Positions 1 to 64,000 are shown, counted from the stretch's first letter. The stretch: DNA of 64,000 bases from Candidatus Poribacteria bacterium (GCA_965214095.1 OZ243938.1:4832001-4896000); one strand, 5' to 3'. Numbers and translations: made by a program. The notes: generated from the letters alone by a model not told the origin.

Positions 1-490
1 TTGACCAAATCATTGCCCCTGTCGAGACATCCCATAACTTTGCAGTTTCGTCATATCCACCTGCAGTTACCAATGTTCTCCCATCAGGACTGAATGCAAC
101 ATCTTCTATGTCTCCCGCATGTGCAGATATAGCAAGTTGGAGGTTTCCAGTGTCAACATCCCACAAATAGAATTCAGATTCGCTACTACATGCAACCGTT
201 TTACCATCAGGACTAATTGCAACACTTGTAATGGGACCCGCATGATTAGTGAATAAATTGACTGCTTCACCTGTATATCCATCATATAACCATACACCGA
301 TAGAACTTGCAACCGCAAGGAGAGAACTATCTTGAGAGAAAGAGATATTACCATAAATCGTTCCCTTACCTAAACGTTTTATCGCTCCTTCCGGTAAACT
401 CCATTGTGAGTAATCTGCTGAAGTTGCATGATGCAAAAAGCACGTTATTGTGAGGAGGAATAAGAAAAAGGTTGACCGTAATGTTTTCAT
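1..490 (-). CDS. Secreted WD40-repeat protein, N-terminal part (runs off the window start)
   Basis: Hand translation from ATG at 490 gives MKTLRSTFFLFLLTITCFLHHATSADYSQWSLPEGAIKRLGKG...AVASSIGVWLYD...VAFSPDGRTLVTAGGYDETAKLWDV. It has the same 'LPEGA..RLGKG' N-terminus as the neighbouring WD40 genes. Not in the ORF track because no stop lies inside the window. Confidence 0.9.
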   Translation of the reverse strand, partial: MKTLRSTFFLFLLTITCFLHHATSADYSQWSLPEGAIKRLGKGTIYGNISFSQDSSLLAVASSIGVWLYDGYTGEAVNLFTNHAGPITSVAISPDGKTVACSSESEFYLWDVDTGNLQLAISAHAGDIEDVAFSPDGRTLVTAGGYDETAKLWDVSTGAMIWS

Positions 491-501
491 GATTATATCT
501 C

Positions 502-3024
502 CTATTTGCGGATTACCATTCGTCGTGTTTCTGTTAAACTACCTACTGTGAGTGTGTAATAATAGATACCACTTGCAACAGGTTCTCCAATTTCATTCTT
601 ACCATCCCAATGTGCCGCTCTGTCAGGATTGTTATATATTCCTGCAATCTTATGACCTAATTGCAGTGTCCTAATCAACTGTCCGTTAGATGCATGAATA
701 TAGATGTTAACTTCTGCATCTTTTGCCAACTGATAGGGCATCCATGTCTCTGGGTTAAATGGGTTTGGATAGTTAGGTAATAGTGCAGTTTCTTCTGGCA
801 ACAACAATGTCAGTAGATGTTCAAGAACAGTCCTTCCTCTTTTATAGACAGGTAAATGACTGTTCACTTGAGAAGCATCTTTGAGCCATTGTCGCACATC
901 AGAAGAAGAGAGTGATCGGATGGATGCTGCATATCTTGATGGGGCTCCATTATCACTTGCAAGTGCTGCAGCAACTAACAAAATATCCGCGACATCAATA
1001 ACACCATCAACGTTTACATCTGCTGGATTCCCTTCTCCTGATTGACCGAATTGGGTTGCGACAAGAATTAAATCTTCTATAGTTACAACACCATCACGGT
1101 TCACATCTTCAACACGATGTGTGATTAAATCTCCAATGTCAACAAATGAAGTTAAATCCCATATAAGTGCTGTTCCATCAGCACTACCGCTTACAAATGT
1201 CTTGCCATCAGGGGCAAAGTCTACATTAATGTTTCCTATTGAATGACCTGTAAGTGTAGTTATTTCCTCACCCGTATTCACATTCCAAAGACGGACTGTG
1301 GAGTCATCCCATCCTGCACCACTGACGAGTACCTGGCCATCCAGACTAAATGCAACACTTTTGACTTCATCAGTATGTCCAGTCAAAGTATATTTTTGAT
1401 TACCACTCTGAACATCCCATACTATCAATGACTTATCTTTACTTCCACTTGCAATATGTCGTGCATCCGGACTCAAATCTACACTGATTACTGCATCTGA
1501 GTGTCCTTCAAAGGTTGCTAAATTTGTTTCATCAACTACATCCCATAGGCGCACCGTCTTATCATAACTGCCACTTGCCAGCAAACGACCACTGTTATCA
1601 AAAGCAATTGAAGTCACACTGTTAGAATGTCCGATAAGAGTCCCCTTCTGTGTGCGTCCCCCATACCATAAATGTATTGTGGCATTGCCATTTGCAGCTG
1701 CAAGCAATTGGTCATCAGGACTGAATGCAACTGAATGATATCCTGAACGCGTGCCTTGGATTCCCTCTCCATATCCACGGACAACTGTAATCGGAACACC
1801 TGTATTTACATCCCAAAGACTTACGCCTTCCCATAATGAAGATGCAAGTACGGTCCCATCCGGACTATAGTCTAAATATAAATTATATGAATAACGAGAC
1901 CCAAAGAAAGTCGTTTTTTGCTGTCCACTAACTGTATCCCGCAAATCGATTGTGAACCAACGTCCTATTGCAAGCGTGCTATTATCAGGACTGAATGTAA
2001 TATCATTCACTGCGGAAAAATGATCTGCTATTGCCAATTTACGTGCACCACTTTCAACATCCCATAAATTCAATTCACCATATCCCCCACTCGCAATAGT
2101 TCTACCATCCGGACTAAAAGCGATTGAAGTAACACCTAACACATGTCCACTAAATGCTGTTTTGAGTTCACCAGTAGTCAAATCCCAAAGAAATAAACCA
2201 TCAAAACTACTGCTTGCTACCGTTTTCCCATCGGGACTTATGACAATGCTCCTAAAAGATGGAATTCTAAAATTACCTTTTCTACTCCCAGTGGATATAT
2301 CCCATAGTTGGATGGAGGAACTACCAGTGCTTATAAGAGTATTTCCATCAGGAGCAAATAGCAGCTCACGCATATTTTGGGCGTACCTTGTTAATGTCGT
2401 TAAAGGTGAACCTGTGTTAACATCCCATAATTCCAGCAACCGACTATCCGACTCACTTCTAAGAATTGCAAGCATCGTACCATCTGGACTCAAAATAGCC
2501 CCTCTTGACCCGTCTACATCTATAACCAAAGATGTTTTCTGATCACCAGTAGTAAGATCCCATACACGAATTTCCTTATCAAAAATACCAGCAAGGGTTT
2601 CTCTGTCAGCACTGATAGTGAATCTACGAATTCCTTCTGTATCTCCCTTCATAGACACTATAGAATTACCATCTGTAATGTCTCGCAAATGTATCGTGTT
2701 GTCGGAATCCCAACCTATATACGTCAGATCGTTAGGACCCAAAATCATACCAGGGTTAAATCGGAAACTCTCCTGCCGATTTTCGCCAATAAAATCCAGT
2801 TCCATTCCTGTACTGAAATCATACATCCAAATTCCTATGTCTGTATCAACAACCAATTGACTATTGTCAGAAGTAAACTGTAAATCGTTGATGGCACCTT
2901 TTCCAATACGTAATTTTGCCCCTTCAGGCAACTCCCATCGCATATACTCTTGAGCAAATGTAATAGATGAAAAGAGATAAAATATCAGAAAGTGTATTAT
3001 TGTAAAAACTCTTATAGTTCTCAT
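502..3024 (-). CDS. Secreted WD40 protein with dockerin-like domain and FlgD-Ig/T9SS-like C-terminal domain
   Basis: Signal peptide ending TFA-QE; repeated GH...SVAFSPDG..LASGS.D.TVRLWD units; duplicated DVNxDGVVxIxD Ca-binding loops; C-terminal LLPNYPNPFNPETWMPYQL...WDGKNE.GE.VASGIY.Y. Confidence 0.9.
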   Translation of the reverse strand: MRTIRVFTIIHFLIFYLFSSITFAQEYMRWELPEGAKLRIGKGAINDLQFTSDNSQLVVDTDIGIWMYDFSTGMELDFIGENRQESFRFNPGMILGPNDLTYIGWDSDNTIHLRDITDGNSIVSMKGDTEGIRRFTISADRETLAGIFDKEIRVWDLTTGDQKTSLVIDVDGSRGAILSPDGTMLAILRSESDSRLLELWDVNTGSPLTTLTRYAQNMRELLFAPDGNTLISTGSSSIQLWDISTGSRKGNFRIPSFRSIVISPDGKTVASSSFDGLFLWDLTTGELKTAFSGHVLGVTSIAFSPDGRTIASGGYGELNLWDVESGARKLAIADHFSAVNDITFSPDNSTLAIGRWFTIDLRDTVSGQQKTTFFGSRYSYNLYLDYSPDGTVLASSLWEGVSLWDVNTGVPITVVRGYGEGIQGTRSGYHSVAFSPDDQLLAAANGNATIHLWYGGRTQKGTLIGHSNSVTSIAFDNSGRLLASGSYDKTVRLWDVVDETNLATFEGHSDAVISVDLSPDARHIASGSKDKSLIVWDVQSGNQKYTLTGHTDEVKSVAFSLDGQVLVSGAGWDDSTVRLWNVNTGEEITTLTGHSIGNINVDFAPDGKTFVSGSADGTALIWDLTSFVDIGDLITHRVEDVNRDGVVTIEDLILVATQFGQSGEGNPADVNVDGVIDVADILLVAAALASDNGAPSRYAASIRSLSSSDVRQWLKDASQVNSHLPVYKRGRTVLEHLLTLLLPEETALLPNYPNPFNPETWMPYQLAKDAEVNIYIHASNGQLIRTLQLGHKIAGIYNNPDRAAHWDGKNEIGEPVASGIYYYTLTVGSLTETRRMVIRK

Positions 3025-3594
3025 TTTCGCTCCTCTCTTCGAATGACCATCCGACGCGTTGCAGAATAGGTTCCTGCTGAGAGTTTGTTAAAGTCAGGAC
3101 TATTCGTTCTAAGGATAACCCATTATAAAATAGTATTAGGAGTTAATATCCGTTCCCTGTCAAACTTAACAATTCAACATGAACCCTTACTCTTACATAA
3201 TGTTATAGCAAATCTTATGCCAGTTGTCATATTGCTAATACGACTGCTAATTGGGCTGCTTCTCATTAACTGAAGACACACTTGTAATCACTCAATTCAT
3301 TGCCTCTCCTACATTCTTCCCGCAGTGTGAACCAATAACCGCATTCTGAAGTCTTATTCATCAGAATTGTATTAGAAATAGTCATCCTGCACCAAAATGT
3401 GCATACAATTAGCATGCTGCACAGATTAGTGCATTTAGAAGGAATAGAACTTGAGAATATTCTGGATTTTGCAAATAGGACAGGTTCATGCCAAAGTCAG
3501 AAGGGATGATGCAATAGAAGAGGCAGGAATGCGTAAAAAAAATGGACAATGCATGATCGGATTTTCATACATTGCCCATAGATTTGAGAATTAC

Positions 3595-6483
3595 TTATTT
3601 CAAAATCAACATTTTACGCGTCGCTGTATACTTTCCAGCAGTTAGTGTATAATAATAGACACCGCTTGAAACGAATTCACCTAAGTTGTTTGTACCATCC
3701 CAATACGCTGCATTATCCTTGTGTTGATAATGTCCAGCAGATTGATTACCAATATCTAATGTACGTATCAAATGTCCATCCGTAGCATAGATATGAATAG
3801 CCACAGCTGCGGATTCAGACAATTGGTATGGAATCCAAGTTTCAGGATTGAATGGATTCGGGAAGTTTGGTAACAGGACAGTTTCTATCGGTGTTAATGC
3901 TACAAGTAGTTGTTCCAAAACTAAAATACCACGTTGGAAGGTAGGATCTGTCAATGTCAATTGTTTTGCTTCATCCAACCACGCTTGCACTTCTGATCTT
4001 GTAAAAGTATGCTCAACACCGTCCATCCATTTTGCGGGTGCAGCTGGAGTAGAAGAAGCCATTGCTGCGGCTACAATTGTCAGATCCACAATATCAACAA
4101 TACCATCACCATTGACATCTGCAAGATTGTCTCCCTCCTGTGAAAAGTTTGATGCAACTAAAGTCAAATCTTGAATGTTCACAACACCATCACCATTTAG
4201 GTCACCTTGTCGACGCATAGGTTCAGTTATCTGTGCCACACCAACACGCGCGTAATATACATTCCCTGAGATGTCGGTCAACCTAACCTTAGAAACAGTG
4301 ATCGTGGACGGCTTAAGGGAAACAACTTCAAATGTTAGGTCAGCCAAGGTACCCATCCCAAAACTCTGTCCACCAAGCGATGTCGCAGCAATCGTGACAG
4401 TATTCTCCTCAATAATAGGTGATACAGAATATGCCCCAGATGCAAGGAAATCTGAATTTGAACTACTCACATAACGTAAAGCGGATTCATCATATCTGAT
4501 GGTAGCTTGGTATCCAAAAAGACTACCTGCATTGGTTATATTAAGGTTGAATGTGAGGAGACCACCGATTGCCGGAGATTGTATGGGAGTTGGAGAAAGA
4601 CTTACAGTAGGATATGAGGTTAAGGGTGGCGTATAATTCCAAACAAGGACTGTGCCATCAGAACTTGCACTTGCAAGTGAATTGCTGTTCGGATTAAATG
4701 CAACACTAAGTACCCCACTTGTGTGTCCAGTAAGTGTCTCCAAAAGTTCCCCAGAAATAGTATCCCATAGGCGAACTGTGTTATCGTTACTTCCACTCGC
4801 AAGAATGTCACCACTACTATTAAATGCTACACTCCAGACTAAATCGGTATGTTCAGTAAGTCTTTCCAATTCAACACCGAAGATAGTATCCCACAATCGC
4901 ACAGTACCATCATCACTACCACTTGCAAGTATATTTCCATTGGGACTAAATGCAACACTTCTCACATAATTGGTATGTCCAACAAGAGATTTTATAAGTT
5001 CACCAGTACCTGCATCCCAGAGTCGTATTGTTTCATCCGTACTGCCACTTGCAATCATTTTGCCATCTGGACTGAATGCAACACTCAGTATTGAACCACC
5101 TTCTGGTTCAAGTGTCATAATGTGACCACCATAGAGAGCATCCCATAGACGTATCGTTCCATCTTCACTACCACTAACCAATCTAAATCCATCAGGACTA
5201 TATGCAACGCTCCAGATCCAATCTGTATGTCCTTCATAAGTTCTCTGATGTTCACCTGTGGAGCTATCCCACAGTCGTATTGTTCCATCATCACTGCCAC
5301 TTGCAATCGTCCTTCCATCAGGACTGTATACTACGCTCCAGATCCAATCCTCATGTCCTAACAACATCTGATTATGTTGACCTGTATTTGCATTCCACAA
5401 GTTTATTACGTTATCAGAACCACTACTGGCAATTGTGCTGCCGTCAGTACTAAATGTTGTGTCTAATATATAACCAGTATATCCTGTAAGTGCTTGTCGT
5501 TGTCCACCAAATATCGCATCCCATAGTCGGACCGTTCCATCTGCGCCGCCACTCGCAATCGTCCCACCAGTAGAATTGAAGTCAACACTAAGCACCACAT
5601 TCGTGTGGCCAGTAAGTACTTGTTGCGCTTGACCTGTTACGGAATCCCATAAAAGGACAGTGCCATCAGCACTACTACTTGCAATTGTATTCCCATTCGG
5701 ACTATATGCCACATCATATACAAAACTTTGATGTCCAATGAGTGTTTGCTTCAAAACCCCAAAGGCAGTATACCACAGGCGGATTGTTCCATCACGACTG
5801 GCACTTGCAAGGGTTGATTCAGTTGGACTAAAAGCGACACTATAAATAGAATCTTCATGACCTATAAGAATGTGTTCCTGTTCTCCTGTCGCAACATCCC
5901 ATATCTGAACAGAGGTATCTAAACTTCCGCTTGCAAGTGTCATCCCTGTAGTACTGAAAGTAAGACTGGTAACAGAATCAAAATGACCTGAAAGTGTTCT
6001 TTGATATTCTCGTGTAGAATAATTCCAAAGTCGTATAGTTGTATCACTACTACCACTCGCAAGCGTCTGACCATCCGAACTAAATGCTACACTTAAAACA
6101 GCATCTGTGTGTCCACTGAATGTATGTAAATGTGAACCTGTGGCAACATCCCACAGCCATATAGAACCATTAGCATTCCCACTCGCAAGCGTCTGACCAT
6201 CTTGACTAAAGGCAACACTATAGACTGTCTCAGTATCACCTGTTAGTAGAGCTGTTTCTGTATAAGTTTGTGTATCATAAAGCCAAATACCAATAGAACT
6301 GACAACTGCTAAATGTGAGCCGTCTGAAGAATATTCAACTTCACTTAACCTGCCTTTACCAAGACGCGCAGTAGCATCCTCAGGTAGATTTAATTGACTA
6401 GAGGTTTGAGCAAAGACGTTAGTCAGGAATAGTGGTGAAATAGTAAGTAAAATTAACAAAGAAAATAATCCGTTTGTTTTCAT
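3595..6483 (-). CDS. Secreted WD40 protein with cohesin-like, dockerin-like and FlgD-Ig/T9SS-like C-terminal domains
   Basis: Start moved to MKTNG (6483), which gives a signal peptide. About 14 WD40 units; a beta-rich TVSLSP...LTFNLNITNAGSLFGYQATIRYDESALRYV segment (cohesin-like); a GDLNGDGVVNIQDL/DVNGDGIVDIVDL pair; C-terminal NFPNPFNPETWIPY domain. Confidence 0.88.
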   Translation of the reverse strand: MKTNGLFSLLILLTISPLFLTNVFAQTSSQLNLPEDATARLGKGRLSEVEYSSDGSHLAVVSSIGIWLYDTQTYTETALLTGDTETVYSVAFSQDGQTLASGNANGSIWLWDVATGSHLHTFSGHTDAVLSVAFSSDGQTLASGSSDTTIRLWNYSTREYQRTLSGHFDSVTSLTFSTTGMTLASGSLDTSVQIWDVATGEQEHILIGHEDSIYSVAFSPTESTLASASRDGTIRLWYTAFGVLKQTLIGHQSFVYDVAYSPNGNTIASSSADGTVLLWDSVTGQAQQVLTGHTNVVLSVDFNSTGGTIASGGADGTVRLWDAIFGGQRQALTGYTGYILDTTFSTDGSTIASSGSDNVINLWNANTGQHNQMLLGHEDWIWSVVYSPDGRTIASGSDDGTIRLWDSSTGEHQRTYEGHTDWIWSVAYSPDGFRLVSGSEDGTIRLWDALYGGHIMTLEPEGGSILSVAFSPDGKMIASGSTDETIRLWDAGTGELIKSLVGHTNYVRSVAFSPNGNILASGSDDGTVRLWDTIFGVELERLTEHTDLVWSVAFNSSGDILASGSNDNTVRLWDTISGELLETLTGHTSGVLSVAFNPNSNSLASASSDGTVLVWNYTPPLTSYPTVSLSPTPIQSPAIGGLLTFNLNITNAGSLFGYQATIRYDESALRYVSSSNSDFLASGAYSVSPIIEENTVTIAATSLGGQSFGMGTLADLTFEVVSLKPSTITVSKVRLTDISGNVYYARVGVAQITEPMRRQGDLNGDGVVNIQDLTLVASNFSQEGDNLADVNGDGIVDIVDLTIVAAAMASSTPAAPAKWMDGVEHTFTRSEVQAWLDEAKQLTLTDPTFQRGILVLEQLLVALTPIETVLLPNFPNPFNPETWIPYQLSESAAVAIHIYATDGHLIRTLDIGNQSAGHYQHKDNAAYWDGTNNLGEFVSSGVYYYTLTAGKYTATRKMLILK

Positions 6484-6648
6484 TATGGAGTGTCTCCGTT
6501 TCTGTAATATTCCAAATAGAAATGCGGTTTGCATTTTTTAAATCCTTTCTCTTGTTTAGTGTATTTAATAGGCGTATTCAATCACGAGATAACCTCTAAG
6601 GCTTATGTAACATAATCAGTTAAAGCGTGATGTCTATACAAAGTTACC

Positions 6649-7485
6649 TTATGACCAAACATAAATTTCGTCATCGTCAGGAGAATAACCGATAAACACT
6701 GCCAAAACAATTCTGGCGCGTGTTCCTTGAACAGCAGGAACTTCGTGGATACATTGTGTATTGAAAAAGTAGAGATCCCCCTGTTTCAAATCAACTTGAC
6801 AGTTCTCTATACTATTCTCAGCAGCATATTGGTCGAATGTTTCTTCAGCAATGTAAGGTTGAACAGTTTCTGACCATAGACAACGGTGTAATATGGCTTG
6901 AGTTCCCTTCCCATTTGCATCTGCATTTTGAACACATAAAACACCTGCGAATTGGTGTTCAAAACGATAGACAGCATAATCAGTTCGTTGTTCGCGATAT
7001 TTTACACTGTCAATGTGTGGCTTGTAACTATGCGTTTCATAATGCACGCGAAAGATGGCAGGACCATAGAGAGAACCATCTTCTTCACGTGCAACCTTAA
7101 CATCCTTTCCTGGAGAAAGTGCCGCAAGTGATTCATAAATCAGGTGGACTGGATTGTCAAATCCATCAAACAGATGTTTAAAAAGATGGTGTGTGGCTTT
7201 CGCGTGTGCCAAAAAACCTTCTTTGTCATTTCCGCGATTACCAAGGCTTGTTCCAATATCAATACGCGTCCGTTTGTCTGCTGAGTTCATATCAACTTCA
7301 TCTCGCATCAATCCCATATTGGTAAAACGATTGATAAGACCGCCACATTGTTCTGCAGAATATGCATTTCGGAGAATAATAGCAGGAATCTCTGCTTGGG
7401 ATAGTGAATAGACTGGATCTTTATAGTTGGCACAAACTGTCTTGAGATCAGGCTCAGCAGGCTGCCATTTTGTTTGAGATTTCAT
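6649..7485 (-). CDS. 2-oxoglutarate/Fe(II)-dependent oxygenase
   Basis: HxD (PHIDS), distal His (GDLYFFNTQCIHEV) and Arg (RARIVL) of the double-stranded beta-helix fold. The start is uncertain (7485 or 7497). Confidence 0.7.
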   Translation of the reverse strand: MKSQTKWQPAEPDLKTVCANYKDPVYSLSQAEIPAIILRNAYSAEQCGGLINRFTNMGLMRDEVDMNSADKRTRIDIGTSLGNRGNDKEGFLAHAKATHHLFKHLFDGFDNPVHLIYESLAALSPGKDVKVAREEDGSLYGPAIFRVHYETHSYKPHIDSVKYREQRTDYAVYRFEHQFAGVLCVQNADANGKGTQAILHRCLWSETVQPYIAEETFDQYAAENSIENCQVDLKQGDLYFFNTQCIHEVPAVQGTRARIVLAVFIGYSPDDDEIYVWS

Positions 7486-7574
7486 ACGCGTCTCCAAAAG
7501 TTGTGTTTCCTGACTTAAATACGAAAATTGCTGTTCAGATAGATGCCGGGAAGGTGGTTTTTGTTGCCAATTAC

Positions 7575-8399
7575 TTAAAATTTAGGATTGAAGAGATAAT
7601 CATCCAATTTCTCTTTGACAAATTCTGCATTATGATCAAGTTCACTGTTCTCAAATGCTTTTTCGCAACCAGTCTGATATTTCAACCGTCTCCTTGAACG
7701 GAGCCAATGGATACGGTGAATCATCGCGATCATGTGGCGCGGTTTGTCAGATTGGTTTGGAACACCCCTATGCCAAAGACGCATATCACGTATTAAGGCA
7801 CTCCCTTTTTTCGCATTTCCCCGAATTGGTGGTGCGGTTTCACGACGTTCAGCTTCATGGTCATCATCAATATGTCTGCCACTCACATCCAGATGCGAAC
7901 CAGGCCACAACTCTACACTCCCATTCTCCTCTGATGTATCTTGCGGTGATATATTAACAACTACCTCTGCCGTTGGATGAGCAACTTCCTGATTCTGCCA
8001 TAAATGATCACTATCTCGATGTAGCGGTTGTATACCACTACCCGGGCAGTTCGTGTTCCCATTATAAAAATTGTTGTAGACTCCATCTCCAAGCAATTCT
8101 TTTGTCACCTGTATGACATAAGGATTCGCAACAATGTCGCTAAAAATATAAGGTGCAAACGGTGGAGGTCCCTGTTGTAGATGTCCTTTGAGCATTCCTG
8201 CACCACCCCATTTTCCAGCTTCAATCAACTTTTGCGAATCGGCATCCATGCGTTCCCTCAAAATATCCAGATGTTCATCTTTAATGATGTTTTCCAGAAC
8301 AACATACCCATCAATAAGAATCGCTTCAACGGCTTGTTTGACATGTTTATCAGAAAGTGTACCCGAAGATAATTCTTTTGGTTTAACTGTTATGACCAT
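7575..8399 (-). CDS. Phytanoyl-CoA dioxygenase (PhyH) family protein, KanJ-like
   Basis: DGYVVLEN, NTNCPGSGIQPLHRD, EENGSVELWPGSH and RDMRLWHRG motifs. The likely start MVITVK overlaps the lysC stop. Confidence 0.85.
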   Translation of the reverse strand: MVITVKPKELSSGTLSDKHVKQAVEAILIDGYVVLENIIKDEHLDILRERMDADSQKLIEAGKWGGAGMLKGHLQQGPPPFAPYIFSDIVANPYVIQVTKELLGDGVYNNFYNGNTNCPGSGIQPLHRDSDHLWQNQEVAHPTAEVVVNISPQDTSEENGSVELWPGSHLDVSGRHIDDDHEAERRETAPPIRGNAKKGSALIRDMRLWHRGVPNQSDKPRHMIAMIHRIHWLRSRRRLKYQTGCEKAFENSELDHNAEFVKEKLDDYLFNPKF

Positions 8400-9747
8400 C
8401 AAAAAATTCCTTGTAAAGTGCTTGAACGGCAATTTCCATATCAGATGACTTTACACCGAACATCATACTTACCTCATTCGAACCTTGGTTGATAATTTCT
8501 ATATTTACATCAGACTTTGCTAAGGCACAGGTCGCCTGCGCGGCTACGCCAACAGTATGCTGCATCCCTTCACCAACAACCATGATGAGAGATAACCCGC
8601 GTTCAACAGAGACATCTTCTGGAGCAAGTGTTTGCGTTATCTTTTCTACAACACGTTTCTCTTTCTCTAATGGTAAGTTCTGTTCGCGTATGATGACTGA
8701 CATGTTGTCAATACCTGATGGAACATGTTCAAAAGAGATGTTCTCTGCTTCCAATATCTGTAATAAACGTCTACCAAATCCTATCTGACGATTCATCAGA
8801 TATTTGCTGAGATATACACAACAGACATTGCTTATCGCTGCGATGCCAACAACTGGCGTTTCTCTTGAGTTACATTGAGGAACAATTAAAGTGCCTGCAG
8901 CTTCAGGATTATTTGTATTTCGGATATGAACAGGCACCATAGCACGATACACCGGTTCAAGTGCTTCATCGTGGAACACTGAAAAACCAGCATAAGATAA
9001 CTCGCGCATTTCACGGTAAGTAAGTTCTGATATTGGAGCGGGGTCTGAAACTATGGATGGGTTGGCAGCGAACACAGAGTCAACATCTGTGAAGTTCTCA
9101 TAGACTTCTGCACGAACAGCACTCGCAAGAATTGCACCCGTAATATCTGAACCACCACGGGAAAAGGTTACAATGTGACCATCACTTGAATAACCAAAGA
9201 ATCCGGGAAAAATCGTGATACCCGGACGTTCCCTTAAGTTACGCAAACGGTTATACGCTTCTGGCAGGACATGTGCATTTCCAGGTTCATCTGAAAGGAG
9301 TAGTCCAGCATCTTTCGGATTAACATAGTGTGCATCCACTCCATCTGACTGTAAAACCTGAGCAATCAAACGGGCACAATTATCTTCGCCTCCCGCCTTC
9401 ATCGTATCCATATATAGATCCGAATCATCTGTGTCACCTTCAAGTCGTTCTGTAAAGTCGCGTGCAATAGATTCAACTATCTCTGCGGGTAGTTCCAATT
9501 CCGCTGCAATATCCTGATAACGTTCAATCGCTTCTGCACACTCAGATGCACCAATCTTTCCCATCAAACGTTGTGATGCTGATGCAATCAGCAGATCAGT
9601 TACTTTAATGTCATTGCTGTGCCGCTTTCCGGGGGCAGATACTACGACTATCCTGCGGGCAGGGTCATCGGTAATGATATCACAGACTCGACGAACCTGC
9701 TCTCCAGTGGCGAGAGAACTCCCGCCAAACTTTGATACTTTTAACAA
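8383..9747 (-). CDS. lysC: Aspartate kinase
   Basis: KFGGSSLA, VVVSAPGKR, TFSRGGSDITGA and FTDVD motifs, followed by two C-terminal ACT domains (IINQGSNEVS). Confidence 0.93.
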   Translation of the reverse strand: MLKVSKFGGSSLATGEQVRRVCDIITDDPARRIVVVSAPGKRHSNDIKVTDLLIASASQRLMGKIGASECAEAIERYQDIAAELELPAEIVESIARDFTERLEGDTDDSDLYMDTMKAGGEDNCARLIAQVLQSDGVDAHYVNPKDAGLLLSDEPGNAHVLPEAYNRLRNLRERPGITIFPGFFGYSSDGHIVTFSRGGSDITGAILASAVRAEVYENFTDVDSVFAANPSIVSDPAPISELTYREMRELSYAGFSVFHDEALEPVYRAMVPVHIRNTNNPEAAGTLIVPQCNSRETPVVGIAAISNVCCVYLSKYLMNRQIGFGRRLLQILEAENISFEHVPSGIDNMSVIIREQNLPLEKEKRVVEKITQTLAPEDVSVERGLSLIMVVGEGMQHTVGVAAQATCALAKSDVNIEIINQGSNEVSMMFGVKSSDMEIAVQALYKEFFDGHNS

Positions 9748-9821
9748 TCCAAATCCTCCATAAATAAAATATGATATTAACTACAATTATACCATATTAT
9801 TTCTGAATTAGCAGGGTTATT

Positions 9822-10020
9822 TATAGTAAAGTTTAGAATTAAGAAGACATTTCAATGCACTTGCAAGTACCACAAGTCCCGTAGGGACGCGGTTTCCTCG
9901 CCCTCTGAGGTTAAATTCCCCAAGCAGTTAGGTTCGGTTTCCTAACCTAACTGCTTGGGTTAATCACTAAGTTGACAACTATAGGTTAGGTGTCAACTAA
10001 ATCTGAGGATTCACACTATA
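9822..10020. mobile_element. MITE-like element with TATAGT...ACTATA ends and internal REP-like hairpins
   Basis: Ends are tatagt (9822) and actata (10020). Inside are gtagggacgcggtttcctcgccct and the hairpin cccaagcagttaggtt...aacctaactgcttggg, which share the ggtttcctaacc core of the other repeats. Confidence 0.55.
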
Positions 10021-10031
10021 TCAAATAGAGC

Positions 10032-11099
10032 TTACCTCTTTCGGGTCTGTCCTTCAAACGGAGTCCGAAGATCATACTTACCTTCTTCAAGTACAGGAAG
10101 CGTTCCATCGTTCACCATCAACTCTAATGGCAATTCTTTAGTTTCAAGCGGCATATTGACCACATCCTTAATTCGCAATGATTCATATATAGCCATCATA
10201 ATTTCAATGGTATACCGCGCTTGTTCGCCTCTTCCTCTATGCGTTGGTATTTTACCCTCTATCCATTCAATCAATTCTTGGTACTGATTCTTGGGTTCTG
10301 GTGGAGGCGTAATTGTCTGCCACCCTTTCGCATCGTTGTTCTGGAGCAGTACTGTACCGTTATCACCGTTACGAATTTGTCCCTCTGTACCGGCAACTAT
10401 CGGCATTGATACACCAGGATCCGGTAAGTCACCTTCATAAATGGCACGTGCGCCACCTTCAAAACATACTAATCCCATACATAAATCTTCACAGATTGTC
10501 CTGCGTTCCCATCGATCTGTGGTACGAGATGTTGTTCCAATTACCCACAAAGTCTCAGGATCAGACAACATAAAACGCCATCCATCTATCGCATGTGTAC
10601 CAGTATTCAACAAACCCGCGTGTGCCTTGGCACGATGGTGAAGCGTGGTCGGTTGTCCTATTGCACCAGATGCTACAAGTCGTTGAATTTCTATGCTGGC
10701 TGCACTGTATCTTCTTTGGTGACCAATGACAAGTTTTACATCGTTCTCTTCACATGCATTTAGCATTTCGTCTGCTTGACCAAGTGAAGCAGCCATCGGT
10801 TTTTCTCCCATGATACCCTTCACACCAGCTTTCGCTGCTGCAACTGTCGCTTCTGAACGTGGCCCCTGCCAAGTCGTTATGCTGACGATATCCAAATCTT
10901 CTTTCGCTAACATTTCATCAACATCTGTGTAAGTAGCTGACATACCGAATTCCTCTGCTACCTTTTTCGCAGATTCTTCATAGATATCCATCGCAGCAAC
11001 AAGTTCAACATTTTCATGTTTTTGCCATGAACGAGAATGAGACCTACCCATGCCACCACAACCGATAATTCCAATGCGATACTTCTGATTCGTTGCCAT
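10032..11099 (-). CDS. Gfo/Idh/MocA family oxidoreductase
   Basis: IGIIGCGGMG Rossmann motif, EKPMA and GHQRRY. Start taken at MATNQ. Confidence 0.92.
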   Translation of the reverse strand: MATNQKYRIGIIGCGGMGRSHSRSWQKHENVELVAAMDIYEESAKKVAEEFGMSATYTDVDEMLAKEDLDIVSITTWQGPRSEATVAAAKAGVKGIMGEKPMAASLGQADEMLNACEENDVKLVIGHQRRYSAASIEIQRLVASGAIGQPTTLHHRAKAHAGLLNTGTHAIDGWRFMLSDPETLWVIGTTSRTTDRWERRTICEDLCMGLVCFEGGARAIYEGDLPDPGVSMPIVAGTEGQIRNGDNGTVLLQNNDAKGWQTITPPPEPKNQYQELIEWIEGKIPTHRGRGEQARYTIEIMMAIYESLRIKDVVNMPLETKELPLELMVNDGTLPVLEEGKYDLRTPFEGQTRKR

Positions 11100-11123
11100 A
11101 TTCTTATACTCCTTAGATTCAGT

Positions 11124-11261
11124 TATAGTAAAAACCACAATTATTTACACACGACGGTAGGTTCGGTTTCCTAACCGAACCGGTGTTTGTTCAGTCTCAT
11201 AGATGCGGTTAGGAAACCGCATCTACCGCGGAGTGTGCACGTGTTTTTACATTTCACTAGA
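11124..11261 (+). mobile_element. MITE-like element family A (about 137 bp) carrying an inverted pair of GTAG-REP hairpins
   Basis: tatagtaaaaacc...ggtaggttcggtttcctaaccgaaccgg...gatgcggttaggaaaccgcatctacc...catttcacta. Near-identical copies at 19551, 36052, 40257 (reverse) and 60792. Confidence 0.85.
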
Positions 11262-11393
11262 AGACTTCAAAGACAGATCATTTTGTATAATGTATCAATT
11301 TCTACAGAATGCGTCAACATGTTTTCAAACACAATTCTATATTGACGGAACCACTGTTTTCTGATAAATTGATGTCAACAAGAACAAAACACA

Positions 11394-12119
11394 ATGAGTG
11401 ATTATAAAGTGACAACGTGTCTAATAGTTTTCGTTAAAAACCCAATACCAAATCAAGTTAAAACGCGCCTACTACCTGCATTATCCGCAGAACAAGCGGC
11501 AGCATTATACAGGGCATTTCTAACTGATTGGTGTGCTGCACTTAGGACACTATCCAATATTGATCTGATAATTGCATATACACCACCAGAGAGTCTGTCC
11601 GATTTAGAGAAATTGATTGGAAAACATGTAACCTACATACCTCAAAATGGAATAGATCTTGGGGAACGACTCACCAACGCAACGAAGTATGGTGTAGAAA
11701 ACGGGTATGAAAAGGTTATTATCGTCGGATCCGACAGTCCAACACTTCCCATATCATTTATATCTGATGCTGTCGTAGGTCTTGATACTCGTGATGCAGT
11801 CATCGGTCCAACTGTAGATGGTGGGTATTATCTTATCGGTTTCGCTACAAATATTCTATCTGATGCATTACCTACTATCTTTGAGGGTATTTCATGGAGT
11901 ACCGCGAAAGTAATGCAACAGACATTAAACCGTATTCAAAACATCAAAGCATCGCTCAAACTACTTCCACCGTGGTATGATATAGACACTCCTGAAGATT
12001 TAGCATTATTAGATACGCATTTACAGGCAATACGATATGCAGAGGGATCAACTCAAGCAGAAAAAACTGATAGACTTATTCAAAAATTGATAAAGGAGAA
12101 TTCACTATGGGAAAATTAG
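11394..12119 (+). CDS. DUF2064/CofC-like transferase (TIGR04282-type glycosyltransferase)
   Basis: FVKNPIPNQVKTRL, DLGERL, VGSDSPTLP, IGPTVDGGYYLIG and WYDIDTPEDL motifs. Confidence 0.85.
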   Translation: MSDYKVTTCLIVFVKNPIPNQVKTRLLPALSAEQAAALYRAFLTDWCAALRTLSNIDLIIAYTPPESLSDLEKLIGKHVTYIPQNGIDLGERLTNATKYGVENGYEKVIIVGSDSPTLPISFISDAVVGLDTRDAVIGPTVDGGYYLIGFATNILSDALPTIFEGISWSTAKVMQQTLNRIQNIKASLKLLPPWYDIDTPEDLALLDTHLQAIRYAEGSTQAEKTDRLIQKLIKENSLWEN

Positions 12120-12838
12120 ATGGAAAAGTTGCAATTGTAACGGGTGGTAATAGAGGAATTGGCAAAGCTATCGCAAAAGGATTGGCATCCGAGGGTGCAA
12201 GCCTAACTATCGCTGCAAGAGATGCAGAACTACTCACGCAAACAGCAGATGAACTTCGCGAAAAAGGTGCAGATGTTCTTGCCGTACCAACCGATGTTAC
12301 CAAAGAGGAACAAATCAAATCTCTATTTGAAAAAGCAATGGCAGAATATAATCGCTTAGATATTCTTGTCAATAATGCAGGTGCATTTGATGGAGGTCCG
12401 ATTGACGAACTCTCAACAGAAGCATGGGATAAAGTAATAGGTGTGAACCTTCGCGCACCTTTTCTCTGCTCACGCGAGGCGATGCGGATAATGAAAGCAC
12501 AAGGTGAGGGTGGACGTATCATAAATGTTGGCAGCATCTCAGCACACCGCGTCCGACCAAATAGTGCTCCATACAGTTCAAGTAAATTTGGAATATGGGG
12601 GTTGACACAAGTAACTGCTTTGGAGGGTAGACCCCATGGAATTACTGCAAGTTGCTTACAACCCGGTAACACTTTCGTAGAAAGAATACAAAACCGTCCA
12701 GAGCCTCCATCTGAACCGATGATGAACGTTGACGACCTCGCACAGGCAGCTGTGCTTATGGCAACACTTCCACCGAATATGAATATGTTAGAAGCAACGG
12801 TGCTACCTGTTGAACAACTCTACGTCGGACGTGGTTAA
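12107..12838 (+). CDS. Short-chain dehydrogenase/reductase (SDR)
   Basis: TGGNRGIG, LVNNAG and catalytic YSSSK. Confidence 0.95.
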   Translation: MGKLDGKVAIVTGGNRGIGKAIAKGLASEGASLTIAARDAELLTQTADELREKGADVLAVPTDVTKEEQIKSLFEKAMAEYNRLDILVNNAGAFDGGPIDELSTEAWDKVIGVNLRAPFLCSREAMRIMKAQGEGGRIINVGSISAHRVRPNSAPYSSSKFGIWGLTQVTALEGRPHGITASCLQPGNTFVERIQNRPEPPSEPMMNVDDLAQAAVLMATLPPNMNMLEATVLPVEQLYVGRG

Positions 12839-12905
12839 TTTGAGATACGCTCAAGTAGAATCTTTAGACAATAAATCACACTACTGTTCTGTCTACACTA
12901 ATCTT

Positions 12906-12935
12906 GTAGGTCGTGTAGAGGCACGAAACCCGACA
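12906..12935 (+). repeat. Solitary degenerate GTAG-type REP-like hairpin
   Basis: gtaggtcgtgtagaggcacgaaacccgac: a GTAG head plus an imperfect palindrome, downstream of the SDR gene. Confidence 0.4.
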
Positions 12936-13062
12936 TGCAATGTCCGAGTGGACACTCCACTACATCACATTTCAATTGACAATTTATTCAGTAATACGTT
13001 ACAATCTCTTTACTCACAGATTTAAATCTGAATTGCCTATCAAATAAGGAAGAACAGCACTC

Positions 13063-13548
13063 ATGCATAACACATACACAATCTTCTCTGCTGTTGTAAT
13101 TGTTGCCATAGCCATTCTAATTGGTTGTACAAATATGACAGAACAGAGAACTGACGATGGTTTGGAAGAATCAGGAACTGAACTTGCCTTAGACGAAACC
13201 TATGATAAGGTTAGAAAGGGTGCGCGCCTTATTATGAATTACGATTCCCAAAGTAACACCTTCAAAGGTTCTGTTGAAAACACGACTGATGAAGTTTTGA
13301 AGCAAGTTAGAGTTGAAGTCCACTTGTCAAATGGAAATGAACTCGGACCGACTCCCGCATTTGACCTCAAACCCGGTGAAAAAAGAAATGTCGCATTTGT
13401 CGTAACTATTAAAGATTTTGATAAATGGACTGCACACCCTGAAGTCGGTGAAGGAGAGCATACCGCAGATGGAGAACATGACGAAAATGACTCTGAACAT
13501 GGTGGAGAACACGACCGTGAAAGTGAGGAAAAAGGAGAACATGACTAA
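13063..13548 (+). CDS. Lipoprotein with Ig-like (FxLYD-like) domain and His/Glu-rich tail
   Basis: Lipobox ILIGC; FKGSVENTTDEVLKQVRVEVHL...LKPGEKR; tail EGEHTADGEHDENDSEHGGEHDRESEEKGEHD. Confidence 0.7.
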   Translation: MHNTYTIFSAVVIVAIAILIGCTNMTEQRTDDGLEESGTELALDETYDKVRKGARLIMNYDSQSNTFKGSVENTTDEVLKQVRVEVHLSNGNELGPTPAFDLKPGEKRNVAFVVTIKDFDKWTAHPEVGEGEHTADGEHDENDSEHGGEHDRESEEKGEHD

Positions 13549-14179
13549 CAGAAGTTTAATTCCTATCAATCTATTCGTCCCAATGTTGCTGTTTGGATTC
13601 TTAACATTCGTTTATGCAGAGAATCCACCAGAAAATATCCTGAAAAACGGTGATTTTGACAATCAACTTGACCAGTGGCATCTTTGGACACACGCAAGTG
13701 CTAATGCCACCTTCCAAACAGAAGGCAGAAAAGCAGAACCTATTATCGGGGATAATGCTGCGTATATCAATATCGCCAAGGCAGGAGAGAATGTTGGTCA
13801 TATACAACTCTATCAGCAACCATTTTTCTTGGAAAAAGACACTATCTATACCTACGGTTTGTGGGCAAAAAGTGAAAAACCAAGAAACGCAACTATGCGT
13901 ATTATACATCAAGGGGCTCCTTGGAATATATACATATCACAGGTAATCAGTCTCACAGAAGCATGGAAAGAATTCTTTATCACTTTTACAATGCCTGAGG
14001 ATGACGTAAATTCACGTGCGGGTATCATCATGGGAACTGATAGAAATGATGTTTGGGTTGACCACGTCCGTCTATATAAGGGTCAGTATGTGCAGGATAT
14101 TGAAGGTGTAGAACCGCATCCTGTCGAACCTGTTGACAAATTAGTAACTACATGGGCAAATCTAAAACACCAAGAATAA
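13541..14179 (+). CDS. Secreted CBM4/9-like carbohydrate-binding protein with C-terminal 'VEPVDKLVTTWANLK' motif
   Basis: Start at MTNRS with a GGAG RBS, then a signal peptide; ENILKNGDFD, YTYGLWAK, LTEAWKEF and VWVDHVRL are typical of CBM_4_9. Confidence 0.8.
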   Translation: MTNRSLIPINLFVPMLLFGFLTFVYAENPPENILKNGDFDNQLDQWHLWTHASANATFQTEGRKAEPIIGDNAAYINIAKAGENVGHIQLYQQPFFLEKDTIYTYGLWAKSEKPRNATMRIIHQGAPWNIYISQVISLTEAWKEFFITFTMPEDDVNSRAGIIMGTDRNDVWVDHVRLYKGQYVQDIEGVEPHPVEPVDKLVTTWANLKHQE

Positions 14180-14216
14180 TTAGAATAATATTACTATTTC
14201 TATTATCCAATTACTA

Positions 14217-14756
14217 ATGTCAAAACTACACAAGGGTATAACACCCAAGTTAAGAGAATTTATAGAACAACAAAAAATGTTCTTTGTCGCAACTGCCACT
14301 GCAGACAGTCGGATTAATCTCTCGCCAAAAGGGATGGATTCGTTGCGCGTTGTAAACGCAAACCGTGTTGTGTGGTTAAACGTGACAGGCAGCGGTAATG
14401 AAACAGCAGCACACGTTCAAGAAAATCCACGGATGACACTGATGTTCACTGCATTTGAGGGTAACCCAATGATCTTACGCCTTTATGGCAATGCACAGGC
14501 TATCCACATGGATGATGCAGATTGGCAACTTCTTTATCCGTTATTTCCAGAGATTCCCGGTGCACGCCAAATATTTGATCTCAACATAGATCTTGTTCAA
14601 ACTTCGTGCGGTTTTGCTGTACCACTATACGATTATGTTGGTGAGAGGGAACAGTTAAACACATGGGCATCTAAGAAAGGAAAGAATGGGTTAAAGGAAT
14701 ATTGGAAAGAAAAGAACAAAGTCAGCCTTGATGGAAAACCCACTCACTTTGCTTAA
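14217..14756 (+). CDS. Pyridoxamine 5'-phosphate oxidase-related FMN-binding protein
   Basis: FIEQQKMFFVATA, INLSPKG, TGSGNETAAH and VQTSCGFAVP motifs. Confidence 0.9.
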   Translation: MSKLHKGITPKLREFIEQQKMFFVATATADSRINLSPKGMDSLRVVNANRVVWLNVTGSGNETAAHVQENPRMTLMFTAFEGNPMILRLYGNAQAIHMDDADWQLLYPLFPEIPGARQIFDLNIDLVQTSCGFAVPLYDYVGEREQLNTWASKKGKNGLKEYWKEKNKVSLDGKPTHFA

Positions 14757-14817
14757 CAGTTACAACTACAACAATCTGGTTTACAAAAAATATCAGCAAA
14801 CGCCAAACTAACACAAA

Positions 14818-17421
14818 ATGAAATCATACCTTATTACAATCATCCTCCTTTCTATAACACTACTACCTTTAGTCCAAGCCCTTCCACCTGATGCAGAACT
14901 ACAAAGTGCAATTCAAACAGCCCGAAGTTTTAAGCCACTTAAGCCAAGGTATACTACAGATGATATTATGGAATGTGCGACCGATAGTTTTGTCACCATA
15001 GCGAAAAACTGGCACAACCTTCCTCTAAAATATCGCGAGGAACTGAAACCGATTTTCCTACGGCCAGGACTTCCCGGGAGTTTCTTTGGTGATATTGAAC
15101 TGTTAGAAAAATTCAACACGCCACACTTCAAGTTGCATTATACCCGAATCGGCCCCCATGCACCCCCACTTGAAGACTTTCACCCACGCAACGGAGTACC
15201 CGATTATATCGACCTATGTGCAGACGCTATGGAACGTGCATATCATGTCCAAATTGACTTGATGAATTTCAAAAAACCTTACATAGATTATTGGGCAGCA
15301 CAAAACGGTGGAAATCACAAAATGGATGTGTATCTCTTTACCTTCCCTGCTCTCGGAATCACAACTGCTGACTGGTTTGAAGGTCGCGTGTTGTCTACTG
15401 CTCTAACAATCGCACCATACTTCATGATCAACTCTCGCATCTACGATTACGTTGGAAAATTGGAGGGTATCCGATATCTTGAAACAACTTGTGCCCACGA
15501 ATTCCTGCACGGCATTCAGTTTGCATATAACGCATACATGCCGACATGGTTCATGGAAGCATCCGCAACGTGGATTGAAGTCATGACCTACGATGGTGGG
15601 GTTATTGATGATGGTGATAATATCCCTGACCCTGATGAACCAAACGAAACAAATTCATATAACTATTATATACATCAACTCCGCCGTTGGTTTAACATTC
15701 CAGATATTTCACTTGAAAGCCGCATCGGTGACCACGAATACGGTTCAGTTATTTGGTCTCTTTATATGGCAGAAAGGTTTGGTTACGATACCATTCGTCA
15801 ACTCTTTGCAAACGCTACCGATGGCAGCTATCGGGAATTCGGTAATTTCTATGATGTCTTTACAGACAACGGCACGACACTTGCTGAAGCGTTCAAGACC
15901 TTCACTGTATGGAATTATTTTACATACAACCGTGCTTATACTGGCACAGAAATAACAGGATATAGGAATGCAGAACGGTTTCCACCTGTTGCAATTCATC
16001 CAAATGATGTACACAACACCTACCCGGTTCGTAAAGATTTTGATTCAGAATCTATGCCTGAACATTTTTCATCAAGATATTTTGTCTTTCGTCCAACTGG
16101 AATTATGCCAGAATTTGCTATAAAGATTGACGGGGCAGACCTTGCTCCGATTGATATGAATCAACTGACAATCAGTGACCGTATAAGAATAGATAACGAA
16201 CTCAGCAGACATACTAATTTAGGTTTGCGCGGATGGGCTGCCAAATTTATCGTCAAAAAAAGTAACGGTACTACAGTAATTAAAGAGGCGTTCACTTTTC
16301 AGAAATCTCAAGAAGCACAGATGACATTCAAAGATTTCGGTGGCGATATCAAGGAGATTACGCTTGTTCTTATCAATATGCATCCCGATGTTGAACAAGT
16401 AGTTGTTCCGGGTGGAACATTCGGTGGTTCAGTCAGTTGTATGGCAGGTGTTCCACCAAAAGGTCAAATCTCTAACGCTGAAGTTAGACAAGGGAGTAGA
16501 GGTCCTATCATATCTTGGTCAATTGACGACACAACCGACATTCAGCAAGTTGTCATTGTTAGAAAACGGTATGAAATTATCACTGAAACTGACACACCAC
16601 AACCTTTTCAATCAGATGATGAGGTGCGGGCTGCTGTTGATAGCAACGGGGATGGTATAGCCGAAAATGACATCAGCATTGTTGGAAGAGTCAATATTAC
16701 ACAAACACAGTTTGAAGATACAACAGTATTCCAAGATATTGATCTTGACTTTACTGAACCGAACGACGTTCATTACTATTATGCAGTAATACCTGTAGAC
16801 GCAACAGGTATCATGGGAGCACCAAGTATTGTTCCAAACAGCATTACACCTGCTGTGGATACTGCAAACGGATCCCCATCATTCTTCATTAAGACAGAAC
16901 CTGTCCGCACAGGTCAATGGCAAGTTGACGTGCAAAGCACACACCCATTGCAAAGTGCACCACAATTAACTATAGAAAGTCCAAGTAGAAACAACTATGC
17001 CATTGTTCTGACACAAGAAACAGCAACAAAATGGAGTGGCACGTACCATACAAACGGATTTCCACAAACAGGCACCTATCTCTATCATATTAGTGGGATA
17101 ACTCCTGATGGTATAACAGGAAATCAGATATGGCAGGGAAAAATCTTCAACTATATAGCAAACAACACAAATCGCAACGTAATGGTTACGCCAAATCCTA
17201 TACATGCAGGAGATGGAAACCAACATGCTACTTTTTTACCAAACGGACTTACTATTGAAATCTACGATGTCACTGGTAACAGGATTAAGGTAATTGAAAA
17301 TGCATCAAACTGGGATTGCACAAACCAAAACGGTGAAAAAGTCTGTGCAGGATTATACTTTTACCGTGCTACCGACGGCAACGGCTTCCTATCTACCGGA
17401 AAGTTCTCTGTGGTGAAATGA
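14818..17421 (+). CDS. Secreted zinc metalloprotease-like protein (MXAN_6640-like) with FlgD-Ig-type C-terminal domain
   Basis: Signal peptide; AHEFLHGIQ (HExxH) followed by WFMEASATWIE; C-terminal VTPNP...IEIYDVTGNRIK...WDCTNQNGEKVCAGLYFY. Confidence 0.75.
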   Translation: MKSYLITIILLSITLLPLVQALPPDAELQSAIQTARSFKPLKPRYTTDDIMECATDSFVTIAKNWHNLPLKYREELKPIFLRPGLPGSFFGDIELLEKFNTPHFKLHYTRIGPHAPPLEDFHPRNGVPDYIDLCADAMERAYHVQIDLMNFKKPYIDYWAAQNGGNHKMDVYLFTFPALGITTADWFEGRVLSTALTIAPYFMINSRIYDYVGKLEGIRYLETTCAHEFLHGIQFAYNAYMPTWFMEASATWIEVMTYDGGVIDDGDNIPDPDEPNETNSYNYYIHQLRRWFNIPDISLESRIGDHEYGSVIWSLYMAERFGYDTIRQLFANATDGSYREFGNFYDVFTDNGTTLAEAFKTFTVWNYFTYNRAYTGTEITGYRNAERFPPVAIHPNDVHNTYPVRKDFDSESMPEHFSSRYFVFRPTGIMPEFAIKIDGADLAPIDMNQLTISDRIRIDNELSRHTNLGLRGWAAKFIVKKSNGTTVIKEAFTFQKSQEAQMTFKDFGGDIKEITLVLINMHPDVEQVVVPGGTFGGSVSCMAGVPPKGQISNAEVRQGSRGPIISWSIDDTTDIQQVVIVRKRYEIITETDTPQPFQSDDEVRAAVDSNGDGIAENDISIVGRVNITQTQFEDTTVFQDIDLDFTEPNDVHYYYAVIPVDATGIMGAPSIVPNSITPAVDTANGSPSFFIKTEPVRTGQWQVDVQSTHPLQSAPQLTIESPSRNNYAIVLTQETATKWSGTYHTNGFPQTGTYLYHISGITPDGITGNQIWQGKIFNYIANNTNRNVMVTPNPIHAGDGNQHATFLPNGLTIEIYDVTGNRIKVIENASNWDCTNQNGEKVCAGLYFYRATDGNGFLSTGKFSVVK

Positions 17422-18254
17422 TGAAGTATTCTTTGTTAAAAACCTTTTGCTGTGTTTCCATCATCTTACTACTGTCTATTGTAGGATGCAGCGAAGAAGG
17501 TTTGATTGACCCGCACGGTGAAACCAAACTAACACCACCTAATACATCAGGAACGTTACAAGCCATAGATTTTCCTACCGACACAGGTTCGGCATGGACA
17601 TACATAAATACCAACACTGAGAAGGAATTTACCGTTCGTGTTAGAGGGACGCGGGATATTAGTGGTACAACGCACCGTCAACTGACTATTAGCACAATTA
17701 CTCCTGTTGAACCAGATGAAGTCAACCTTGTGACAGTAGACCACTTGGCTGCAAATGCATTCTATTTCCGAACAGACACCGATTTTTTCAATGGATTCCC
17801 ATTCCCAATAATCGCAACATACATCAACAAAACACCACAAGGAATCGTTGAATCTGCCTTTGATGTATTTCTACCTATTCAAAATCCAGTGTTTCACCAA
17901 AAGCACTTTCCTGAACGGCGTTTATGGGACTTCCCGCTGGAAGTCGGTAAGGAATGGACGGTGTTTGATAAAACTGCTGGGAATCCAGTATCAGCCACTC
18001 GGTTTGTCGCTGAGAAGGATGTTATTACCGTGCCTGCTGGCACTTACAGCACTTATGTCGTCTACGAGGAAGTGATTTACGGCGACATCGAAGCACCGAC
18101 AATTCGTCTGATTAGTCCTCCTGCAGTCTATTGGGTTGCACCTTCAGTAGGTGTCGTGCAATATAGGTTCAGTCGCTATCGTGCTACGGAAACATTTCAA
18201 ACTGAGACATATCAACTCAAAAGTGTTCACCTTCCCGGTCCTTTTACAGACTGA
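17418..18254 (+). CDS. Lipoprotein, DUF3108/TapB-like beta-sheet
   Basis: Lipobox SIVGC; FPLEVGKEW, ITVPAGTY and YWVAPSVGVV motifs; overlaps the upstream stop codon. Confidence 0.65.
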   Translation: MMKYSLLKTFCCVSIILLLSIVGCSEEGLIDPHGETKLTPPNTSGTLQAIDFPTDTGSAWTYINTNTEKEFTVRVRGTRDISGTTHRQLTISTITPVEPDEVNLVTVDHLAANAFYFRTDTDFFNGFPFPIIATYINKTPQGIVESAFDVFLPIQNPVFHQKHFPERRLWDFPLEVGKEWTVFDKTAGNPVSATRFVAEKDVITVPAGTYSTYVVYEEVIYGDIEAPTIRLISPPAVYWVAPSVGVVQYRFSRYRATETFQTETYQLKSVHLPGPFTD

Positions 18255-18261
18255 CACAGAT

Positions 18262-19482
18262 ATGAAAACACTTGCCCATCGGAATATCCCTATAACTATA
18301 ATCGGTGGTGGAATCCACGGTTGTTCAATTGCACTACGACTGCTACGGGTCATGCCTAACGCAGCACCACACATTGCAATCATTGACCAGCACCCTTTCC
18401 CACTGACTCAATGGAGAAACAAAACAGAACGTCAAGGCATGACATATCTACGATCACCTGCAGTACATCATATATCCAACGAGCCGTTAGGTATTGTTGA
18501 ATACGCAGAAAAGCATAACCGAACAAAGGAATTAGCTCCTCCATATTCACAGCCTTCAACCGAACTCTTTTGGGATTACTGTAAAGATGCACTATCAGAG
18601 ATAAGAAAACATCCTATATTCTATCAATTTGATGTGGAGAAGTTGCGATGGGACAAAGGAGCAGGTAAGTATCCTTTCCGCCTAATATCAAACGGAAATA
18701 TTGGATTTCGAAGCAGTTGTGTTATTCTGGCAATCGGTTCTGATGATTGCACCTACATACCACCAGAGTATACTGAATGGATGCTAAGTTATCCTGACAA
18801 AATTGTTCATGCATCTCAATTCTCTGTGAACTGTGAATTAAGTAAAAAAGAGGGTGAAAAGTATTTAATTGTTGGGGGTGGATTGACCACAGGAACTCTG
18901 GCAAAAAGTCTAAGTGAACGCGGACATCAGGTAGTGTTGATTGCACGAAAACAGTTGAAGACAGAACAGTTCGATTTTCCACCTATCTGGTTAGGTCCCA
19001 AAGCACTCACTGAATTTGCTAATGAACCCGATTTTCAACGGCGGTTTCAGATTATCCAAGAGAATAGAGGAGAAGGCAGCATTACTCCTGATATAATGGA
19101 GTCACTCAAGAATGCTACAAATGTTGATTTCTATCCTGAGACTTTAGTTCAAAATATCCGACAAACAGATAGTGATAATTTACAAGTTGAAACAACTCGT
19201 GAACTTATCCCAAATGTATCTCGTGTTATTCTTGCAACAGGATATAGATTCAATCTACGTAGTTACGGCTTTATGAGAACATTACTGAAGCAGTATCCGG
19301 TTGATATAATCTGTGGACTACCTAAACTGGACAAAGATTTACAATTCTATCCGATTGAAAACCTATTTGGCACAGGAACCATTGCTCAACTACAAATCGG
19401 ACCTGCTTCAGGAAACATCGCAGGTGCCAGTCTTGCTTATGAACGTTTTCGTGATAAACTATTCGCGAAATTGCCAAAGTGA
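18262..19482 (+). CDS. FAD/NAD(P)-binding oxidoreductase (lysine N6-hydroxylase-like family)
   Basis: IIGGGIHG, LRSP, second motif IVGGGLTTG, ILATGY and QIGPASGNIAGA. Start moved to MKTLAH. Confidence 0.8.
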   Translation: MKTLAHRNIPITIIGGGIHGCSIALRLLRVMPNAAPHIAIIDQHPFPLTQWRNKTERQGMTYLRSPAVHHISNEPLGIVEYAEKHNRTKELAPPYSQPSTELFWDYCKDALSEIRKHPIFYQFDVEKLRWDKGAGKYPFRLISNGNIGFRSSCVILAIGSDDCTYIPPEYTEWMLSYPDKIVHASQFSVNCELSKKEGEKYLIVGGGLTTGTLAKSLSERGHQVVLIARKQLKTEQFDFPPIWLGPKALTEFANEPDFQRRFQIIQENRGEGSITPDIMESLKNATNVDFYPETLVQNIRQTDSDNLQVETTRELIPNVSRVILATGYRFNLRSYGFMRTLLKQYPVDIICGLPKLDKDLQFYPIENLFGTGTIAQLQIGPASGNIAGASLAYERFRDKLFAKLPK

Positions 19483-19495
19483 TTCAAGTGTACAT

Positions 19496-19688
19496 TATAG
19501 TAAAAACCATAATTATTTACACATTACGGTAAGTTCGGTTTCCTAACCGATATAGTAAAAACCATAATTATTTACACATTACGGTAGGTTCGGTTTCCTA
19601 ACCGAACCGGTGTTTGTTCAGCCTCATAGATGCGGTTAGGAAACCGCATCTACCGGGGAGTGTGCACGTGTTTTTACATTTCACTATA
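19496..19688 (+). mobile_element. Family A MITE-like element (19551-19688) preceded by a 55-bp tandem copy of its own left end
   Basis: tatagtaaaaaccataattatttacacattacggta(a/g)gttcggtttcctaaccga occurs at 19496 and at 19551. Only the second continues to ...catttcactata. Confidence 0.85.
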
Positions 19689-19737
19689 AATGGAACGGTT
19701 TTGAAACCGCTCCTACCGAAGAGAAACAATATAGGAA

Positions 19738-20613
19738 TTACCCTGTGATAGCATACGCAACAACATTCATACCTTGCTCAAATGCCCAACTTCGTTGCTC
19801 AATTCCACCTGGATCACATGGTCTGCCTTCCCATGCACAATTCATATCATTGGGGCAGAAGTAGACCATCACCCTATCTTCATCCATGATTGCTTGATCA
19901 TATTCATAACCCCGAATTAGTTTATCTCCACCGAGATATTCGTTATGGTCGTAGAGTGTGTGATAGATTGAATGGCTGATGTCAAGTCGTTCAAACTTCT
20001 TTTCAGGATAAATTCGTCTCATCATAATTTGGATCTGAGGCCAAAAGTTTGCATAGCGGATGTCACAATCTTCAACGTGGAGAAAACCCCCGCGTTCAAA
20101 ATATTCTCTCAATTTGCGTATATGTGTATCAGTGAGTCTCATTTGTGCGCGTCTGCCGTGGCCTGTCATAAATATAAAAGGATAAGAATATAACCAGTCA
20201 TCATCAATGTCTACATATTGCGGGTGTCTACGCAAATTTACATTGATTGAAGTATTCTCTTCAAGGACCTGTGAGAACTTAAGGTCCGATTTCCACCGAT
20301 AATGATTTACGATATTCGTCCACCAATCACCACCAGGATATTTTAGACGGACGAAGGTGAACTTTTCACCTGTTGGATCCATTCCCGGATGATTATGTTC
20401 AATTATATCACGAGTGCCGTATCTTGTAGAATAATGAATATCACGAGTAGCATCGTAAGGGATATATTCTCCAAACTGTGATTGTGCATCAGCGGAGTTG
20501 AGTAATCCACCCGCAGCAACAGCAGAGGTAGCAAGTCCAATGGAACTTTTGATAAATGCACGACGCGAGAATGTGCGGATTGTTTTGTCGGTTTGATTGC
20601 GGTCAATTGACAT
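19738..20613 (-). CDS. DUF4159 domain protein with Tat signal peptide
   Basis: FSRRAFIK twin-arginine motif; FTFVRLKY, YPFIFMTGHG, LREYFERGGFLHVED and GMNVVAYA. Confidence 0.85.
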   Translation of the reverse strand: MSIDRNQTDKTIRTFSRRAFIKSSIGLATSAVAAGGLLNSADAQSQFGEYIPYDATRDIHYSTRYGTRDIIEHNHPGMDPTGEKFTFVRLKYPGGDWWTNIVNHYRWKSDLKFSQVLEENTSINVNLRRHPQYVDIDDDWLYSYPFIFMTGHGRRAQMRLTDTHIRKLREYFERGGFLHVEDCDIRYANFWPQIQIMMRRIYPEKKFERLDISHSIYHTLYDHNEYLGGDKLIRGYEYDQAIMDEDRVMVYFCPNDMNCAWEGRPCDPGGIEQRSWAFEQGMNVVAYAITG

Positions 20614-20640
20614 GTCCTTGTCCTCCTAAAAATATATATC

Positions 20641-22248
20641 TTAATACGGTTTACCCAATAATTCAAATGTAACGCTTTGTGCTGCACCACCTTGCATCTT
20701 CGTAGAAGATCGAGTGCTTGCAATAGCACGAATTCTGTGGTTTTTGATACCGGCATCCTTTAGTGCCTTAGCTGCTGCTTCTGCACGTTGTGTTGCAAGA
20801 AGTTTATTTGCAGTGGGGTCACCCTCTTTACGCGTGTGTCCAACAACTCTAAGATAATACTGTGGAAACGACTTCAGTTTTGATGCAATGTCAGTCAATG
20901 CTCTTTTACTACCGGGTAGAATACGCGCATTGCCGCGACCGAATTGTATCGGTTCTATCTTCATTGCAGCGACAGGTGCAAGTGTGGTCCAATTGTCATC
21001 AGAAAGTGGATTCAATGCAACTTCTTCACGCACTTCCTCTTCTGCAACATTTGATGTGTCAACAAGAATACCCTCTAAGCCACCTGCACCATTAGGGTTC
21101 AGTACACCCGGATGAAAATCATCGGTGCGGAGTGAACGTAATATGCCTTCAAAGAAAAGATTACCATAATTCCCTGAGAATGGGTCCGACGCAATGGATT
21201 TAGTCTTGACCAGAACTTGCATTATCTTGCCAATCATAATCTCAAGTTTCTCAGAATCTTTCGCTGCATTCCCAGAGATAATGCCAAAATGTGCGTAATT
21301 CTCAACAGTGTTTCGCCATTCTATTCCTTTTACTAACTGACTCGCTTCATTGCTGTTGAGTTTATCACCATATAGTTTTGCATCAGATTCAATCAAGGAT
21401 AATAAGCCTTCTGATTGATTTGAATAGTCGTAGTTTGCGCGAAGATACGCCTGTACTATATGTGTGACAAGTTCGCGTTGTGAGTCTAAAAACTCACGTT
21501 GAACGACTAATACATCAACGATATACCCTTTCAGTTTTGAACTATCTAAGAGCAGGTGCACGCCATCAATTGCAAGTGCTTTGGTAACATAAGGCTCCCA
21601 TAAAACATAGGCAGCAGGCTGACCTGGATCAGCAGACTTAAGTTTTTTATACACATCTTCTGCACCATTTGCATCGGATGCCCAAGATGCAGGTAGACTT
21701 GGAAGACTCATCGTATTAATCATAATCCGAGCGAGAGTTTCACTCGGAGAATCTGGTGTCAACACGATACGCGCCTTCGGATTGCTCAAATTCGGGATGC
21801 TGGGTACGCCCCGTTTGTGTGCAACGATTGCATCAGCCCCTTTTGATTCATCTATGACGAGTACGATTGAACCGGGAAAGTCACCGATAACACTACCCGC
21901 TTTAAGATATGCATCAATGGTAAAGACCGCCATCTGAACTTTACCACTTTTCAGGTCGCGTGCTCTACGGACATAATCGGCTTTATCGTCTACAAAGGTG
22001 AGTTTAATCGCCTGACGACCAAGCAGATTCTTCACAGCATCAGACCGAAGTATAGCATAACCGGGAAAGGAGTCGTGTGCAACTCTAATCTCATGATCAT
22101 ATTTCTGTGTGCCGGTGTCCTGAACAAGTTTATCTCGTCTACCACCAAGACGGGGTTCAACAACAAACTTGTAGACAAGTCCTAAAATACCAATGATAAT
22201 CAGCCAACTTGCCACCATGACCATTCTGCTTTTTGTTTTCGCTTCCAT
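20641..22248 (-). CDS. Membrane-anchored type-II periplasmic-binding-protein domain fused to a C-terminal OmpA-like domain
   Basis: N-terminal TM; DSFPGY, IDESKGADAIV, VLWEPYVT and IVDVLVV (NMT1/SsuA-like); C-terminal IQFGRG...VVGHT...NKLLATQRAEA (OmpA_C). Confidence 0.8.
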   Translation of the reverse strand: MEAKTKSRMVMVASWLIIIGILGLVYKFVVEPRLGGRRDKLVQDTGTQKYDHEIRVAHDSFPGYAILRSDAVKNLLGRQAIKLTFVDDKADYVRRARDLKSGKVQMAVFTIDAYLKAGSVIGDFPGSIVLVIDESKGADAIVAHKRGVPSIPNLSNPKARIVLTPDSPSETLARIMINTMSLPSLPASWASDANGAEDVYKKLKSADPGQPAAYVLWEPYVTKALAIDGVHLLLDSSKLKGYIVDVLVVQREFLDSQRELVTHIVQAYLRANYDYSNQSEGLLSLIESDAKLYGDKLNSNEASQLVKGIEWRNTVENYAHFGIISGNAAKDSEKLEIMIGKIMQVLVKTKSIASDPFSGNYGNLFFEGILRSLRTDDFHPGVLNPNGAGGLEGILVDTSNVAEEEVREEVALNPLSDDNWTTLAPVAAMKIEPIQFGRGNARILPGSKRALTDIASKLKSFPQYYLRVVGHTRKEGDPTANKLLATQRAEAAAKALKDAGIKNHRIRAIASTRSSTKMQGGAAQSVTFELLGKPY

Positions 22249-22287
22249 CTCTATATTCCTTATCGCATTCTAAGTTGTAATGATCGA

Positions 22288-23217
22288 CTACAATTTTCCC
22301 ATACGCTTAAAAATCAAAAACCCACCAATAACGACTATGAGACCTATTAGAATCCAGATATTGTTATTACCACTGCTTTGTTGGTCAGGTTGCTGTATCG
22401 GTTGTTGAGGTGTTTGTGTTGATGGCTTTTGCGGTTGCGAGGGTGTTTTTCTTATATTAGTCGTAGTGATTGCAGTATTACTGGGTGCCATCGTAATCCG
22501 TTGAATAAGGTCCATAGCAATTTCTTCTGAGAGAGGTGCAATGTCTTCATAAGCATCTTCTCCATCAAGGTCTGTTCCAGTTCCCCCCGTTTCGGCAAGG
22601 ATCTCTGTTACTGCTGCAACGAGTTCACCCGGGTTGTCTGCTCTACGATAACTATCAGCATCTTTTGCCAACAGATGATCGGTCTGCATATCAACACCTA
22701 TCACATCAACACGAATCTGTCTGTCCAGAATTTCCGGTGTATATTGGGCAACTTTTTCCTCGTCTTGTGCCCTACCGTCTGTAACAATCAACAACCGATA
22801 ATTTCCATAGTTATACTGTTTTTCTCTCTGTTCAAGCAGTCTATTCGTCCCGATACGCATATATTGTCCCAGTGGAGTACCGCCACCTGGTTGTGGTAAT
22901 TCAATCGCCGCTAACAGTTGCTCTGTATTCTTCGGTCCAAGTGGATATACCCAATCATTCTGGACGTTACTTCCGCTGAAAACAAGTAAACCGATATGGG
23001 TATTTTCTGGAACTTTAGATAGGACTTCCTTAAGTGCTTCTTTAGCAGCGTCCATCTTTGACTTTGATTGATCTGCACGAAACTTCTCATTCATTGAACC
23101 GGATGCATCAAGAATAATGATAATATTGTCGGTATGAAGGTCAGATTCCCCATTACCAATCTGAATAATTGTGAATACCGAGAGAACAATAAGACACGAT
23201 ACGATGAAATGTTTCAC
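22288..23217 (-). CDS. Secreted von Willebrand factor A (vWA) protein with C-terminal membrane anchor
   Basis: Signal peptide; MIDAS DASGSM, GGTPLG and IVTDG; a Pro/Gln-rich linker, then TM IWILIGLIVVIGGFLIF-KR. GTG start. Confidence 0.88.
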   Translation of the reverse strand: MKHFIVSCLIVLSVFTIIQIGNGESDLHTDNIIIILDASGSMNEKFRADQSKSKMDAAKEALKEVLSKVPENTHIGLLVFSGSNVQNDWVYPLGPKNTEQLLAAIELPQPGGGTPLGQYMRIGTNRLLEQREKQYNYGNYRLLIVTDGRAQDEEKVAQYTPEILDRQIRVDVIGVDMQTDHLLAKDADSYRRADNPGELVAAVTEILAETGGTGTDLDGEDAYEDIAPLSEEIAMDLIQRITMAPSNTAITTTNIRKTPSQPQKPSTQTPQQPIQQPDQQSSGNNNIWILIGLIVVIGGFLIFKRMGKL

Positions 23218-23239
23218 AATCGGCTCCTATATAAAAGGA

Positions 23240-25129
23240 CTAAAAGTCGAAATCGGATGCGGCGACAGCTTCTGCTGATACTTTGATAAGTGCAAATTCA
23301 ACGCGTCTATTTTCTGCAGCCTCTGCTGGACTTGTCGGTTTCGCAATAACTGGTTCTTTAATTCCTACACCAACAGGAACAATTTGATCTGTATCAATGC
23401 GTGCATTTTTACTACGGGCATAATCAATAATAGACTGTTTCACCGCTTCTCCACGTTGTTCGGAAAGCTTCAGAGCAGCACGCATGACTTGGTAAGGATT
23501 TTCAACATCACTGCTATCGTCAAATTTTCGTTGATCGATGAGACGAATCAATTCAGCAGTATTCTCAAGACTAAAGGGTTTACCGTTCAAGAAATATTTA
23601 TAACTGCCACGCGTTCCTGTCCGTTTCAGAAATCCTTTGGACAAACCGGTTCTTACCAGAATGCTCAAAGTTCTTGATGGGTCACTGTGTCCTTTGATAG
23701 CAATCGCAGCATTGCCATATTTTGAAGCAAGTTCTACTACTCTGTCAAATTCTGAACTATACCGAGACGCACTAAAGGTGTCCTGATTCGCATCAAATTG
23801 GATTGTAAATGAAATTAGTGTCTTTTCATCTAGAACAGCATCCTCATTGAATGATTCAATTTCTGCCCGGACAGTTTCTTTCTTAAAGCGAGTCTTCTTT
23901 AGTTGTGTCGGAGCATCAACAGTTGTCGCAAGCAGACTCTTGAATGCATTGGAATTGAAATTTAGGTCTGATGGGAGTAATGCATGTTTCTGACTTGCAA
24001 AACCCCAGTTAACTGCCATATCCAATCCAGCTTTATTAAATCCTTCAAATCCTGAGATAGTATTGCTTGGATCGTTGAAAAATGCAACATTACCGGGTTG
24101 TCCGACGAAAGTGCAATCAGCGATTAATCCGTGTGCATCCTCTTCAAGTGTTGGCAACACATCTTTTCCATAGACATTCTGCATCATTGTCAGTAGTTTG
24201 TTGTATTGTGCAGAACCACTTCTCTCATAAGCTTTCTTAAGTGAAACGACCTCTTCTGCACCTTTAAGATAACCTGCAAAGAATCGTTCAATAAAAGGTT
24301 TATATTTGTCATAGAAATCTTTACGACATGCATATACATCAGCGATTGAACGCGATAGAGTTGCTGTGCTAACAACAACGCGTGCCCCCTTTACAGTGCC
24401 TTCTGCACCTGTGCCGGTATTCTCTGGACCGCCTGTTAATCCAATCATGTCTGGTGTAATAACGAAACATCCTGCGATAGAAGAGTCATTTCTGAATCGT
24501 TCTGCCGGACCTTTTGCTCCAGTTAATTCTTCTACCCAAACTAACTGAACATTGGATTTAGAGAGACGGGCAGTTTTCAACATATCATAAAGCATCCCAA
24601 CATGAGGTCCACCCTTCTGAATAGCAATCTTTTTACCGTTAAGATCCGATATTTTGCGGATATTTGATCGTCCGACAAAATGGTCTCCTGCCGACCATGT
24701 TAGTTGTCCAAACACGACAGGTTTTGTGTTGGGATCGCGTCCAATTACTTCGCTTGCTTGTGCGATCATTCTAAACGTGCCCCGTAGTATCGGTGTCTTC
24801 CCAGAGAGATAGTCACGGACTTGTTGCTGGAAATTATCGCCAGGTACCAGTTTTAAATTGAGTCCTTGTTTTTCCATGATTGTGCCGGGTTGCGTTGTCA
24901 GACCTCCGTTTGCATGGAATAGCGCAGCTTCACCACCCCACGTAATATAAGGCACGACTAAGGGAGAAATTGAAGTGACTTCACCTACGGTAACTGGTCC
25001 AACTGCATCAGCAAAACGTTCCTGTGCATTTGCTGAAAACATAAAGCATAGAAGCATCAGACAGACTAAATTATATTTCAAGAATTGGTGTAATACTTTG
25101 CTGCTACAGAATATTGGATGCTTTTTCAT
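23240..25129 (-). CDS. Secreted type-II periplasmic-binding-protein domain fused to a C-terminal OmpA-like domain
   Basis: Signal ending ANA-QE; QLTWSAGDHFV, DLNGKKIAIQKGGPH and IADVYACRKDF; C-terminal IQFDANQ...IKGHSD...LSEQRGEAVK...ENRRVEF with an insertion inside the OmpA domain. Confidence 0.8.
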   Translation of the reverse strand: MKKHPIFCSSKVLHQFLKYNLVCLMLLCFMFSANAQERFADAVGPVTVGEVTSISPLVVPYITWGGEAALFHANGGLTTQPGTIMEKQGLNLKLVPGDNFQQQVRDYLSGKTPILRGTFRMIAQASEVIGRDPNTKPVVFGQLTWSAGDHFVGRSNIRKISDLNGKKIAIQKGGPHVGMLYDMLKTARLSKSNVQLVWVEELTGAKGPAERFRNDSSIAGCFVITPDMIGLTGGPENTGTGAEGTVKGARVVVSTATLSRSIADVYACRKDFYDKYKPFIERFFAGYLKGAEEVVSLKKAYERSGSAQYNKLLTMMQNVYGKDVLPTLEEDAHGLIADCTFVGQPGNVAFFNDPSNTISGFEGFNKAGLDMAVNWGFASQKHALLPSDLNFNSNAFKSLLATTVDAPTQLKKTRFKKETVRAEIESFNEDAVLDEKTLISFTIQFDANQDTFSASRYSSEFDRVVELASKYGNAAIAIKGHSDPSRTLSILVRTGLSKGFLKRTGTRGSYKYFLNGKPFSLENTAELIRLIDQRKFDDSSDVENPYQVMRAALKLSEQRGEAVKQSIIDYARSKNARIDTDQIVPVGVGIKEPVIAKPTSPAEAAENRRVEFALIKVSAEAVAASDFDF

Positions 25130-25247
25130 GTCTCTTTCCTCTTTTTGAGTTACACATTTTTATATTTGTTCACGTCAATGGTATTCTAACATATAAATTA
25201 GATTATTACCACAAAATTAAGATAGAATTAAATGGTTGGAAAATCAC

Positions 25248-26738
25248 CTAACGTGAATGTTTAGGTTTACGTGGGAATATTAAGATGGCATCTGATACAG
25301 GACGACCCTGAAACCTTGGCAGAGGACGAATACGACGGTTACCACGAGCAGACATCGTTCTCCTATCCATTGCCGTCTTTTCTTCAACAGGTTTGTTTTG
25401 AGTATCAGGTTCTTTACTTGCGTCTGTCTTTTTCACATCCGTTGTTTCTTTGGCTATGACATCTGCTTGTTTGTCTGGTTTCTTTACTATTTCTTTTTTG
25501 TCTGTTTGTTTTTTTGTATTATCAGGTTTCTGCTTTTCCTCTGAGTCTGGACGGGGAGGAGGTTTACGTTTTACACTTACAACTTTATCTCTTATAATCA
25601 TCATGGATGAAGAACCACCATCGAAGTTCACAGCATCGGTTGCACCCCATTTCTGAAATAGGCTTGCCAGTTTATGTAACATGACACCACGTCGCACTTT
25701 CGGATCTGCACCTGTAATTGTAACAAAGAGTAATGTACCATCAGCCTTTTTACCAACTGCAGTGCGGGGATGCCAGAAACTGTGAAATGCTGGACCAAAA
25801 CCTTCTTGTTGATAGATTTCAGATGTAGATTTGCTTCCATTCTTCAGTAACAGAGGTCCTCCACCGATAATATGTGACATACTTTCCCACAGATGACTAT
25901 CTCCCACACTCTCAGGTATTACTTTTTCTTGGATTTCAACCTTTGTATCAATAGCAATATGCTCAAGTAACAATTTACGTTTCCTGCCATTTGAAGATAG
26001 GACATATCCATCACTTGGAATTCGAGAGCTTCCTTGTCCATCATATATATCAACTATTCTGTCATTTCTTACAACCACTTCAAGACCATCATGATTCGTC
26101 AACGTGTTGGCGTGAAAGCCAGGACGATACAGTATCAATTCGTCCTTTATCCGCACACGATTGATTCCGTCAATTTCCAACCTTGCACCATTTGAGAAGA
26201 CAATCTCATGTTGAAGTAGAATACGGTCAAAATAAGTCTCAATCTTCCCATTGACAGTTCTGAAACCAACAACCCCACGCCCTTGCTCTGGCTCACTTAC
26301 CCATTCACCATCAATCTTTAATGCACCGACAGATTCACCTTGATAAGTTCCTGCCATCTCATAAAATCCACCATTAATAGCAATCGGTGCTTTCTTACGA
26401 TGTGCAATTGACTGCAAATGTTCTGAACCAATACCTGCGCCGAGTGCACGATATGGACGGATGTCTACGGCATCAGGTTTCACTGAAAGAATGTTTGTCA
26501 GAACACCATCATCCAATATCTGACGATGAACAATCCCAGGAAACACTTGCTCTGTTTTATCACTAGAGACAGGATCGGTATAAGATTTTACATAGGCGGG
26601 AACTTTTTTCAGTGGTACAACTTTGCCTACCCAAACACCTAATCCGAAAAAAATCAGAAAACCGATTATCATCCATGTGCGTGGATAGCGTTTGATGAAA
26701 CGGACAAATCTACGTCCTAAATAGATAATATCAAACAT
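25248..26738 (-). CDS. Phosphodiester glycosidase (NAGPA/DUF2233) family protein
   Basis: AINGGFY, IIGGGPLLL, HPRTAVG, AVNFDGGSSS and a final RPVSDAILI, with a Lys-rich low-complexity insert before the last motif. Confidence 0.88.
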   Translation of the reverse strand: MFDIIYLGRRFVRFIKRYPRTWMIIGFLIFFGLGVWVGKVVPLKKVPAYVKSYTDPVSSDKTEQVFPGIVHRQILDDGVLTNILSVKPDAVDIRPYRALGAGIGSEHLQSIAHRKKAPIAINGGFYEMAGTYQGESVGALKIDGEWVSEPEQGRGVVGFRTVNGKIETYFDRILLQHEIVFSNGARLEIDGINRVRIKDELILYRPGFHANTLTNHDGLEVVVRNDRIVDIYDGQGSSRIPSDGYVLSSNGRKRKLLLEHIAIDTKVEIQEKVIPESVGDSHLWESMSHIIGGGPLLLKNGSKSTSEIYQQEGFGPAFHSFWHPRTAVGKKADGTLLFVTITGADPKVRRGVMLHKLASLFQKWGATDAVNFDGGSSSMMIIRDKVVSVKRKPPPRPDSEEKQKPDNTKKQTDKKEIVKKPDKQADVIAKETTDVKKTDASKEPDTQNKPVEEKTAMDRRTMSARGNRRIRPLPRFQGRPVSDAILIFPRKPKHSR

Positions 26739-26829
26739 CTTTGGTAAACAAGAACTTTCGTTGTTCCCAGGGGCATTTAGTCTTAAGTATTTCCCAAAAT
26801 AGAGATTTACTGAAAGTTAATCCCAAGAC

Positions 26830-26854
26830 GGTAGGTGCGGTTTCCTAACCGCAC
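26830..26854 (+). repeat. Solitary GTAG-REP hairpin
   Basis: ggtaggtgcggtttcctaaccgcac, downstream of purB. Confidence 0.75.
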
Positions 26855-26872
26855 AGGGTTCTAAAATGATTC

Positions 26873-28279
26873 TTAGGATAGGTTCTCTATACGGTTCTCC
26901 CATTCATCACATGTAGCATGAGTTCGTCTCACTGCTGCACCGATATAGTTAGTTGGTGCACTGAGTGCTTCACTTTGCGGTTTTGTCAACTTGTCAAGGA
27001 ACGGTCGAAAGGTCTCATCCTCCCATAGTAGTGTGGTTAGACTTTTTCCTGTTTGATGTACTTGTGCTATCAGTTTACGTGTGTGGTCATAAGCATCTGG
27101 AAACCCGTAATATGCCATCAGCAAATAGATCGGTTCTGCGATTGTGTCCTCTGCACTCATATCAAGGTTGCGTTGCATATTTTCTGCCTTAACGTCCATT
27201 TCATCTAATGCACGCCGCAATCTGTAGATTGAATAGTCAAAAGCAGTGAGTAACTCTGTCAAAAATCGGCTTGAGGCGGAATTGGTCAAATCACGTTGGT
27301 GTTCCAAAATGCTGTCCATAAAAACGGTTTGCATGCGCGGAACAAACGCTTTCCACAGACTTTTAACATTTTCATAAGCCTCGGGATTGATTTTATGTGG
27401 CATTGTGGATGAGCCGACAAGTTGTGGATTATATTTTCTGCCTACTTCAGCAATCTCTGTCCGATAGAGGTGTCGCATATCATCTGCGAAATTTGCCAGC
27501 ACAGTGTATGCTGCTGTCACATGATACGCTACATCGGAGATGAACTCCGGTTCAACACACTGTGTTGATGTATGCGTATCCGACGGTTTTAAATCAAGCA
27601 AAGCGAGAAAATCTGCTTCTATCTGTTCAGGATTCTCATGAATTAATGACAATCCGTTGAATGCGCCTACCGCTCCAGAAAACTGCCCGCGTAGATTTTG
27701 ACCTGCTTCATGTATCTTTTCAATCCGTGTACCAAGACGACTGATGTAGAGTGCTAATGCATATCCGAAGGTGGTTGGTTCAGCATGCTGTCCGTGTGTC
27801 CTACCGATTTGCGGTGTTTCTGCATGTTCACGTGCTAAGGCTATTAACTGCTTTTCCAGTTCAATCATATCTGGAACAATGACATTCTCAATCAGTGCTT
27901 TAAATCGTAATGCGGTTGCTGTGTCCAAGATGTCCGCAGAAGTTGCGAATAGGTGTACATACGGACGCGCTTCAGGACTAATTTTACTCCGAATTACATT
28001 GACAAGTGAACGAATGTTATGTCGGATCCTCTTCTGTTCTTCGTAGACCGCTTCCGCTGTTACCTGTTCTACTGCTTGTTCGACTTCATCTGCTATTTTT
28101 GAAGAGCAGACCCCATAGTTTGCCAGTGTGCGAGTCAAGGCTGCTTCCACCTTTGCCTGATAGGTGACATATCCTGCCTCAGAGACATAAGGTAAGAGCC
28201 GTTGCATAAATTTATCATCGCCGCCATAGTATCTAAAATCTAATGGACTGACGGCTTCATATAGCTGCATAGTAGACAA
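26873..28279 (-). CDS. purB: Adenylosuccinate lyase
   Basis: AVSPLDFRY, IGRTHGQHAEPTTFG, SGAVG and the signature GSSTMPHKINP. The start may be the ATG at 28270. Confidence 0.93.
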   Translation of the reverse strand: MSTMQLYEAVSPLDFRYYGGDDKFMQRLLPYVSEAGYVTYQAKVEAALTRTLANYGVCSSKIADEVEQAVEQVTAEAVYEEQKRIRHNIRSLVNVIRSKISPEARPYVHLFATSADILDTATALRFKALIENVIVPDMIELEKQLIALAREHAETPQIGRTHGQHAEPTTFGYALALYISRLGTRIEKIHEAGQNLRGQFSGAVGAFNGLSLIHENPEQIEADFLALLDLKPSDTHTSTQCVEPEFISDVAYHVTAAYTVLANFADDMRHLYRTEIAEVGRKYNPQLVGSSTMPHKINPEAYENVKSLWKAFVPRMQTVFMDSILEHQRDLTNSASSRFLTELLTAFDYSIYRLRRALDEMDVKAENMQRNLDMSAEDTIAEPIYLLMAYYGFPDAYDHTRKLIAQVHQTGKSLTTLLWEDETFRPFLDKLTKPQSEALSAPTNYIGAAVRRTHATCDEWENRIENLS

Positions 28280-28440
28280 TTCTCCAATTTTTTGTCTTAT
28301 TGTATCCTATGCTAATATGAATGTAAAGTGTTTTTGTTTGATTGAGTGTGAAAAGTTTTTGGCAAAATATTATCAAAAAACCTGTAGGAACGATCTCCGA
28401 CTCGCGATAGGTCGGGAATTGGAGTTCCCTCCTACAATAC

Positions 28441-28610
28441 CATAAGCGTCAATTTAGCATCCTTCCAAGTACCGGTAGGTTCGGTTTCCTAACCGAACCG
28501 GCTTTGTGCCAAATACCTTTATAGAGGTTCTTGCACAGGTTCCGTGCGGTTAGGAAACCGAACCTACCGGCCTAGGGAAACGCCTAATTTACACTAAATT
28601 GACGCCTATG
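28441..28610. mobile_element. 170-bp MITE with 17-bp TIRs and 19-bp flanking direct repeats, carrying an inverted REP pair
   Basis: TIRs cataagcgtcaatttag / ctaaattgacgcctatg (1 mismatch); gagttccctcctacaatac lies at both 28422-28440 and 28611-28629. Confidence 0.8.
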
Positions 28611-28701
28611 GAGTTCCCTCCTACAATACCATCTTGTCCAATTAATTCAAAAATCTATCATATAGAATGGAAGAGTCTTTTGCTGAGATAATGCCGTGTG
28701 T

Positions 28702-31700
28702 TTATTCCTCTGGGGTGGAATATACTCCGCGTTGTACTCTGATAATTTCGCCTTTATCAACGAGTCGTTTGAGTTCATTTTTCACTGCTTCAGGATTACC
28801 TTCAATCGCACTGACAAAATCAGCAGTCTTATTCTTTCCATCCGCAAGAAGATTTAGAATTTGTATTCGGTAAGGGACACGGAGAGGGGCACCGCCCCTT
28901 AGTTTTTGTAAAATACGGTTTGCTTGTCTTGAGGAACATCCATAAACGTGTTCAACTTCTTCTCTACTGGATTTGGCTGTAAGACAGTCCCTCTCTTTTT
29001 CATAGTCTTTTCGTTTCGCAACTACTTCCGGTAATTTGTCAAGTCCACCAGCAATTACGAAATCTTCCCAATCAAAATGGACGGTTTCAGTTCTATCTGA
29101 TATTCCAGCAAGATTTATACCGGTAAGTAAAACAACTGTCTTACCTTTCAATCTGTTGCATGTATTGCAGTTAAGTATCGGTCTTAATAGAACATCTACA
29201 TTTCGTTCATATATATTTTGTAAACGCTCATCCGTATATAGACCGTAAACTTTGTCCCTTTCATAATTCAGCGGAGTATCATCGTTTCCATATAGTATCT
29301 GTCCCTGTCGCCATATAGTACCCTGTGGTGGTTCAGGAGCACCGACAATCCAAATCACTTGCACTTTTTCAAGAATAGAGTCCAAATTATCCATATTGTC
29401 AGAGAACTTTATTAAATGGACATTGTCTCTCTTAGTGATTTCAGATAACTGTTTGATCCCTGCGACATAGGTGATAACCGCATGAGCAACATTCACATCC
29501 TTCTCAATTTCATCGATTATACCCTTGTAAAAACTTATACCAATTTGACTTATTCCAATTACATCCCAGTTCCTATCATAATCCAAAATCATTTCTCGTG
29601 GATAGAGTCCTGTCTGAATTTGAAAGATTTTGGTTTCTTTGTTACACGAAGGTAGTTCTAAATGTGCTACTTTAAATTTTTCATCAGGAAAGGCTCGATT
29701 CAAATGTTGTTCGTAGAGTGTTGTGGATTTAATGAAAAGTTGTTTAATATCTGGATGTAAAATTGGAGGAATCCAGAACTCAAGCACTTTCTTATCCCAT
29801 CTCACGCGTGCATCCTCATCTCGTGTGTAATGCTCAAAGAAACTTTTGAGTTGATGCCAAACTGTCCAATTGGAATTTGGACATACAGACTGAATATTCT
29901 GAATGTCAGTCACAGTTTCAATTTTGAATATACCCAATTGGATAGCTTGGCTCAAAGTCATTGGTATGCTAATATCTTCGTCTACAACAATAGATTGTAA
30001 GTGTAAAAATGGAAGACTTTTGTCTTTAAGAATATCAGCTGCAAGATTGTCTAAAGGAATGTATACATCAATATCATTTTCAAATTTTATAGTATATTTT
30101 GCTAAGACCTTGTCAGTTTCTGGATCAACATAAGGTTGCTCAACGATCCTACATTTTATATGTGTCTCACACATCTGTTTGATAATGACATTTTCCTGTG
30201 TCTGGAAAGCTTGGATTGCTGAACGAATACGTCTGACAGAATCACCATAAAACTTTCCTCTCAGTTGTAATGTGTTAAGTAAGAAATTTGCGAGGTTACC
30301 TAACGGTTCTCCATGCCAGTTCTGTGCCCACTCAGACAACCTCTCTATTGATAATTCACACCTGAGAAACAGATCGTGCGATTTGGGTTCATCAATAATA
30401 CAAAATCGGTAATTGTTGTCAATTGGTTCAAGTAACTCTTCAGCGAGTTTAGAATATTTTGGGTTAATTAAAAGGTCTGGATTTGATAGAAACAAGTAAT
30501 TCACTTTCTCTAAGTTTTTAGATTGTGCCAAATATCCCTGTTCTTGGCACATTTCATTAACAGGACATTGCGGACATATACTCTCTGTGGGATTACCACC
30601 TTTTTCTTCCAGAGCATCACACCTTTCTGAATCAATACATACATTACCAAGTCTGAATGGATTTGCGATTAATTCATCCTGCGATAATTCTCTTACTTGT
30701 TTCCATAGATGAGATCGTGGTTTCCACCAACCAACAGATCTCTTGTCATCTTTATTGATATATCGTTCAACTTCTGCTGATTCTGGCACTTCTGTATTGA
30801 TACATAGTCGTCTGTTATTGGGAAAAGTAGAAATCACATCATCCCATTCTACCCAATCTGAGTAAGTTCTTATTGCATATACTCTTGTTCCATCGTCATA
30901 TAATGAAGGTAATTGAATGGACTGTTGATCTAATAATTGTTTGTTTTCGTCTATGTGCGTCTGGTTTGAACGGTTATAATGCTTACGTTTGATCGCCAAT
31001 GGACTCAGTTCATTGTTTCGTATGGCGAGGATTTCCTCAGAGATCTGTATCTGGTTTTGGTGAATTGATGGAATAATCCCTGTTTCTTCCCAGACTTCTG
31101 TAATTGGTGTAGCATCAATTGGCAATTCAAGATCAGGCGAATTTGCACGTACCCACACAGTTCTATCTTGTTCCCATAGAGCAACATGCTTGTTTGAATC
31201 TTCTGCATTGTGTCTTGTCCAATGATGAATACTGTTTTTCTCACCAACATAAGTATAACCTCGACGTAGGAATTCTTCTCTGGCGAGATCAAGTCTATGT
31301 GTTCCGAGTGTGAATGGAACCCTTGATACGGGTGTACTATTCTCATTAAGTTTTAGGGATGTATTCATATCTCCGTTTTCAGGTTGATGTAAGATCTCCC
31401 GCAAGATATCAATGGGTGTAAAAAGAATTTCTTTTGAAATAATAGGAGGATCAGTTAGGTTTCCCATGAGAATTTCATAACGGGAATCCCAACAACTCAA
31501 TCCGTGTTTACCTATAATATCAAGGTACTCAACTCTGTTACCAGATTTGTTTGAATAGATATAATGCCTATCTTCATTGTTATAAGGATGAAGGTAATCA
31601 AGGATTCTAAACGATAGTCGTATCCCTCCATTTTTTGTTAATGTCAATAGTGGATTCACAACTGCATCGATAAGTGCCTGAATACATGTCAGAATTGCAT

Positions 31701-32106
31701 CCGGGGCATTACATAGAGCATCGTACTTGAAATGGATGTCATGCCACGGTGCTCCAAACTTCTGTGAGGGAATACCAGTATAAATCTGTATACCCCATGA
31801 ATTTCTCCATTGCCGTTGTAGCCAACTTCCTGTGTGTTGTGGAATTGAAAATCGACGAACCCAATTTTCATTACTAAACGTTCGCGGTCCTCTATCATTC
31901 TCAGGTGCGCATCCTATAGGCATAAAGGAAATGTTTGCTTCTTCTAAGGTATGAAGTTTCAAAGATTTGCCATCTGCATGATAAATGGTATATTCGTAAG
32001 GAATCCCTTTATTGTAGACTGCTGGTCTTACTGATGTATGTCGTTGATGTAATGGATTCTTATGCCGTTCATGGCAACGAGATATAATTCTGTTAAGTCT
32101 TTTCAT
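28702..32106 (-). CDS. Large protein with degenerate primase-polymerase-like N-terminus, Cys cluster, helicase-like region and C-terminal HTH
   Basis: WGIQIYTG...WHDIHF...LTKNGGIRLSF; C-x5-C...CPQCP-x4-C...GY; FCIIDEP; C-terminal ILNLLADG...VKNELKRLVDKGEIIRVQRGVY (winged HTH). Confidence 0.55.
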   Translation of the reverse strand: MKRLNRIISRCHERHKNPLHQRHTSVRPAVYNKGIPYEYTIYHADGKSLKLHTLEEANISFMPIGCAPENDRGPRTFSNENWVRRFSIPQHTGSWLQRQWRNSWGIQIYTGIPSQKFGAPWHDIHFKYDALCNAPDAILTCIQALIDAVVNPLLTLTKNGGIRLSFRILDYLHPYNNEDRHYIYSNKSGNRVEYLDIIGKHGLSCWDSRYEILMGNLTDPPIISKEILFTPIDILREILHQPENGDMNTSLKLNENSTPVSRVPFTLGTHRLDLAREEFLRRGYTYVGEKNSIHHWTRHNAEDSNKHVALWEQDRTVWVRANSPDLELPIDATPITEVWEETGIIPSIHQNQIQISEEILAIRNNELSPLAIKRKHYNRSNQTHIDENKQLLDQQSIQLPSLYDDGTRVYAIRTYSDWVEWDDVISTFPNNRRLCINTEVPESAEVERYINKDDKRSVGWWKPRSHLWKQVRELSQDELIANPFRLGNVCIDSERCDALEEKGGNPTESICPQCPVNEMCQEQGYLAQSKNLEKVNYLFLSNPDLLINPKYSKLAEELLEPIDNNYRFCIIDEPKSHDLFLRCELSIERLSEWAQNWHGEPLGNLANFLLNTLQLRGKFYGDSVRRIRSAIQAFQTQENVIIKQMCETHIKCRIVEQPYVDPETDKVLAKYTIKFENDIDVYIPLDNLAADILKDKSLPFLHLQSIVVDEDISIPMTLSQAIQLGIFKIETVTDIQNIQSVCPNSNWTVWHQLKSFFEHYTRDEDARVRWDKKVLEFWIPPILHPDIKQLFIKSTTLYEQHLNRAFPDEKFKVAHLELPSCNKETKIFQIQTGLYPREMILDYDRNWDVIGISQIGISFYKGIIDEIEKDVNVAHAVITYVAGIKQLSEITKRDNVHLIKFSDNMDNLDSILEKVQVIWIVGAPEPPQGTIWRQGQILYGNDDTPLNYERDKVYGLYTDERLQNIYERNVDVLLRPILNCNTCNRLKGKTVVLLTGINLAGISDRTETVHFDWEDFVIAGGLDKLPEVVAKRKDYEKERDCLTAKSSREEVEHVYGCSSRQANRILQKLRGGAPLRVPYRIQILNLLADGKNKTADFVSAIEGNPEAVKNELKRLVDKGEIIRVQRGVYSTPEE

Positions 32107-32346
32107 AATATGTATAATAGATAGGTTGTTTGGTTATTATTTTCGTTGTTTGTTATGAATCATGATGTACAGTAGAGAAATAGCAAGAATATTCTATCAG
32201 AGTTAGACATTTCATGCAAGTCATATCAAATTATGTGCTTATATTACAAATGCATGTCATATTGTGAAAACTATTTCTAATGATAACTGTAGATAGCAAT
32301 GCTTTTCCAACCGAAACGGATAGTTGGAAATTACAGGGTTTTTATT

Positions 32347-32379
32347 AAAGAAAAAGGTGAGGAACAAAGTTCTCACCTT
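32347..32379 (-). terminator. Probable intrinsic terminator
   Basis: Stem aaggtgag/ctcacctt with an A-run on its left (U-tract on the minus strand), about 40 bp after the stop at 32416. Confidence 0.6.
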
Positions 32380-32415
32380 ACAGGAATATCTATGGTTTCA
32401 GTATTGGAAATGTGT

Positions 32416-33825
32416 CTACTTTATTTTATTTGATGGTTTTTCAATGACTGCAATTCTTGTATAACCTTTTTCGGAATGATTGATATCTACTGTTCTCCAT
32501 TTCATAAAATATTCGTGCCTTGTCATGATTGCAAAATCATTTTTTTCTTTTTCCATTTTTTCTTTTTCATCTTTGAATCCAAAGAACCTAAGTAGGCCTG
32601 GAGTTTTACTGGAAGAGTCATCAGACTCTAACCAGTTAGTGTATTTGCTTTTCTCACCATTGTCCCACTGCCACTTGCCTTCTTTCTCAATATCCGTAAT
32701 TCCAATCCAGTATGAATCTGATCCAAAAACCGATTCCAACCATATCTGTTCTGCTTCATTTGTAATTGTTACGAGATACGCATTTTCTTCAGCAGCTTTT
32801 GTTGCTGCGTCTTCTCTACTTTCACAATTTATCCTCTTGTATATGTGTCCATTAGTTGGATTCATTATCCAATGTGAATTCTTCTGTGATAAAGGGTGTT
32901 GATGGTAGCCAATATCTGTATCTGTTTGTAACTCTTCAACTTCTGAAAGATTCCCATTAAGTGTAAAATCCATAACTCCGTAGTGTATTTCACCATTTAT
33001 AAGTAAAGGAGGTGAGATAGCAGTAAATCCACGGTAATTTACAGAGATCGCGTAGATTCCTGAAAATAACACAGGTTGGTTAAAGAATCCATCGTTATCT
33101 GTCTCTATAGGTACAGACCGACTGGAGTGTGGTTCAATATTTTCATCTAAATTGAGTTGACCTATATTAATTCTAAACGTGGTATCCGCAAGAGGTGTAC
33201 CGTCCTTGTCCACGATTCTACCACGTATATTTAGAGGGTTGTTGACTCGGAGTTCAATGTTTTCAAAGTTAATTCCTGGGGCAACACCTAATGTTACTGC
33301 ACCAATAACTGGGAAAACTGAGAACTGTTGAGGATAAAATGAAACTTCTCCAATCTTAACGTATTGTATTTTGGGATATGCAAAGTGACTTGGATTTCCT
33401 GGTACTGGTTTTGACATTTCCTTTCCAGGCAGAAGTTTGGGTAGGACTAATAACTGCACATTACCTGCGGCAATATCTGCAAATGTAAACTCACCCTTGG
33501 AATTGGTTTTTGTTTTGATGTAAGGGGGATACTTGCGCAATTCCTCTTCATCTGGTAGTATTTCATTTTTCTCAGATGGAGGTCGTGGAAGTTGAACAAA
33601 AAAGGGGTAATATTTACTACTATATTTTGTATTAATTCCATTCTCATCTACTGTCACATAGATTAGAACAATAGGTATATCTGTTATAGGTTTACCATCC
33701 GAATTAGTAATATGGCCTGCCAATGAGGATGTCTTTTCTTCTGACATTCCATCTAAAGCAAAACAGAATACAAATGAAATGAAAATTGCGATTAAAGTAA
33801 TTTGTCTTAAAATTGATTGTAACAT
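32416..33825 (-). CDS. Secreted protein with carboxypeptidase-regulatory-like (prealbumin) repeats and a C-terminal C-type lectin domain
   Basis: SLAGHITNSDGKPI and IRGRIVDKDGTPLA; NPTNGHIYKRINCES..DA...AYLVTITNEAEQIWL...YWIGITDIEKEGKWQWDNGE..YTNW. Start placed at MLQSIL (AAGGA RBS). Confidence 0.82.
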   Translation of the reverse strand: MLQSILRQITLIAIFISFVFCFALDGMSEEKTSSLAGHITNSDGKPITDIPIVLIYVTVDENGINTKYSSKYYPFFVQLPRPPSEKNEILPDEEELRKYPPYIKTKTNSKGEFTFADIAAGNVQLLVLPKLLPGKEMSKPVPGNPSHFAYPKIQYVKIGEVSFYPQQFSVFPVIGAVTLGVAPGINFENIELRVNNPLNIRGRIVDKDGTPLADTTFRINIGQLNLDENIEPHSSRSVPIETDNDGFFNQPVLFSGIYAISVNYRGFTAISPPLLINGEIHYGVMDFTLNGNLSEVEELQTDTDIGYHQHPLSQKNSHWIMNPTNGHIYKRINCESREDAATKAAEENAYLVTITNEAEQIWLESVFGSDSYWIGITDIEKEGKWQWDNGEKSKYTNWLESDDSSSKTPGLLRFFGFKDEKEKMEKEKNDFAIMTRHEYFMKWRTVDINHSEKGYTRIAVIEKPSNKIK

Positions 33826-33861
33826 AATGTAATCCTTATTCAGTATAGTATAAATCAAAAA

Positions 33862-35938
33862 TTAATCTTCCCTTTCAATAATAGCGTGTTTAATACTACT
33901 CTTAAAGTGACTATCCTTACCTATAGCCATCCATCTTTTTGAGAAAAAATCCATAGCAACAGGAATGTTAGGGGTGTGATTGGAATCAACATCCTCTAAC
34001 CAATTTGTGTAAGTGAGGGGTTCCCCGTTTTCCCAATGCCAAGATGCTCCATCTTGTGTGGAACTTAACCCAATCCAATAAAACTTACTTTCAGCAAATC
34101 TACCTTCCAACCATCTCTGTTCATTTTCATTACTAACAGTGACCAGATATGCATTTTCTGATGCAGCTTTATTTTTTGCATCCTGCCAACTCTCACATTG
34201 AATTCTTTTGTAAGCATGTCCATTTTCAGGATTAACCGACCATATTGCTTGTCGGGCAATTATACGCTTTCTTATATTGTCTTGATTTCTCTGTGTGTCC
34301 TTCAGTCTAAATATGTGGACATCATTTTGCTGTCCAGGTTTTATCTTAAACCATCTGGATTTAACTTTTTCACCTTTGTATTCTATAGAGACATTATACT
34401 CAGTTGCCCATGCACGATAAGAGGCATCAAAATAACCTTGTGAATCTGTTTTTGCACTTCCACCTGAACTACCTCCACTTTGGCGTATGCTAAAGAAATA
34501 TAGAAATGTATCTCTATCTCCATTCTGTACAGTGAGTCTAAATTGTTCATTAGCAAGAGGAGTTTTGTCTTTTAAAAGTATCCTTCCCCTAATTCGCATT
34601 GGATATGGTTTTACGGTTACCACTGTATCTTCAAGTGGAATATCTGGCTCAATTGATATAGTTGGTTTACCAAACCAATACCCAAGATGTGTTGGACTAG
34701 GAGGATAATAGGTCAAATCTCTAACTTTAATTGATACGATCTTATATTCTGGTGTAGCTTCGGGGAGAATAACTAACTGCGATGACACTGCATCAATGTT
34801 AGAAAATGAAAATCCACCTTGTATATCGGTTATTGTACGTGTCCAGTTGGACAAAGGAATTCGCGGTACTACCTCATTTCTTTGATTAAATTCAATTGGT
34901 TTAATGTAAAGTTCCAGTCCTCGCACGACTTCACCATTTGTATCCACAACTACCCCCGATAATGATGTTTTTCCTTTATCAAGTAGATTATTTTGTATAG
35001 ATCTTTTTGCTGAATTTGTCTGATGTGGGTTGACATCAGAAACATTCGTATTCTGTGCAATTTCATTCTGCGTATTTGGATTATTGGCACGTCCAACCTG
35101 ATTTCGCACAGTTGGCTTCTCAGGAGAATCAATCACCTGTCTTGCATCTGTTATTTCAATCGTCCGTTCAGAGTCTGCGTCAATACTGTATGGCTCTTGA
35201 AAATGGATTAGTTGTTTTGCTCCAACACCGATCAATAGAAATACGATAATTGCTGATGCTGAAGAAACTATCCACGGCATTACCGGTTTACTTGCTGAAG
35301 GAGCTGCCGGAGATAAGTTGGAGATTTTTTGCATGATACTCTCAGATAACTGCTGTGGTAATTGGAAACTGCCTAAGTTTTCCTGAATAAGTGCTTCTTC
35401 ACCTTTGAGCCGATTGCGTGCGCGATGTAGACGAATCTTGACAGTATTTGTTGATACACCGAGGAATTCACCGATCTCTTCACACGATAAACCTGCAAGG
35501 TAATGTAGTGAGATGACAGTCCTATCACTCTCCTTTAGTTTGTTGAGCAACTTTTTGACAAGTGAACGTTGCATCTCTTTTCTTTCTTCCTCACGTTCAT
35601 TTGAGATAATCTGAATAATACACCTCTTCCAACTCCATAGGATCGGTTTGTTCTAAGGATTCTAACTGCGGCTTTTTCTTACGGTGCCACATTTTGCAGA
35701 TATTAGTCGTAATAACATATAACCAACCAGAGAAACGGTGGGGGTGTTTTAAACTGCTGAGTTTCTGATATGCAGTTATAAAAGCATCTTGTGTTATCTC
35801 TTCCGCAGTATGGAAATCACCAATCTTCTGCCATGCAAGCGTATGTATCTGTTCTTGATATTTTTCCACAAGCAATGCAAACGCTTGTTGATCCCCCGCA
35901 AGTGTTTGTTTGACCAGTTCAGAATCGCTTTGTTTCAT
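33862..35938 (-). pseudogene. Frameshifted membrane-tethered ECF sigma factor with extracytoplasmic C-type lectin (ECF-1)
   Basis: ORF 35597-35938 encodes sigma2. ORF 33862-35574 encodes sigma4, a TM, prealbumin-like repeats and a C-type lectin. The join reads TCA GAT TAT C TCA AAT GAA CGT GAG GAA, i.e. a frameshift near 35605 relative to the paralogues' YYSxY..xxREE. Confidence 0.85.
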
Positions 35939-35974
35939 TGTTGCACCTCACTATCTTTGTCTTCTTTTAACATA

Positions 35975-36003
35975 TAGATGCTAATTGGATATCAAAGGTT
36001 TCA
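35975..36003 (-). promoter_or_regulatory. Putative ECF-dependent promoter of ECF-1
   Basis: TGAAAC-N17-CATCTA, ending about 36 nt upstream of the ATG. Confidence 0.7.
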
Positions 36004-36051
36004 CTTTTGTATTATTTTCAAAAGATATTTACATCTGGATCAGTTCTATAA

Positions 36052-36187
36052 TATAGTAAAACCATAATTATTTATCCACTACGGTAGGTTTGGTTTCCTA
36101 ACCGAACCGGTGTTGTTCAGTCTCATAGATGCGGTTAGGAAACCGAACCTACCAGGGAGTGTGCACGTGTTTTTACATTTCACTATA
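36052..36187 (+). mobile_element. Family A MITE-like element
   Basis: tatagtaaaaccataattattt...REP pair...catttcactata. Confidence 0.85.
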
Positions 36188-36214
36188 ATGATAGCATAGA
36201 AATTGATAACTGAC

Positions 36215-36245
36215 AAAAAGAAAGGCACGCATGTTCTGCGTGCCT
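36215..36245 (-). terminator. Probable intrinsic terminator
   Basis: Stem aggcacgca/tgcgtgcct preceded by aaaaagaa. Confidence 0.6.
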
Positions 36246-36377
36246 AAAGGGTATTGTTGACTAAATTAGGGTTTACGTTTTAGGAGTATTGCTCTATGTT
36301 CAAACTAAATAATGCCATCTCTGTATTGGGTGTGCATGAGTACTGACATCAAAGTTTGCAGATAATCTCTGTTGTGA

Positions 36378-36659
36378 TTAAGTGACCTCTGCAGATTCAT
36401 CATCCATGGTTTCAGTATCAGTGCTATTTTTTCCAGTTGTATCGTTGTCCTCTGTATCATGAATCTCTATATGTTGGATTTCCTGACGATCTGTGTCTGA
36501 TGTTTCATCAATGGGTTGGGTAACCTCTCCTTGATTGCTATCATATATTTCTATGGTAGACATCTGAAATTGAAACCATACAAAACATCCGATTGTGAAA
36601 ATCAGTATAAATGCAGTTCCACCGACAATCCAGTTTTCTATTGAAAAATCTTTTAGCAT
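36378..36659 (-). CDS. Small single-TM protein with acidic tail (possibly truncated)
   Basis: GGGAGA RBS before MLKDF; TM WIVGGTAFILIFTIGCFVWF; Asp/Glu/Thr-rich tail. Confidence 0.5.
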   Translation of the reverse strand: MLKDFSIENWIVGGTAFILIFTIGCFVWFQFQMSTIEIYDSNQGEVTQPIDETSDTDRQEIQHIEIHDTEDNDTTGKNSTDTETMDDESAEVT

Positions 36660-36986
36660 AATGTTCTCCCTATTGTCCATTGTTCGTCCAGTCATCACTG
36701 GGAGTGAAACTATTGTTTTTCTCTTGGTTAATCATTAAGACAAATCAAACACTATTGTGTTCATTATAACTATATCAAATTAGTTGAAGTTTACAATCAA
36801 TTCTTTCAAACTTTTTGTGTCTCTGTAATTAAAGAGACATAACTTCGGAAAAAGGTTGCACTTTTTTACTAAAATATACAAATGAAGCAGAAAAAAGTTG
36901 CATATTGGTTGAAATTTATAGCAATTGCTGTGTTTGACGATCTGATGAAGTTGAACAAAAAGGGGTTTGAATCAGAACTGTGTGAT

Positions 36987-37089
36987 TATAGTGAATTATA
37001 AATATAAGTTGACACTTTCGCCCCACGGTAGGCGAGGTTTCCTAACCTCGCCTACGCAGAGTGTTCAAGTAATTTCAAAATCTACTATA
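36987..37089 (+). mobile_element. Family B MITE-like element (103 bp) with a single GTAG-REP
   Basis: tatagtgaattataaatataagttgacac...ggtaggcgaggtttcctaacctcgcc...caaaatctactata; near-identical to 61992-62094. Confidence 0.85.
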
Positions 37090-37176
37090 ATGAATCCTAT
37101 AGATGATTATGTTGAATTATCTCAAATATCTACCAAGAATAGGCTACAACATATCAGGTAGACAATTATGGACGAT

Positions 37177-40107
37177 TTATTTCTCAATCGGAATTTTATA
37201 CACCCCGCTACCGAAAGTGCCAGCGTAAAGAAAACCGTCAATTACTGCTAAGGATGAAACCTGCTGGGTAAGAGAACCAATCGACTTCCAATGCTGTTTC
37301 TCTTCTATCCATTGGAAAAAACCTGTAGGTGTGCTGACATACACTTCAGTACCATCAGTGCCTATTGATGTAGCAGATGTTTCATCCAGACCATCGTTGA
37401 TGGCTGTCCAAGTATCGCCTACATCCTTGGAGCGAAATACTCCCTTGTTCCAAGTGGTTACATAAAGCGTTGAACCAACCCTTTTGAGATCAGTCAAACC
37501 GCCATCAATCATTTCTGCTGTGTGAATAGGCTCCCAACGGTTTTCTTCAAAACGGTAGATTTCACTATCTCCAGTAACCGCAATCACATTCTCACTATTT
37601 GCAGATAATATCCAGATCCTGTGATGTTCCAAGCCAAGTTTGGTAAGACCCGTTCTCTGCTCCCACTTGAAGACAACACCATTCCATGCGCCCATATAAA
37701 ATGTATTGCCAACTACATCCATACTTACAATTCCATACAAGTCAATATCTGTGAAAAGTTTAACCAAAGTGTTATTTTCTCTATTCAACCTGTAAACACT
37801 ATCACCCTCACGACCTGAATAAGGCGGAATATATTTGTCATCACCAAAGTAAGCAGCGATGTAGAGCTCACCATCTGATACACAAATGTCTAGAACACCA
37901 CGTTTGCTCTGCTTTGAAGGATCGTTTATAGACAGCCATGTATCTCCACCGTCAGCAGAATAGACAATTTTTTTACCAACAACAGTGTATAGTTTATCAC
38001 CAATAACCTCTAATTTGCTGACAGATGTATTTATTATGCCAGTGTTGCATTCTACCCAAGAATCCCCTGCATCTGTTGTGCGAAAGACCCCATTTCTTGA
38101 TGTGCCTATGAAGACAGTATTATCATTGATTGGTAACACAGTTGAAACATCATCATGCATTACCCCCTCATTGATTGGTATCCAGGAATCACCCATATCC
38201 TCCGAAAGATAGATCAAACCGTCATTAGTGCCGGCGTAGAGCCTTTCGCCTTGCCCGGCAATTGTCCGAACGCGATCACTTTCTTCTTTTACTTTTTCTG
38301 GGGTGATGAACGTCCATGTGTCGCCTGCGTCATTTGACCGGAAGATCCCAGTTTCTTTTCCCATAGATCCACTCATAAAAAGTAAATGTTTCATTGAAGC
38401 AAACGACTTAACATGAAAATCAGATGAAGAATGTTGCTTAAGTGAAGGATTTTGCTTAGGTGAAGAATTTGATCCTGGTTTATCTTGTGAATTGTTTTCT
38501 GACTCGACCCCATCTGAATCCTCAACGACAACTGGATTGGTAAGTGTCCACGTGTCTTCATTCACTGTTCTGCGAAAGAGTCCTTTTTTTGTAGCAGCAA
38601 CCAACGTTGTCCCATGACTTGAGAGGCTAAAGACATTCCTCTGTGTAAGAATCGATTCTACATCCTTGCGATTATGAATCAGACGCGGGTCGTGCCCGAA
38701 GAGAAGACCAGGGAACTTTGTTCCGAGTCCATCATTGATTTGTGCCCATGAATTACCATCATTTGACTGCCAAAAACCGTAGATCCCAGTACTAACGTAG
38801 ATATGCTCATCAAGAATAACTATGTCAAGAATATCAATGGCACTGATCAGCCCAGGGACTCGGAACGCAGATACGGGTTGCCAGGTGTTGCCAATATCAG
38901 TAGAAATGTATAATCCATCCCGCGTTCCAACATAGATCTTATTCCCCTTTTCAGCGAATGAAGTAACAAATGCAGAAATATACTTCAATCGTCCTCTATT
39001 GATTAATCCAGTATTAACTGGTGTCCAGTTGTTTCCATTATCAGTTGAGCGAAAAATACCTGCCTTCTCTGTCCCCGCAAGGAGCACCCCATGAGTGGTT
39101 TTATAAAGCGTTGTTATCTCACCACCGTAAGGACCATTCGTTTGTTTCCATGTGCCTTTGAAATTAGTTCTTTCAGTATCATCCGTCTGTGCTGCACCAA
39201 ATAGTGATGTCCCGGGTTCCTGTCCCGTTCCATCATTGTTACTGAGCACATCAGAACGACGAACTTGATTGTTAATTGTTGGTTTGGCAGGGGTTTCCAA
39301 GACCAATCGTGCGTCAACGATTTCAACTGTTCGTTCAGATTGTGCAGTCAAACTAAACGGCTTCTGAAACCGAATTAGGTTTTGTGCTCCAAAGCCTATT
39401 AGTAGAACAACTAAAATGGCTGAGACAGCAGATATTGCTAAAGGTACTAAAGGTTTACTTCCTGATGGCGTTACTGGATTGAGACGTGATATTTCCTTCA
39501 TGATGTTTTCTGTCATTTGTGTTGGCAGTTGGAAACTGCTAAGGTTTTCTTGTATCACTGCTTCCTCCTTCTTTAACCGCTCTCTGGCTCGGTGAAGTCG
39601 ACTTTTAACCGTGTTCGGAGATACACCCAAAAACCTACCAATCTCTTCACACGTTAAGCCTGCGAGGTAGTGCATTGTTACCACTGTCCGTTCACTCTCG
39701 CGGAGTTTATCGAGTAACTTCCGAACAATTGCTCGACGATTTTGATTCGCTGCTTCTTCACGTTGACGAGACGTATGGTCGGAATAATATACCTCTTCTA
39801 ATTCCATTGGGTCTGTCTCCTCCAGAGATTGCAGTTGTGGCTTTTTCTTTCGGTGCCACATGTTACACTTGTTACTGGTTATGACATAGAGCCATCCCGC
39901 AAATCGGTTGTGATGTGTGAGGGTTGCGAGTTTTTGATACGCAGTGACGAAGGCATCTTGTGTAATCTCTTGTGCAATGTGGAAATCACCAATTTTCTGC
40001 CACGCCAAAGCGTGTATCTGTTCTTGGTATTTTTCTACAAGTGCAGCAAAGGCGTGTTGATCACCTTCAAGTGTACGTTCAATCAATTCAGCATCATTAT
40101 GTTTCAT
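37177..40107 (-). CDS. Membrane-tethered ECF sigma factor with extracytoplasmic BNR/Asp-box beta-propeller (ECF-2)
   Basis: sigma2 (AFAALVEKYQ...ITQDAF...FAGWLYVI), sigma4 (LTCEEIGRFLGVSPNTVKSRLHRARERL), TM LAISAVSAILVVLLIGFG, then many SxDxGxTW Asp-boxes. GAGGTG RBS before MKHND. Confidence 0.9.
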   Translation of the reverse strand: MKHNDAELIERTLEGDQHAFAALVEKYQEQIHALAWQKIGDFHIAQEITQDAFVTAYQKLATLTHHNRFAGWLYVITSNKCNMWHRKKKPQLQSLEETDPMELEEVYYSDHTSRQREEAANQNRRAIVRKLLDKLRESERTVVTMHYLAGLTCEEIGRFLGVSPNTVKSRLHRARERLKKEEAVIQENLSSFQLPTQMTENIMKEISRLNPVTPSGSKPLVPLAISAVSAILVVLLIGFGAQNLIRFQKPFSLTAQSERTVEIVDARLVLETPAKPTINNQVRRSDVLSNNDGTGQEPGTSLFGAAQTDDTERTNFKGTWKQTNGPYGGEITTLYKTTHGVLLAGTEKAGIFRSTDNGNNWTPVNTGLINRGRLKYISAFVTSFAEKGNKIYVGTRDGLYISTDIGNTWQPVSAFRVPGLISAIDILDIVILDEHIYVSTGIYGFWQSNDGNSWAQINDGLGTKFPGLLFGHDPRLIHNRKDVESILTQRNVFSLSSHGTTLVAATKKGLFRRTVNEDTWTLTNPVVVEDSDGVESENNSQDKPGSNSSPKQNPSLKQHSSSDFHVKSFASMKHLLFMSGSMGKETGIFRSNDAGDTWTFITPEKVKEESDRVRTIAGQGERLYAGTNDGLIYLSEDMGDSWIPINEGVMHDDVSTVLPINDNTVFIGTSRNGVFRTTDAGDSWVECNTGIINTSVSKLEVIGDKLYTVVGKKIVYSADGGDTWLSINDPSKQSKRGVLDICVSDGELYIAAYFGDDKYIPPYSGREGDSVYRLNRENNTLVKLFTDIDLYGIVSMDVVGNTFYMGAWNGVVFKWEQRTGLTKLGLEHHRIWILSANSENVIAVTGDSEIYRFEENRWEPIHTAEMIDGGLTDLKRVGSTLYVTTWNKGVFRSKDVGDTWTAINDGLDETSATSIGTDGTEVYVSTPTGFFQWIEEKQHWKSIGSLTQQVSSLAVIDGFLYAGTFGSGVYKIPIEK

Positions 40108-40142
40108 GGAACACCTCACAAATAGACTAATCTTTTAATATA

Positions 40143-40171
40143 AAGATGTTATTTGCCTTATGAAGGTTGCA
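40143..40171 (-). promoter_or_regulatory. Putative ECF-dependent promoter of ECF-2
   Basis: TGCAAC-N17-CATCTT, about 35 nt upstream of the ATG. Confidence 0.7.
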
Positions 40172-40256
40172 TTTATTAGAAAAAAGTACGTGATTGAAAG
40201 AGAAAGACCAATTTTGTGCAGCTTCGCGCAGTGAAAATTATGAAGAAATTTCTACG

Positions 40257-40360
40257 GGTAGATGCGGTTTCCTAACCGCATCTATGACACTGAACAAACA
40301 CCGGTTCGGTTAGGAAACCGAACCTACCGTAGTGTGAAAATAATTATGATTTTTACTATA
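40257..40360 (-). mobile_element. Family A MITE-like element, reverse orientation, one end degenerate
   Basis: Reverse complement of the family A REP pair, ending in ...taattatgatttttactata. Confidence 0.8.
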
Positions 40361-40442
40361 AAAGGATAGCATATAGTTGGACAATTGCCAACTATAGCAA
40401 ATCAGATTTCAGGCTTTTAAGATAGTTGGAAGCGATACCTGC

Positions 40443-40473
40443 AAAGAAGAAAGGCGCGCTTGGAAGCACGCCT
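40443..40473 (-). terminator. Possible intrinsic terminator
   Basis: Imperfect stem aggcgcgctt/aagcacgcct with an A-rich left flank. Confidence 0.45.
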
Positions 40474-40534
40474 ATAATACCAAATTAACTTGATTCTAAT
40501 CCATCGGCAGAATACGCGGTTGGTATTCTGCATT

Positions 40535-40556
40535 GGTTAGGAAACCGCACCTACCG
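40535..40556 (-). repeat. Partial GTAG-REP hairpin
   Basis: ggttaggaaaccgcacctaccg, the reverse complement of the REP at 26830. Confidence 0.7.
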
Positions 40557-40567
40557 TCTGAAGAGAA

Positions 40568-41296
40568 TTAACGATCTGTTTCTTCCTGCGTTGGTACTAC
40601 CCGCGTTGGTAACGTAACTGTCGCACCTGTTGGGGTCCTTACGCTCGTAGTTGAACGTCTTTTTAGGATGCCGAACAACCTTTTTTCATAATAAGATAAA
40701 CCCAATAGTGGGTGTTCCATTTCTGACAGTTCTCTATAGTAATTTCTATCAATATATGTCAAGACACCGTGCCAACGTTCTGCAATTTCGGTATCTTCTG
40801 GTCTTTCTTTTAGAATTTGTTCTAACACGCCGCTTGATCGTTGATATGTGGAAGTTCTTGCACGTATATGCGTTGAATATCCATCAATATATACTATTGA
40901 TTTAGGCAATTCCCACATCTTGCCATCGGTAAGTTCATGGCTGGGTTCACCAAGTTGATCAGTACTCTTTTGAACAAAATATTTAGCATTTGTAGTCGGC
41001 TTTTGCGTTATATATCCAGCTGAACGTAATTTATTATCTCTAAAATTATACACAAGATAAACAGGAACTTTCTCAATTACAGATTTGTAAATAAGTAGAT
41101 CCGGTGTATGCGTAAACGGTGCTTTACCTCTTTCAATTAACTCTACACGTTCCTGTGAGTAACCCCACCGCACCTCACGAAAATCAGAATTGCCTTGCAT
41201 ATCTTCAGAAACAATATTGTGAAAGGTAGAACACCCTATGAAAAACGTCGAAATAATAAGTAATCCAGATAAGAAATGAAGTTTTGTGATGTTCAC
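40568..41296 (-). CDS. Hypothetical lipoprotein
   Basis: A GTG start with a GGAGG RBS gives a signal peptide with lipobox FFIGC; DFREVRWGYS motif. Confidence 0.65.
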   Translation of the reverse strand: MNITKLHFLSGLLIISTFFIGCSTFHNIVSEDMQGNSDFREVRWGYSQERVELIERGKAPFTHTPDLLIYKSVIEKVPVYLVYNFRDNKLRSAGYITQKPTTNAKYFVQKSTDQLGEPSHELTDGKMWELPKSIVYIDGYSTHIRARTSTYQRSSGVLEQILKERPEDTEIAERWHGVLTYIDRNYYRELSEMEHPLLGLSYYEKRLFGILKRRSTTSVRTPTGATVTLPTRVVPTQEETDR

Positions 41297-41427
41297 TACG
41301 GTCAAGCCTCCTTTATGATTTCTGTTTTCTAACACCATTTCTAACTGATTATACGTCAAAATAATTAGAGTTGGTATTATTTACATAATTTACTATAAGA
41401 GAAAATGCGTAAGTCCATTGTTATACC

Positions 41428-43650
41428 TTACTGCAAAATCAACATTTTGCGCAGGAACGACACATTGTCTGCCTGCAGTTGATAGAAATAGATACCACTT
41501 GTCACCTTTTCACCGAACTCGTTTGTGCCATCCCAATGCGCCGCACGTCCACGCGTTTGATATACACCCACCTGTTGATACCCCAAATCAAGTTGGCGGA
41601 CCACAGTGCCACGCGCATCATAGATCGTAATCTGCACGTCACTGGCATTTGCTAAACGATACGGTATCCACGTCTCCGGGTTGAACGGGTTCGGATAGTT
41701 TTGGAACAGTTCGGTACGCTTTATCTGACCGAGTGTGACAAGTTTCTTGCCGCGTGACTCAACGGAAAACGGCTCATCCACATCTGTCTCATCAGCCACA
41801 GACCTGTAATCCCACAACAGCACGGTGCCGTCCCCACTTCCACTTGCAAATGTTCTTTCATCAGGACTGAACGCTACGCTTTCGACCCACCAAGTATGTC
41901 CTCTAAGTATTCTCTTTTCTTCGCCAGTAGTCACATCCCACAGACGGATGGTGTTGTCTAAACTTCCACTTGCAAGTGTCTTTCCATCCGGACTGAACGC
42001 TACGCTTCTGACGTGAACTGTATGTCCATTGAGTATTCCCTTTTCTTCTCCGGTATCAACATCCCACAGACGGATGGTGTTGTCCCAACCTCCACTTGCA
42101 AGCGTTTTTCCATCCGGACTGAAAGCAATGCTCCAGACCACTGTATGTCCATTGAATATTCTCTTTTCTTCACCTGTATCAACATCCCACAGACGGATGG
42201 TGCTGTCATAACTTCCACTTGCGAGTGTCTTTCCATCCGGACTGAACGCTACGCTTGTGACCCCCGTTCTATGTCCTCTGAGTATTTGCTTTTCTTCGCC
42301 GTTAGCAACATCCCACAGACGGATCGTGCTGTCCCGACTTCCACTTGCGAGTGTCTTTCCATCCGGACTGAACGCTATGCTTGTAATCCTCGTTCTATGT
42401 CCTCTGAGTATTTGCTTTTCTTCGCCGTTAGCAACATCCCACAGACGGATCGTGCTGTCATAACTTCCACTTGCGAGCATCTTCCCATCCGGACTGAACG
42501 TTACACTTGTGACCCCCATTGTATGTCCTCTGAGTATTTGCTTTTCTTCGCCGTTAGCAACATCCCATAGACGGATAGTACTGTCCTCATTTCCACTTGC
42601 GAGGATTCTTCCATCCGGACTGAACGCTACGCTTCTGAGATACCTTGTATGTCCTTTGGATATTCTTTTTTCTTCGCCTGTATCAACATTCCACAGACTG
42701 ATGGTGTTGCCCCTGCTTCCACTTACAAGTGTTTTTCCATCCGGACTGAACGTTACACTTATGACAAATGCTATATCTCCTTTGAGCATTCTTTTTTCTT
42801 CGCCTGTATCAACATCCCACAGACGAATGGTGTTGTCCCAACCTCCACTTGCAAGCGTTTTCCCATCCGGACTGAACGCTATGCTTTCGACCCACCCTAT
42901 ATGTCCTCTAAGTATTCCCTTTTCTTCTCCGGTATCAACATCCCACAGACGGATGGTGCTGTCCCTGCTTCCACTTGCGAGCGTTTTTCCATCCGGATTG
43001 AACGCTACGCTATAGACAAACCCTGTATGTCCTTTGAGTATTCTCTTTTCTTCGCCGTTAGCAACATCCCACAGACGGATGGTGCTGTCTAAACTTCCAC
43101 TTGTGAGCGTTTTTCCACCCGGACTGAACGCTACGCTTGTGACGAGCGCTGTATGTCCTTTAAGTATTCTCTTTTCTTCGCCGTTAGCAACATCCCACAG
43201 ACGGATCGTGTCGTCCCCACTTCCACTTGCGATTGTTTTTCCATCCGGACTGAACGCTATGCTTTCGACCCACCCTGTATGTCCTTTAAGTATTCTCTTT
43301 TCTTCTCCGGTATCAACATCCCACAGACGGATGGTGCTGTCATAACTTCCACTTGCAAGTGTATTCCCATCTGGACTGAACGCTACGCTATAGACAAACC
43401 CTGTATGTCCAGTATATAGGTCCAGTTCTTCACCTGTCTGTGCATCATATATCCAAACACCTATGCTACTCGCCACTGCCAGTTTAGGGCTGTCTGGGGA
43501 ATATGTAATTTCACGGTTACTTCCTTTCCCAAACCGCACTTTCGCGCCTTCGGGTAACTCCCAACGTGTGTGGTCTTGAGCGAAGGTGTTTAATATAAAG
43601 GCAAATATCGTCAAAAGAACAGTTAGAATGAAATATAGTTTGTTTTTCAT
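41428..43650 (-). CDS. Secreted WD40 protein with 13 highly similar repeats and FlgD-Ig/T9SS-like C-terminal domain
   Basis: Start MKNKLY with signal peptide; 13 GH/GD...SVAFSPDGKTLASGS.D.TIRLWDV units of about 126 bp; then FSVESRGKKLVTLGQIK and QNYPNPFNPETWIPY. Confidence 0.92.
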   Translation of the reverse strand: MKNKLYFILTVLLTIFAFILNTFAQDHTRWELPEGAKVRFGKGSNREITYSPDSPKLAVASSIGVWIYDAQTGEELDLYTGHTGFVYSVAFSPDGNTLASGSYDSTIRLWDVDTGEEKRILKGHTGWVESIAFSPDGKTIASGSGDDTIRLWDVANGEEKRILKGHTALVTSVAFSPGGKTLTSGSLDSTIRLWDVANGEEKRILKGHTGFVYSVAFNPDGKTLASGSRDSTIRLWDVDTGEEKGILRGHIGWVESIAFSPDGKTLASGGWDNTIRLWDVDTGEEKRMLKGDIAFVISVTFSPDGKTLVSGSRGNTISLWNVDTGEEKRISKGHTRYLRSVAFSPDGRILASGNEDSTIRLWDVANGEEKQILRGHTMGVTSVTFSPDGKMLASGSYDSTIRLWDVANGEEKQILRGHRTRITSIAFSPDGKTLASGSRDSTIRLWDVANGEEKQILRGHRTGVTSVAFSPDGKTLASGSYDSTIRLWDVDTGEEKRIFNGHTVVWSIAFSPDGKTLASGGWDNTIRLWDVDTGEEKGILNGHTVHVRSVAFSPDGKTLASGSLDNTIRLWDVTTGEEKRILRGHTWWVESVAFSPDERTFASGSGDGTVLLWDYRSVADETDVDEPFSVESRGKKLVTLGQIKRTELFQNYPNPFNPETWIPYRLANASDVQITIYDARGTVVRQLDLGYQQVGVYQTRGRAAHWDGTNEFGEKVTSGIYFYQLQADNVSFLRKMLILQ

Positions 43651-43842
43651 GAGAAAGTTTCCCCCAATTTTGTCATTAACAGGACTTACGCAATAATGTT
43701 TGACATAGGCTCGCCAAAACACTAATATGGTGTGCAAGGAAGTAGATAAAATGAGGAATGTGTATAAATAATTTAATTCAGATTTTCGTTCCAATAAGTA
43801 ACCATCGTCAGGTATACTCCTCATGGTGAACCGTGATTCTCT

Positions 43843-44850
43843 TTATTCCGTCATACGTTCAGCTTGTTTCAACCGCCCCCAAAGGGTTGTCTGGGTGTCC
43901 ACAGTCGGAGAAACGGAGAAAAAACTTCCGGGGACCCAGGCGGGAGAAGAATTTCGCACAGGATCTTGTGTGATTTGCCGTGGCTCGCCCCCTTTGACAG
44001 AAACGATAAAAATATGTCGCACCGCATTCGGGTTATCCGGAGGATTCGCAATTTCTGCATCGTAGGCATCGTAGGCAATCCACTTACCATCACGGGACCA
44101 CGCAGGATTGTCACTCCAAAACCCAAGACGTGAAATGCGGCGGGCGTTTTGTCCATCTGTATCCATGATGTAGATATCATTCCCATCCCCATCATTACCG
44201 ACACAAGCAATCTGTTTTCCATCAGGTGACCAAGCAGGATTTAAACAAGGTCCGACTCCATGTAGCAGCTTTATAATCTGTCGGGGATGTTTTCCATCTG
44301 CGTCCATCACATAGATACCGCTACCGACACCGCCAGAACCGAAAGCAATTGATTGCCCATCTGGAAACCAGGCTGGGGTAAGGTTGAATTTTCCTTGGTT
44401 AGTCAGTCTCTGTAGATTATTGCCGTTGATATCTATTTTGTAGATATGATATTCCCCTGTTCTCTCGGCTACAAAAGCGATCCAATCTCCATCAGGTGAC
44501 CAGGCAGGAGAAAAAGCTGACCATACAGGATCAAAATCGTTTTCTGGACGTGTTGTCAACCGACGCGCCTGAGCTTCATTGAATTTCTGAATATAGATAT
44601 CAAAATTTCCATCACGGTTCGACGCAAAAGCAAAAGAACGCCCATCTGGTGCCCACGTTGCACCAGTGTCGTCTGCGGGGTGGTTTGTTAGGTTGCGTAG
44701 ATTCTCACCGTTTGTATCAACAATGTAGATGTCAGTTTGCCCTGTACGGTTAGAATGGAAAGAAATATACTGAGCTCCCCAAGTGTTTACGGTAAGCAGA
44801 AACAAACTGAGCAGTAATGTCATTCCAAACAACATATAGGTGCGTTTCAT
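43843..44850 (-). CDS. Secreted TolB-like (PD40) beta-propeller protein, copy 1
   Basis: Repeated PAWSPDG..IAF.S.R.G..DIY.MD.DG units; tail FSVSPTVDTQTTLWGRLKQ. Confidence 0.88.
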   Translation of the reverse strand: MKRTYMLFGMTLLLSLFLLTVNTWGAQYISFHSNRTGQTDIYIVDTNGENLRNLTNHPADDTGATWAPDGRSFAFASNRDGNFDIYIQKFNEAQARRLTTRPENDFDPVWSAFSPAWSPDGDWIAFVAERTGEYHIYKIDINGNNLQRLTNQGKFNLTPAWFPDGQSIAFGSGGVGSGIYVMDADGKHPRQIIKLLHGVGPCLNPAWSPDGKQIACVGNDGDGNDIYIMDTDGQNARRISRLGFWSDNPAWSRDGKWIAYDAYDAEIANPPDNPNAVRHIFIVSVKGGEPRQITQDPVRNSSPAWVPGSFFSVSPTVDTQTTLWGRLKQAERMTE

Positions 44851-44879
44851 TTTTAATCTCCTGGAAGATCACTTAGGCT

Positions 44880-45077
44880 ATTGTAGCAGTTTGGACGATT
44901 TGTGACGACCTTTTAAAATTTATCGGTCATCGCACACACCCACAAGCACAGTTGTCAGATGCTGAAGTGATGACGACAGCGATTATCGCAGCACACTATT
45001 ATGGAGGCAATCATCAAACCCTTTCAGTCCATTGAAAGCATTCGGATTTATCCGAATGTGTTAGGACACTCACGATA
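44880..45077 (+). pseudogene. IS982-family transposase N-terminal remnant
   Basis: Hand translation gives IVAVWTICDDLLKFIGHRTHPQAQLSDAEVMTTAIIAAHYYGGNHQ*, then a frameshifted YPNVLGHSR. This matches from memory the CDDLL...SDAEV.T.A..AA..(F/Y)GGN pattern of IS982-like transposases. Confidence 0.7.
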
Positions 45078-45196
45078 TAATACCAATTCTATTAATGAAT
45101 TTCCCTTTTGAATTAGAATGTAAGAGGCGCAATGAATTGCGCGACTACGAACCATCTATCTTTTAAAGGTTATGTTATTTTTTAGAAATGGTATTA
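45078..45196. mobile_element. Family C MITE-like element with 14-bp TIRs and an internal GTAG-REP
   Basis: TIRs taataccaattcta / tagaaatggtatta (1 mismatch); internal gcgcaatgaattgcgcgactac. Confidence 0.7.
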
Positions 45197-45448
45197 GTTC
45201 ATTGTGCAGACGGTTGTTCCCGTCGGAGGCTCTATGTTAAAGCAAGATGAGGGCATGTGTTCATTAATTCTAACGTTGGAATAACGCATCGTTTGAATTC
45301 GGATAACCGTTTCCTGCCCCGCTGGATCAATAAAGATTGTCGTGGACTGTCCGGATTCAGAGAACCAGAAGTCAGAAGCAACCTCTTGGAAGTTGAAATC
45401 TTTTATAACACGTATCTGCAATTCTCCGTCTATCGGATTAGAATACAT
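45194..45448 (-). pseudogene. Possible C-terminal fragment of a LolA-like protein
   Basis: Ends in YSNVRINEHMPSSCFNIEPPTGTTV, resembling the N......F.F.PP.G..V tail of LolA-fold proteins. No signal peptide. Confidence 0.35.
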
Positions 45449-45494
45449 AAAACGTTCAGAGCGATAGTTTTTCTTGTGAGTTATCAGGTCAGAA

Positions 45495-46181
45495 TTACCG
45501 GATATTCTTGATTTGTGCCCATTGCCTTGTTAATTTACCAGCGGGTTCAATTGGGAAATAAATGGCATCAATTTTGGCTAATTCATAGTCGCCCCCTACG
45601 CCGAAGTGCATACCCCATCCACCACCACGTTCACTGACCTTTATCATGATCAAATTATTTCCTTTTATTAGATCAACCTTTAAATCATCTTGGAAGGTGT
45701 CTTCATTGCCGAGATTCCGGTTCTCCGCGTGGGTATGAACAACTTCGCCATTAACCCAAACCTTAACTGAGTCATCACTACTGACACCCATCGCTACGTT
45801 TTTTTGCGCTCTTTTCGTTTTGAGGACAATTAGCGCATAAGATGTTATATGATCTAACTCACCAGCCTCAAAACCTATCTCATTAACGAGATCATTAATA
45901 TTTCCGTTATCGGTAAGTGTGCCAGATGTCCACTCATAATTACCAACTTTCTTGCCTTCTCTTGCACCGTTTTTGGCGATTTTATCTTCCGTGACTCTGC
46001 CGTTGCTGGCTTCAACAAGTGAATCAAAATGGGTAGAATTTGCACCACCTTGTCCACCTACAGTTTTAGCAATCATCCAGAGATACGGACCAAGAATTTT
46101 TTCTTGAGCATCAGCAGTCAGCGTCATCACCGTAAGACTTATAAGAAAAGCCAATCCTATTATACACAATTTTCTGAACAT
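45495..46181 (-). CDS. Secreted PA14-like protein with C-terminal 'IEPAGKLTRQWAQIK' motif
   Basis: GGAGG RBS before MFRKL; signal ending ADA-QE; MGVSSDDSVKVWVNG...LIKGNNLIMIKV. Confidence 0.75.
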   Translation of the reverse strand: MFRKLCIIGLAFLISLTVMTLTADAQEKILGPYLWMIAKTVGGQGGANSTHFDSLVEASNGRVTEDKIAKNGAREGKKVGNYEWTSGTLTDNGNINDLVNEIGFEAGELDHITSYALIVLKTKRAQKNVAMGVSSDDSVKVWVNGEVVHTHAENRNLGNEDTFQDDLKVDLIKGNNLIMIKVSERGGGWGMHFGVGGDYELAKIDAIYFPIEPAGKLTRQWAQIKNIR

Positions 46182-46410
46182 TATATATAACCTCCTAAAA
46201 TCAATACCTTCGCCAACTTTTTGAGTTGATTCGAATGGATAGTTAATAAATTCACCTATAGGTGTCAATTTACGGATTTATTTCAAGTTTTACACAATTT
46301 AGCAAACCTAACACCCAACGCAGCTGGACGCAAGCGAAACCCAACTTACGAAATAATGCAATATAATCACTTAGAAATGGTATTTTCCTCATGGTGAACC
46401 TTAATTCTCT

Positions 46411-47421
46411 TTATTGCGTCATACGTTCAGCTTGTTTGAACCGACCCCAAAGGGTTGCCTGGGTGTCCACAGTCGGAGAAACGGAGAAAAAACTTCCGGG
46501 GACCCAGGCTGGAGAATCATCCTGACTAGGATGCTGTGTAATTTGCCGTGGCTCGCCCCCCTCAACAGAAACGATAAAAATGTGTCGCTCCCTATTCGGG
46601 TTTTCCGGAGGATTCACAATTTCTGCATCGTCGGCCTGGTAGGCAATCCACTTACCATCAGGAGACCACGCAGGCTGGATGCTCCAAGTCCCAAGAGGTG
46701 ACACGCGGCGGGCGTTTTGTCCATCTGTATCCATGATGTAGATATCCTGCCCATTATTAACGAGAACACAAGCAATCTGTTTTCCATCAGGCGACCAAGC
46801 AGGATCGAAAATAAAAGCGATTATATTTACCTGGATTTTAATCTGTCTAGAATTTTTTCCATCTGCGTCCATCACATAGATACCGCTCCCAATAACACCG
46901 AAAGCAATTGATTTTCCATCTGGAGACCAGGTTGGGTTACGGATGTGTTTCCCTAGGTTAGTCAGTCTCTGTAGATTTTTGCCGTTGATATCAATTTTGT
47001 AGATATGAGATTCCTCTGTTCTCCCTGCTACAAAAGCGATCCAATTTCCATCAGGTGACCAGGCAGGAGAAAAAGCTGCCCAGACAGGATCAAAATCGTC
47101 CTCCGGATCGTCCTCCGGACGGTGTGTCAACCGACGTGCCTGAGCTTCATTGAATTTCTGAATATAGATATCAAAATTTCCATCACGGTTCGATGCAAAA
47201 GCAAAAGAACGCCCATCTGGTGCCCACGTAGCATCATTGTCCTCTGCGGGGTGGTTTGTTAGGTTGCGTAGATTCTCACCGTTTGTATCAACAATGTAGA
47301 TGTCAGTTTGCCCTGTACGGTTAGAATGGAAAGAAATATACTGAGCTCCCCAAGTGTTTACGGTAAGCAGAAACAAACTGAGCAGTAATGTCATTCCAAA
47401 CAACATATAGGTGCGTTTCAT
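46411..47421 (-). CDS. Secreted TolB-like (PD40) beta-propeller protein, copy 2
   Basis: Near-identical N- and C-termini to 43843-44850, with a diverged middle. Confidence 0.88.
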   Translation of the reverse strand: MKRTYMLFGMTLLLSLFLLTVNTWGAQYISFHSNRTGQTDIYIVDTNGENLRNLTNHPAEDNDATWAPDGRSFAFASNRDGNFDIYIQKFNEAQARRLTHRPEDDPEDDFDPVWAAFSPAWSPDGNWIAFVAGRTEESHIYKIDINGKNLQRLTNLGKHIRNPTWSPDGKSIAFGVIGSGIYVMDADGKNSRQIKIQVNIIAFIFDPAWSPDGKQIACVLVNNGQDIYIMDTDGQNARRVSPLGTWSIQPAWSPDGKWIAYQADDAEIVNPPENPNRERHIFIVSVEGGEPRQITQHPSQDDSPAWVPGSFFSVSPTVDTQATLWGRFKQAERMTQ

Positions 47422-47450
47422 TTTGTACCTCCTGGAAAATCACTTAGGCT

Positions 47451-47527
47451 GGATGCATGAAGTTAATTATAAATCCTTATGGACTTAAAAGTTTTGTGGT
47501 ATAAAACGTCTATCGGATTAAGTAGCA
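47451..47527. mobile_element. 77-bp insertion flanked by a 9-bp direct repeat
   Basis: acttaggct lies at 47442-47450 and 47528-47536. The paralogous upstream region (44871-44879) has a single copy and no insert. Confidence 0.55.
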
Positions 47528-47589
47528 ACTTAGGCTATTGTAGCAGTTTGGACGATTTGTGACGACCTTTGAATGTTCACTATGATTGG

Positions 47590-50500
47590 TTACTGATCCG
47601 TTGAATCGTCAAGTAAAAAACGTAACACACCCCGTTCTCTTGTTCCTACATAAAGCGTATTCCCATCAACATCAAGACATGTAATAGTATATGCGATATA
47701 ATGCGGAATTTTCGGAGTAATTTGTTCCCACATAGTCATACCACTTTTCACTTGAAATATTCTTCTCTTTGCTTCCCCGTAAACCGTTGTCCCTTCCGCA
47801 GCAAACATATTAATAATAAGCGGTTTTCCTTTTGCACCGGTGAGTGTGTACCAATCAGTTCCATTAGTTGACATCACAACACCTTTATCGGTTGCAACAT
47901 AGACAAAGTCACCTGCAAAAGTTATTGCTTTGTAATGATCTACAGGATATGGAAGGTTTCCTGTAACATCACTCCATGTCATGCCTTCATCAAGAGATTG
48001 CATCAGTTGACCTTCTTTTTCTCCAACGTAAATTGTGTTTCCAGACACAGCAAATCTAAATCCAACGGCATCTATATATGGATTATTTGCATAGCAAAAA
48101 GTCCTATCTTCACTAACCCCTTTATCTAATAACCCCGTATTGATCCATTCGGTATTACCCGGTTTCCATCTAAAGAGTTGATAGTTGTATTCAACATAAT
48201 ATGTCCCATTGATAACAGCAAGACCACCAAGCTGCGATTCAGAGAACGAACCGTCCCCATGCGGCACATTTCGTGCCATAAAACCGGTAGGACGATTTAA
48301 TTGAAGGTTTTCCTTCCGCCGATCAATTTTGTCTAAAATTGGCATTTCAGACACTTTGATGAGACTATTGTCTTGAGTGGAAAGACGGAAAAAACAAGGT
48401 GCACCTAATTTATCGTCTCTCACGAAAATTTCTCCATTGGATTCCATAATACGTGTGATAAAACCTGTATCACCATTAACAAGTGTCCAAGATTCGCCTT
48501 TGTCAGTTGAATGGACAAATCCATTTGCCGAATTGGCGTAAAGAGTGCCGTTGACAGCAATCAATTGCCAAACTTCTGTATTTACGAGTCCGGTATTGAA
48601 TTGATCCCACGATTTACCACCATCTGTTGTGCGATGTATCCCGTAGTTTCCGCTTCTGTAGTAGGTGTCCTCATTTACCGTAACTATTGCAAAAGCATTT
48701 CCTAGATCCACTGTGTCTTCGGTTTTCCATGTTTTACCAGAATCTGACGAATAGTAATGTTTCTTTTGATCTACAAGCATTAACTTATTTTCTGTTACGG
48801 TAATTTTTAATGGACTGTATCCTGTTGACTTATGTGGTGATTTAGTATCTTCTTTCTTAATGTCTTTTTTGCCCTTTGAAGTCCCATTCAATAAATTGAT
48901 TGTTGATAGTTCCTCTTTATCTGTATTATCTTTTCTCGGCGTAATATTCCTCCATGTTTTTCCATGATCAGTTGATTGGAACAGTGCCCATGACAAATCT
49001 GTTGCTGCTTGTGCACGAAAGATTTCACGTCGTAAGGACCAAGGAGTCTCCCGTAGTTCTACATAGGAATCACGAGTGATTGCATGTATGGGTTTTCCAC
49101 CTCTACCTAGAAACACTCGAAAACTATTATCAATATGATAACTTCTGGCAACATAGAGAAAGTTGTCTTTCACTTCCATAGATATTATAGGCAAATATGT
49201 ACTTTTTTCACCTATTTCATCAAGGAATATCTGTTCCCATGTGTTTCCATTCAGACGATAGAGTCCTTTATTGGTACCGACATAGACAGTGTTATCTATA
49301 ACAGCAATTGCACGAGGTTGAACGCTTGGGTATTTATTATCAAATGGTGTCAACCGAACCCATGATGCACCATTATCCTCTGAACGGTATACACCGTTAT
49401 CACCAGAATAGGTAACTTCATCAACAAGACACAGATAGAATGCTTGATCCAGAATCGTCATATCGATAAGTCCACCTCCAGGATGCTCAGAGAATGTTTT
49501 CCATGTTTTCCCTCTATCCGTTGATCTCAGGATTTTTTTGTCTGTGGCAAGATACAGTATACCGTCTTTTTCAACCATTGGTCCGGATCGCATGCCGCTC
49601 AATTGTTCTTTATCTGAGAATATATCACGTGAGTAGATAAGATTCCACGCTGCAGCGTCATCTGTGAGTTTATAGATTCCGCGTGGTGTACCTGCAAATA
49701 CATCTTCATCAACTGTTGCATAGAGATTGACGACTCTTCCCCCTACAGGTCCATTTGTTTCGTTCCATTCTCCTTTCTTATCTGAAATACCTTCTTTCTC
49801 TTGTGATGCAGCAAATTGAGATGTCCCCGGTTCCTGTCCTGTGCCATCATTGTTACTAAGTTCATCAGAACGACCAACCTGATTACTAATTGCTGGTTTA
49901 GCAGGGGATTCCAAGACTAATCGTGCGTCAACGATTTCAATCGTTGGTTCGGATTGTGCAGTCAAACTAAAAGGCTTCTGAAACCGACTTGGGTTTTGTG
50001 TTCCAAAGCCTATTAGTAAAACAACTAAAATGGCTGAGACAGCAGATATTGCTAACGGTATGAAGGGTTTGTTAGCAGTTGGTGCCGCTGGCATAAGTCG
50101 TGACACCTTTTCCATGATGTGTTCTGTCATTTGGGTTGGTAGTTGGAAACTGCCCAAGTTTTCTTCAATTATTGCTTCCTCCTTCTTTAGTCGGTTGCGT
50201 GCGCGATGAAGTTTACTCCGAACCGTGTTCGGAGACATACCCAAAAACTTACCAATCTCTTCACATGGCATTTCTGCGATGTAATATAAATTTACTACTG
50301 TGCGGTCACTCTCTTGCAGTGTACTGAGTAATTTCTGAACTATGCCACGTCGTTTTTGATTTGCTGCTTCTTCGCGTTGATGTGTCATATATTCTGAATA
50401 ATACACCTCCTCTAATTCAACAGGATCAGTTTCTTCTAATGATTGGAATTCTAACCTGCTCTTTCTGAACCAATTCTTGCACTTGTTATCTGCAATGACA

Positions 50501-50721
50501 TATAACCATCCCGAAAGGCGGTTATGGCGTTTGAGTGTAGAAAGTTTGTGATACGCAGTGAGGAACACATCTTGTGTGATTTCCTGAGCAATATGGAAAT
50601 CACCGATTTTCTGCCACACCAATGCGTGTATCTGTTTTTGGTACTTTTCGACAAGTTCAGAAAACGCTTGCTGATCACCAGTTATGGTTTTTTGAATCAG
50701 ATCAGAATCTGAGTTATTCAT
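47590..50721 (-). CDS. Membrane-tethered ECF sigma factor with extracytoplasmic BNR/Asp-box beta-propeller (ECF-3)
   Basis: Same sigma2/sigma4/TM layout; RSTDRGKTW, RSEDNGASW and QSLDEGMTW Asp-boxes; GAGGTG RBS before MNNSD. Confidence 0.9.
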   Translation of the reverse strand: MNNSDSDLIQKTITGDQQAFSELVEKYQKQIHALVWQKIGDFHIAQEITQDVFLTAYHKLSTLKRHNRLSGWLYVIADNKCKNWFRKSRLEFQSLEETDPVELEEVYYSEYMTHQREEAANQKRRGIVQKLLSTLQESDRTVVNLYYIAEMPCEEIGKFLGMSPNTVRSKLHRARNRLKKEEAIIEENLGSFQLPTQMTEHIMEKVSRLMPAAPTANKPFIPLAISAVSAILVVLLIGFGTQNPSRFQKPFSLTAQSEPTIEIVDARLVLESPAKPAISNQVGRSDELSNNDGTGQEPGTSQFAASQEKEGISDKKGEWNETNGPVGGRVVNLYATVDEDVFAGTPRGIYKLTDDAAAWNLIYSRDIFSDKEQLSGMRSGPMVEKDGILYLATDKKILRSTDRGKTWKTFSEHPGGGLIDMTILDQAFYLCLVDEVTYSGDNGVYRSEDNGASWVRLTPFDNKYPSVQPRAIAVIDNTVYVGTNKGLYRLNGNTWEQIFLDEIGEKSTYLPIISMEVKDNFLYVARSYHIDNSFRVFLGRGGKPIHAITRDSYVELRETPWSLRREIFRAQAATDLSWALFQSTDHGKTWRNITPRKDNTDKEELSTINLLNGTSKGKKDIKKEDTKSPHKSTGYSPLKITVTENKLMLVDQKKHYYSSDSGKTWKTEDTVDLGNAFAIVTVNEDTYYRSGNYGIHRTTDGGKSWDQFNTGLVNTEVWQLIAVNGTLYANSANGFVHSTDKGESWTLVNGDTGFITRIMESNGEIFVRDDKLGAPCFFRLSTQDNSLIKVSEMPILDKIDRRKENLQLNRPTGFMARNVPHGDGSFSESQLGGLAVINGTYYVEYNYQLFRWKPGNTEWINTGLLDKGVSEDRTFCYANNPYIDAVGFRFAVSGNTIYVGEKEGQLMQSLDEGMTWSDVTGNLPYPVDHYKAITFAGDFVYVATDKGVVMSTNGTDWYTLTGAKGKPLIINMFAAEGTTVYGEAKRRIFQVKSGMTMWEQITPKIPHYIAYTITCLDVDGNTLYVGTRERGVLRFLLDDSTDQ

Positions 50722-50740
50722 TGCACACCTCAAATGCATT

Positions 50741-50843
50741 TATGGTTAAATTTGAAAATAATTATACACTTCCATACCCCGGTAGGTGCGATTTCCTAAT
50801 CGCACCGTTGTAGACTGTATAAATAATTCCATAATCTACCATA
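50741..50843 (+). mobile_element. Diverged family B-type MITE (103 bp) inserted between the ECF-3 promoter and its RBS
   Basis: Ends tatggt...accata; internal REP ggtaggtgcgatttcctaatcgcacc; same length as family B. Confidence 0.75.
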
Positions 50844-50856
50844 GTCTTTTAATATA

Positions 50857-50885
50857 TAGACACCTTTTTGAGGATGAAAATTGCA
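50857..50885 (-). promoter_or_regulatory. Putative ECF-dependent promoter of ECF-3
   Basis: TGCAAT-N17-TGTCTA, displaced about 100 nt from the gene by the MITE. Confidence 0.68.
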
Positions 50886-50999
50886 CTTTTTGGTAAAATC
50901 TTATTTTTTTTGAGGAAAAATGTTAGGTAGGCATCAGAATGAACAAATTGGAGTTTTGTTAGAAGAGATAATATGTATGTGCTACATGAAAACAATACC

Positions 51000-51728
51000 T
51001 CAATGCGTGAGTGTATAAACAATAGCATTTATACCCATTTGAAATGCCATGTCTGAGAACTTACGAGGATAGTAAGGCTCTGCTGCATTCTGCCATGCAT
51101 CTCCTAAGTCAGTATTGAAGTTTATCATCATCATAATTCGACCATGGTCATCAAAGACACCCATGCATCGTACGTCAAAACCATCCTTTTCATGTGTTCT
51201 TCCTGCACGATATGCTGCAGGGGCGGGGATTTGCATCAGACTCTTAATTTCGTAGAAGCAGTCAAAGAGAGGGTGTGACATCGGTATATCTCTCGGTTCG
51301 CGTTTTGGGAATATTTTCTTGTATTGTTTATAAAATCTTTTCCACTGTTCTGTTCCGTGAAAATCATCTGTCATGATAAAACCACCACGCAAAAGATATT
51401 CGCGGAGATTGGCAGCTTCTTTTTTCGAAAGGTTAAGTCTACTCAATTCTGCGATATATGCAAAAGGATAGTCAAAAAGTTCAGATGAACCTACCTCAAT
51501 TATAGTTTCTTGTGGACTTGCTTTTATGTTTGTCTGTTTGCGAAGTTGAGTAAGTAGGTTTCGGTCTGCAGCGGGGTAGTCTATATCCCATAGACTCTTA
51601 TACCGAAAACTACCATTATATTTCAATCGGACAAAGGTAAAATCGTATAGTGACTCATCACCGATGGAATCTGGATTGATGAATAGAGCAAAGGTTATTA
51701 TAATAAGTGTGATTGGTATATGTTTCAT
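51000..51728 (-). CDS. DUF4159 domain protein (Sec signal)
   Basis: FTFVRLKY, WDIDYPAADRNL, LREYLLRGGFIMTDDFHG, NTDLGDAW and MGINAIVYTLTH motifs. Confidence 0.88.
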   Translation of the reverse strand: MKHIPITLIIITFALFINPDSIGDESLYDFTFVRLKYNGSFRYKSLWDIDYPAADRNLLTQLRKQTNIKASPQETIIEVGSSELFDYPFAYIAELSRLNLSKKEAANLREYLLRGGFIMTDDFHGTEQWKRFYKQYKKIFPKREPRDIPMSHPLFDCFYEIKSLMQIPAPAAYRAGRTHEKDGFDVRCMGVFDDHGRIMMMINFNTDLGDAWQNAAEPYYPRKFSDMAFQMGINAIVYTLTH

Positions 51729-51864
51729 TGGAAAGCAATCCTGTATTTTTTATAGAGTTTTTCTCAAATTATATCATGTGCTTGGAAGTATGTAAATGCG
51801 AAGTTTGATTGGAATGTATTTGGTAAGAAAATAGGTCCACTTAAACTCAAAGAATTTTGTTGTC

Positions 51865-54800
51865 CTATTTGTCAAGTGCGTAACGAAGTACACCGCGCCC
51901 TCTTGTTCCTACATAAAGGGTATTTACATCAACATCAAGACATGTAACCAGATAGGGAATTTTGGGTGTGACTTGTTGCCACATAAGAATATCACTGTTT
52001 ACCTTGTATATCATATTCTTTGCTTCACCGTATACCGTTGTCCCATCCACTGTAAACATTGTAATAATAAGTGGTTTTCCTTCTTCATCAGTGATTATTT
52101 GCCAATCAATACCGTCGCTTGATCTAATAACACCTTTGTCCGTTGCTACATAGACAAAGTTGTCAGCTAAAACTATTGCCTTGAAATGATCTACAAAATA
52201 TGGTAGGTTTTCTGATACATCGGTCCAAGTCAGTCCTTCATCAAGAGATTGCATCAGTTGCCCTTCTTTTTCGCCGACGTAAATTGTGTATTCAGACACT
52301 GCAAATCTAAATCCTACAGCATCTATAAATGAATTATTTGCATAGCAAAAAGACCTATCTTCACTAACCCCTTTATCTAATAACCCCGTATTGAACCATT
52401 CGGTATTACCCGGTTTCCATCTAAAGAGTTGATAGTTGTATTCAACATAATATATTCCATTAATAACAGCAAGACCGCCAAACTGCGATTCTGAGAAGAG
52501 ACCGTTACCATGGGATATATTTCGTCCCATAAAACCGGTAGGACGATTTAATTGAAGGTTTTCCTTCCGCCGATCAATTTTGTCTAAAATTGGCATTTCA
52601 GACACTTTGATAAGACTATTGTCTTGAGTGGAAAGACGGAAAAAACGAGGGGCACCTAATTTATCGTCTCTCACGAAAATTTCTCCATTGGATTCCATAA
52701 TACGTGTGATAAAACCTGTATCACCTTTAACAGGAGACCAAGTTTCACCACCATCGCTTGAATTGACAAATCCATCTATCGAATTAGCATACAGATTACC
52801 ATCAACAGCAATCAATTGCCAAATATCTGTAGCTACAAGTCCGGAATTAAATTGATTCCATGATTCACCACCGTCTGTCGTGCGATGTATCCCGTAGTTT
52901 CCGCTTCTGTAGTAGGTGTCCTCATTTACCATAACTATTGCAGAAGCATTTCCTAGATCCACTGTGTCTTTGGTTTTCCAGGTTTTCCCAGAATCTGACG
53001 AATAGTAGTGTTTCGTTTGATCTACAAGTGTAACATTGTTTCCTTTTACACTAATTTTTAATGGACTGTATAATAATTTATGTGAGGCTTTAGTTTCTTT
53101 ATTCTTTGTGTCTTTTTTGTCCGGTGAAATCACTTTCATTAAATTTACTATGGACAACTCCTTTTTATCTGTATTGTTTTTTCTCGGTGTAATTTTTTCC
53201 CATGTAGTCCCATGATCACTTGATACGAAAAGTTCCCAAGACAAACCTTTTGCTGCCCTTGGGTGCATGATGGGTGTATTCTCGAGAATCGAACGAAAGC
53301 CAATATCAATATGATAACTTCTGGCAACATAGAGAACATTATCAATAACTTCCATAGATATAATTGGTAAATATGTACTTTTTTCACCTATTTCATCAAG
53401 GAATATTTCCTCCCATGTATTTCCATCAAGCCGATAGAGTCCTTTATTTGTGCCGACAAATACCGTGTTTTCTATAACAGCTATCGCACGTGGTTCAATG
53501 TTTGGATAATTCTTGTCAAAAAGTGTCAGACGATTCCAAGATGCACCATTATCATCTGAACGGTATACACCGTTATCTTCAGAAAAGGTAAATTCATCGG
53601 AAAGACACAAGTAAAATGTATCGTCAAGAATCACTATTCCAATAAGTCCACCGCCTGGATGGACAGAAAATGTGTTCCATGTCTGTCCTCTATCTTTGGA
53701 TGACAGGATTTCTCTATTTGATACAAGATACAAGATACCGTCTCTTTCAACCATTGGACCGGATGGCATGCCACTCAATTGTTTTCTATGTGAGAATATA
53801 TTTCGATGGTTAATAAGTTCCCACTTACTTTTATCATCTGAGAGTCTGAAGATACCACTATGTGTTCCTGCAAATACATCTCCATCGTTTGTTGCGTAGA
53901 GATTAGCAACAACTCCACCAACAGGCCCCTGAGTTTGTCTCCATTGTCCTTTCTTATCTGATGTGCCATTATCCTCTTGTGATGCAGCATTACGTGTTGT
54001 GTCAGGATTATGTCCAGTGTTATTGCTATTATTGGTTATATTTGTAAATCCAACTCTGTTTTTAACTGTAGGTTCTGTTGGAGATTCTAAGAAGATTGGA
54101 ACGTCAACGATTTCAATAGTTGATTCAGATGCAGCCTCTAAACTATACGGTATTTGGTAACGATATAAGTTTTGCGTACCCACACCCATCAGTAGAAAGA
54201 CGAATATAGCAGAGACAGCAGATACTGCGAACGGGACAAATGGTTTGGGTGCAGTTGTAGGTGATGGTTTTAGTTGTGATATTTTCTTCATAATGTTTTC
54301 TGTCATTTGAGTTGGCAGTTGAAAACTATTTAGGTTCTCTTTTATCATTGATTCTTCCTTCTTCATTTTGTTTCGTGCCCGGTGTAGTCTACTTCTAACA
54401 GTGTTAGGAGATACTCCCAGAAACTTACCGATTTCTTCGCATGTCATTTCAGCAATGTAATACATTGTTACGACTGTTTTCTCACTTTCTTGCAGCTTGC
54501 TTAGCAGTTTTCGTACTAATGCTCGCTGTTTTCGATTGGCAGCTTCTTCGCGTTTACTGGTCATATAATTGGAATAATATACCTCCTCTAATTCAACAGG
54601 ATTAGTCGTTTCTAACGATTGTGGCTGCGGTTTTTTCTTTCTGTGCCACGCAATACATTTGCGATTGGTAATCACATAGAGCCATCCAACAAAGCAATTA
54701 TGGTTAGTAAGTGTGGCAAGTTTTTGGTATGCTGTAAGGAACGTATCTTGTGTAATCTCTTGAGCAATATGGAAATCACCAATTTTTTGCCATGCCAGTG

Positions 54801-54897
54801 CATGTACCTGTTTTTGGTATTTATTTACAAGAGTAGCAAAGGCTTTCTCATCACCGTCTAATGTGTGTTGAATCAGTTCAGAATCATCGTTTTTCAT
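51865..54897 (-). CDS. Membrane-tethered ECF sigma factor with extracytoplasmic BNR/Asp-box beta-propeller (ECF-4)
   Basis: sigma2/sigma4, TM FAVSAVSAIFVFLLMGVG, then Asp-box repeats; GAGGT RBS before MKNDD. Confidence 0.9.
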   Translation of the reverse strand: MKNDDSELIQHTLDGDEKAFATLVNKYQKQVHALAWQKIGDFHIAQEITQDTFLTAYQKLATLTNHNCFVGWLYVITNRKCIAWHRKKKPQPQSLETTNPVELEEVYYSNYMTSKREEAANRKQRALVRKLLSKLQESEKTVVTMYYIAEMTCEEIGKFLGVSPNTVRSRLHRARNKMKKEESMIKENLNSFQLPTQMTENIMKKISQLKPSPTTAPKPFVPFAVSAVSAIFVFLLMGVGTQNLYRYQIPYSLEAASESTIEIVDVPIFLESPTEPTVKNRVGFTNITNNSNNTGHNPDTTRNAASQEDNGTSDKKGQWRQTQGPVGGVVANLYATNDGDVFAGTHSGIFRLSDDKSKWELINHRNIFSHRKQLSGMPSGPMVERDGILYLVSNREILSSKDRGQTWNTFSVHPGGGLIGIVILDDTFYLCLSDEFTFSEDNGVYRSDDNGASWNRLTLFDKNYPNIEPRAIAVIENTVFVGTNKGLYRLDGNTWEEIFLDEIGEKSTYLPIISMEVIDNVLYVARSYHIDIGFRSILENTPIMHPRAAKGLSWELFVSSDHGTTWEKITPRKNNTDKKELSIVNLMKVISPDKKDTKNKETKASHKLLYSPLKISVKGNNVTLVDQTKHYYSSDSGKTWKTKDTVDLGNASAIVMVNEDTYYRSGNYGIHRTTDGGESWNQFNSGLVATDIWQLIAVDGNLYANSIDGFVNSSDGGETWSPVKGDTGFITRIMESNGEIFVRDDKLGAPRFFRLSTQDNSLIKVSEMPILDKIDRRKENLQLNRPTGFMGRNISHGNGLFSESQFGGLAVINGIYYVEYNYQLFRWKPGNTEWFNTGLLDKGVSEDRSFCYANNSFIDAVGFRFAVSEYTIYVGEKEGQLMQSLDEGLTWTDVSENLPYFVDHFKAIVLADNFVYVATDKGVIRSSDGIDWQIITDEEGKPLIITMFTVDGTTVYGEAKNMIYKVNSDILMWQQVTPKIPYLVTCLDVDVNTLYVGTRGRGVLRYALDK

Positions 54898-54934
54898 GTG
54901 AGACCTCAATAGCAAAATGATACTTTAAAATATA

Positions 54935-54963
54935 TAGACGCGATTTTTGAAGCAATAATTGCA
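54935..54963 (-). promoter_or_regulatory. Putative ECF-dependent promoter of ECF-4
   Basis: TGCAAT-N17-CGTCTA, about 37 nt upstream of the ATG. Confidence 0.7.
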
Positions 54964-55195
54964 TGTTTAATCGGAAAATGCAAATTGAAAAGGAATTGTT
55001 TCAATTAAAAGAAAAATGAATGATTGTAATTATAGGTCATCAGTTATGCAGTTTGTATCCGATAGAACTGATGCCACATTATTATAGCACATAGACTGAA
55101 ATACCTAAAACTCTAGCTCGTTTGGTCAGGGTTATTTAGTATTAAGTATTTTCCAATTGATTAGTTTTACTAAGAGTTAGGTTCAGATAATAGTT

Positions 55196-55276
55196 ATGCA
55201 TAGTAGTAGGCACACTCCGTGTGCCGTCAAAATGTGAACGGGTTACGGCACACGGAGTGTGCCTACTACTATGCAT
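55196..55276. repeat. Perfect 32-bp inverted repeat (REP doublet) with 17-nt spacer
   Basis: atgcatagtagtaggcacactccgtgtgccgt ... acggcacacggagtgtgcctactactatgcat. Each arm is itself a GTAG-headed hairpin. Confidence 0.85.
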
Positions 55277-55461
55277 CGCTTTATACTGATATGTGAACAA
55301 ATGTGTCAGAATTCCATAAAACTAAATATCCCTGATTTTCAGGATAAATTCTTGACAGTTAAATGGTATTGGATAGATATTAACTTCAATGCATCAGTTT
55401 TGGAATTGAAATCATCTTTTTACAATACAATTCAGTTGAAGAAATGTCTATTTTGAAACTC

Positions 55462-58374
55462 CTATTTGTCAAGTGCGTAACGAAGCACACCACGTCCAAA
55501 AGTTCCAACATAGACGTTACTCCCATCAACATCTAAGCATGTAGCGGAATATGGGATTTCTGGAGTAACTTTTTTCCATGTGCTAAGTTCCTCTTTTAGT
55601 TGATAGATAGTATTCTTTGCTAAGCTATACAATCTATTTCCATCAACATCAAACTTTATGACTTCAAGCGGTTTTCCTTCAATGTCTGGGACTGTTTTCC
55701 AATCTATCCCGTTGTTTGATCGTATAACACCCTTATCAGTTCCGACATATACATTCTGTTCAAGATAGGTAATGTCATGGAAAATCTCAACTGAGAATGG
55801 CAGGTTTTCAGTAACATTGTTCCAGGTATCACCTTCATCAAAGGATTGTAGGAGTTGACCGACTTGTTTTCCTACATATAAGGTCTTTCCTGAAACTGCA
55901 AGTTCAAAATTTGGGTTATATACCATCCTATCGTTGTCTTCATACTTTAATGAAGTAATGTACCATTCAGAAGTACCCGGTTTCCACCTCAATAACTGGT
56001 TTCTGAACTCTACATAGAATGTTGAATTACTGACTGCATAATTTGAGATCCTATCGGGTTCTTTAATTTCAACTCGTTGTAAGGAAGTGTCATCAATATC
56101 AACAGACAACTGAGGAATAGGATACGTATCAATTTCAATCCAATCAGAGTCATTAGACATCATTAATTTTGGCATGTCTTGAATATTCATTAGTTCATTT
56201 TCTTCATCTGAAAGACGCAAAATTGGATTATTTCCTTCAGATACATAAAGAACTCCATTATTGTCAACCATCAGACTATCACTATACTCATACAATGCAA
56301 CAGGTTCCCAGGACTTTCCATAGTCCATTGACGCTAAGATACCTTTATTTGCGACTCGAACATAAAGAATCTTATTCATAGATACGACATCCAATACCAT
56401 AGTTGCTATCAGACCAGCATTGAATTGATGCCAGTTCTTCCCTTCCTCTGTAGTTCTATAAATTCCCTGATAACCTGATTTATAGAAAGTATTTGAGTCA
56501 TATACTAATATACTCATAGTGCTGTATACTAAAGTTGAGTTAATTAAGTCCGGTAAAATCCAGTTTTCCCCGCCATCATTCGAAATATAATGATATCTAC
56601 CATCCACTAATAATATTTTGTCATCTTGAGCTGCGATTCTTGCCCCAATCCCACTTCCCATAGATCTCAAATGTGAGTCCTTATCTCTTGGATCTATACA
56701 ATCCCAAGTATTGCCATTGTCATTAGATTTATAGACAGTCCATCCCTTATGACTCAACATCAAGATTTTAGAATCCTTACTGACTGCAAAATTGTTTTCT
56801 TGACCTGTTACAACATAAATATGCTTTTCGGTTGCTACCATATCAAGGATTGAATCGTCTTTAGCATCTGCTTCTGGTGTTACAGACATAAATTCCCATT
56901 TCTCGTTATCATATCGGAACAATCCATCATCGGTACCGACAAAAACTGTGTTTTTAATGGCTGCGATAGAGCGGATTTTCCTATCTGTCAAACCTACTGA
57001 CAGTTCGATCCAAGTCTTACCCGTGTCAATTGATCGGAATACTGCATCGTGAAACGCAAGATAAATCGTAAGATCACTTTTTGAATCTGGAAGTCCATCT
57101 GCAAGTATCATGCCTATAGGTGTTCCCTCTTTTGACTTGCAGAAAAACTTCCATGTTTCTCCTCTATCTGTTGAAACCAATATCTCTGTGTCGTTTGCAA
57201 GATAAAGGTGTTCATACCTTTCTACAACAGGCCACCATAAATAACGTCTAATTTCACCGTGATAAATTGGACCCTCAATATTGTTAATAAGTTCCCATGC
57301 CGACCCATCATCATTCAGTCTGTAAAGTCCGTTTCGTGTTCCTGCAAAAACGTCTCCGTTTGTAGTTCTAAACAATGAAGGGACAGTTCCACCTTCCGGT
57401 CCTGTTGTTTGTACCCACTTCTGTTTTACGTTTGAGACCTCTGTCTGATCCTGTTGTGCTGCGGTAAAAAGAGAATCCTCAGAATTCAGTCCAATACCAT
57501 TGTTTTCGGTTGGTATGCTGGATTCACCAACACGGTTTCGACTTATTGGTTCTGTTTGAGATTCCACAAAATTTCGCACATCAACTATTTCAATCATAGA
57601 CTCAGACGATGCATCTATGCTATAAGGGGTTTGGTACTGATGTAACTTCATCGCACCTACTCCCATCAACAAAACTACAAAAATTGCAGAGGCAGCAGAC
57701 AAAACCCACGGAACGAATGGTTTACTGATAGGTGTAGTAGTCGGTGTCAGTTGTGATATTTTCTTCATAATGTTTTCTGTCATTTGTGTTGGCAGTTGGA
57801 AACTGCTTAGATTTTCTTTTATCATTGCTTCTTCCTTTCTCAATCTGTTACGTGCACGACTAAGTCGGCTTCTGATTGTATTTGAGGATACACCAAGAAA
57901 TTCACTAATTGAGTCACAAGACATTTCTCCAAGATAGTGAAGTGTCATCACTGTTCGTTCACTTTCTGGTAGCTTCTTCAGTAGATTTTGGACTAATTCC
58001 CTTCGTGCATCATCTGCATCTGCTTCCTGTTGCTCTTCAACATAAAATGTATATGCCACTTGGTCCACCTCTTTACTATCAACTGTCTCTATGGATTGTA
58101 TCGGTATACGTTTCTTTCTACACCATTTATAACATAGACGTGTGGCAATAACGTAAAGCCATCCAGAGAATAGATTATGATTCTTCAATGTTCCGAGTTT
58201 TTGGTATGCCTTGAGAAATGCATCTTGTGTGATTTCTTGGGCAATATGAAAATCACCTATTTTCTGCCATACCAGTGCATGAACACCTTTTTGGTATTTT
58301 TCAACTAATGTTGTAAATGCTGTTTGGTCACCGTCTAATGTTCGTTGAATCAATATGGAATCTTTATTCTTCAT
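55462..58374 (-). CDS. Membrane-tethered ECF sigma factor with extracytoplasmic BNR/Asp-box beta-propeller (ECF-5)
   Basis: sigma2/sigma4, TM WVLSAASAIFVVLLMGVG, Asp-box repeats, and the same C-terminal GVLRYALDK as ECF-4. Confidence 0.9.
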   Translation of the reverse strand: MKNKDSILIQRTLDGDQTAFTTLVEKYQKGVHALVWQKIGDFHIAQEITQDAFLKAYQKLGTLKNHNLFSGWLYVIATRLCYKWCRKKRIPIQSIETVDSKEVDQVAYTFYVEEQQEADADDARRELVQNLLKKLPESERTVMTLHYLGEMSCDSISEFLGVSSNTIRSRLSRARNRLRKEEAMIKENLSSFQLPTQMTENIMKKISQLTPTTTPISKPFVPWVLSAASAIFVVLLMGVGAMKLHQYQTPYSIDASSESMIEIVDVRNFVESQTEPISRNRVGESSIPTENNGIGLNSEDSLFTAAQQDQTEVSNVKQKWVQTTGPEGGTVPSLFRTTNGDVFAGTRNGLYRLNDDGSAWELINNIEGPIYHGEIRRYLWWPVVERYEHLYLANDTEILVSTDRGETWKFFCKSKEGTPIGMILADGLPDSKSDLTIYLAFHDAVFRSIDTGKTWIELSVGLTDRKIRSIAAIKNTVFVGTDDGLFRYDNEKWEFMSVTPEADAKDDSILDMVATEKHIYVVTGQENNFAVSKDSKILMLSHKGWTVYKSNDNGNTWDCIDPRDKDSHLRSMGSGIGARIAAQDDKILLVDGRYHYISNDGGENWILPDLINSTLVYSTMSILVYDSNTFYKSGYQGIYRTTEEGKNWHQFNAGLIATMVLDVVSMNKILYVRVANKGILASMDYGKSWEPVALYEYSDSLMVDNNGVLYVSEGNNPILRLSDEENELMNIQDMPKLMMSNDSDWIEIDTYPIPQLSVDIDDTSLQRVEIKEPDRISNYAVSNSTFYVEFRNQLLRWKPGTSEWYITSLKYEDNDRMVYNPNFELAVSGKTLYVGKQVGQLLQSFDEGDTWNNVTENLPFSVEIFHDITYLEQNVYVGTDKGVIRSNNGIDWKTVPDIEGKPLEVIKFDVDGNRLYSLAKNTIYQLKEELSTWKKVTPEIPYSATCLDVDGSNVYVGTFGRGVLRYALDK

Positions 58375-58410
58375 TGAATTTCCTCGGTGTAATTACTTCC
58401 CTTGTTTAAT

Positions 58411-58440
58411 TAGACGCGTCTCATGAAATGTATTGTTGCA
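58411..58440 (-). promoter_or_regulatory. Putative ECF-dependent promoter of ECF-5
   Basis: TGCAAC-N18-CGTCTA, about 36 nt upstream of the ATG. Confidence 0.65.
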
Positions 58441-58592
58441 TTATTTTATGATATTGTAAAAAATGTATTTCGTTTTCTGTGTGAATATTCATAAATATTT
58501 TCAATTTGTACCTATATGTGTTATACTTTAACATAAGATCATTCAATCTATTCTATTTATTTTATCGTAAATTCACTTGTAGGAGGTGTTGA

Positions 58593-59393
58593 ATGGCACA
58601 GGTGATAACAGATGAACAGTGGGAACATTTTAAGGAACACGGTTTTGTACGTATTGGTCAGGTAGCCACAGATGATGAGTTTGCGCAGTTACAACTGCGT
58701 ATGGATGACATCATGCTTGGAAAAGCACCACTGAACTATGACCAAATTATGATGCAACTTGATAGGGAACCTGGCACAGACAGACCCGGTCCGCAATCCG
58801 CTGGACATAAAGGTGCGACGTTGTTGTATCGCAAAATACAAAATCTTGAATTTGACCCCCTATTTTTAGCATACCTACAAAACCCTACCTTTGAAGAAGT
58901 TTGTGAGAAGATATACGGTGAAGGTGTACCTATTCTATGTTTCCGTGCGATGTTTATGAATAAACCCGCAGGTGAGGGAACATACCTTGTATGGCACCAA
59001 GATCGCTGGACAGACCTTGACCGTGATCCACAGATTACTATCTATACTGCATTAGACCGCGCAACGATTGAAAACGGTTGTGTGCATATCATACCCGGAT
59101 CACATAGTAACCTTATAAACCCCTCTCACGGTTCAGGTTTCCTGAATCAAGAGCAGATTGATGAAATTGTTGAAAATTCCACTCCTTTACCCTTAGAATT
59201 AGAGGCAGGAGAGGTGGTATTATTGCACAATTGGTTGCTACACAGTTCTGGTACAAATGAGACAGATATTTCACGACGCGCATTTAGTGTATGTTATATG
59301 CACGGAGATACAAAGTCTCGCCATGGTGGAAAGTTTAGGCGCGTTTTCGGTGAAGGTGCTTTGAGTTTAGATGATTTGGCTAAAACAGCATAA
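58593..59393 (+). CDS. Phytanoyl-CoA dioxygenase (PhyH) family protein
   Basis: FKEHGFV, FMNKPAGEG..LVWHQD, ENGCVHIIPGSH and LLHSSGTN...RRAFS motifs. Confidence 0.92.
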   Translation: MAQVITDEQWEHFKEHGFVRIGQVATDDEFAQLQLRMDDIMLGKAPLNYDQIMMQLDREPGTDRPGPQSAGHKGATLLYRKIQNLEFDPLFLAYLQNPTFEEVCEKIYGEGVPILCFRAMFMNKPAGEGTYLVWHQDRWTDLDRDPQITIYTALDRATIENGCVHIIPGSHSNLINPSHGSGFLNQEQIDEIVENSTPLPLELEAGEVVLLHNWLLHSSGTNETDISRRAFSVCYMHGDTKSRHGGKFRRVFGEGALSLDDLAKTA

Positions 59394-59450
59394 ATATTAA
59401 ATTCAGGGTCTTTCTCTCAAGTAAACAGTATAACATTTTAGGAGTAAATA

Positions 59451-60455
59451 ATGTCAAAAATTCGGCTTGCCATGATTGGGTGTGGCGGCAATTCTTCTGG
59501 ACACGCAAGACGGATGAATTCTAATCCTGATGTGCAAATCGTTAGCACTTGTGATGTCAATACAGATATTGCAAATTCTTATATTGACCGAAATCTGTCC
59601 GACCTTAAACCACGTCCTGAAGGGTATGATAACATAACGAAAATGTTGTCTGAGACAAAACCTGATGCAGTTGTGATTTCCACTCCGCATACTTTACATT
59701 TTGAACAAGGCATGCAAGCTCTTGAAGCAGGTTGCCATGTTCTAATGGAAAAACCGATGGTTACATCTTCTGAAGATGCATACAAACTTGCTGAGAAAGT
59801 TGAGAAAACAGGACTAATATTGACAATCGGTTACAATACTCCATGTTCAGCTAATTTCCACTATATCCGTGAGATTGTTCGTAGTGGTGAGTTTGGAAAA
59901 TTGGAGTTAGTCGTCGGTTATATCACGCAAAACTGGAAGAAAGCAACGGTGGGGGCATGGCGGCAGAAACCGGAACTCTCTGGTGGCGGACAAGCGTATG
60001 ATAGCGGTGCACATCTATTGAACAGCCTCTGCTGGACAGTAGAATCGAAAGTTGAAGAAGTATATGCCTATACCGATAATCAAGAGACAGAAGTTGACAT
60101 CAATTCATCAATAAACATCAAGTTTGAAACCGGTGTGCTTGCATCAATGGTGATAAGTGGAAATTGTCCAAGTCCCGGTGGTACGCACATGGCACTCGTT
60201 TTTGACAACGGTAGAATAGAAGTAGATGGTTGGGGTGGTGGCTGGATACGTGTTTGGAAAGGTGGCGAAGCTTTGGATCCACCTCCGATTACACCTGAGA
60301 TGTCTGCAGGAAATCCAGATGATAATTTCATTGATGCAATTATGGGAAGGGCAGAACCACGCACCAATCCTTTGAATGGCATAATCCAATCAGAACTGAT
60401 GGATTTGATTTACGAGTCTGCGGAAACAAAAACACCTGCGCGTCCTAAACGGTAG
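59451..60455 (+). CDS. Gfo/Idh/MocA family oxidoreductase
   Basis: MIGCGG, VISTPHTLH, HVLMEKPM and SGGGQAYDSGAH motifs. Confidence 0.92.
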   Translation: MSKIRLAMIGCGGNSSGHARRMNSNPDVQIVSTCDVNTDIANSYIDRNLSDLKPRPEGYDNITKMLSETKPDAVVISTPHTLHFEQGMQALEAGCHVLMEKPMVTSSEDAYKLAEKVEKTGLILTIGYNTPCSANFHYIREIVRSGEFGKLELVVGYITQNWKKATVGAWRQKPELSGGGQAYDSGAHLLNSLCWTVESKVEEVYAYTDNQETEVDINSSINIKFETGVLASMVISGNCPSPGGTHMALVFDNGRIEVDGWGGGWIRVWKGGEALDPPPITPEMSAGNPDDNFIDAIMGRAEPRTNPLNGIIQSELMDLIYESAETKTPARPKR

Positions 60456-60476
60456 TCTTCATACAAAGGTGAAGAA

Positions 60477-60779
60477 ATGGATCTTTTAGTCAGCTTAAGT
60501 CTGTCTTTATTGGCATTCTTTGTTGCCATCATTAATGTTTTTCATGAGATTTCCAATAAATCTGATAATGACAAAACAGACATGTTCGGGAAAAAATACC
60601 GAAGACTATATTATCGTCCTGGACGAATCTGTCCAGAATGCGGTTTTAGGGCAATAACTCAAATTCCAACCTGTCCTTCATGTAAAACGAAATTTCTCAA
60701 AGATCGTATAAATAAAATTGCACATCCTTATTTCTCTCTGGACAGTGAAGGGAAAAAGATGCATCACAGACATTTGTGA
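60477..60779 (+). CDS. Small membrane-anchored protein with CxxC...CxxC zinc ribbon
   Basis: N-terminal hydrophobic helix; CPECG...CPSCK. Confidence 0.5.
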   Translation: MDLLVSLSLSLLAFFVAIINVFHEISNKSDNDKTDMFGKKYRRLYYRPGRICPECGFRAITQIPTCPSCKTKFLKDRINKIAHPYFSLDSEGKKMHHRHL

Positions 60780-60791
60780 TAACTTTCAAAT

Positions 60792-60997
60792 CATAGTAAG
60801 AATCATAATTATTTACACACTACGGTAGGTTCGGTTTCCTAACCGAACCGGTGTTTGTTCAGTGTAAGAATCATAATGGTTTACACACTACGGTAGGTTC
60901 GGTTTCCTAACCGAACTGGTGTTTGTTCAGTCTCATAAATGCGGTTAGGAAACCGCATCTACCGAAGAGTGTGCACGTATATTTACATTTCACCATA
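60792..60997 (+). mobile_element. Family A MITE-like element with an internal tandem duplication of its left arm
   Basis: gtaagaatcataat..tttacacactacggtaggttcggtttcctaaccgaac.ggtgtttgttcagt occurs twice (about 60796 and 60864); the element ends in ...catttcaccata. Confidence 0.85.
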
Positions 60998-61028
60998 ATA
61001 ATCAGACTATTAACTATAGGAACTATAA

Positions 61029-61979
61029 ATGACAGAAAATCAACCGCAAGAATCGGAAGGATCATCTGAAGAACAAGATTTCAGATCTGGATATGTAAGT
61101 ATTATCGGTGCACCGAATGTAGGGAAATCTACACTCCTGAATACAATCTTAGGACAGAAATTAGCAATCGTTACCCCCAAACCACAAACTACACGTAATC
61201 AAATTCGCGGCATTGTTACTACTGACACACATCAGATGATATTTGTTGATACACCAGGATTGATGGATCCTAAGTATCTTCTGCAATCTGAGATGGTACG
61301 AACTGCTTATGGTGCAATGCGTGATGCAGATGTCATTCTATTGGTTGTTGATGTATCACAGCAAAATGAAGCAATTGAAACAGAAATTATTAAAGAAATA
61401 AAACGTTTAAAAAGAGCCAAGAAGATACTCGTTCTAAATAAAGTAGATTTGGTTGACAAACGTACTCTCTTGCCACTCATTGAGGGTTTCAATGAGAAAT
61501 CTCTATTTGATGAAATTGTACCGATTTCTGCGAAAACGGGTGATGGTGTGCCTTCTCTCCTTGAACAAGTTGCGCCTTTCCTACCATTTGGTCCACTCTA
61601 TTATCCTGAAGACCAACTGAGTGATCTTCCAGAACGATTCTTTATTTCTGAAACTGTTAGAGAGAAGTTATTGCTCATAACAAAAAGGGAAGTACCCTAT
61701 TCTTGTGCAGTTGTGGTTGAGGAGTTTGAAAAACGACAACGAAGGAATTCGGATGAGATACTTTATATACGAGCTATTATTTATGCAGAAAAACAGACAC
61801 AAAAACAGATTATTATTGGAAAAGGTGGTAACATCGTTAAACAGGTGGGTGAATTAGCACGTCTTGATATAGAGAAGTTTTTGGAGACCCCAGTCTATTT
61901 AGAATTGTATGTAACAGTAAAGACTAATTGGCGAAGAGATACACAGAAACTAAAAGAGCTAGGTGGATTTTTAGAGTAA
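61029..61979 (+). CDS. era: GTPase Era
   Basis: GAPNVGKSTL, KPQTTR, DTPG and NKVD motifs; KH domain with IIIGKGG. Confidence 0.96.
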   Translation: MTENQPQESEGSSEEQDFRSGYVSIIGAPNVGKSTLLNTILGQKLAIVTPKPQTTRNQIRGIVTTDTHQMIFVDTPGLMDPKYLLQSEMVRTAYGAMRDADVILLVVDVSQQNEAIETEIIKEIKRLKRAKKILVLNKVDLVDKRTLLPLIEGFNEKSLFDEIVPISAKTGDGVPSLLEQVAPFLPFGPLYYPEDQLSDLPERFFISETVREKLLLITKREVPYSCAVVVEEFEKRQRRNSDEILYIRAIIYAEKQTQKQIIIGKGGNIVKQVGELARLDIEKFLETPVYLELYVTVKTNWRRDTQKLKELGGFLE

Positions 61980-61991
61980 ACAATTATATAT

Positions 61992-62094
61992 TATAGTGAA
62001 TTATAAATATAAGTTGACACTTTCAACCCACGGTAGGCGAGGTTTCCTAACCTCGCCGATGCAGAGTGTTCAAGTCATTTCAAAATCTACTATA
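61992..62094 (+). mobile_element. Family B MITE-like element (103 bp)
   Basis: Near-identical to 36987-37089; lies between era and uvrA. Confidence 0.85.
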
Positions 62095-62110
62095 TTGAGG
62101 TAATGATGCT

Positions 62111-64000
62111 ATGGCAGAAGCGTCAATTGAAATACACGGTGCAAGAGAACACAATCTAAAAAATATAGATATCAGCCTACCTAAGGATAAACTAATTGTA
62201 TTTACTGGCGTTAGTGGTTCGGGCAAATCATCACTTGCAATCGATACATTATATGCAGAAGGACAACGGCGTTACATTGAATCACTTTCAGCGTATGCAC
62301 GTCAGTTTTTAGGACAACTCGGTAAAGCCGAAGTAGACAAGATAGTAGGTTTATCCCCTTCAATAGCGATTGACCAAGGTTCATCAGGACATAATCCACG
62401 CTCAACGGTTGCCACAGTCACCGAAATTTACGATTATCTGAGAGTGCTATTTGCGCGTGCAGGTCAATTCCATTGTCTTGAATGTGACCAGTTAGTCGGT
62501 TCCCAAACAATTGCTGACATCGTATCACACATCCTCAGTTTTCCACCACGTTCACGATTAATGATATTAGCTCCGATTGTCAGAGGAAGACGGGGAGAAT
62601 ATCGGAAAGAGTTATCTGATGCCCGAAGGATGGGATTCGTTCGCGCAAGAATTGATGGGGAAGTCCACGAGATCAGCTCCAATATCGCACTCAACCCAAA
62701 TCAACGGCACAACATTGATATTGTTGTTGATAGAATAATTATCAAAGAAGACATTGATAGTCGTGTCGCTGAAGCAGTGGAAACAGCTCTTTCACTCGGT
62801 GATGATAGTCTGATTGTCAATGTTGTTGCTTCTAACCGTTCTACTACAACCAAAGCGGCAGAAAGTGAAGATTTTCTATTTAGCAGACAATATGCCTGTG
62901 TAGATTGTCAAATAAGTTACGATGTACCCGAACCTCGTCATTTCTCATTTAATAGTCCTTACGGAATGTGTCAACATTGTAGAGGATTGGGTGTGCAGAT
63001 GGCAATTTCACCCAAATTAATAGTAGCGGATGAATCACGCTCCATCTTGGATGGCGCATTAATTTTATGGGAAAAACCTGATCATCAGGAGAAAATGGTC
63101 CTACAGACCTTAGCATCACACCTTAAATTCAAAATTAACTCACCGTGGAAAGACTTAACAACGGATCAACAACATGCAATATTATATGGTACGGGTGATA
63201 AAGTCCTTTCATTTCGTGAACCTTCAAAAGGTCGTAGAAGGAATAGACGTATACGAGGAAGATTTCAAGGATTGATTCCAGCCCATGAAGAACGATTCCT
63301 ATCGTTGTATGTTAATGAAGAAGGCGGGGAATCATACCTGCCAGATTATTTCGCTAAAGCACCATGTAGAGAATGCAATGGATCACGGCTGAATAAAGTT
63401 GTAACAGGAGTTAAACTTACTGATGTAGATATTACTGAAGTTCTGAATATGTCAATTCAGGATGCGACGTCCTTTTTCAATGGTCTGAAACTATCTGAAC
63501 GACAGAATGTGATAGCTTCTGAACTCTTGAAAGAGATACGCACACGACTCGGTTTCCTTATGGATGTTGGATTAGGTTATCTCACGTTATCACGTTCTGC
63601 ACCAACACTATCGGGTGGCGAAGCACAAAGGATACGACTTGCAAGTCAAGTCGGTGCGGGGTTACGCGATGTTACGTATGTCCTTGATGAACCGAGCATC
63701 GGTCTACACCCGCGTGACCACGCAGGTTTGCTGAAAACACTTATTAATCTACGGAATCAAGGCAATACAGTCATCGTCGTTGAACACGACGAAGCAACAA
63801 TGTTGGTAGCGGACCTGATTGTTGATTTCGGTCCGGGGGCAGGGATTAGAGGCGGAGAAATTACCGGTATTGGCACACCAGACCAATTTAAAGAGACAGA
63901 TTCGCTTACAGCACAATATTTACGTGGTGATAAAGAAATTGTTCATCCAGAAGAACGGCGTCAGAATGATGATAAGTGGCTACAAATATGTAAAGCACAG
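62111..64000 (+). CDS. uvrA: Excinuclease ABC subunit A, N-terminal part (runs off the window end)
   Basis: Hand translation gives [67 protein letters not shown]...[17 protein letters not shown]...[13 protein letters not shown]. Confidence 0.96.

Follow-up and report, generated by a model that had tools for sequence, protein, structure and literature searches.

In the SigW-RsiW system of Bacillus subtilis the anti-sigma factor, RsiW, is removed by regulated intramembrane proteolysis, and in the SigI-RsgI sets of Clostridium thermocellum and Bacillus a site-1 cleavage is reported to be followed by the action of a site-2 protease. The ECF57 group of the Planctomycetes, which we take to be the former ECF01-Gob, may be the home or kin of the family reported here. 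ECF sigma factors with transmembrane (TM) and extracytoplasmic extensions were already known, as a preliminary description of this locus recognised, and a review (PMC8999054) covers IutY (ECF243), the sigma/anti-sigma hybrid of Pseudomonas putida, which becomes active when Prc and RseP cleave it; the actinobacterial ECF52 (SCO4117), ECF48 and ECF53, for which proteolytic activation is predicted; and ECF57, with long C-terminal WD40-like propeller extensions and two cysteines possibly linking sigma2 to sigma4 (section 3.5.2). The same review places ECF57 under 'protein interaction' and not under proteolysis (PMC8999054); according to a second source it averages 5.3 copies per genome (PMC7826278).

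The window analysed here, a 64,000-nucleotide stretch of DNA from a Candidatus Poribacteria bacterium, contains an array of ECF sigma factors joined to large sensors. Like IutY, the array proteins are single polypeptides with an N-terminal ECF sigma factor, one TM and an extracytoplasmic C-terminal part; unlike IutY, which has a full FecR-type anti-sigma part and receives its signal from a TonB-dependent receptor, they show no FecR match and have a large sensor of their own as the outside part. In the same review ECF52, ECF48 and ECF53 are likewise ECF sigma factors fused to TM helices and an outside part, theirs carbohydrate-binding, but they come from a different phylum; their zinc-finger (ZAS-like) anti-sigma domain and their proline-rich region were both missing from the array. 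ECF57 may be compared with the array for its several copies per genome, its propeller extensions and its cysteine pair, whilst the array differs in phylum, in the window sensors (Asp-box propellers and a lectin) and in the second cysteine, kept in only 51 of 131 representatives of the wider family; WD40 was found in 14 of 55 examined wider-family representatives. The SigI-RsgI sets also comprise several paralogues per genome (there as pairs) and combine one conserved juxtamembrane unit with varied outside sensors, theirs for polysaccharides; however, they are of sigma-I type with sigma and anti-sigma as separate proteins, and RsgI carries a folded, SEA-like domain with self-cleavage at Asn-Pro, where the array has a short post-TM motif that is predicted to be disordered.

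Architecture of the array

The five paralogues all lie on the minus strand, with the ATG starts previously noted (35938, 40107, 50721, 54897 and 58374), and each has Pfam Sigma70_r2 and Sigma70_r4_2 matches as proposed; however, the copy starting at 35938 consists of two ORFs, and the supposed repertoire of five receptors is one of four intact copies and one frameshifted. By ORF and Pfam analysis the intact copies, E (55462..58374, 970 aa), D (51865..54897, 1010 aa from its ATG), C (47590..50721, 1043 aa from its ATG) and B (37177..40107, 976 aa from its ATG), share a single order of sigma2-sigma4, short helical segment, one TM, post-TM motif, polar linker and tandem propeller. The ENLxSFQLPxQxxExIM helix recurs in all five copies, as had been claimed, together with a hydrophobic segment rich in SAxSA and the post-TM motif, and the three form a module at 57517-57852 (E), 54040-54375 (D), 49864-50199 (C), 39250-39585 (B) and 35083-35418 (A), minus strand throughout.

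Each copy has a single strong hydrophobic 19-residue window (Kyte-Doolittle mean 2.2-2.7, approximately residues 220-242), in agreement with the one TM expected, copy B showing one extra, weaker window beyond it. Sigma4 ends at about residue 181-186 and the TM begins at about 220, leaving some 35-40 residues between them, and 330-800 residues of propeller or lectin domains lie C-terminal to the hydrophobic segment. Because the sigma domain must reach RNA polymerase, we infer a single-pass membrane protein with sigma cytoplasmic and the sensor outside the cytoplasmic membrane; the sensors, first called extracellular, are properly termed extracytoplasmic, and we assume them to be periplasmic in a two-membrane cell. 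Four sensors are Asp-box propellers, as anticipated, with Sortilin-Vps10, BNR and PSII_BNR model matches, and Reg_prop falls below its cut-off on the window sensors (17.8 against 20.4). The fifth, in copy A, is indeed prealbumin-like plus a C-type lectin, with Lectin_C at 45.5 bits (cut-off 22.6) and CarboxypepD_reg, at 28.7, below its cut-off of 32.3.

The first piece of copy A (35597..35938, minus strand) is a 113-aa ORF that holds sigma2 only and ends at the frameshift; the second (33862..35574, minus strand), in a different frame, is a 570-aa ORF with sigma4, helix, TM, post-TM motif, prealbumin-like repeats and C-type lectin. Two relatives carry this gene intact (702-707 aa, with nucleotide identity of about 89-91% across it), and alignment with them shows a gap of 2 nt in copy A within the linker between sigma2 and sigma4. 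The gene 3 nt downstream (32416..33858, minus strand) encodes a product with an N-terminal hydrophobic segment, a Lectin_C match (44.3 bits, cut-off 22.6) and neither sigma domain nor helix-TM-motif module; it is a paralogue of the copy A sensor (32% identity over 346 aa, E 4e-46) and a likely co-transcribed partner of copy A. A 106-aa ORF (36378..36698, minus strand), flanked by copy B on one side and by a terminator-like hairpin (36223-36245) on the other, has one hydrophobic segment, an acidic tail and no family match, and is possibly co-transcribed with copy B.

Sigma domain, module family and promoters

With sigma2 and sigma4 domains only, the paralogues belong to the ECF (group 4) sigma-70 family, the four intact copies scoring 92-103 bits against TIGR02937 (NCBIfam, cut-off 42.9). 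SigW is the nearest solved sigma factor by sequence (E 8.5e-25) and by fold, although there the zinc anti-sigma domain resides in a partner protein of its own, RsiW. Membership of the SigW equivalog was rejected (NF007223, 102-119 bits against 209; TIGR02948, 91-107 against 243). The WQKIGDFH(I/T)A(Q/E)EITQD motif of sigma2 is present, but since it aligns column for column with SigW GNVHEAEDIAQEAF it represents a variant form of that motif rather than, as first thought, a replacement for the usual one.

A search with the helix-TM-motif module among 1.84 billion cluster representatives returned only 264 matches (E<=1e-3), marking the module as rare, and in the full-length matches the module always stands behind a sigma domain, starting at about residue 175. 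At least 70% of 150 representatives retain LTxNIM, KPxxPW, LxxG and QxLxRFQxPYSxxAxSExTxE; no significant match was found among PDB sequences (best E 0.26). In a genome scan 55 of 57 module loci fell in Poribacteria records, usually as same-strand arrays. Its partners comprise no fewer than 11 kinds of sensor domain: among 55 representatives picked for atypical length we found WD40 (14), Sortilin/BNR (6), CarboxypepD_reg and/or Lectin_C (5), LRR (3), GHL15 (2) and one each of Kelch, Reg_prop, Laminin_G_3, Redoxin, Transglut_core and Trypsin_2+TPR, with no sensor domain match in 19. The proposal of an expanded, lineage-restricted, single-polypeptide repertoire with many sensors is supported, though the kind as such is already in the literature.

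An ECF-type promoter-like motif, TGMAAY-N17/18-YRTCT, lies upstream of all five window genes on the minus strand: TGCAAC-N18-CGTCT for copy E (58412..58440, its -10 end 38 nt before the ATG), TGCAAT-N17-CGTCT for copy D (54936..54963, 39 nt), TGCAAT-N17-TGTCT for copy C (50858..50885, 137 nt), TGCAAC-N17-CATCT for copy B (40144..40171, 37 nt) and TGAAAC-N17-CATCT for copy A (35976..36003, 38 nt). It is similar to the SigW promoter, TGAAAC-N16-CGTA. A REP-like element occupies part of the interval between the copy C motif and its ATG. The whole window contains 9 motif matches against 1.96 +/- 1.44 in simulation, and weak sigma-70-like matches (9 of 12) share part of its sequence at two copies. 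Amongst relatives it was found in 75 of 117 distinct upstream regions (background 0.026 matches per 290 nt), a count inflated because orthologues share upstream sequence by descent, and in 74 of these 75 its end falls 35-40 nt upstream of the predicted start. The promoter occurs in four variants, which follow four clades of the sigma domain, and residues 82-83, adjoining the cysteine C81 of sigma2, track promoter class. No target promoter beyond the family's own was found in the window or the 57 loci.

Structure models and proposed control of the tethered sigma factor

Among the window's ORFs of at least 100 aa none yielded an anti-sigma domain, in keeping with the earlier claim that no anti-sigma gene is adjacent, and no small ORF in the array's intergenic gaps is credible. 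FecR, zf-HC2/ZAS and RskA gave no Pfam match at E<=0.01 in the ~35-40 residues that separate sigma4 from the TM, and the copies do not qualify as fusions to a recognisable, classical anti-sigma domain. Given this short stretch and the lack of an anti-sigma model match, the classical means of holding sigma inactive is not evident. Nor do the copies match the RsgI type of anti-sigma, the ~40-residue post-TM motif having pLDDT below 50 in both models described below and the five copies lacking a conserved Asn-Pro. The analysis turned up neither a protease gene nor a cleavage motif or degron, and the window has no site-2 protease.

In a full-length structure prediction of copy B the sensor takes the form of a tandem propeller (pLDDT 80-92). 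Its top Foldseek matches are the periplasmic sensors BT4663/BT4673 of Bacteroides hybrid two-component systems (E 1.6e-20), albeit with poor global superposition (TM-score 0.23-0.29); these too place a tandem beta-propeller outside the membrane, theirs glycan-sensing, but their output is a kinase and regulator and not a sigma factor. GH74 glycoside hydrolases are built of two seven-bladed propellers, the cleft of which contains a catalytic pair of aspartates, and GH74 xyloglucanases are among the best matches (TM-score ~0.5 on the target, 14-16% identity). As modelled, the propeller sensor is similar to tandem propellers that sense or cleave glycans. The helix, the TM and the post-TM motif have pLDDT below 50 in the full-length model, as do the TM and post-TM motif in a separate N-terminal model, where residues 181-210 reach 77-84. 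The modelled sigma2/sigma4 arrangement fits best on anti-sigma-bound sigma factors (CnrH of CnrH-CnrY, TM-score 0.68, rmsd 4.5 A; SigW of SigW-RsiW, TM-score 0.63), as against rmsd 22-28 A for holoenzyme sigmas. Whilst the N-terminal model hints at cis-inhibition, the majority of solved ECF sigma structures are complexes with an anti-sigma factor, and the compact conformation may therefore mirror the structures known to AlphaFold.

We put at about even the chance that the tethered sigma factor is inactive and that a signal at the sensor leads to proteolytic release and to transcription from ECF-type promoters; analogy with IutY, ECF52, RsiW and RsgI makes proteolytic release the most likely mechanism. 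The ECF sigma domain (residues 1-180) would lie in the cytoplasm, kept at the membrane in an inactive form by the conserved ~40-residue two-helix segment and the one TM helix, with the outside sensor joined via the juxtamembrane motif, conserved and ~40 residues long, and then a polar linker that is disordered. A signal, probably a glycan or other macromolecule, would induce a first cleavage near the juxtamembrane motif, and a site-2 protease would make the second within the small-residue-rich TM helix. The released domain would then transcribe from ECF-type promoters, a putative regulon in which each family gene's own promoter would give positive feedback and expression of downstream genes in the same unit.

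ToxR and CadC bind DNA while at the membrane, and sigma might never be released, the anchored protein recruiting RNA polymerase and being switched by conformational or oligomeric change through the juxtamembrane motif, TM and helices. Conservation of the helix-TM-post-TM module as one block under any sensor is as expected for a transmission device, the window yielded neither anti-sigma domain nor protease, and the ~40-residue tether is short, if not zero. Against this, no sigma factor is to our knowledge functional while membrane-bound, and the post-TM motif and linker are predicted to be disordered and would therefore be a poor basis for mechanical coupling. The studied fused ECFs, moreover, require processing, truncated IutY being constitutively active (PMC8999054), and we regard a working anchored sigma as unlikely.

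Mainly cytoplasmic control, as proposed for ECF57, in which a disulphide or metal at C81 (sigma2) and C153 (sigma4) would lock the two domains together and the propellers would be protein-interaction platforms, also seems improbable. Both cysteines are in all five window copies, and in the close family C81 is invariant and C153 at least 90% conserved; C81 adjoins the promoter-tracking residues 82-83, and ECF57 is described as having just such a pair alongside WD40-like extensions (PMC8999054). In the wider family, however, C81 is found in 111 of 115 representatives with a residue there and C153 in only 51 of 131, so the pair cannot be a general switch, and the conserved TM and post-TM module would be left unexplained. 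Frameshifted copy A, the 7 of 117 family ORFs of relatives (uncut by a locus end) interrupted before the module and the truncated forms common in the protein database might suggest that the array is duplicated DNA in decay, or else an artefact of annotation or assembly, with no signalling role; yet four copies are intact at ~1000 codons each, 110 of the 117 are open from the predicted start, starts, promoters and module are conserved over ~35 assemblies (counted by accession prefix) and the propellers model at high confidence, all of which makes such an origin highly improbable.

A TM-anchored ECF sigma factor with a sensor is a known design, of which this is a lineage-specific, highly modular version; our literature search turned up nothing published about poribacterial ECF sigma factors, nor about ECFs that bear BNR extensions. 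Beyond proteolytic release of a tethered sigma, a broader reading, tentative and rather doubtful when taken as a whole, would have the Poribacteria use a plug-and-play sigma receptor in which a fixed cassette (sigma, a minimal CnrY/NepR-type two-helix cis-inhibitor, TM and a cleavage or transmission motif) carries at least a dozen outside domains, many eukaryote-like (WD40, LRR, Kelch, C-type lectin, laminin-G), and forms insulated, self-amplifying circuits, the four ancient sigma clades having private promoter variants partly read by residues 82-83 beside C81. If this is true, tandem arrays would report different host or environmental macromolecules via mutually insulated circuits.

Organisation of the sigma factor array

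The region 33862-58374 is part of a minus-strand gene run in which four long ORFs of common architecture, i.e. copies B (37177-40107), C (47590-50721), D (51865-54897) and E (55462-58374, all minus strand), encode ECF sigma paralogues of 970-1043 amino acids, counted from ATG codons that align across the copies and coincide with the starts given in the preliminary description. The five paralogues announced there resolve into these four intact genes and a fifth, copy A, that is split by a frameshift. In the long ORFs Pfam places Sigma70_r2 at approximately residues 23-95 and Sigma70_r4_2 at approximately 126-184, with Sortilin-Vps10, BNR and PSII_BNR matches in the C-terminal two thirds. Between the sigma and sensor domains of B-E lie the helix ENLxSFQLPTQMTENIM, a single strongly hydrophobic segment (approximately residues 220-242; best 19-residue Kyte-Doolittle mean 2.2-2.7) and, beyond this transmembrane (TM) segment, the motif QxP(F/Y)S..A.SE..(I/V)EI.D followed by a polar linker. 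The N-terminal 292 residues of the window copies are 58-72% identical to those of copy B, compared with 36-41% over the full length.

Copy A consists of a 113-aa ORF (35597-35938, minus strand) containing sigma2 only and, in a different frame, a 570-aa ORF (33862-35574, minus strand) containing sigma4, the helix, TM segment and motif, CarboxypepD_reg-like repeats and Lectin_C. Two syntenic relatives carry an intact counterpart of 702-707 codons, with approximately 89-91% nucleotide identity across the gene (up to 96% in other blocks), and relative to both of these copy A lacks 2 nt in the linker between sigma2 and sigma4, the break being either a real pseudogene or an assembly error. Interruptions of this kind affect 7 of the 117 family ORFs of relatives that are uncut by a locus end. 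Directly downstream, 32416-33858 (minus strand) encodes a paralogue of the copy A sensor (32% identity over 346 aa, E 4e-46) with an N-terminal hydrophobic segment and without a sigma domain. The arrays of the closest relatives (loci L001 and L002; 83-96% nucleotide identity across syntenic blocks) differ from that of the window, as in L001 (9451-11107, 12727-15754), where the copy B counterpart is shortened to 552 codons and followed by an extra B-like paralogue; copy number and integrity thus vary between close genomes.

The absence of an adjacent anti-sigma gene, noted in the preliminary description, was borne out by a scan of the 40 ORFs of at least 100 aa across the window, none of which matched an anti-sigma family, and by the intergenic gaps of the array, where every ORF is short and implausible as a gene. 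The idea that the module (helix, TM segment and post-TM motif) also occurs in stand-alone anti-sigma relatives was rejected: where a module match is short or offset, it starts at an internal methionine or follows garbled sequence, and so resembles a fragment or a frameshifted call. The array neighbours include proteins without an assigned family as well as a WD40 protein, a DUF4159 protein and two PD40 propeller proteins, and the setting is chromosomal, because Era and UvrA lie at the right end of the window.

The PD40 (TolB-like) proteins, encoded within the array downstream of copy C (43843-44850 and 46411-47421, minus strand), are paralogues whose first 57 residues are identical. Three large WD40 proteins are present (41428-43824, 3595-6534 and 502-3024, minus strand); the repeats of the first are near-identical to each other, giving rise to long spurious antisense ORFs (42013-43345, plus strand), and its C-terminal end may be a sorting domain. 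DUF4159 proteins occur directly downstream of copy D (51000-51728, minus strand) and beside OmpA-like and VWA genes (19738-20613, minus strand). At the downstream end of the cluster, a 1134-aa ORF (28702-32106, minus strand) has as its sole family match a weak C-terminal AbiEi_4-type helix-turn-helix (23 bits against a cut-off of 25). A WelO5-like halogenase homologue and two PhyH-family dioxygenases are encoded at 6649-7497, 7575-8432 and 58593-59393, one of the PhyH-family genes being divergent from copy E.

A constant cassette with exchanged sensors

Thousands of relatives were recovered with the full-length protein (7672 of 8000 scored candidates at E<=1e-3), and all six full-length matches carrying a source taxon name are labelled sigma-70 family proteins of Candidatus Poribacteria, an uncultured phylum known chiefly from sponges. 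A 112-position profile of the module alone matched 264 of 1.84 billion cluster representatives at E<=1e-3 (209 at E<=1e-10), and in full-length matches the module starts at approximately residue 175, immediately behind the sigma domain. The module also supplied two strict peptide patterns, which hit 138 stretches in GTDB (one genome per species), 115 of them confirmed; the best 80 of these 115 correspond to 57 loci, 55 titled Poribacteria and two 'uncultured bacterium'. The earlier suggestion of a lineage-specific system agrees with the titles of these loci, although absence outside Poribacteria is unproven given the strictness of the patterns. Within 20-kb stretches around the matches, the module HMM found 140 matches, representing approximately 130 distinct genes on 47 contigs of approximately 35 assemblies (by accession prefix); with one to five modules per locus, nearly all on the same strand, tandem arrays are the rule.

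Other searches were less specific: residues 1-250 retrieved only generic ECF clusters of many phyla from the atlas, the look-alikes of residues 180-300 scored 0.81 and 0.76, under the useful range, and the module profile found nothing significant among PDB sequences (best E 0.26). PF25852 appears in the precomputed domains of many relatives, and the Pfam scan run here gave no such match.

Sensor diversity was surveyed in 55 of 150 listed representatives with the module at approximately residue 175 and an atypical length, a choice biased against the common propeller type of approximately 1000 aa. In these, WD40 repeats were found in 14, Sortilin/BNR in six, CarboxypepD_reg and/or Lectin_C in five, LRR_4 in three and GHL15 in two, with single cases of Kelch, Reg_prop, Laminin_G_3, Redoxin, Transglut_core and Trypsin_2 with TPR, and no recognised domain in 19; sigma models were present in at least 49 of the 55, among the matches listed. 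LTxNIM, KPxxPW, LxxG and QxLxRFQxPYSxxAxSExTxE are kept by at least 70% of the 150 representatives. Sensors are thus swapped among family members while the cassette stays constant, and its constancy among proteins with unrelated sensors is consistent with shared machinery for processing or transmission.

A full-length model of copy B (66-row alignment, mean pLDDT 68.7) contains confidently predicted sensor propellers (pLDDT 80-92), with residues 185-316 below 50. In Foldseek the nearest matches of this sensor are the periplasmic sensors BT4663/BT4673 of Bacteroides hybrid two-component systems (E 1.6e-20, TM score only 0.23-0.29), together with GH74 xyloglucanases (TM score approximately 0.5 on the target, 14-16% identity), and these matches suggest a tandem propeller of glycan-binding kind. 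A separate model of residues 1-292 (56 rows) has sigma2 and sigma4 at pLDDT 86-92, two short helices (182-190 and 198-208) at 77-84, and the TM segment and post-TM motif below 50. Its domain arrangement is closest to anti-sigma-bound sigma factors, i.e. CnrH of CnrH-CnrY (TM score 0.68, rmsd 4.5 A) and SigW of SigW-RsiW (0.63), and fits holoenzyme sigma factors poorly (rmsd 22-28 A). This hints that the two modelled helices might be a minimal element inhibiting sigma in cis, comparable to the short peptides of class II anti-sigma factors, although the compact arrangement may be a plain AlphaFold preference; a complex prediction of sigma (1-182) with segment 183-222 scored 0.06 against a mark of 0.32 and was counted neither way.

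Promoter classes and sigma clades

The five upstream regions align on TG(C/A)AA(C/T)-N17/18-(C/T)(G/A)TCT, with a GAGG ribosome site downstream of it. The motif ends 37-39 nt before the ATG in four copies and 137 nt before it in copy C, where a repeat element intervenes. In having AAC at -35 and CGT/GTC at -10, the boxes resemble those of ECF promoters. Nine matches occur in the window (1.96 +/- 1.44 in simulations), a count that alone proves little because five are present by construction. The relatives provide the independent test: the motif occurs in 75 of their 117 distinct upstream regions, a number inflated by shared descent of orthologues, and 74 of the 75 end 35-40 nt before the predicted start, against a background of 0.026 per 290 nt (1.93 Mb, both strands counted, family sites included). 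Both boxes persist though spacers vary between paralogue groups. Beyond the family upstream regions, there are four more matches in the window and 84 unique ones when the window is taken together with the loci; the majority represent a coding stretch that recurs within family genes, and none of these sequences showed the motif before another gene family.

The sites fall into four classes, each linked to one sigma clade and all represented in the window: TG(C/A)AAC-N17-CATCT (24 genes; copies A and B), TGCAAC-N18-CGTCT (16; copy E), TGCAAT-N17-CGTCT (21; copy D) and TGCAAT-N17-TGTCT (16; copy C). Residue 83, in the last sigma2 helix beside the near-invariant C81, carries 1.87 of 1.98 bits on promoter class. 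A residue-to-promoter 'code' was rejected, since three changes, the minimum possible, account for the classes on a sigma tree from which columns 82-83 were left out, and the link is inseparable from shared descent; it amounts to co-divergence at clade level and does not prove a recognition code statistically.

Sigma-70-type promoter and terminator scans did not rise above shuffles (64 against 54.6 +/- 7.8, 42 against 38.2 +/- 5.9, 16 against 12.4 +/- 3.5 and 14 against 8.1 +/- 2.8). Two similar, strong terminator-like hairpins (36223-36245 and 40452-40473, minus strand; nine pairs, six G-C, T-rich tail) lie just upstream of the copy A and B promoters, marking separate transcription units. Across the window, a short intergenic palindrome with core GGTTAGGAAACC is matched 25 times at up to two mismatches (3.8 +/- 1.9 in shuffles), e.g. 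at 36092-36144, 40266-40319, 19537-19645 and 60833-60954, often as hairpin-like inverted pairs approximately 40 nt apart, and a degenerate copy lies between the promoter and start of copy C.

Putative activation and relation to known ECF groups

The sigma domain is that of a plain ECF factor, for which the superfamily model alone passes its cut-off, the best specific model (SigW) reaching 102-119 of the 209 bits needed. ECF01-Gob, the former name of ECF57, was reportedly first described in J Bacteriol in 2012. TM-anchored ECFs with outside extensions are, as the preliminary description held, already known (PMC8999054), but the window family lacks their zinc-finger or FecR anti-sigma domain. 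Compared by description, the most likely relative is ECF57 of Planctomycetes, with WD40-like extensions and a cysteine pair (PMC8999054) and 5.3 copies per genome (PMC7826278); the window family is possibly a new branch of it. The family is undescribed in the literature surveyed on Poribacteria ECF or sigma factors (partly by title) and on ECFs with a BNR transmembrane extension, and the relevant passage of PMC6081418 concerns a sigma factor antagonist resembling uncultured Acidobacterium, not this family.

Because sigma must meet RNA polymerase it should be cytoplasmic, and with a single TM segment the sensor would lie outside. By analogy we favour, at roughly even chances, a signal-dependent two-step cleavage: the tether, and perhaps the two helices, would keep the protein inactive without a separate anti-sigma factor, a signal at the sensor would permit a first cut close to the juxtamembrane motif that the copies share and then another within the Ser/Ala/Gly-rich TM helix, and the freed sigma would drive its own promoter together with the genes that follow it. 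RsiW is one analogue of such proteolytic release. Proteolytic activation has further analogues in IutY, SCO4117 and ECF48/53 (PMC8999054), and RsgI offers another.

Two other modes of control appear improbable, to a similar degree. Sigma might never be released and be active while membrane-bound; the constant cassette would fit shared transmission as it fits shared processing. Control might instead be mainly cytoplasmic, through a lock formed by cysteines or a metal, as has been proposed for ECF57, and C81 of sigma2 is near-invariant; however, C153 of sigma4 is kept in only 51 of 131 representatives, which weakens this reading. Decay or artefact, for which the break in copy A might speak, is very improbable as an account of the array, whose genes are a real, conserved and well-defined family.

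The cassette, promoter classes and sensor repertoire provide concrete experimental handles. The family amounts to a natural experiment, with one invariant transmission cassette, many exchanged sensors and four matched sigma/promoter variants, and is a potential source of orthogonal sigma/promoter pairs with external input for synthetic biology. Should ECF57 turn out to include it as a Poribacteria branch, the data on promoters and module would still constitute concrete, checkable predictions for that group. The family could also reveal how a sigma factor stays inactive without a classical anti-sigma domain, and its sensor repertoire could point to the macromolecules that Poribacteria monitor.
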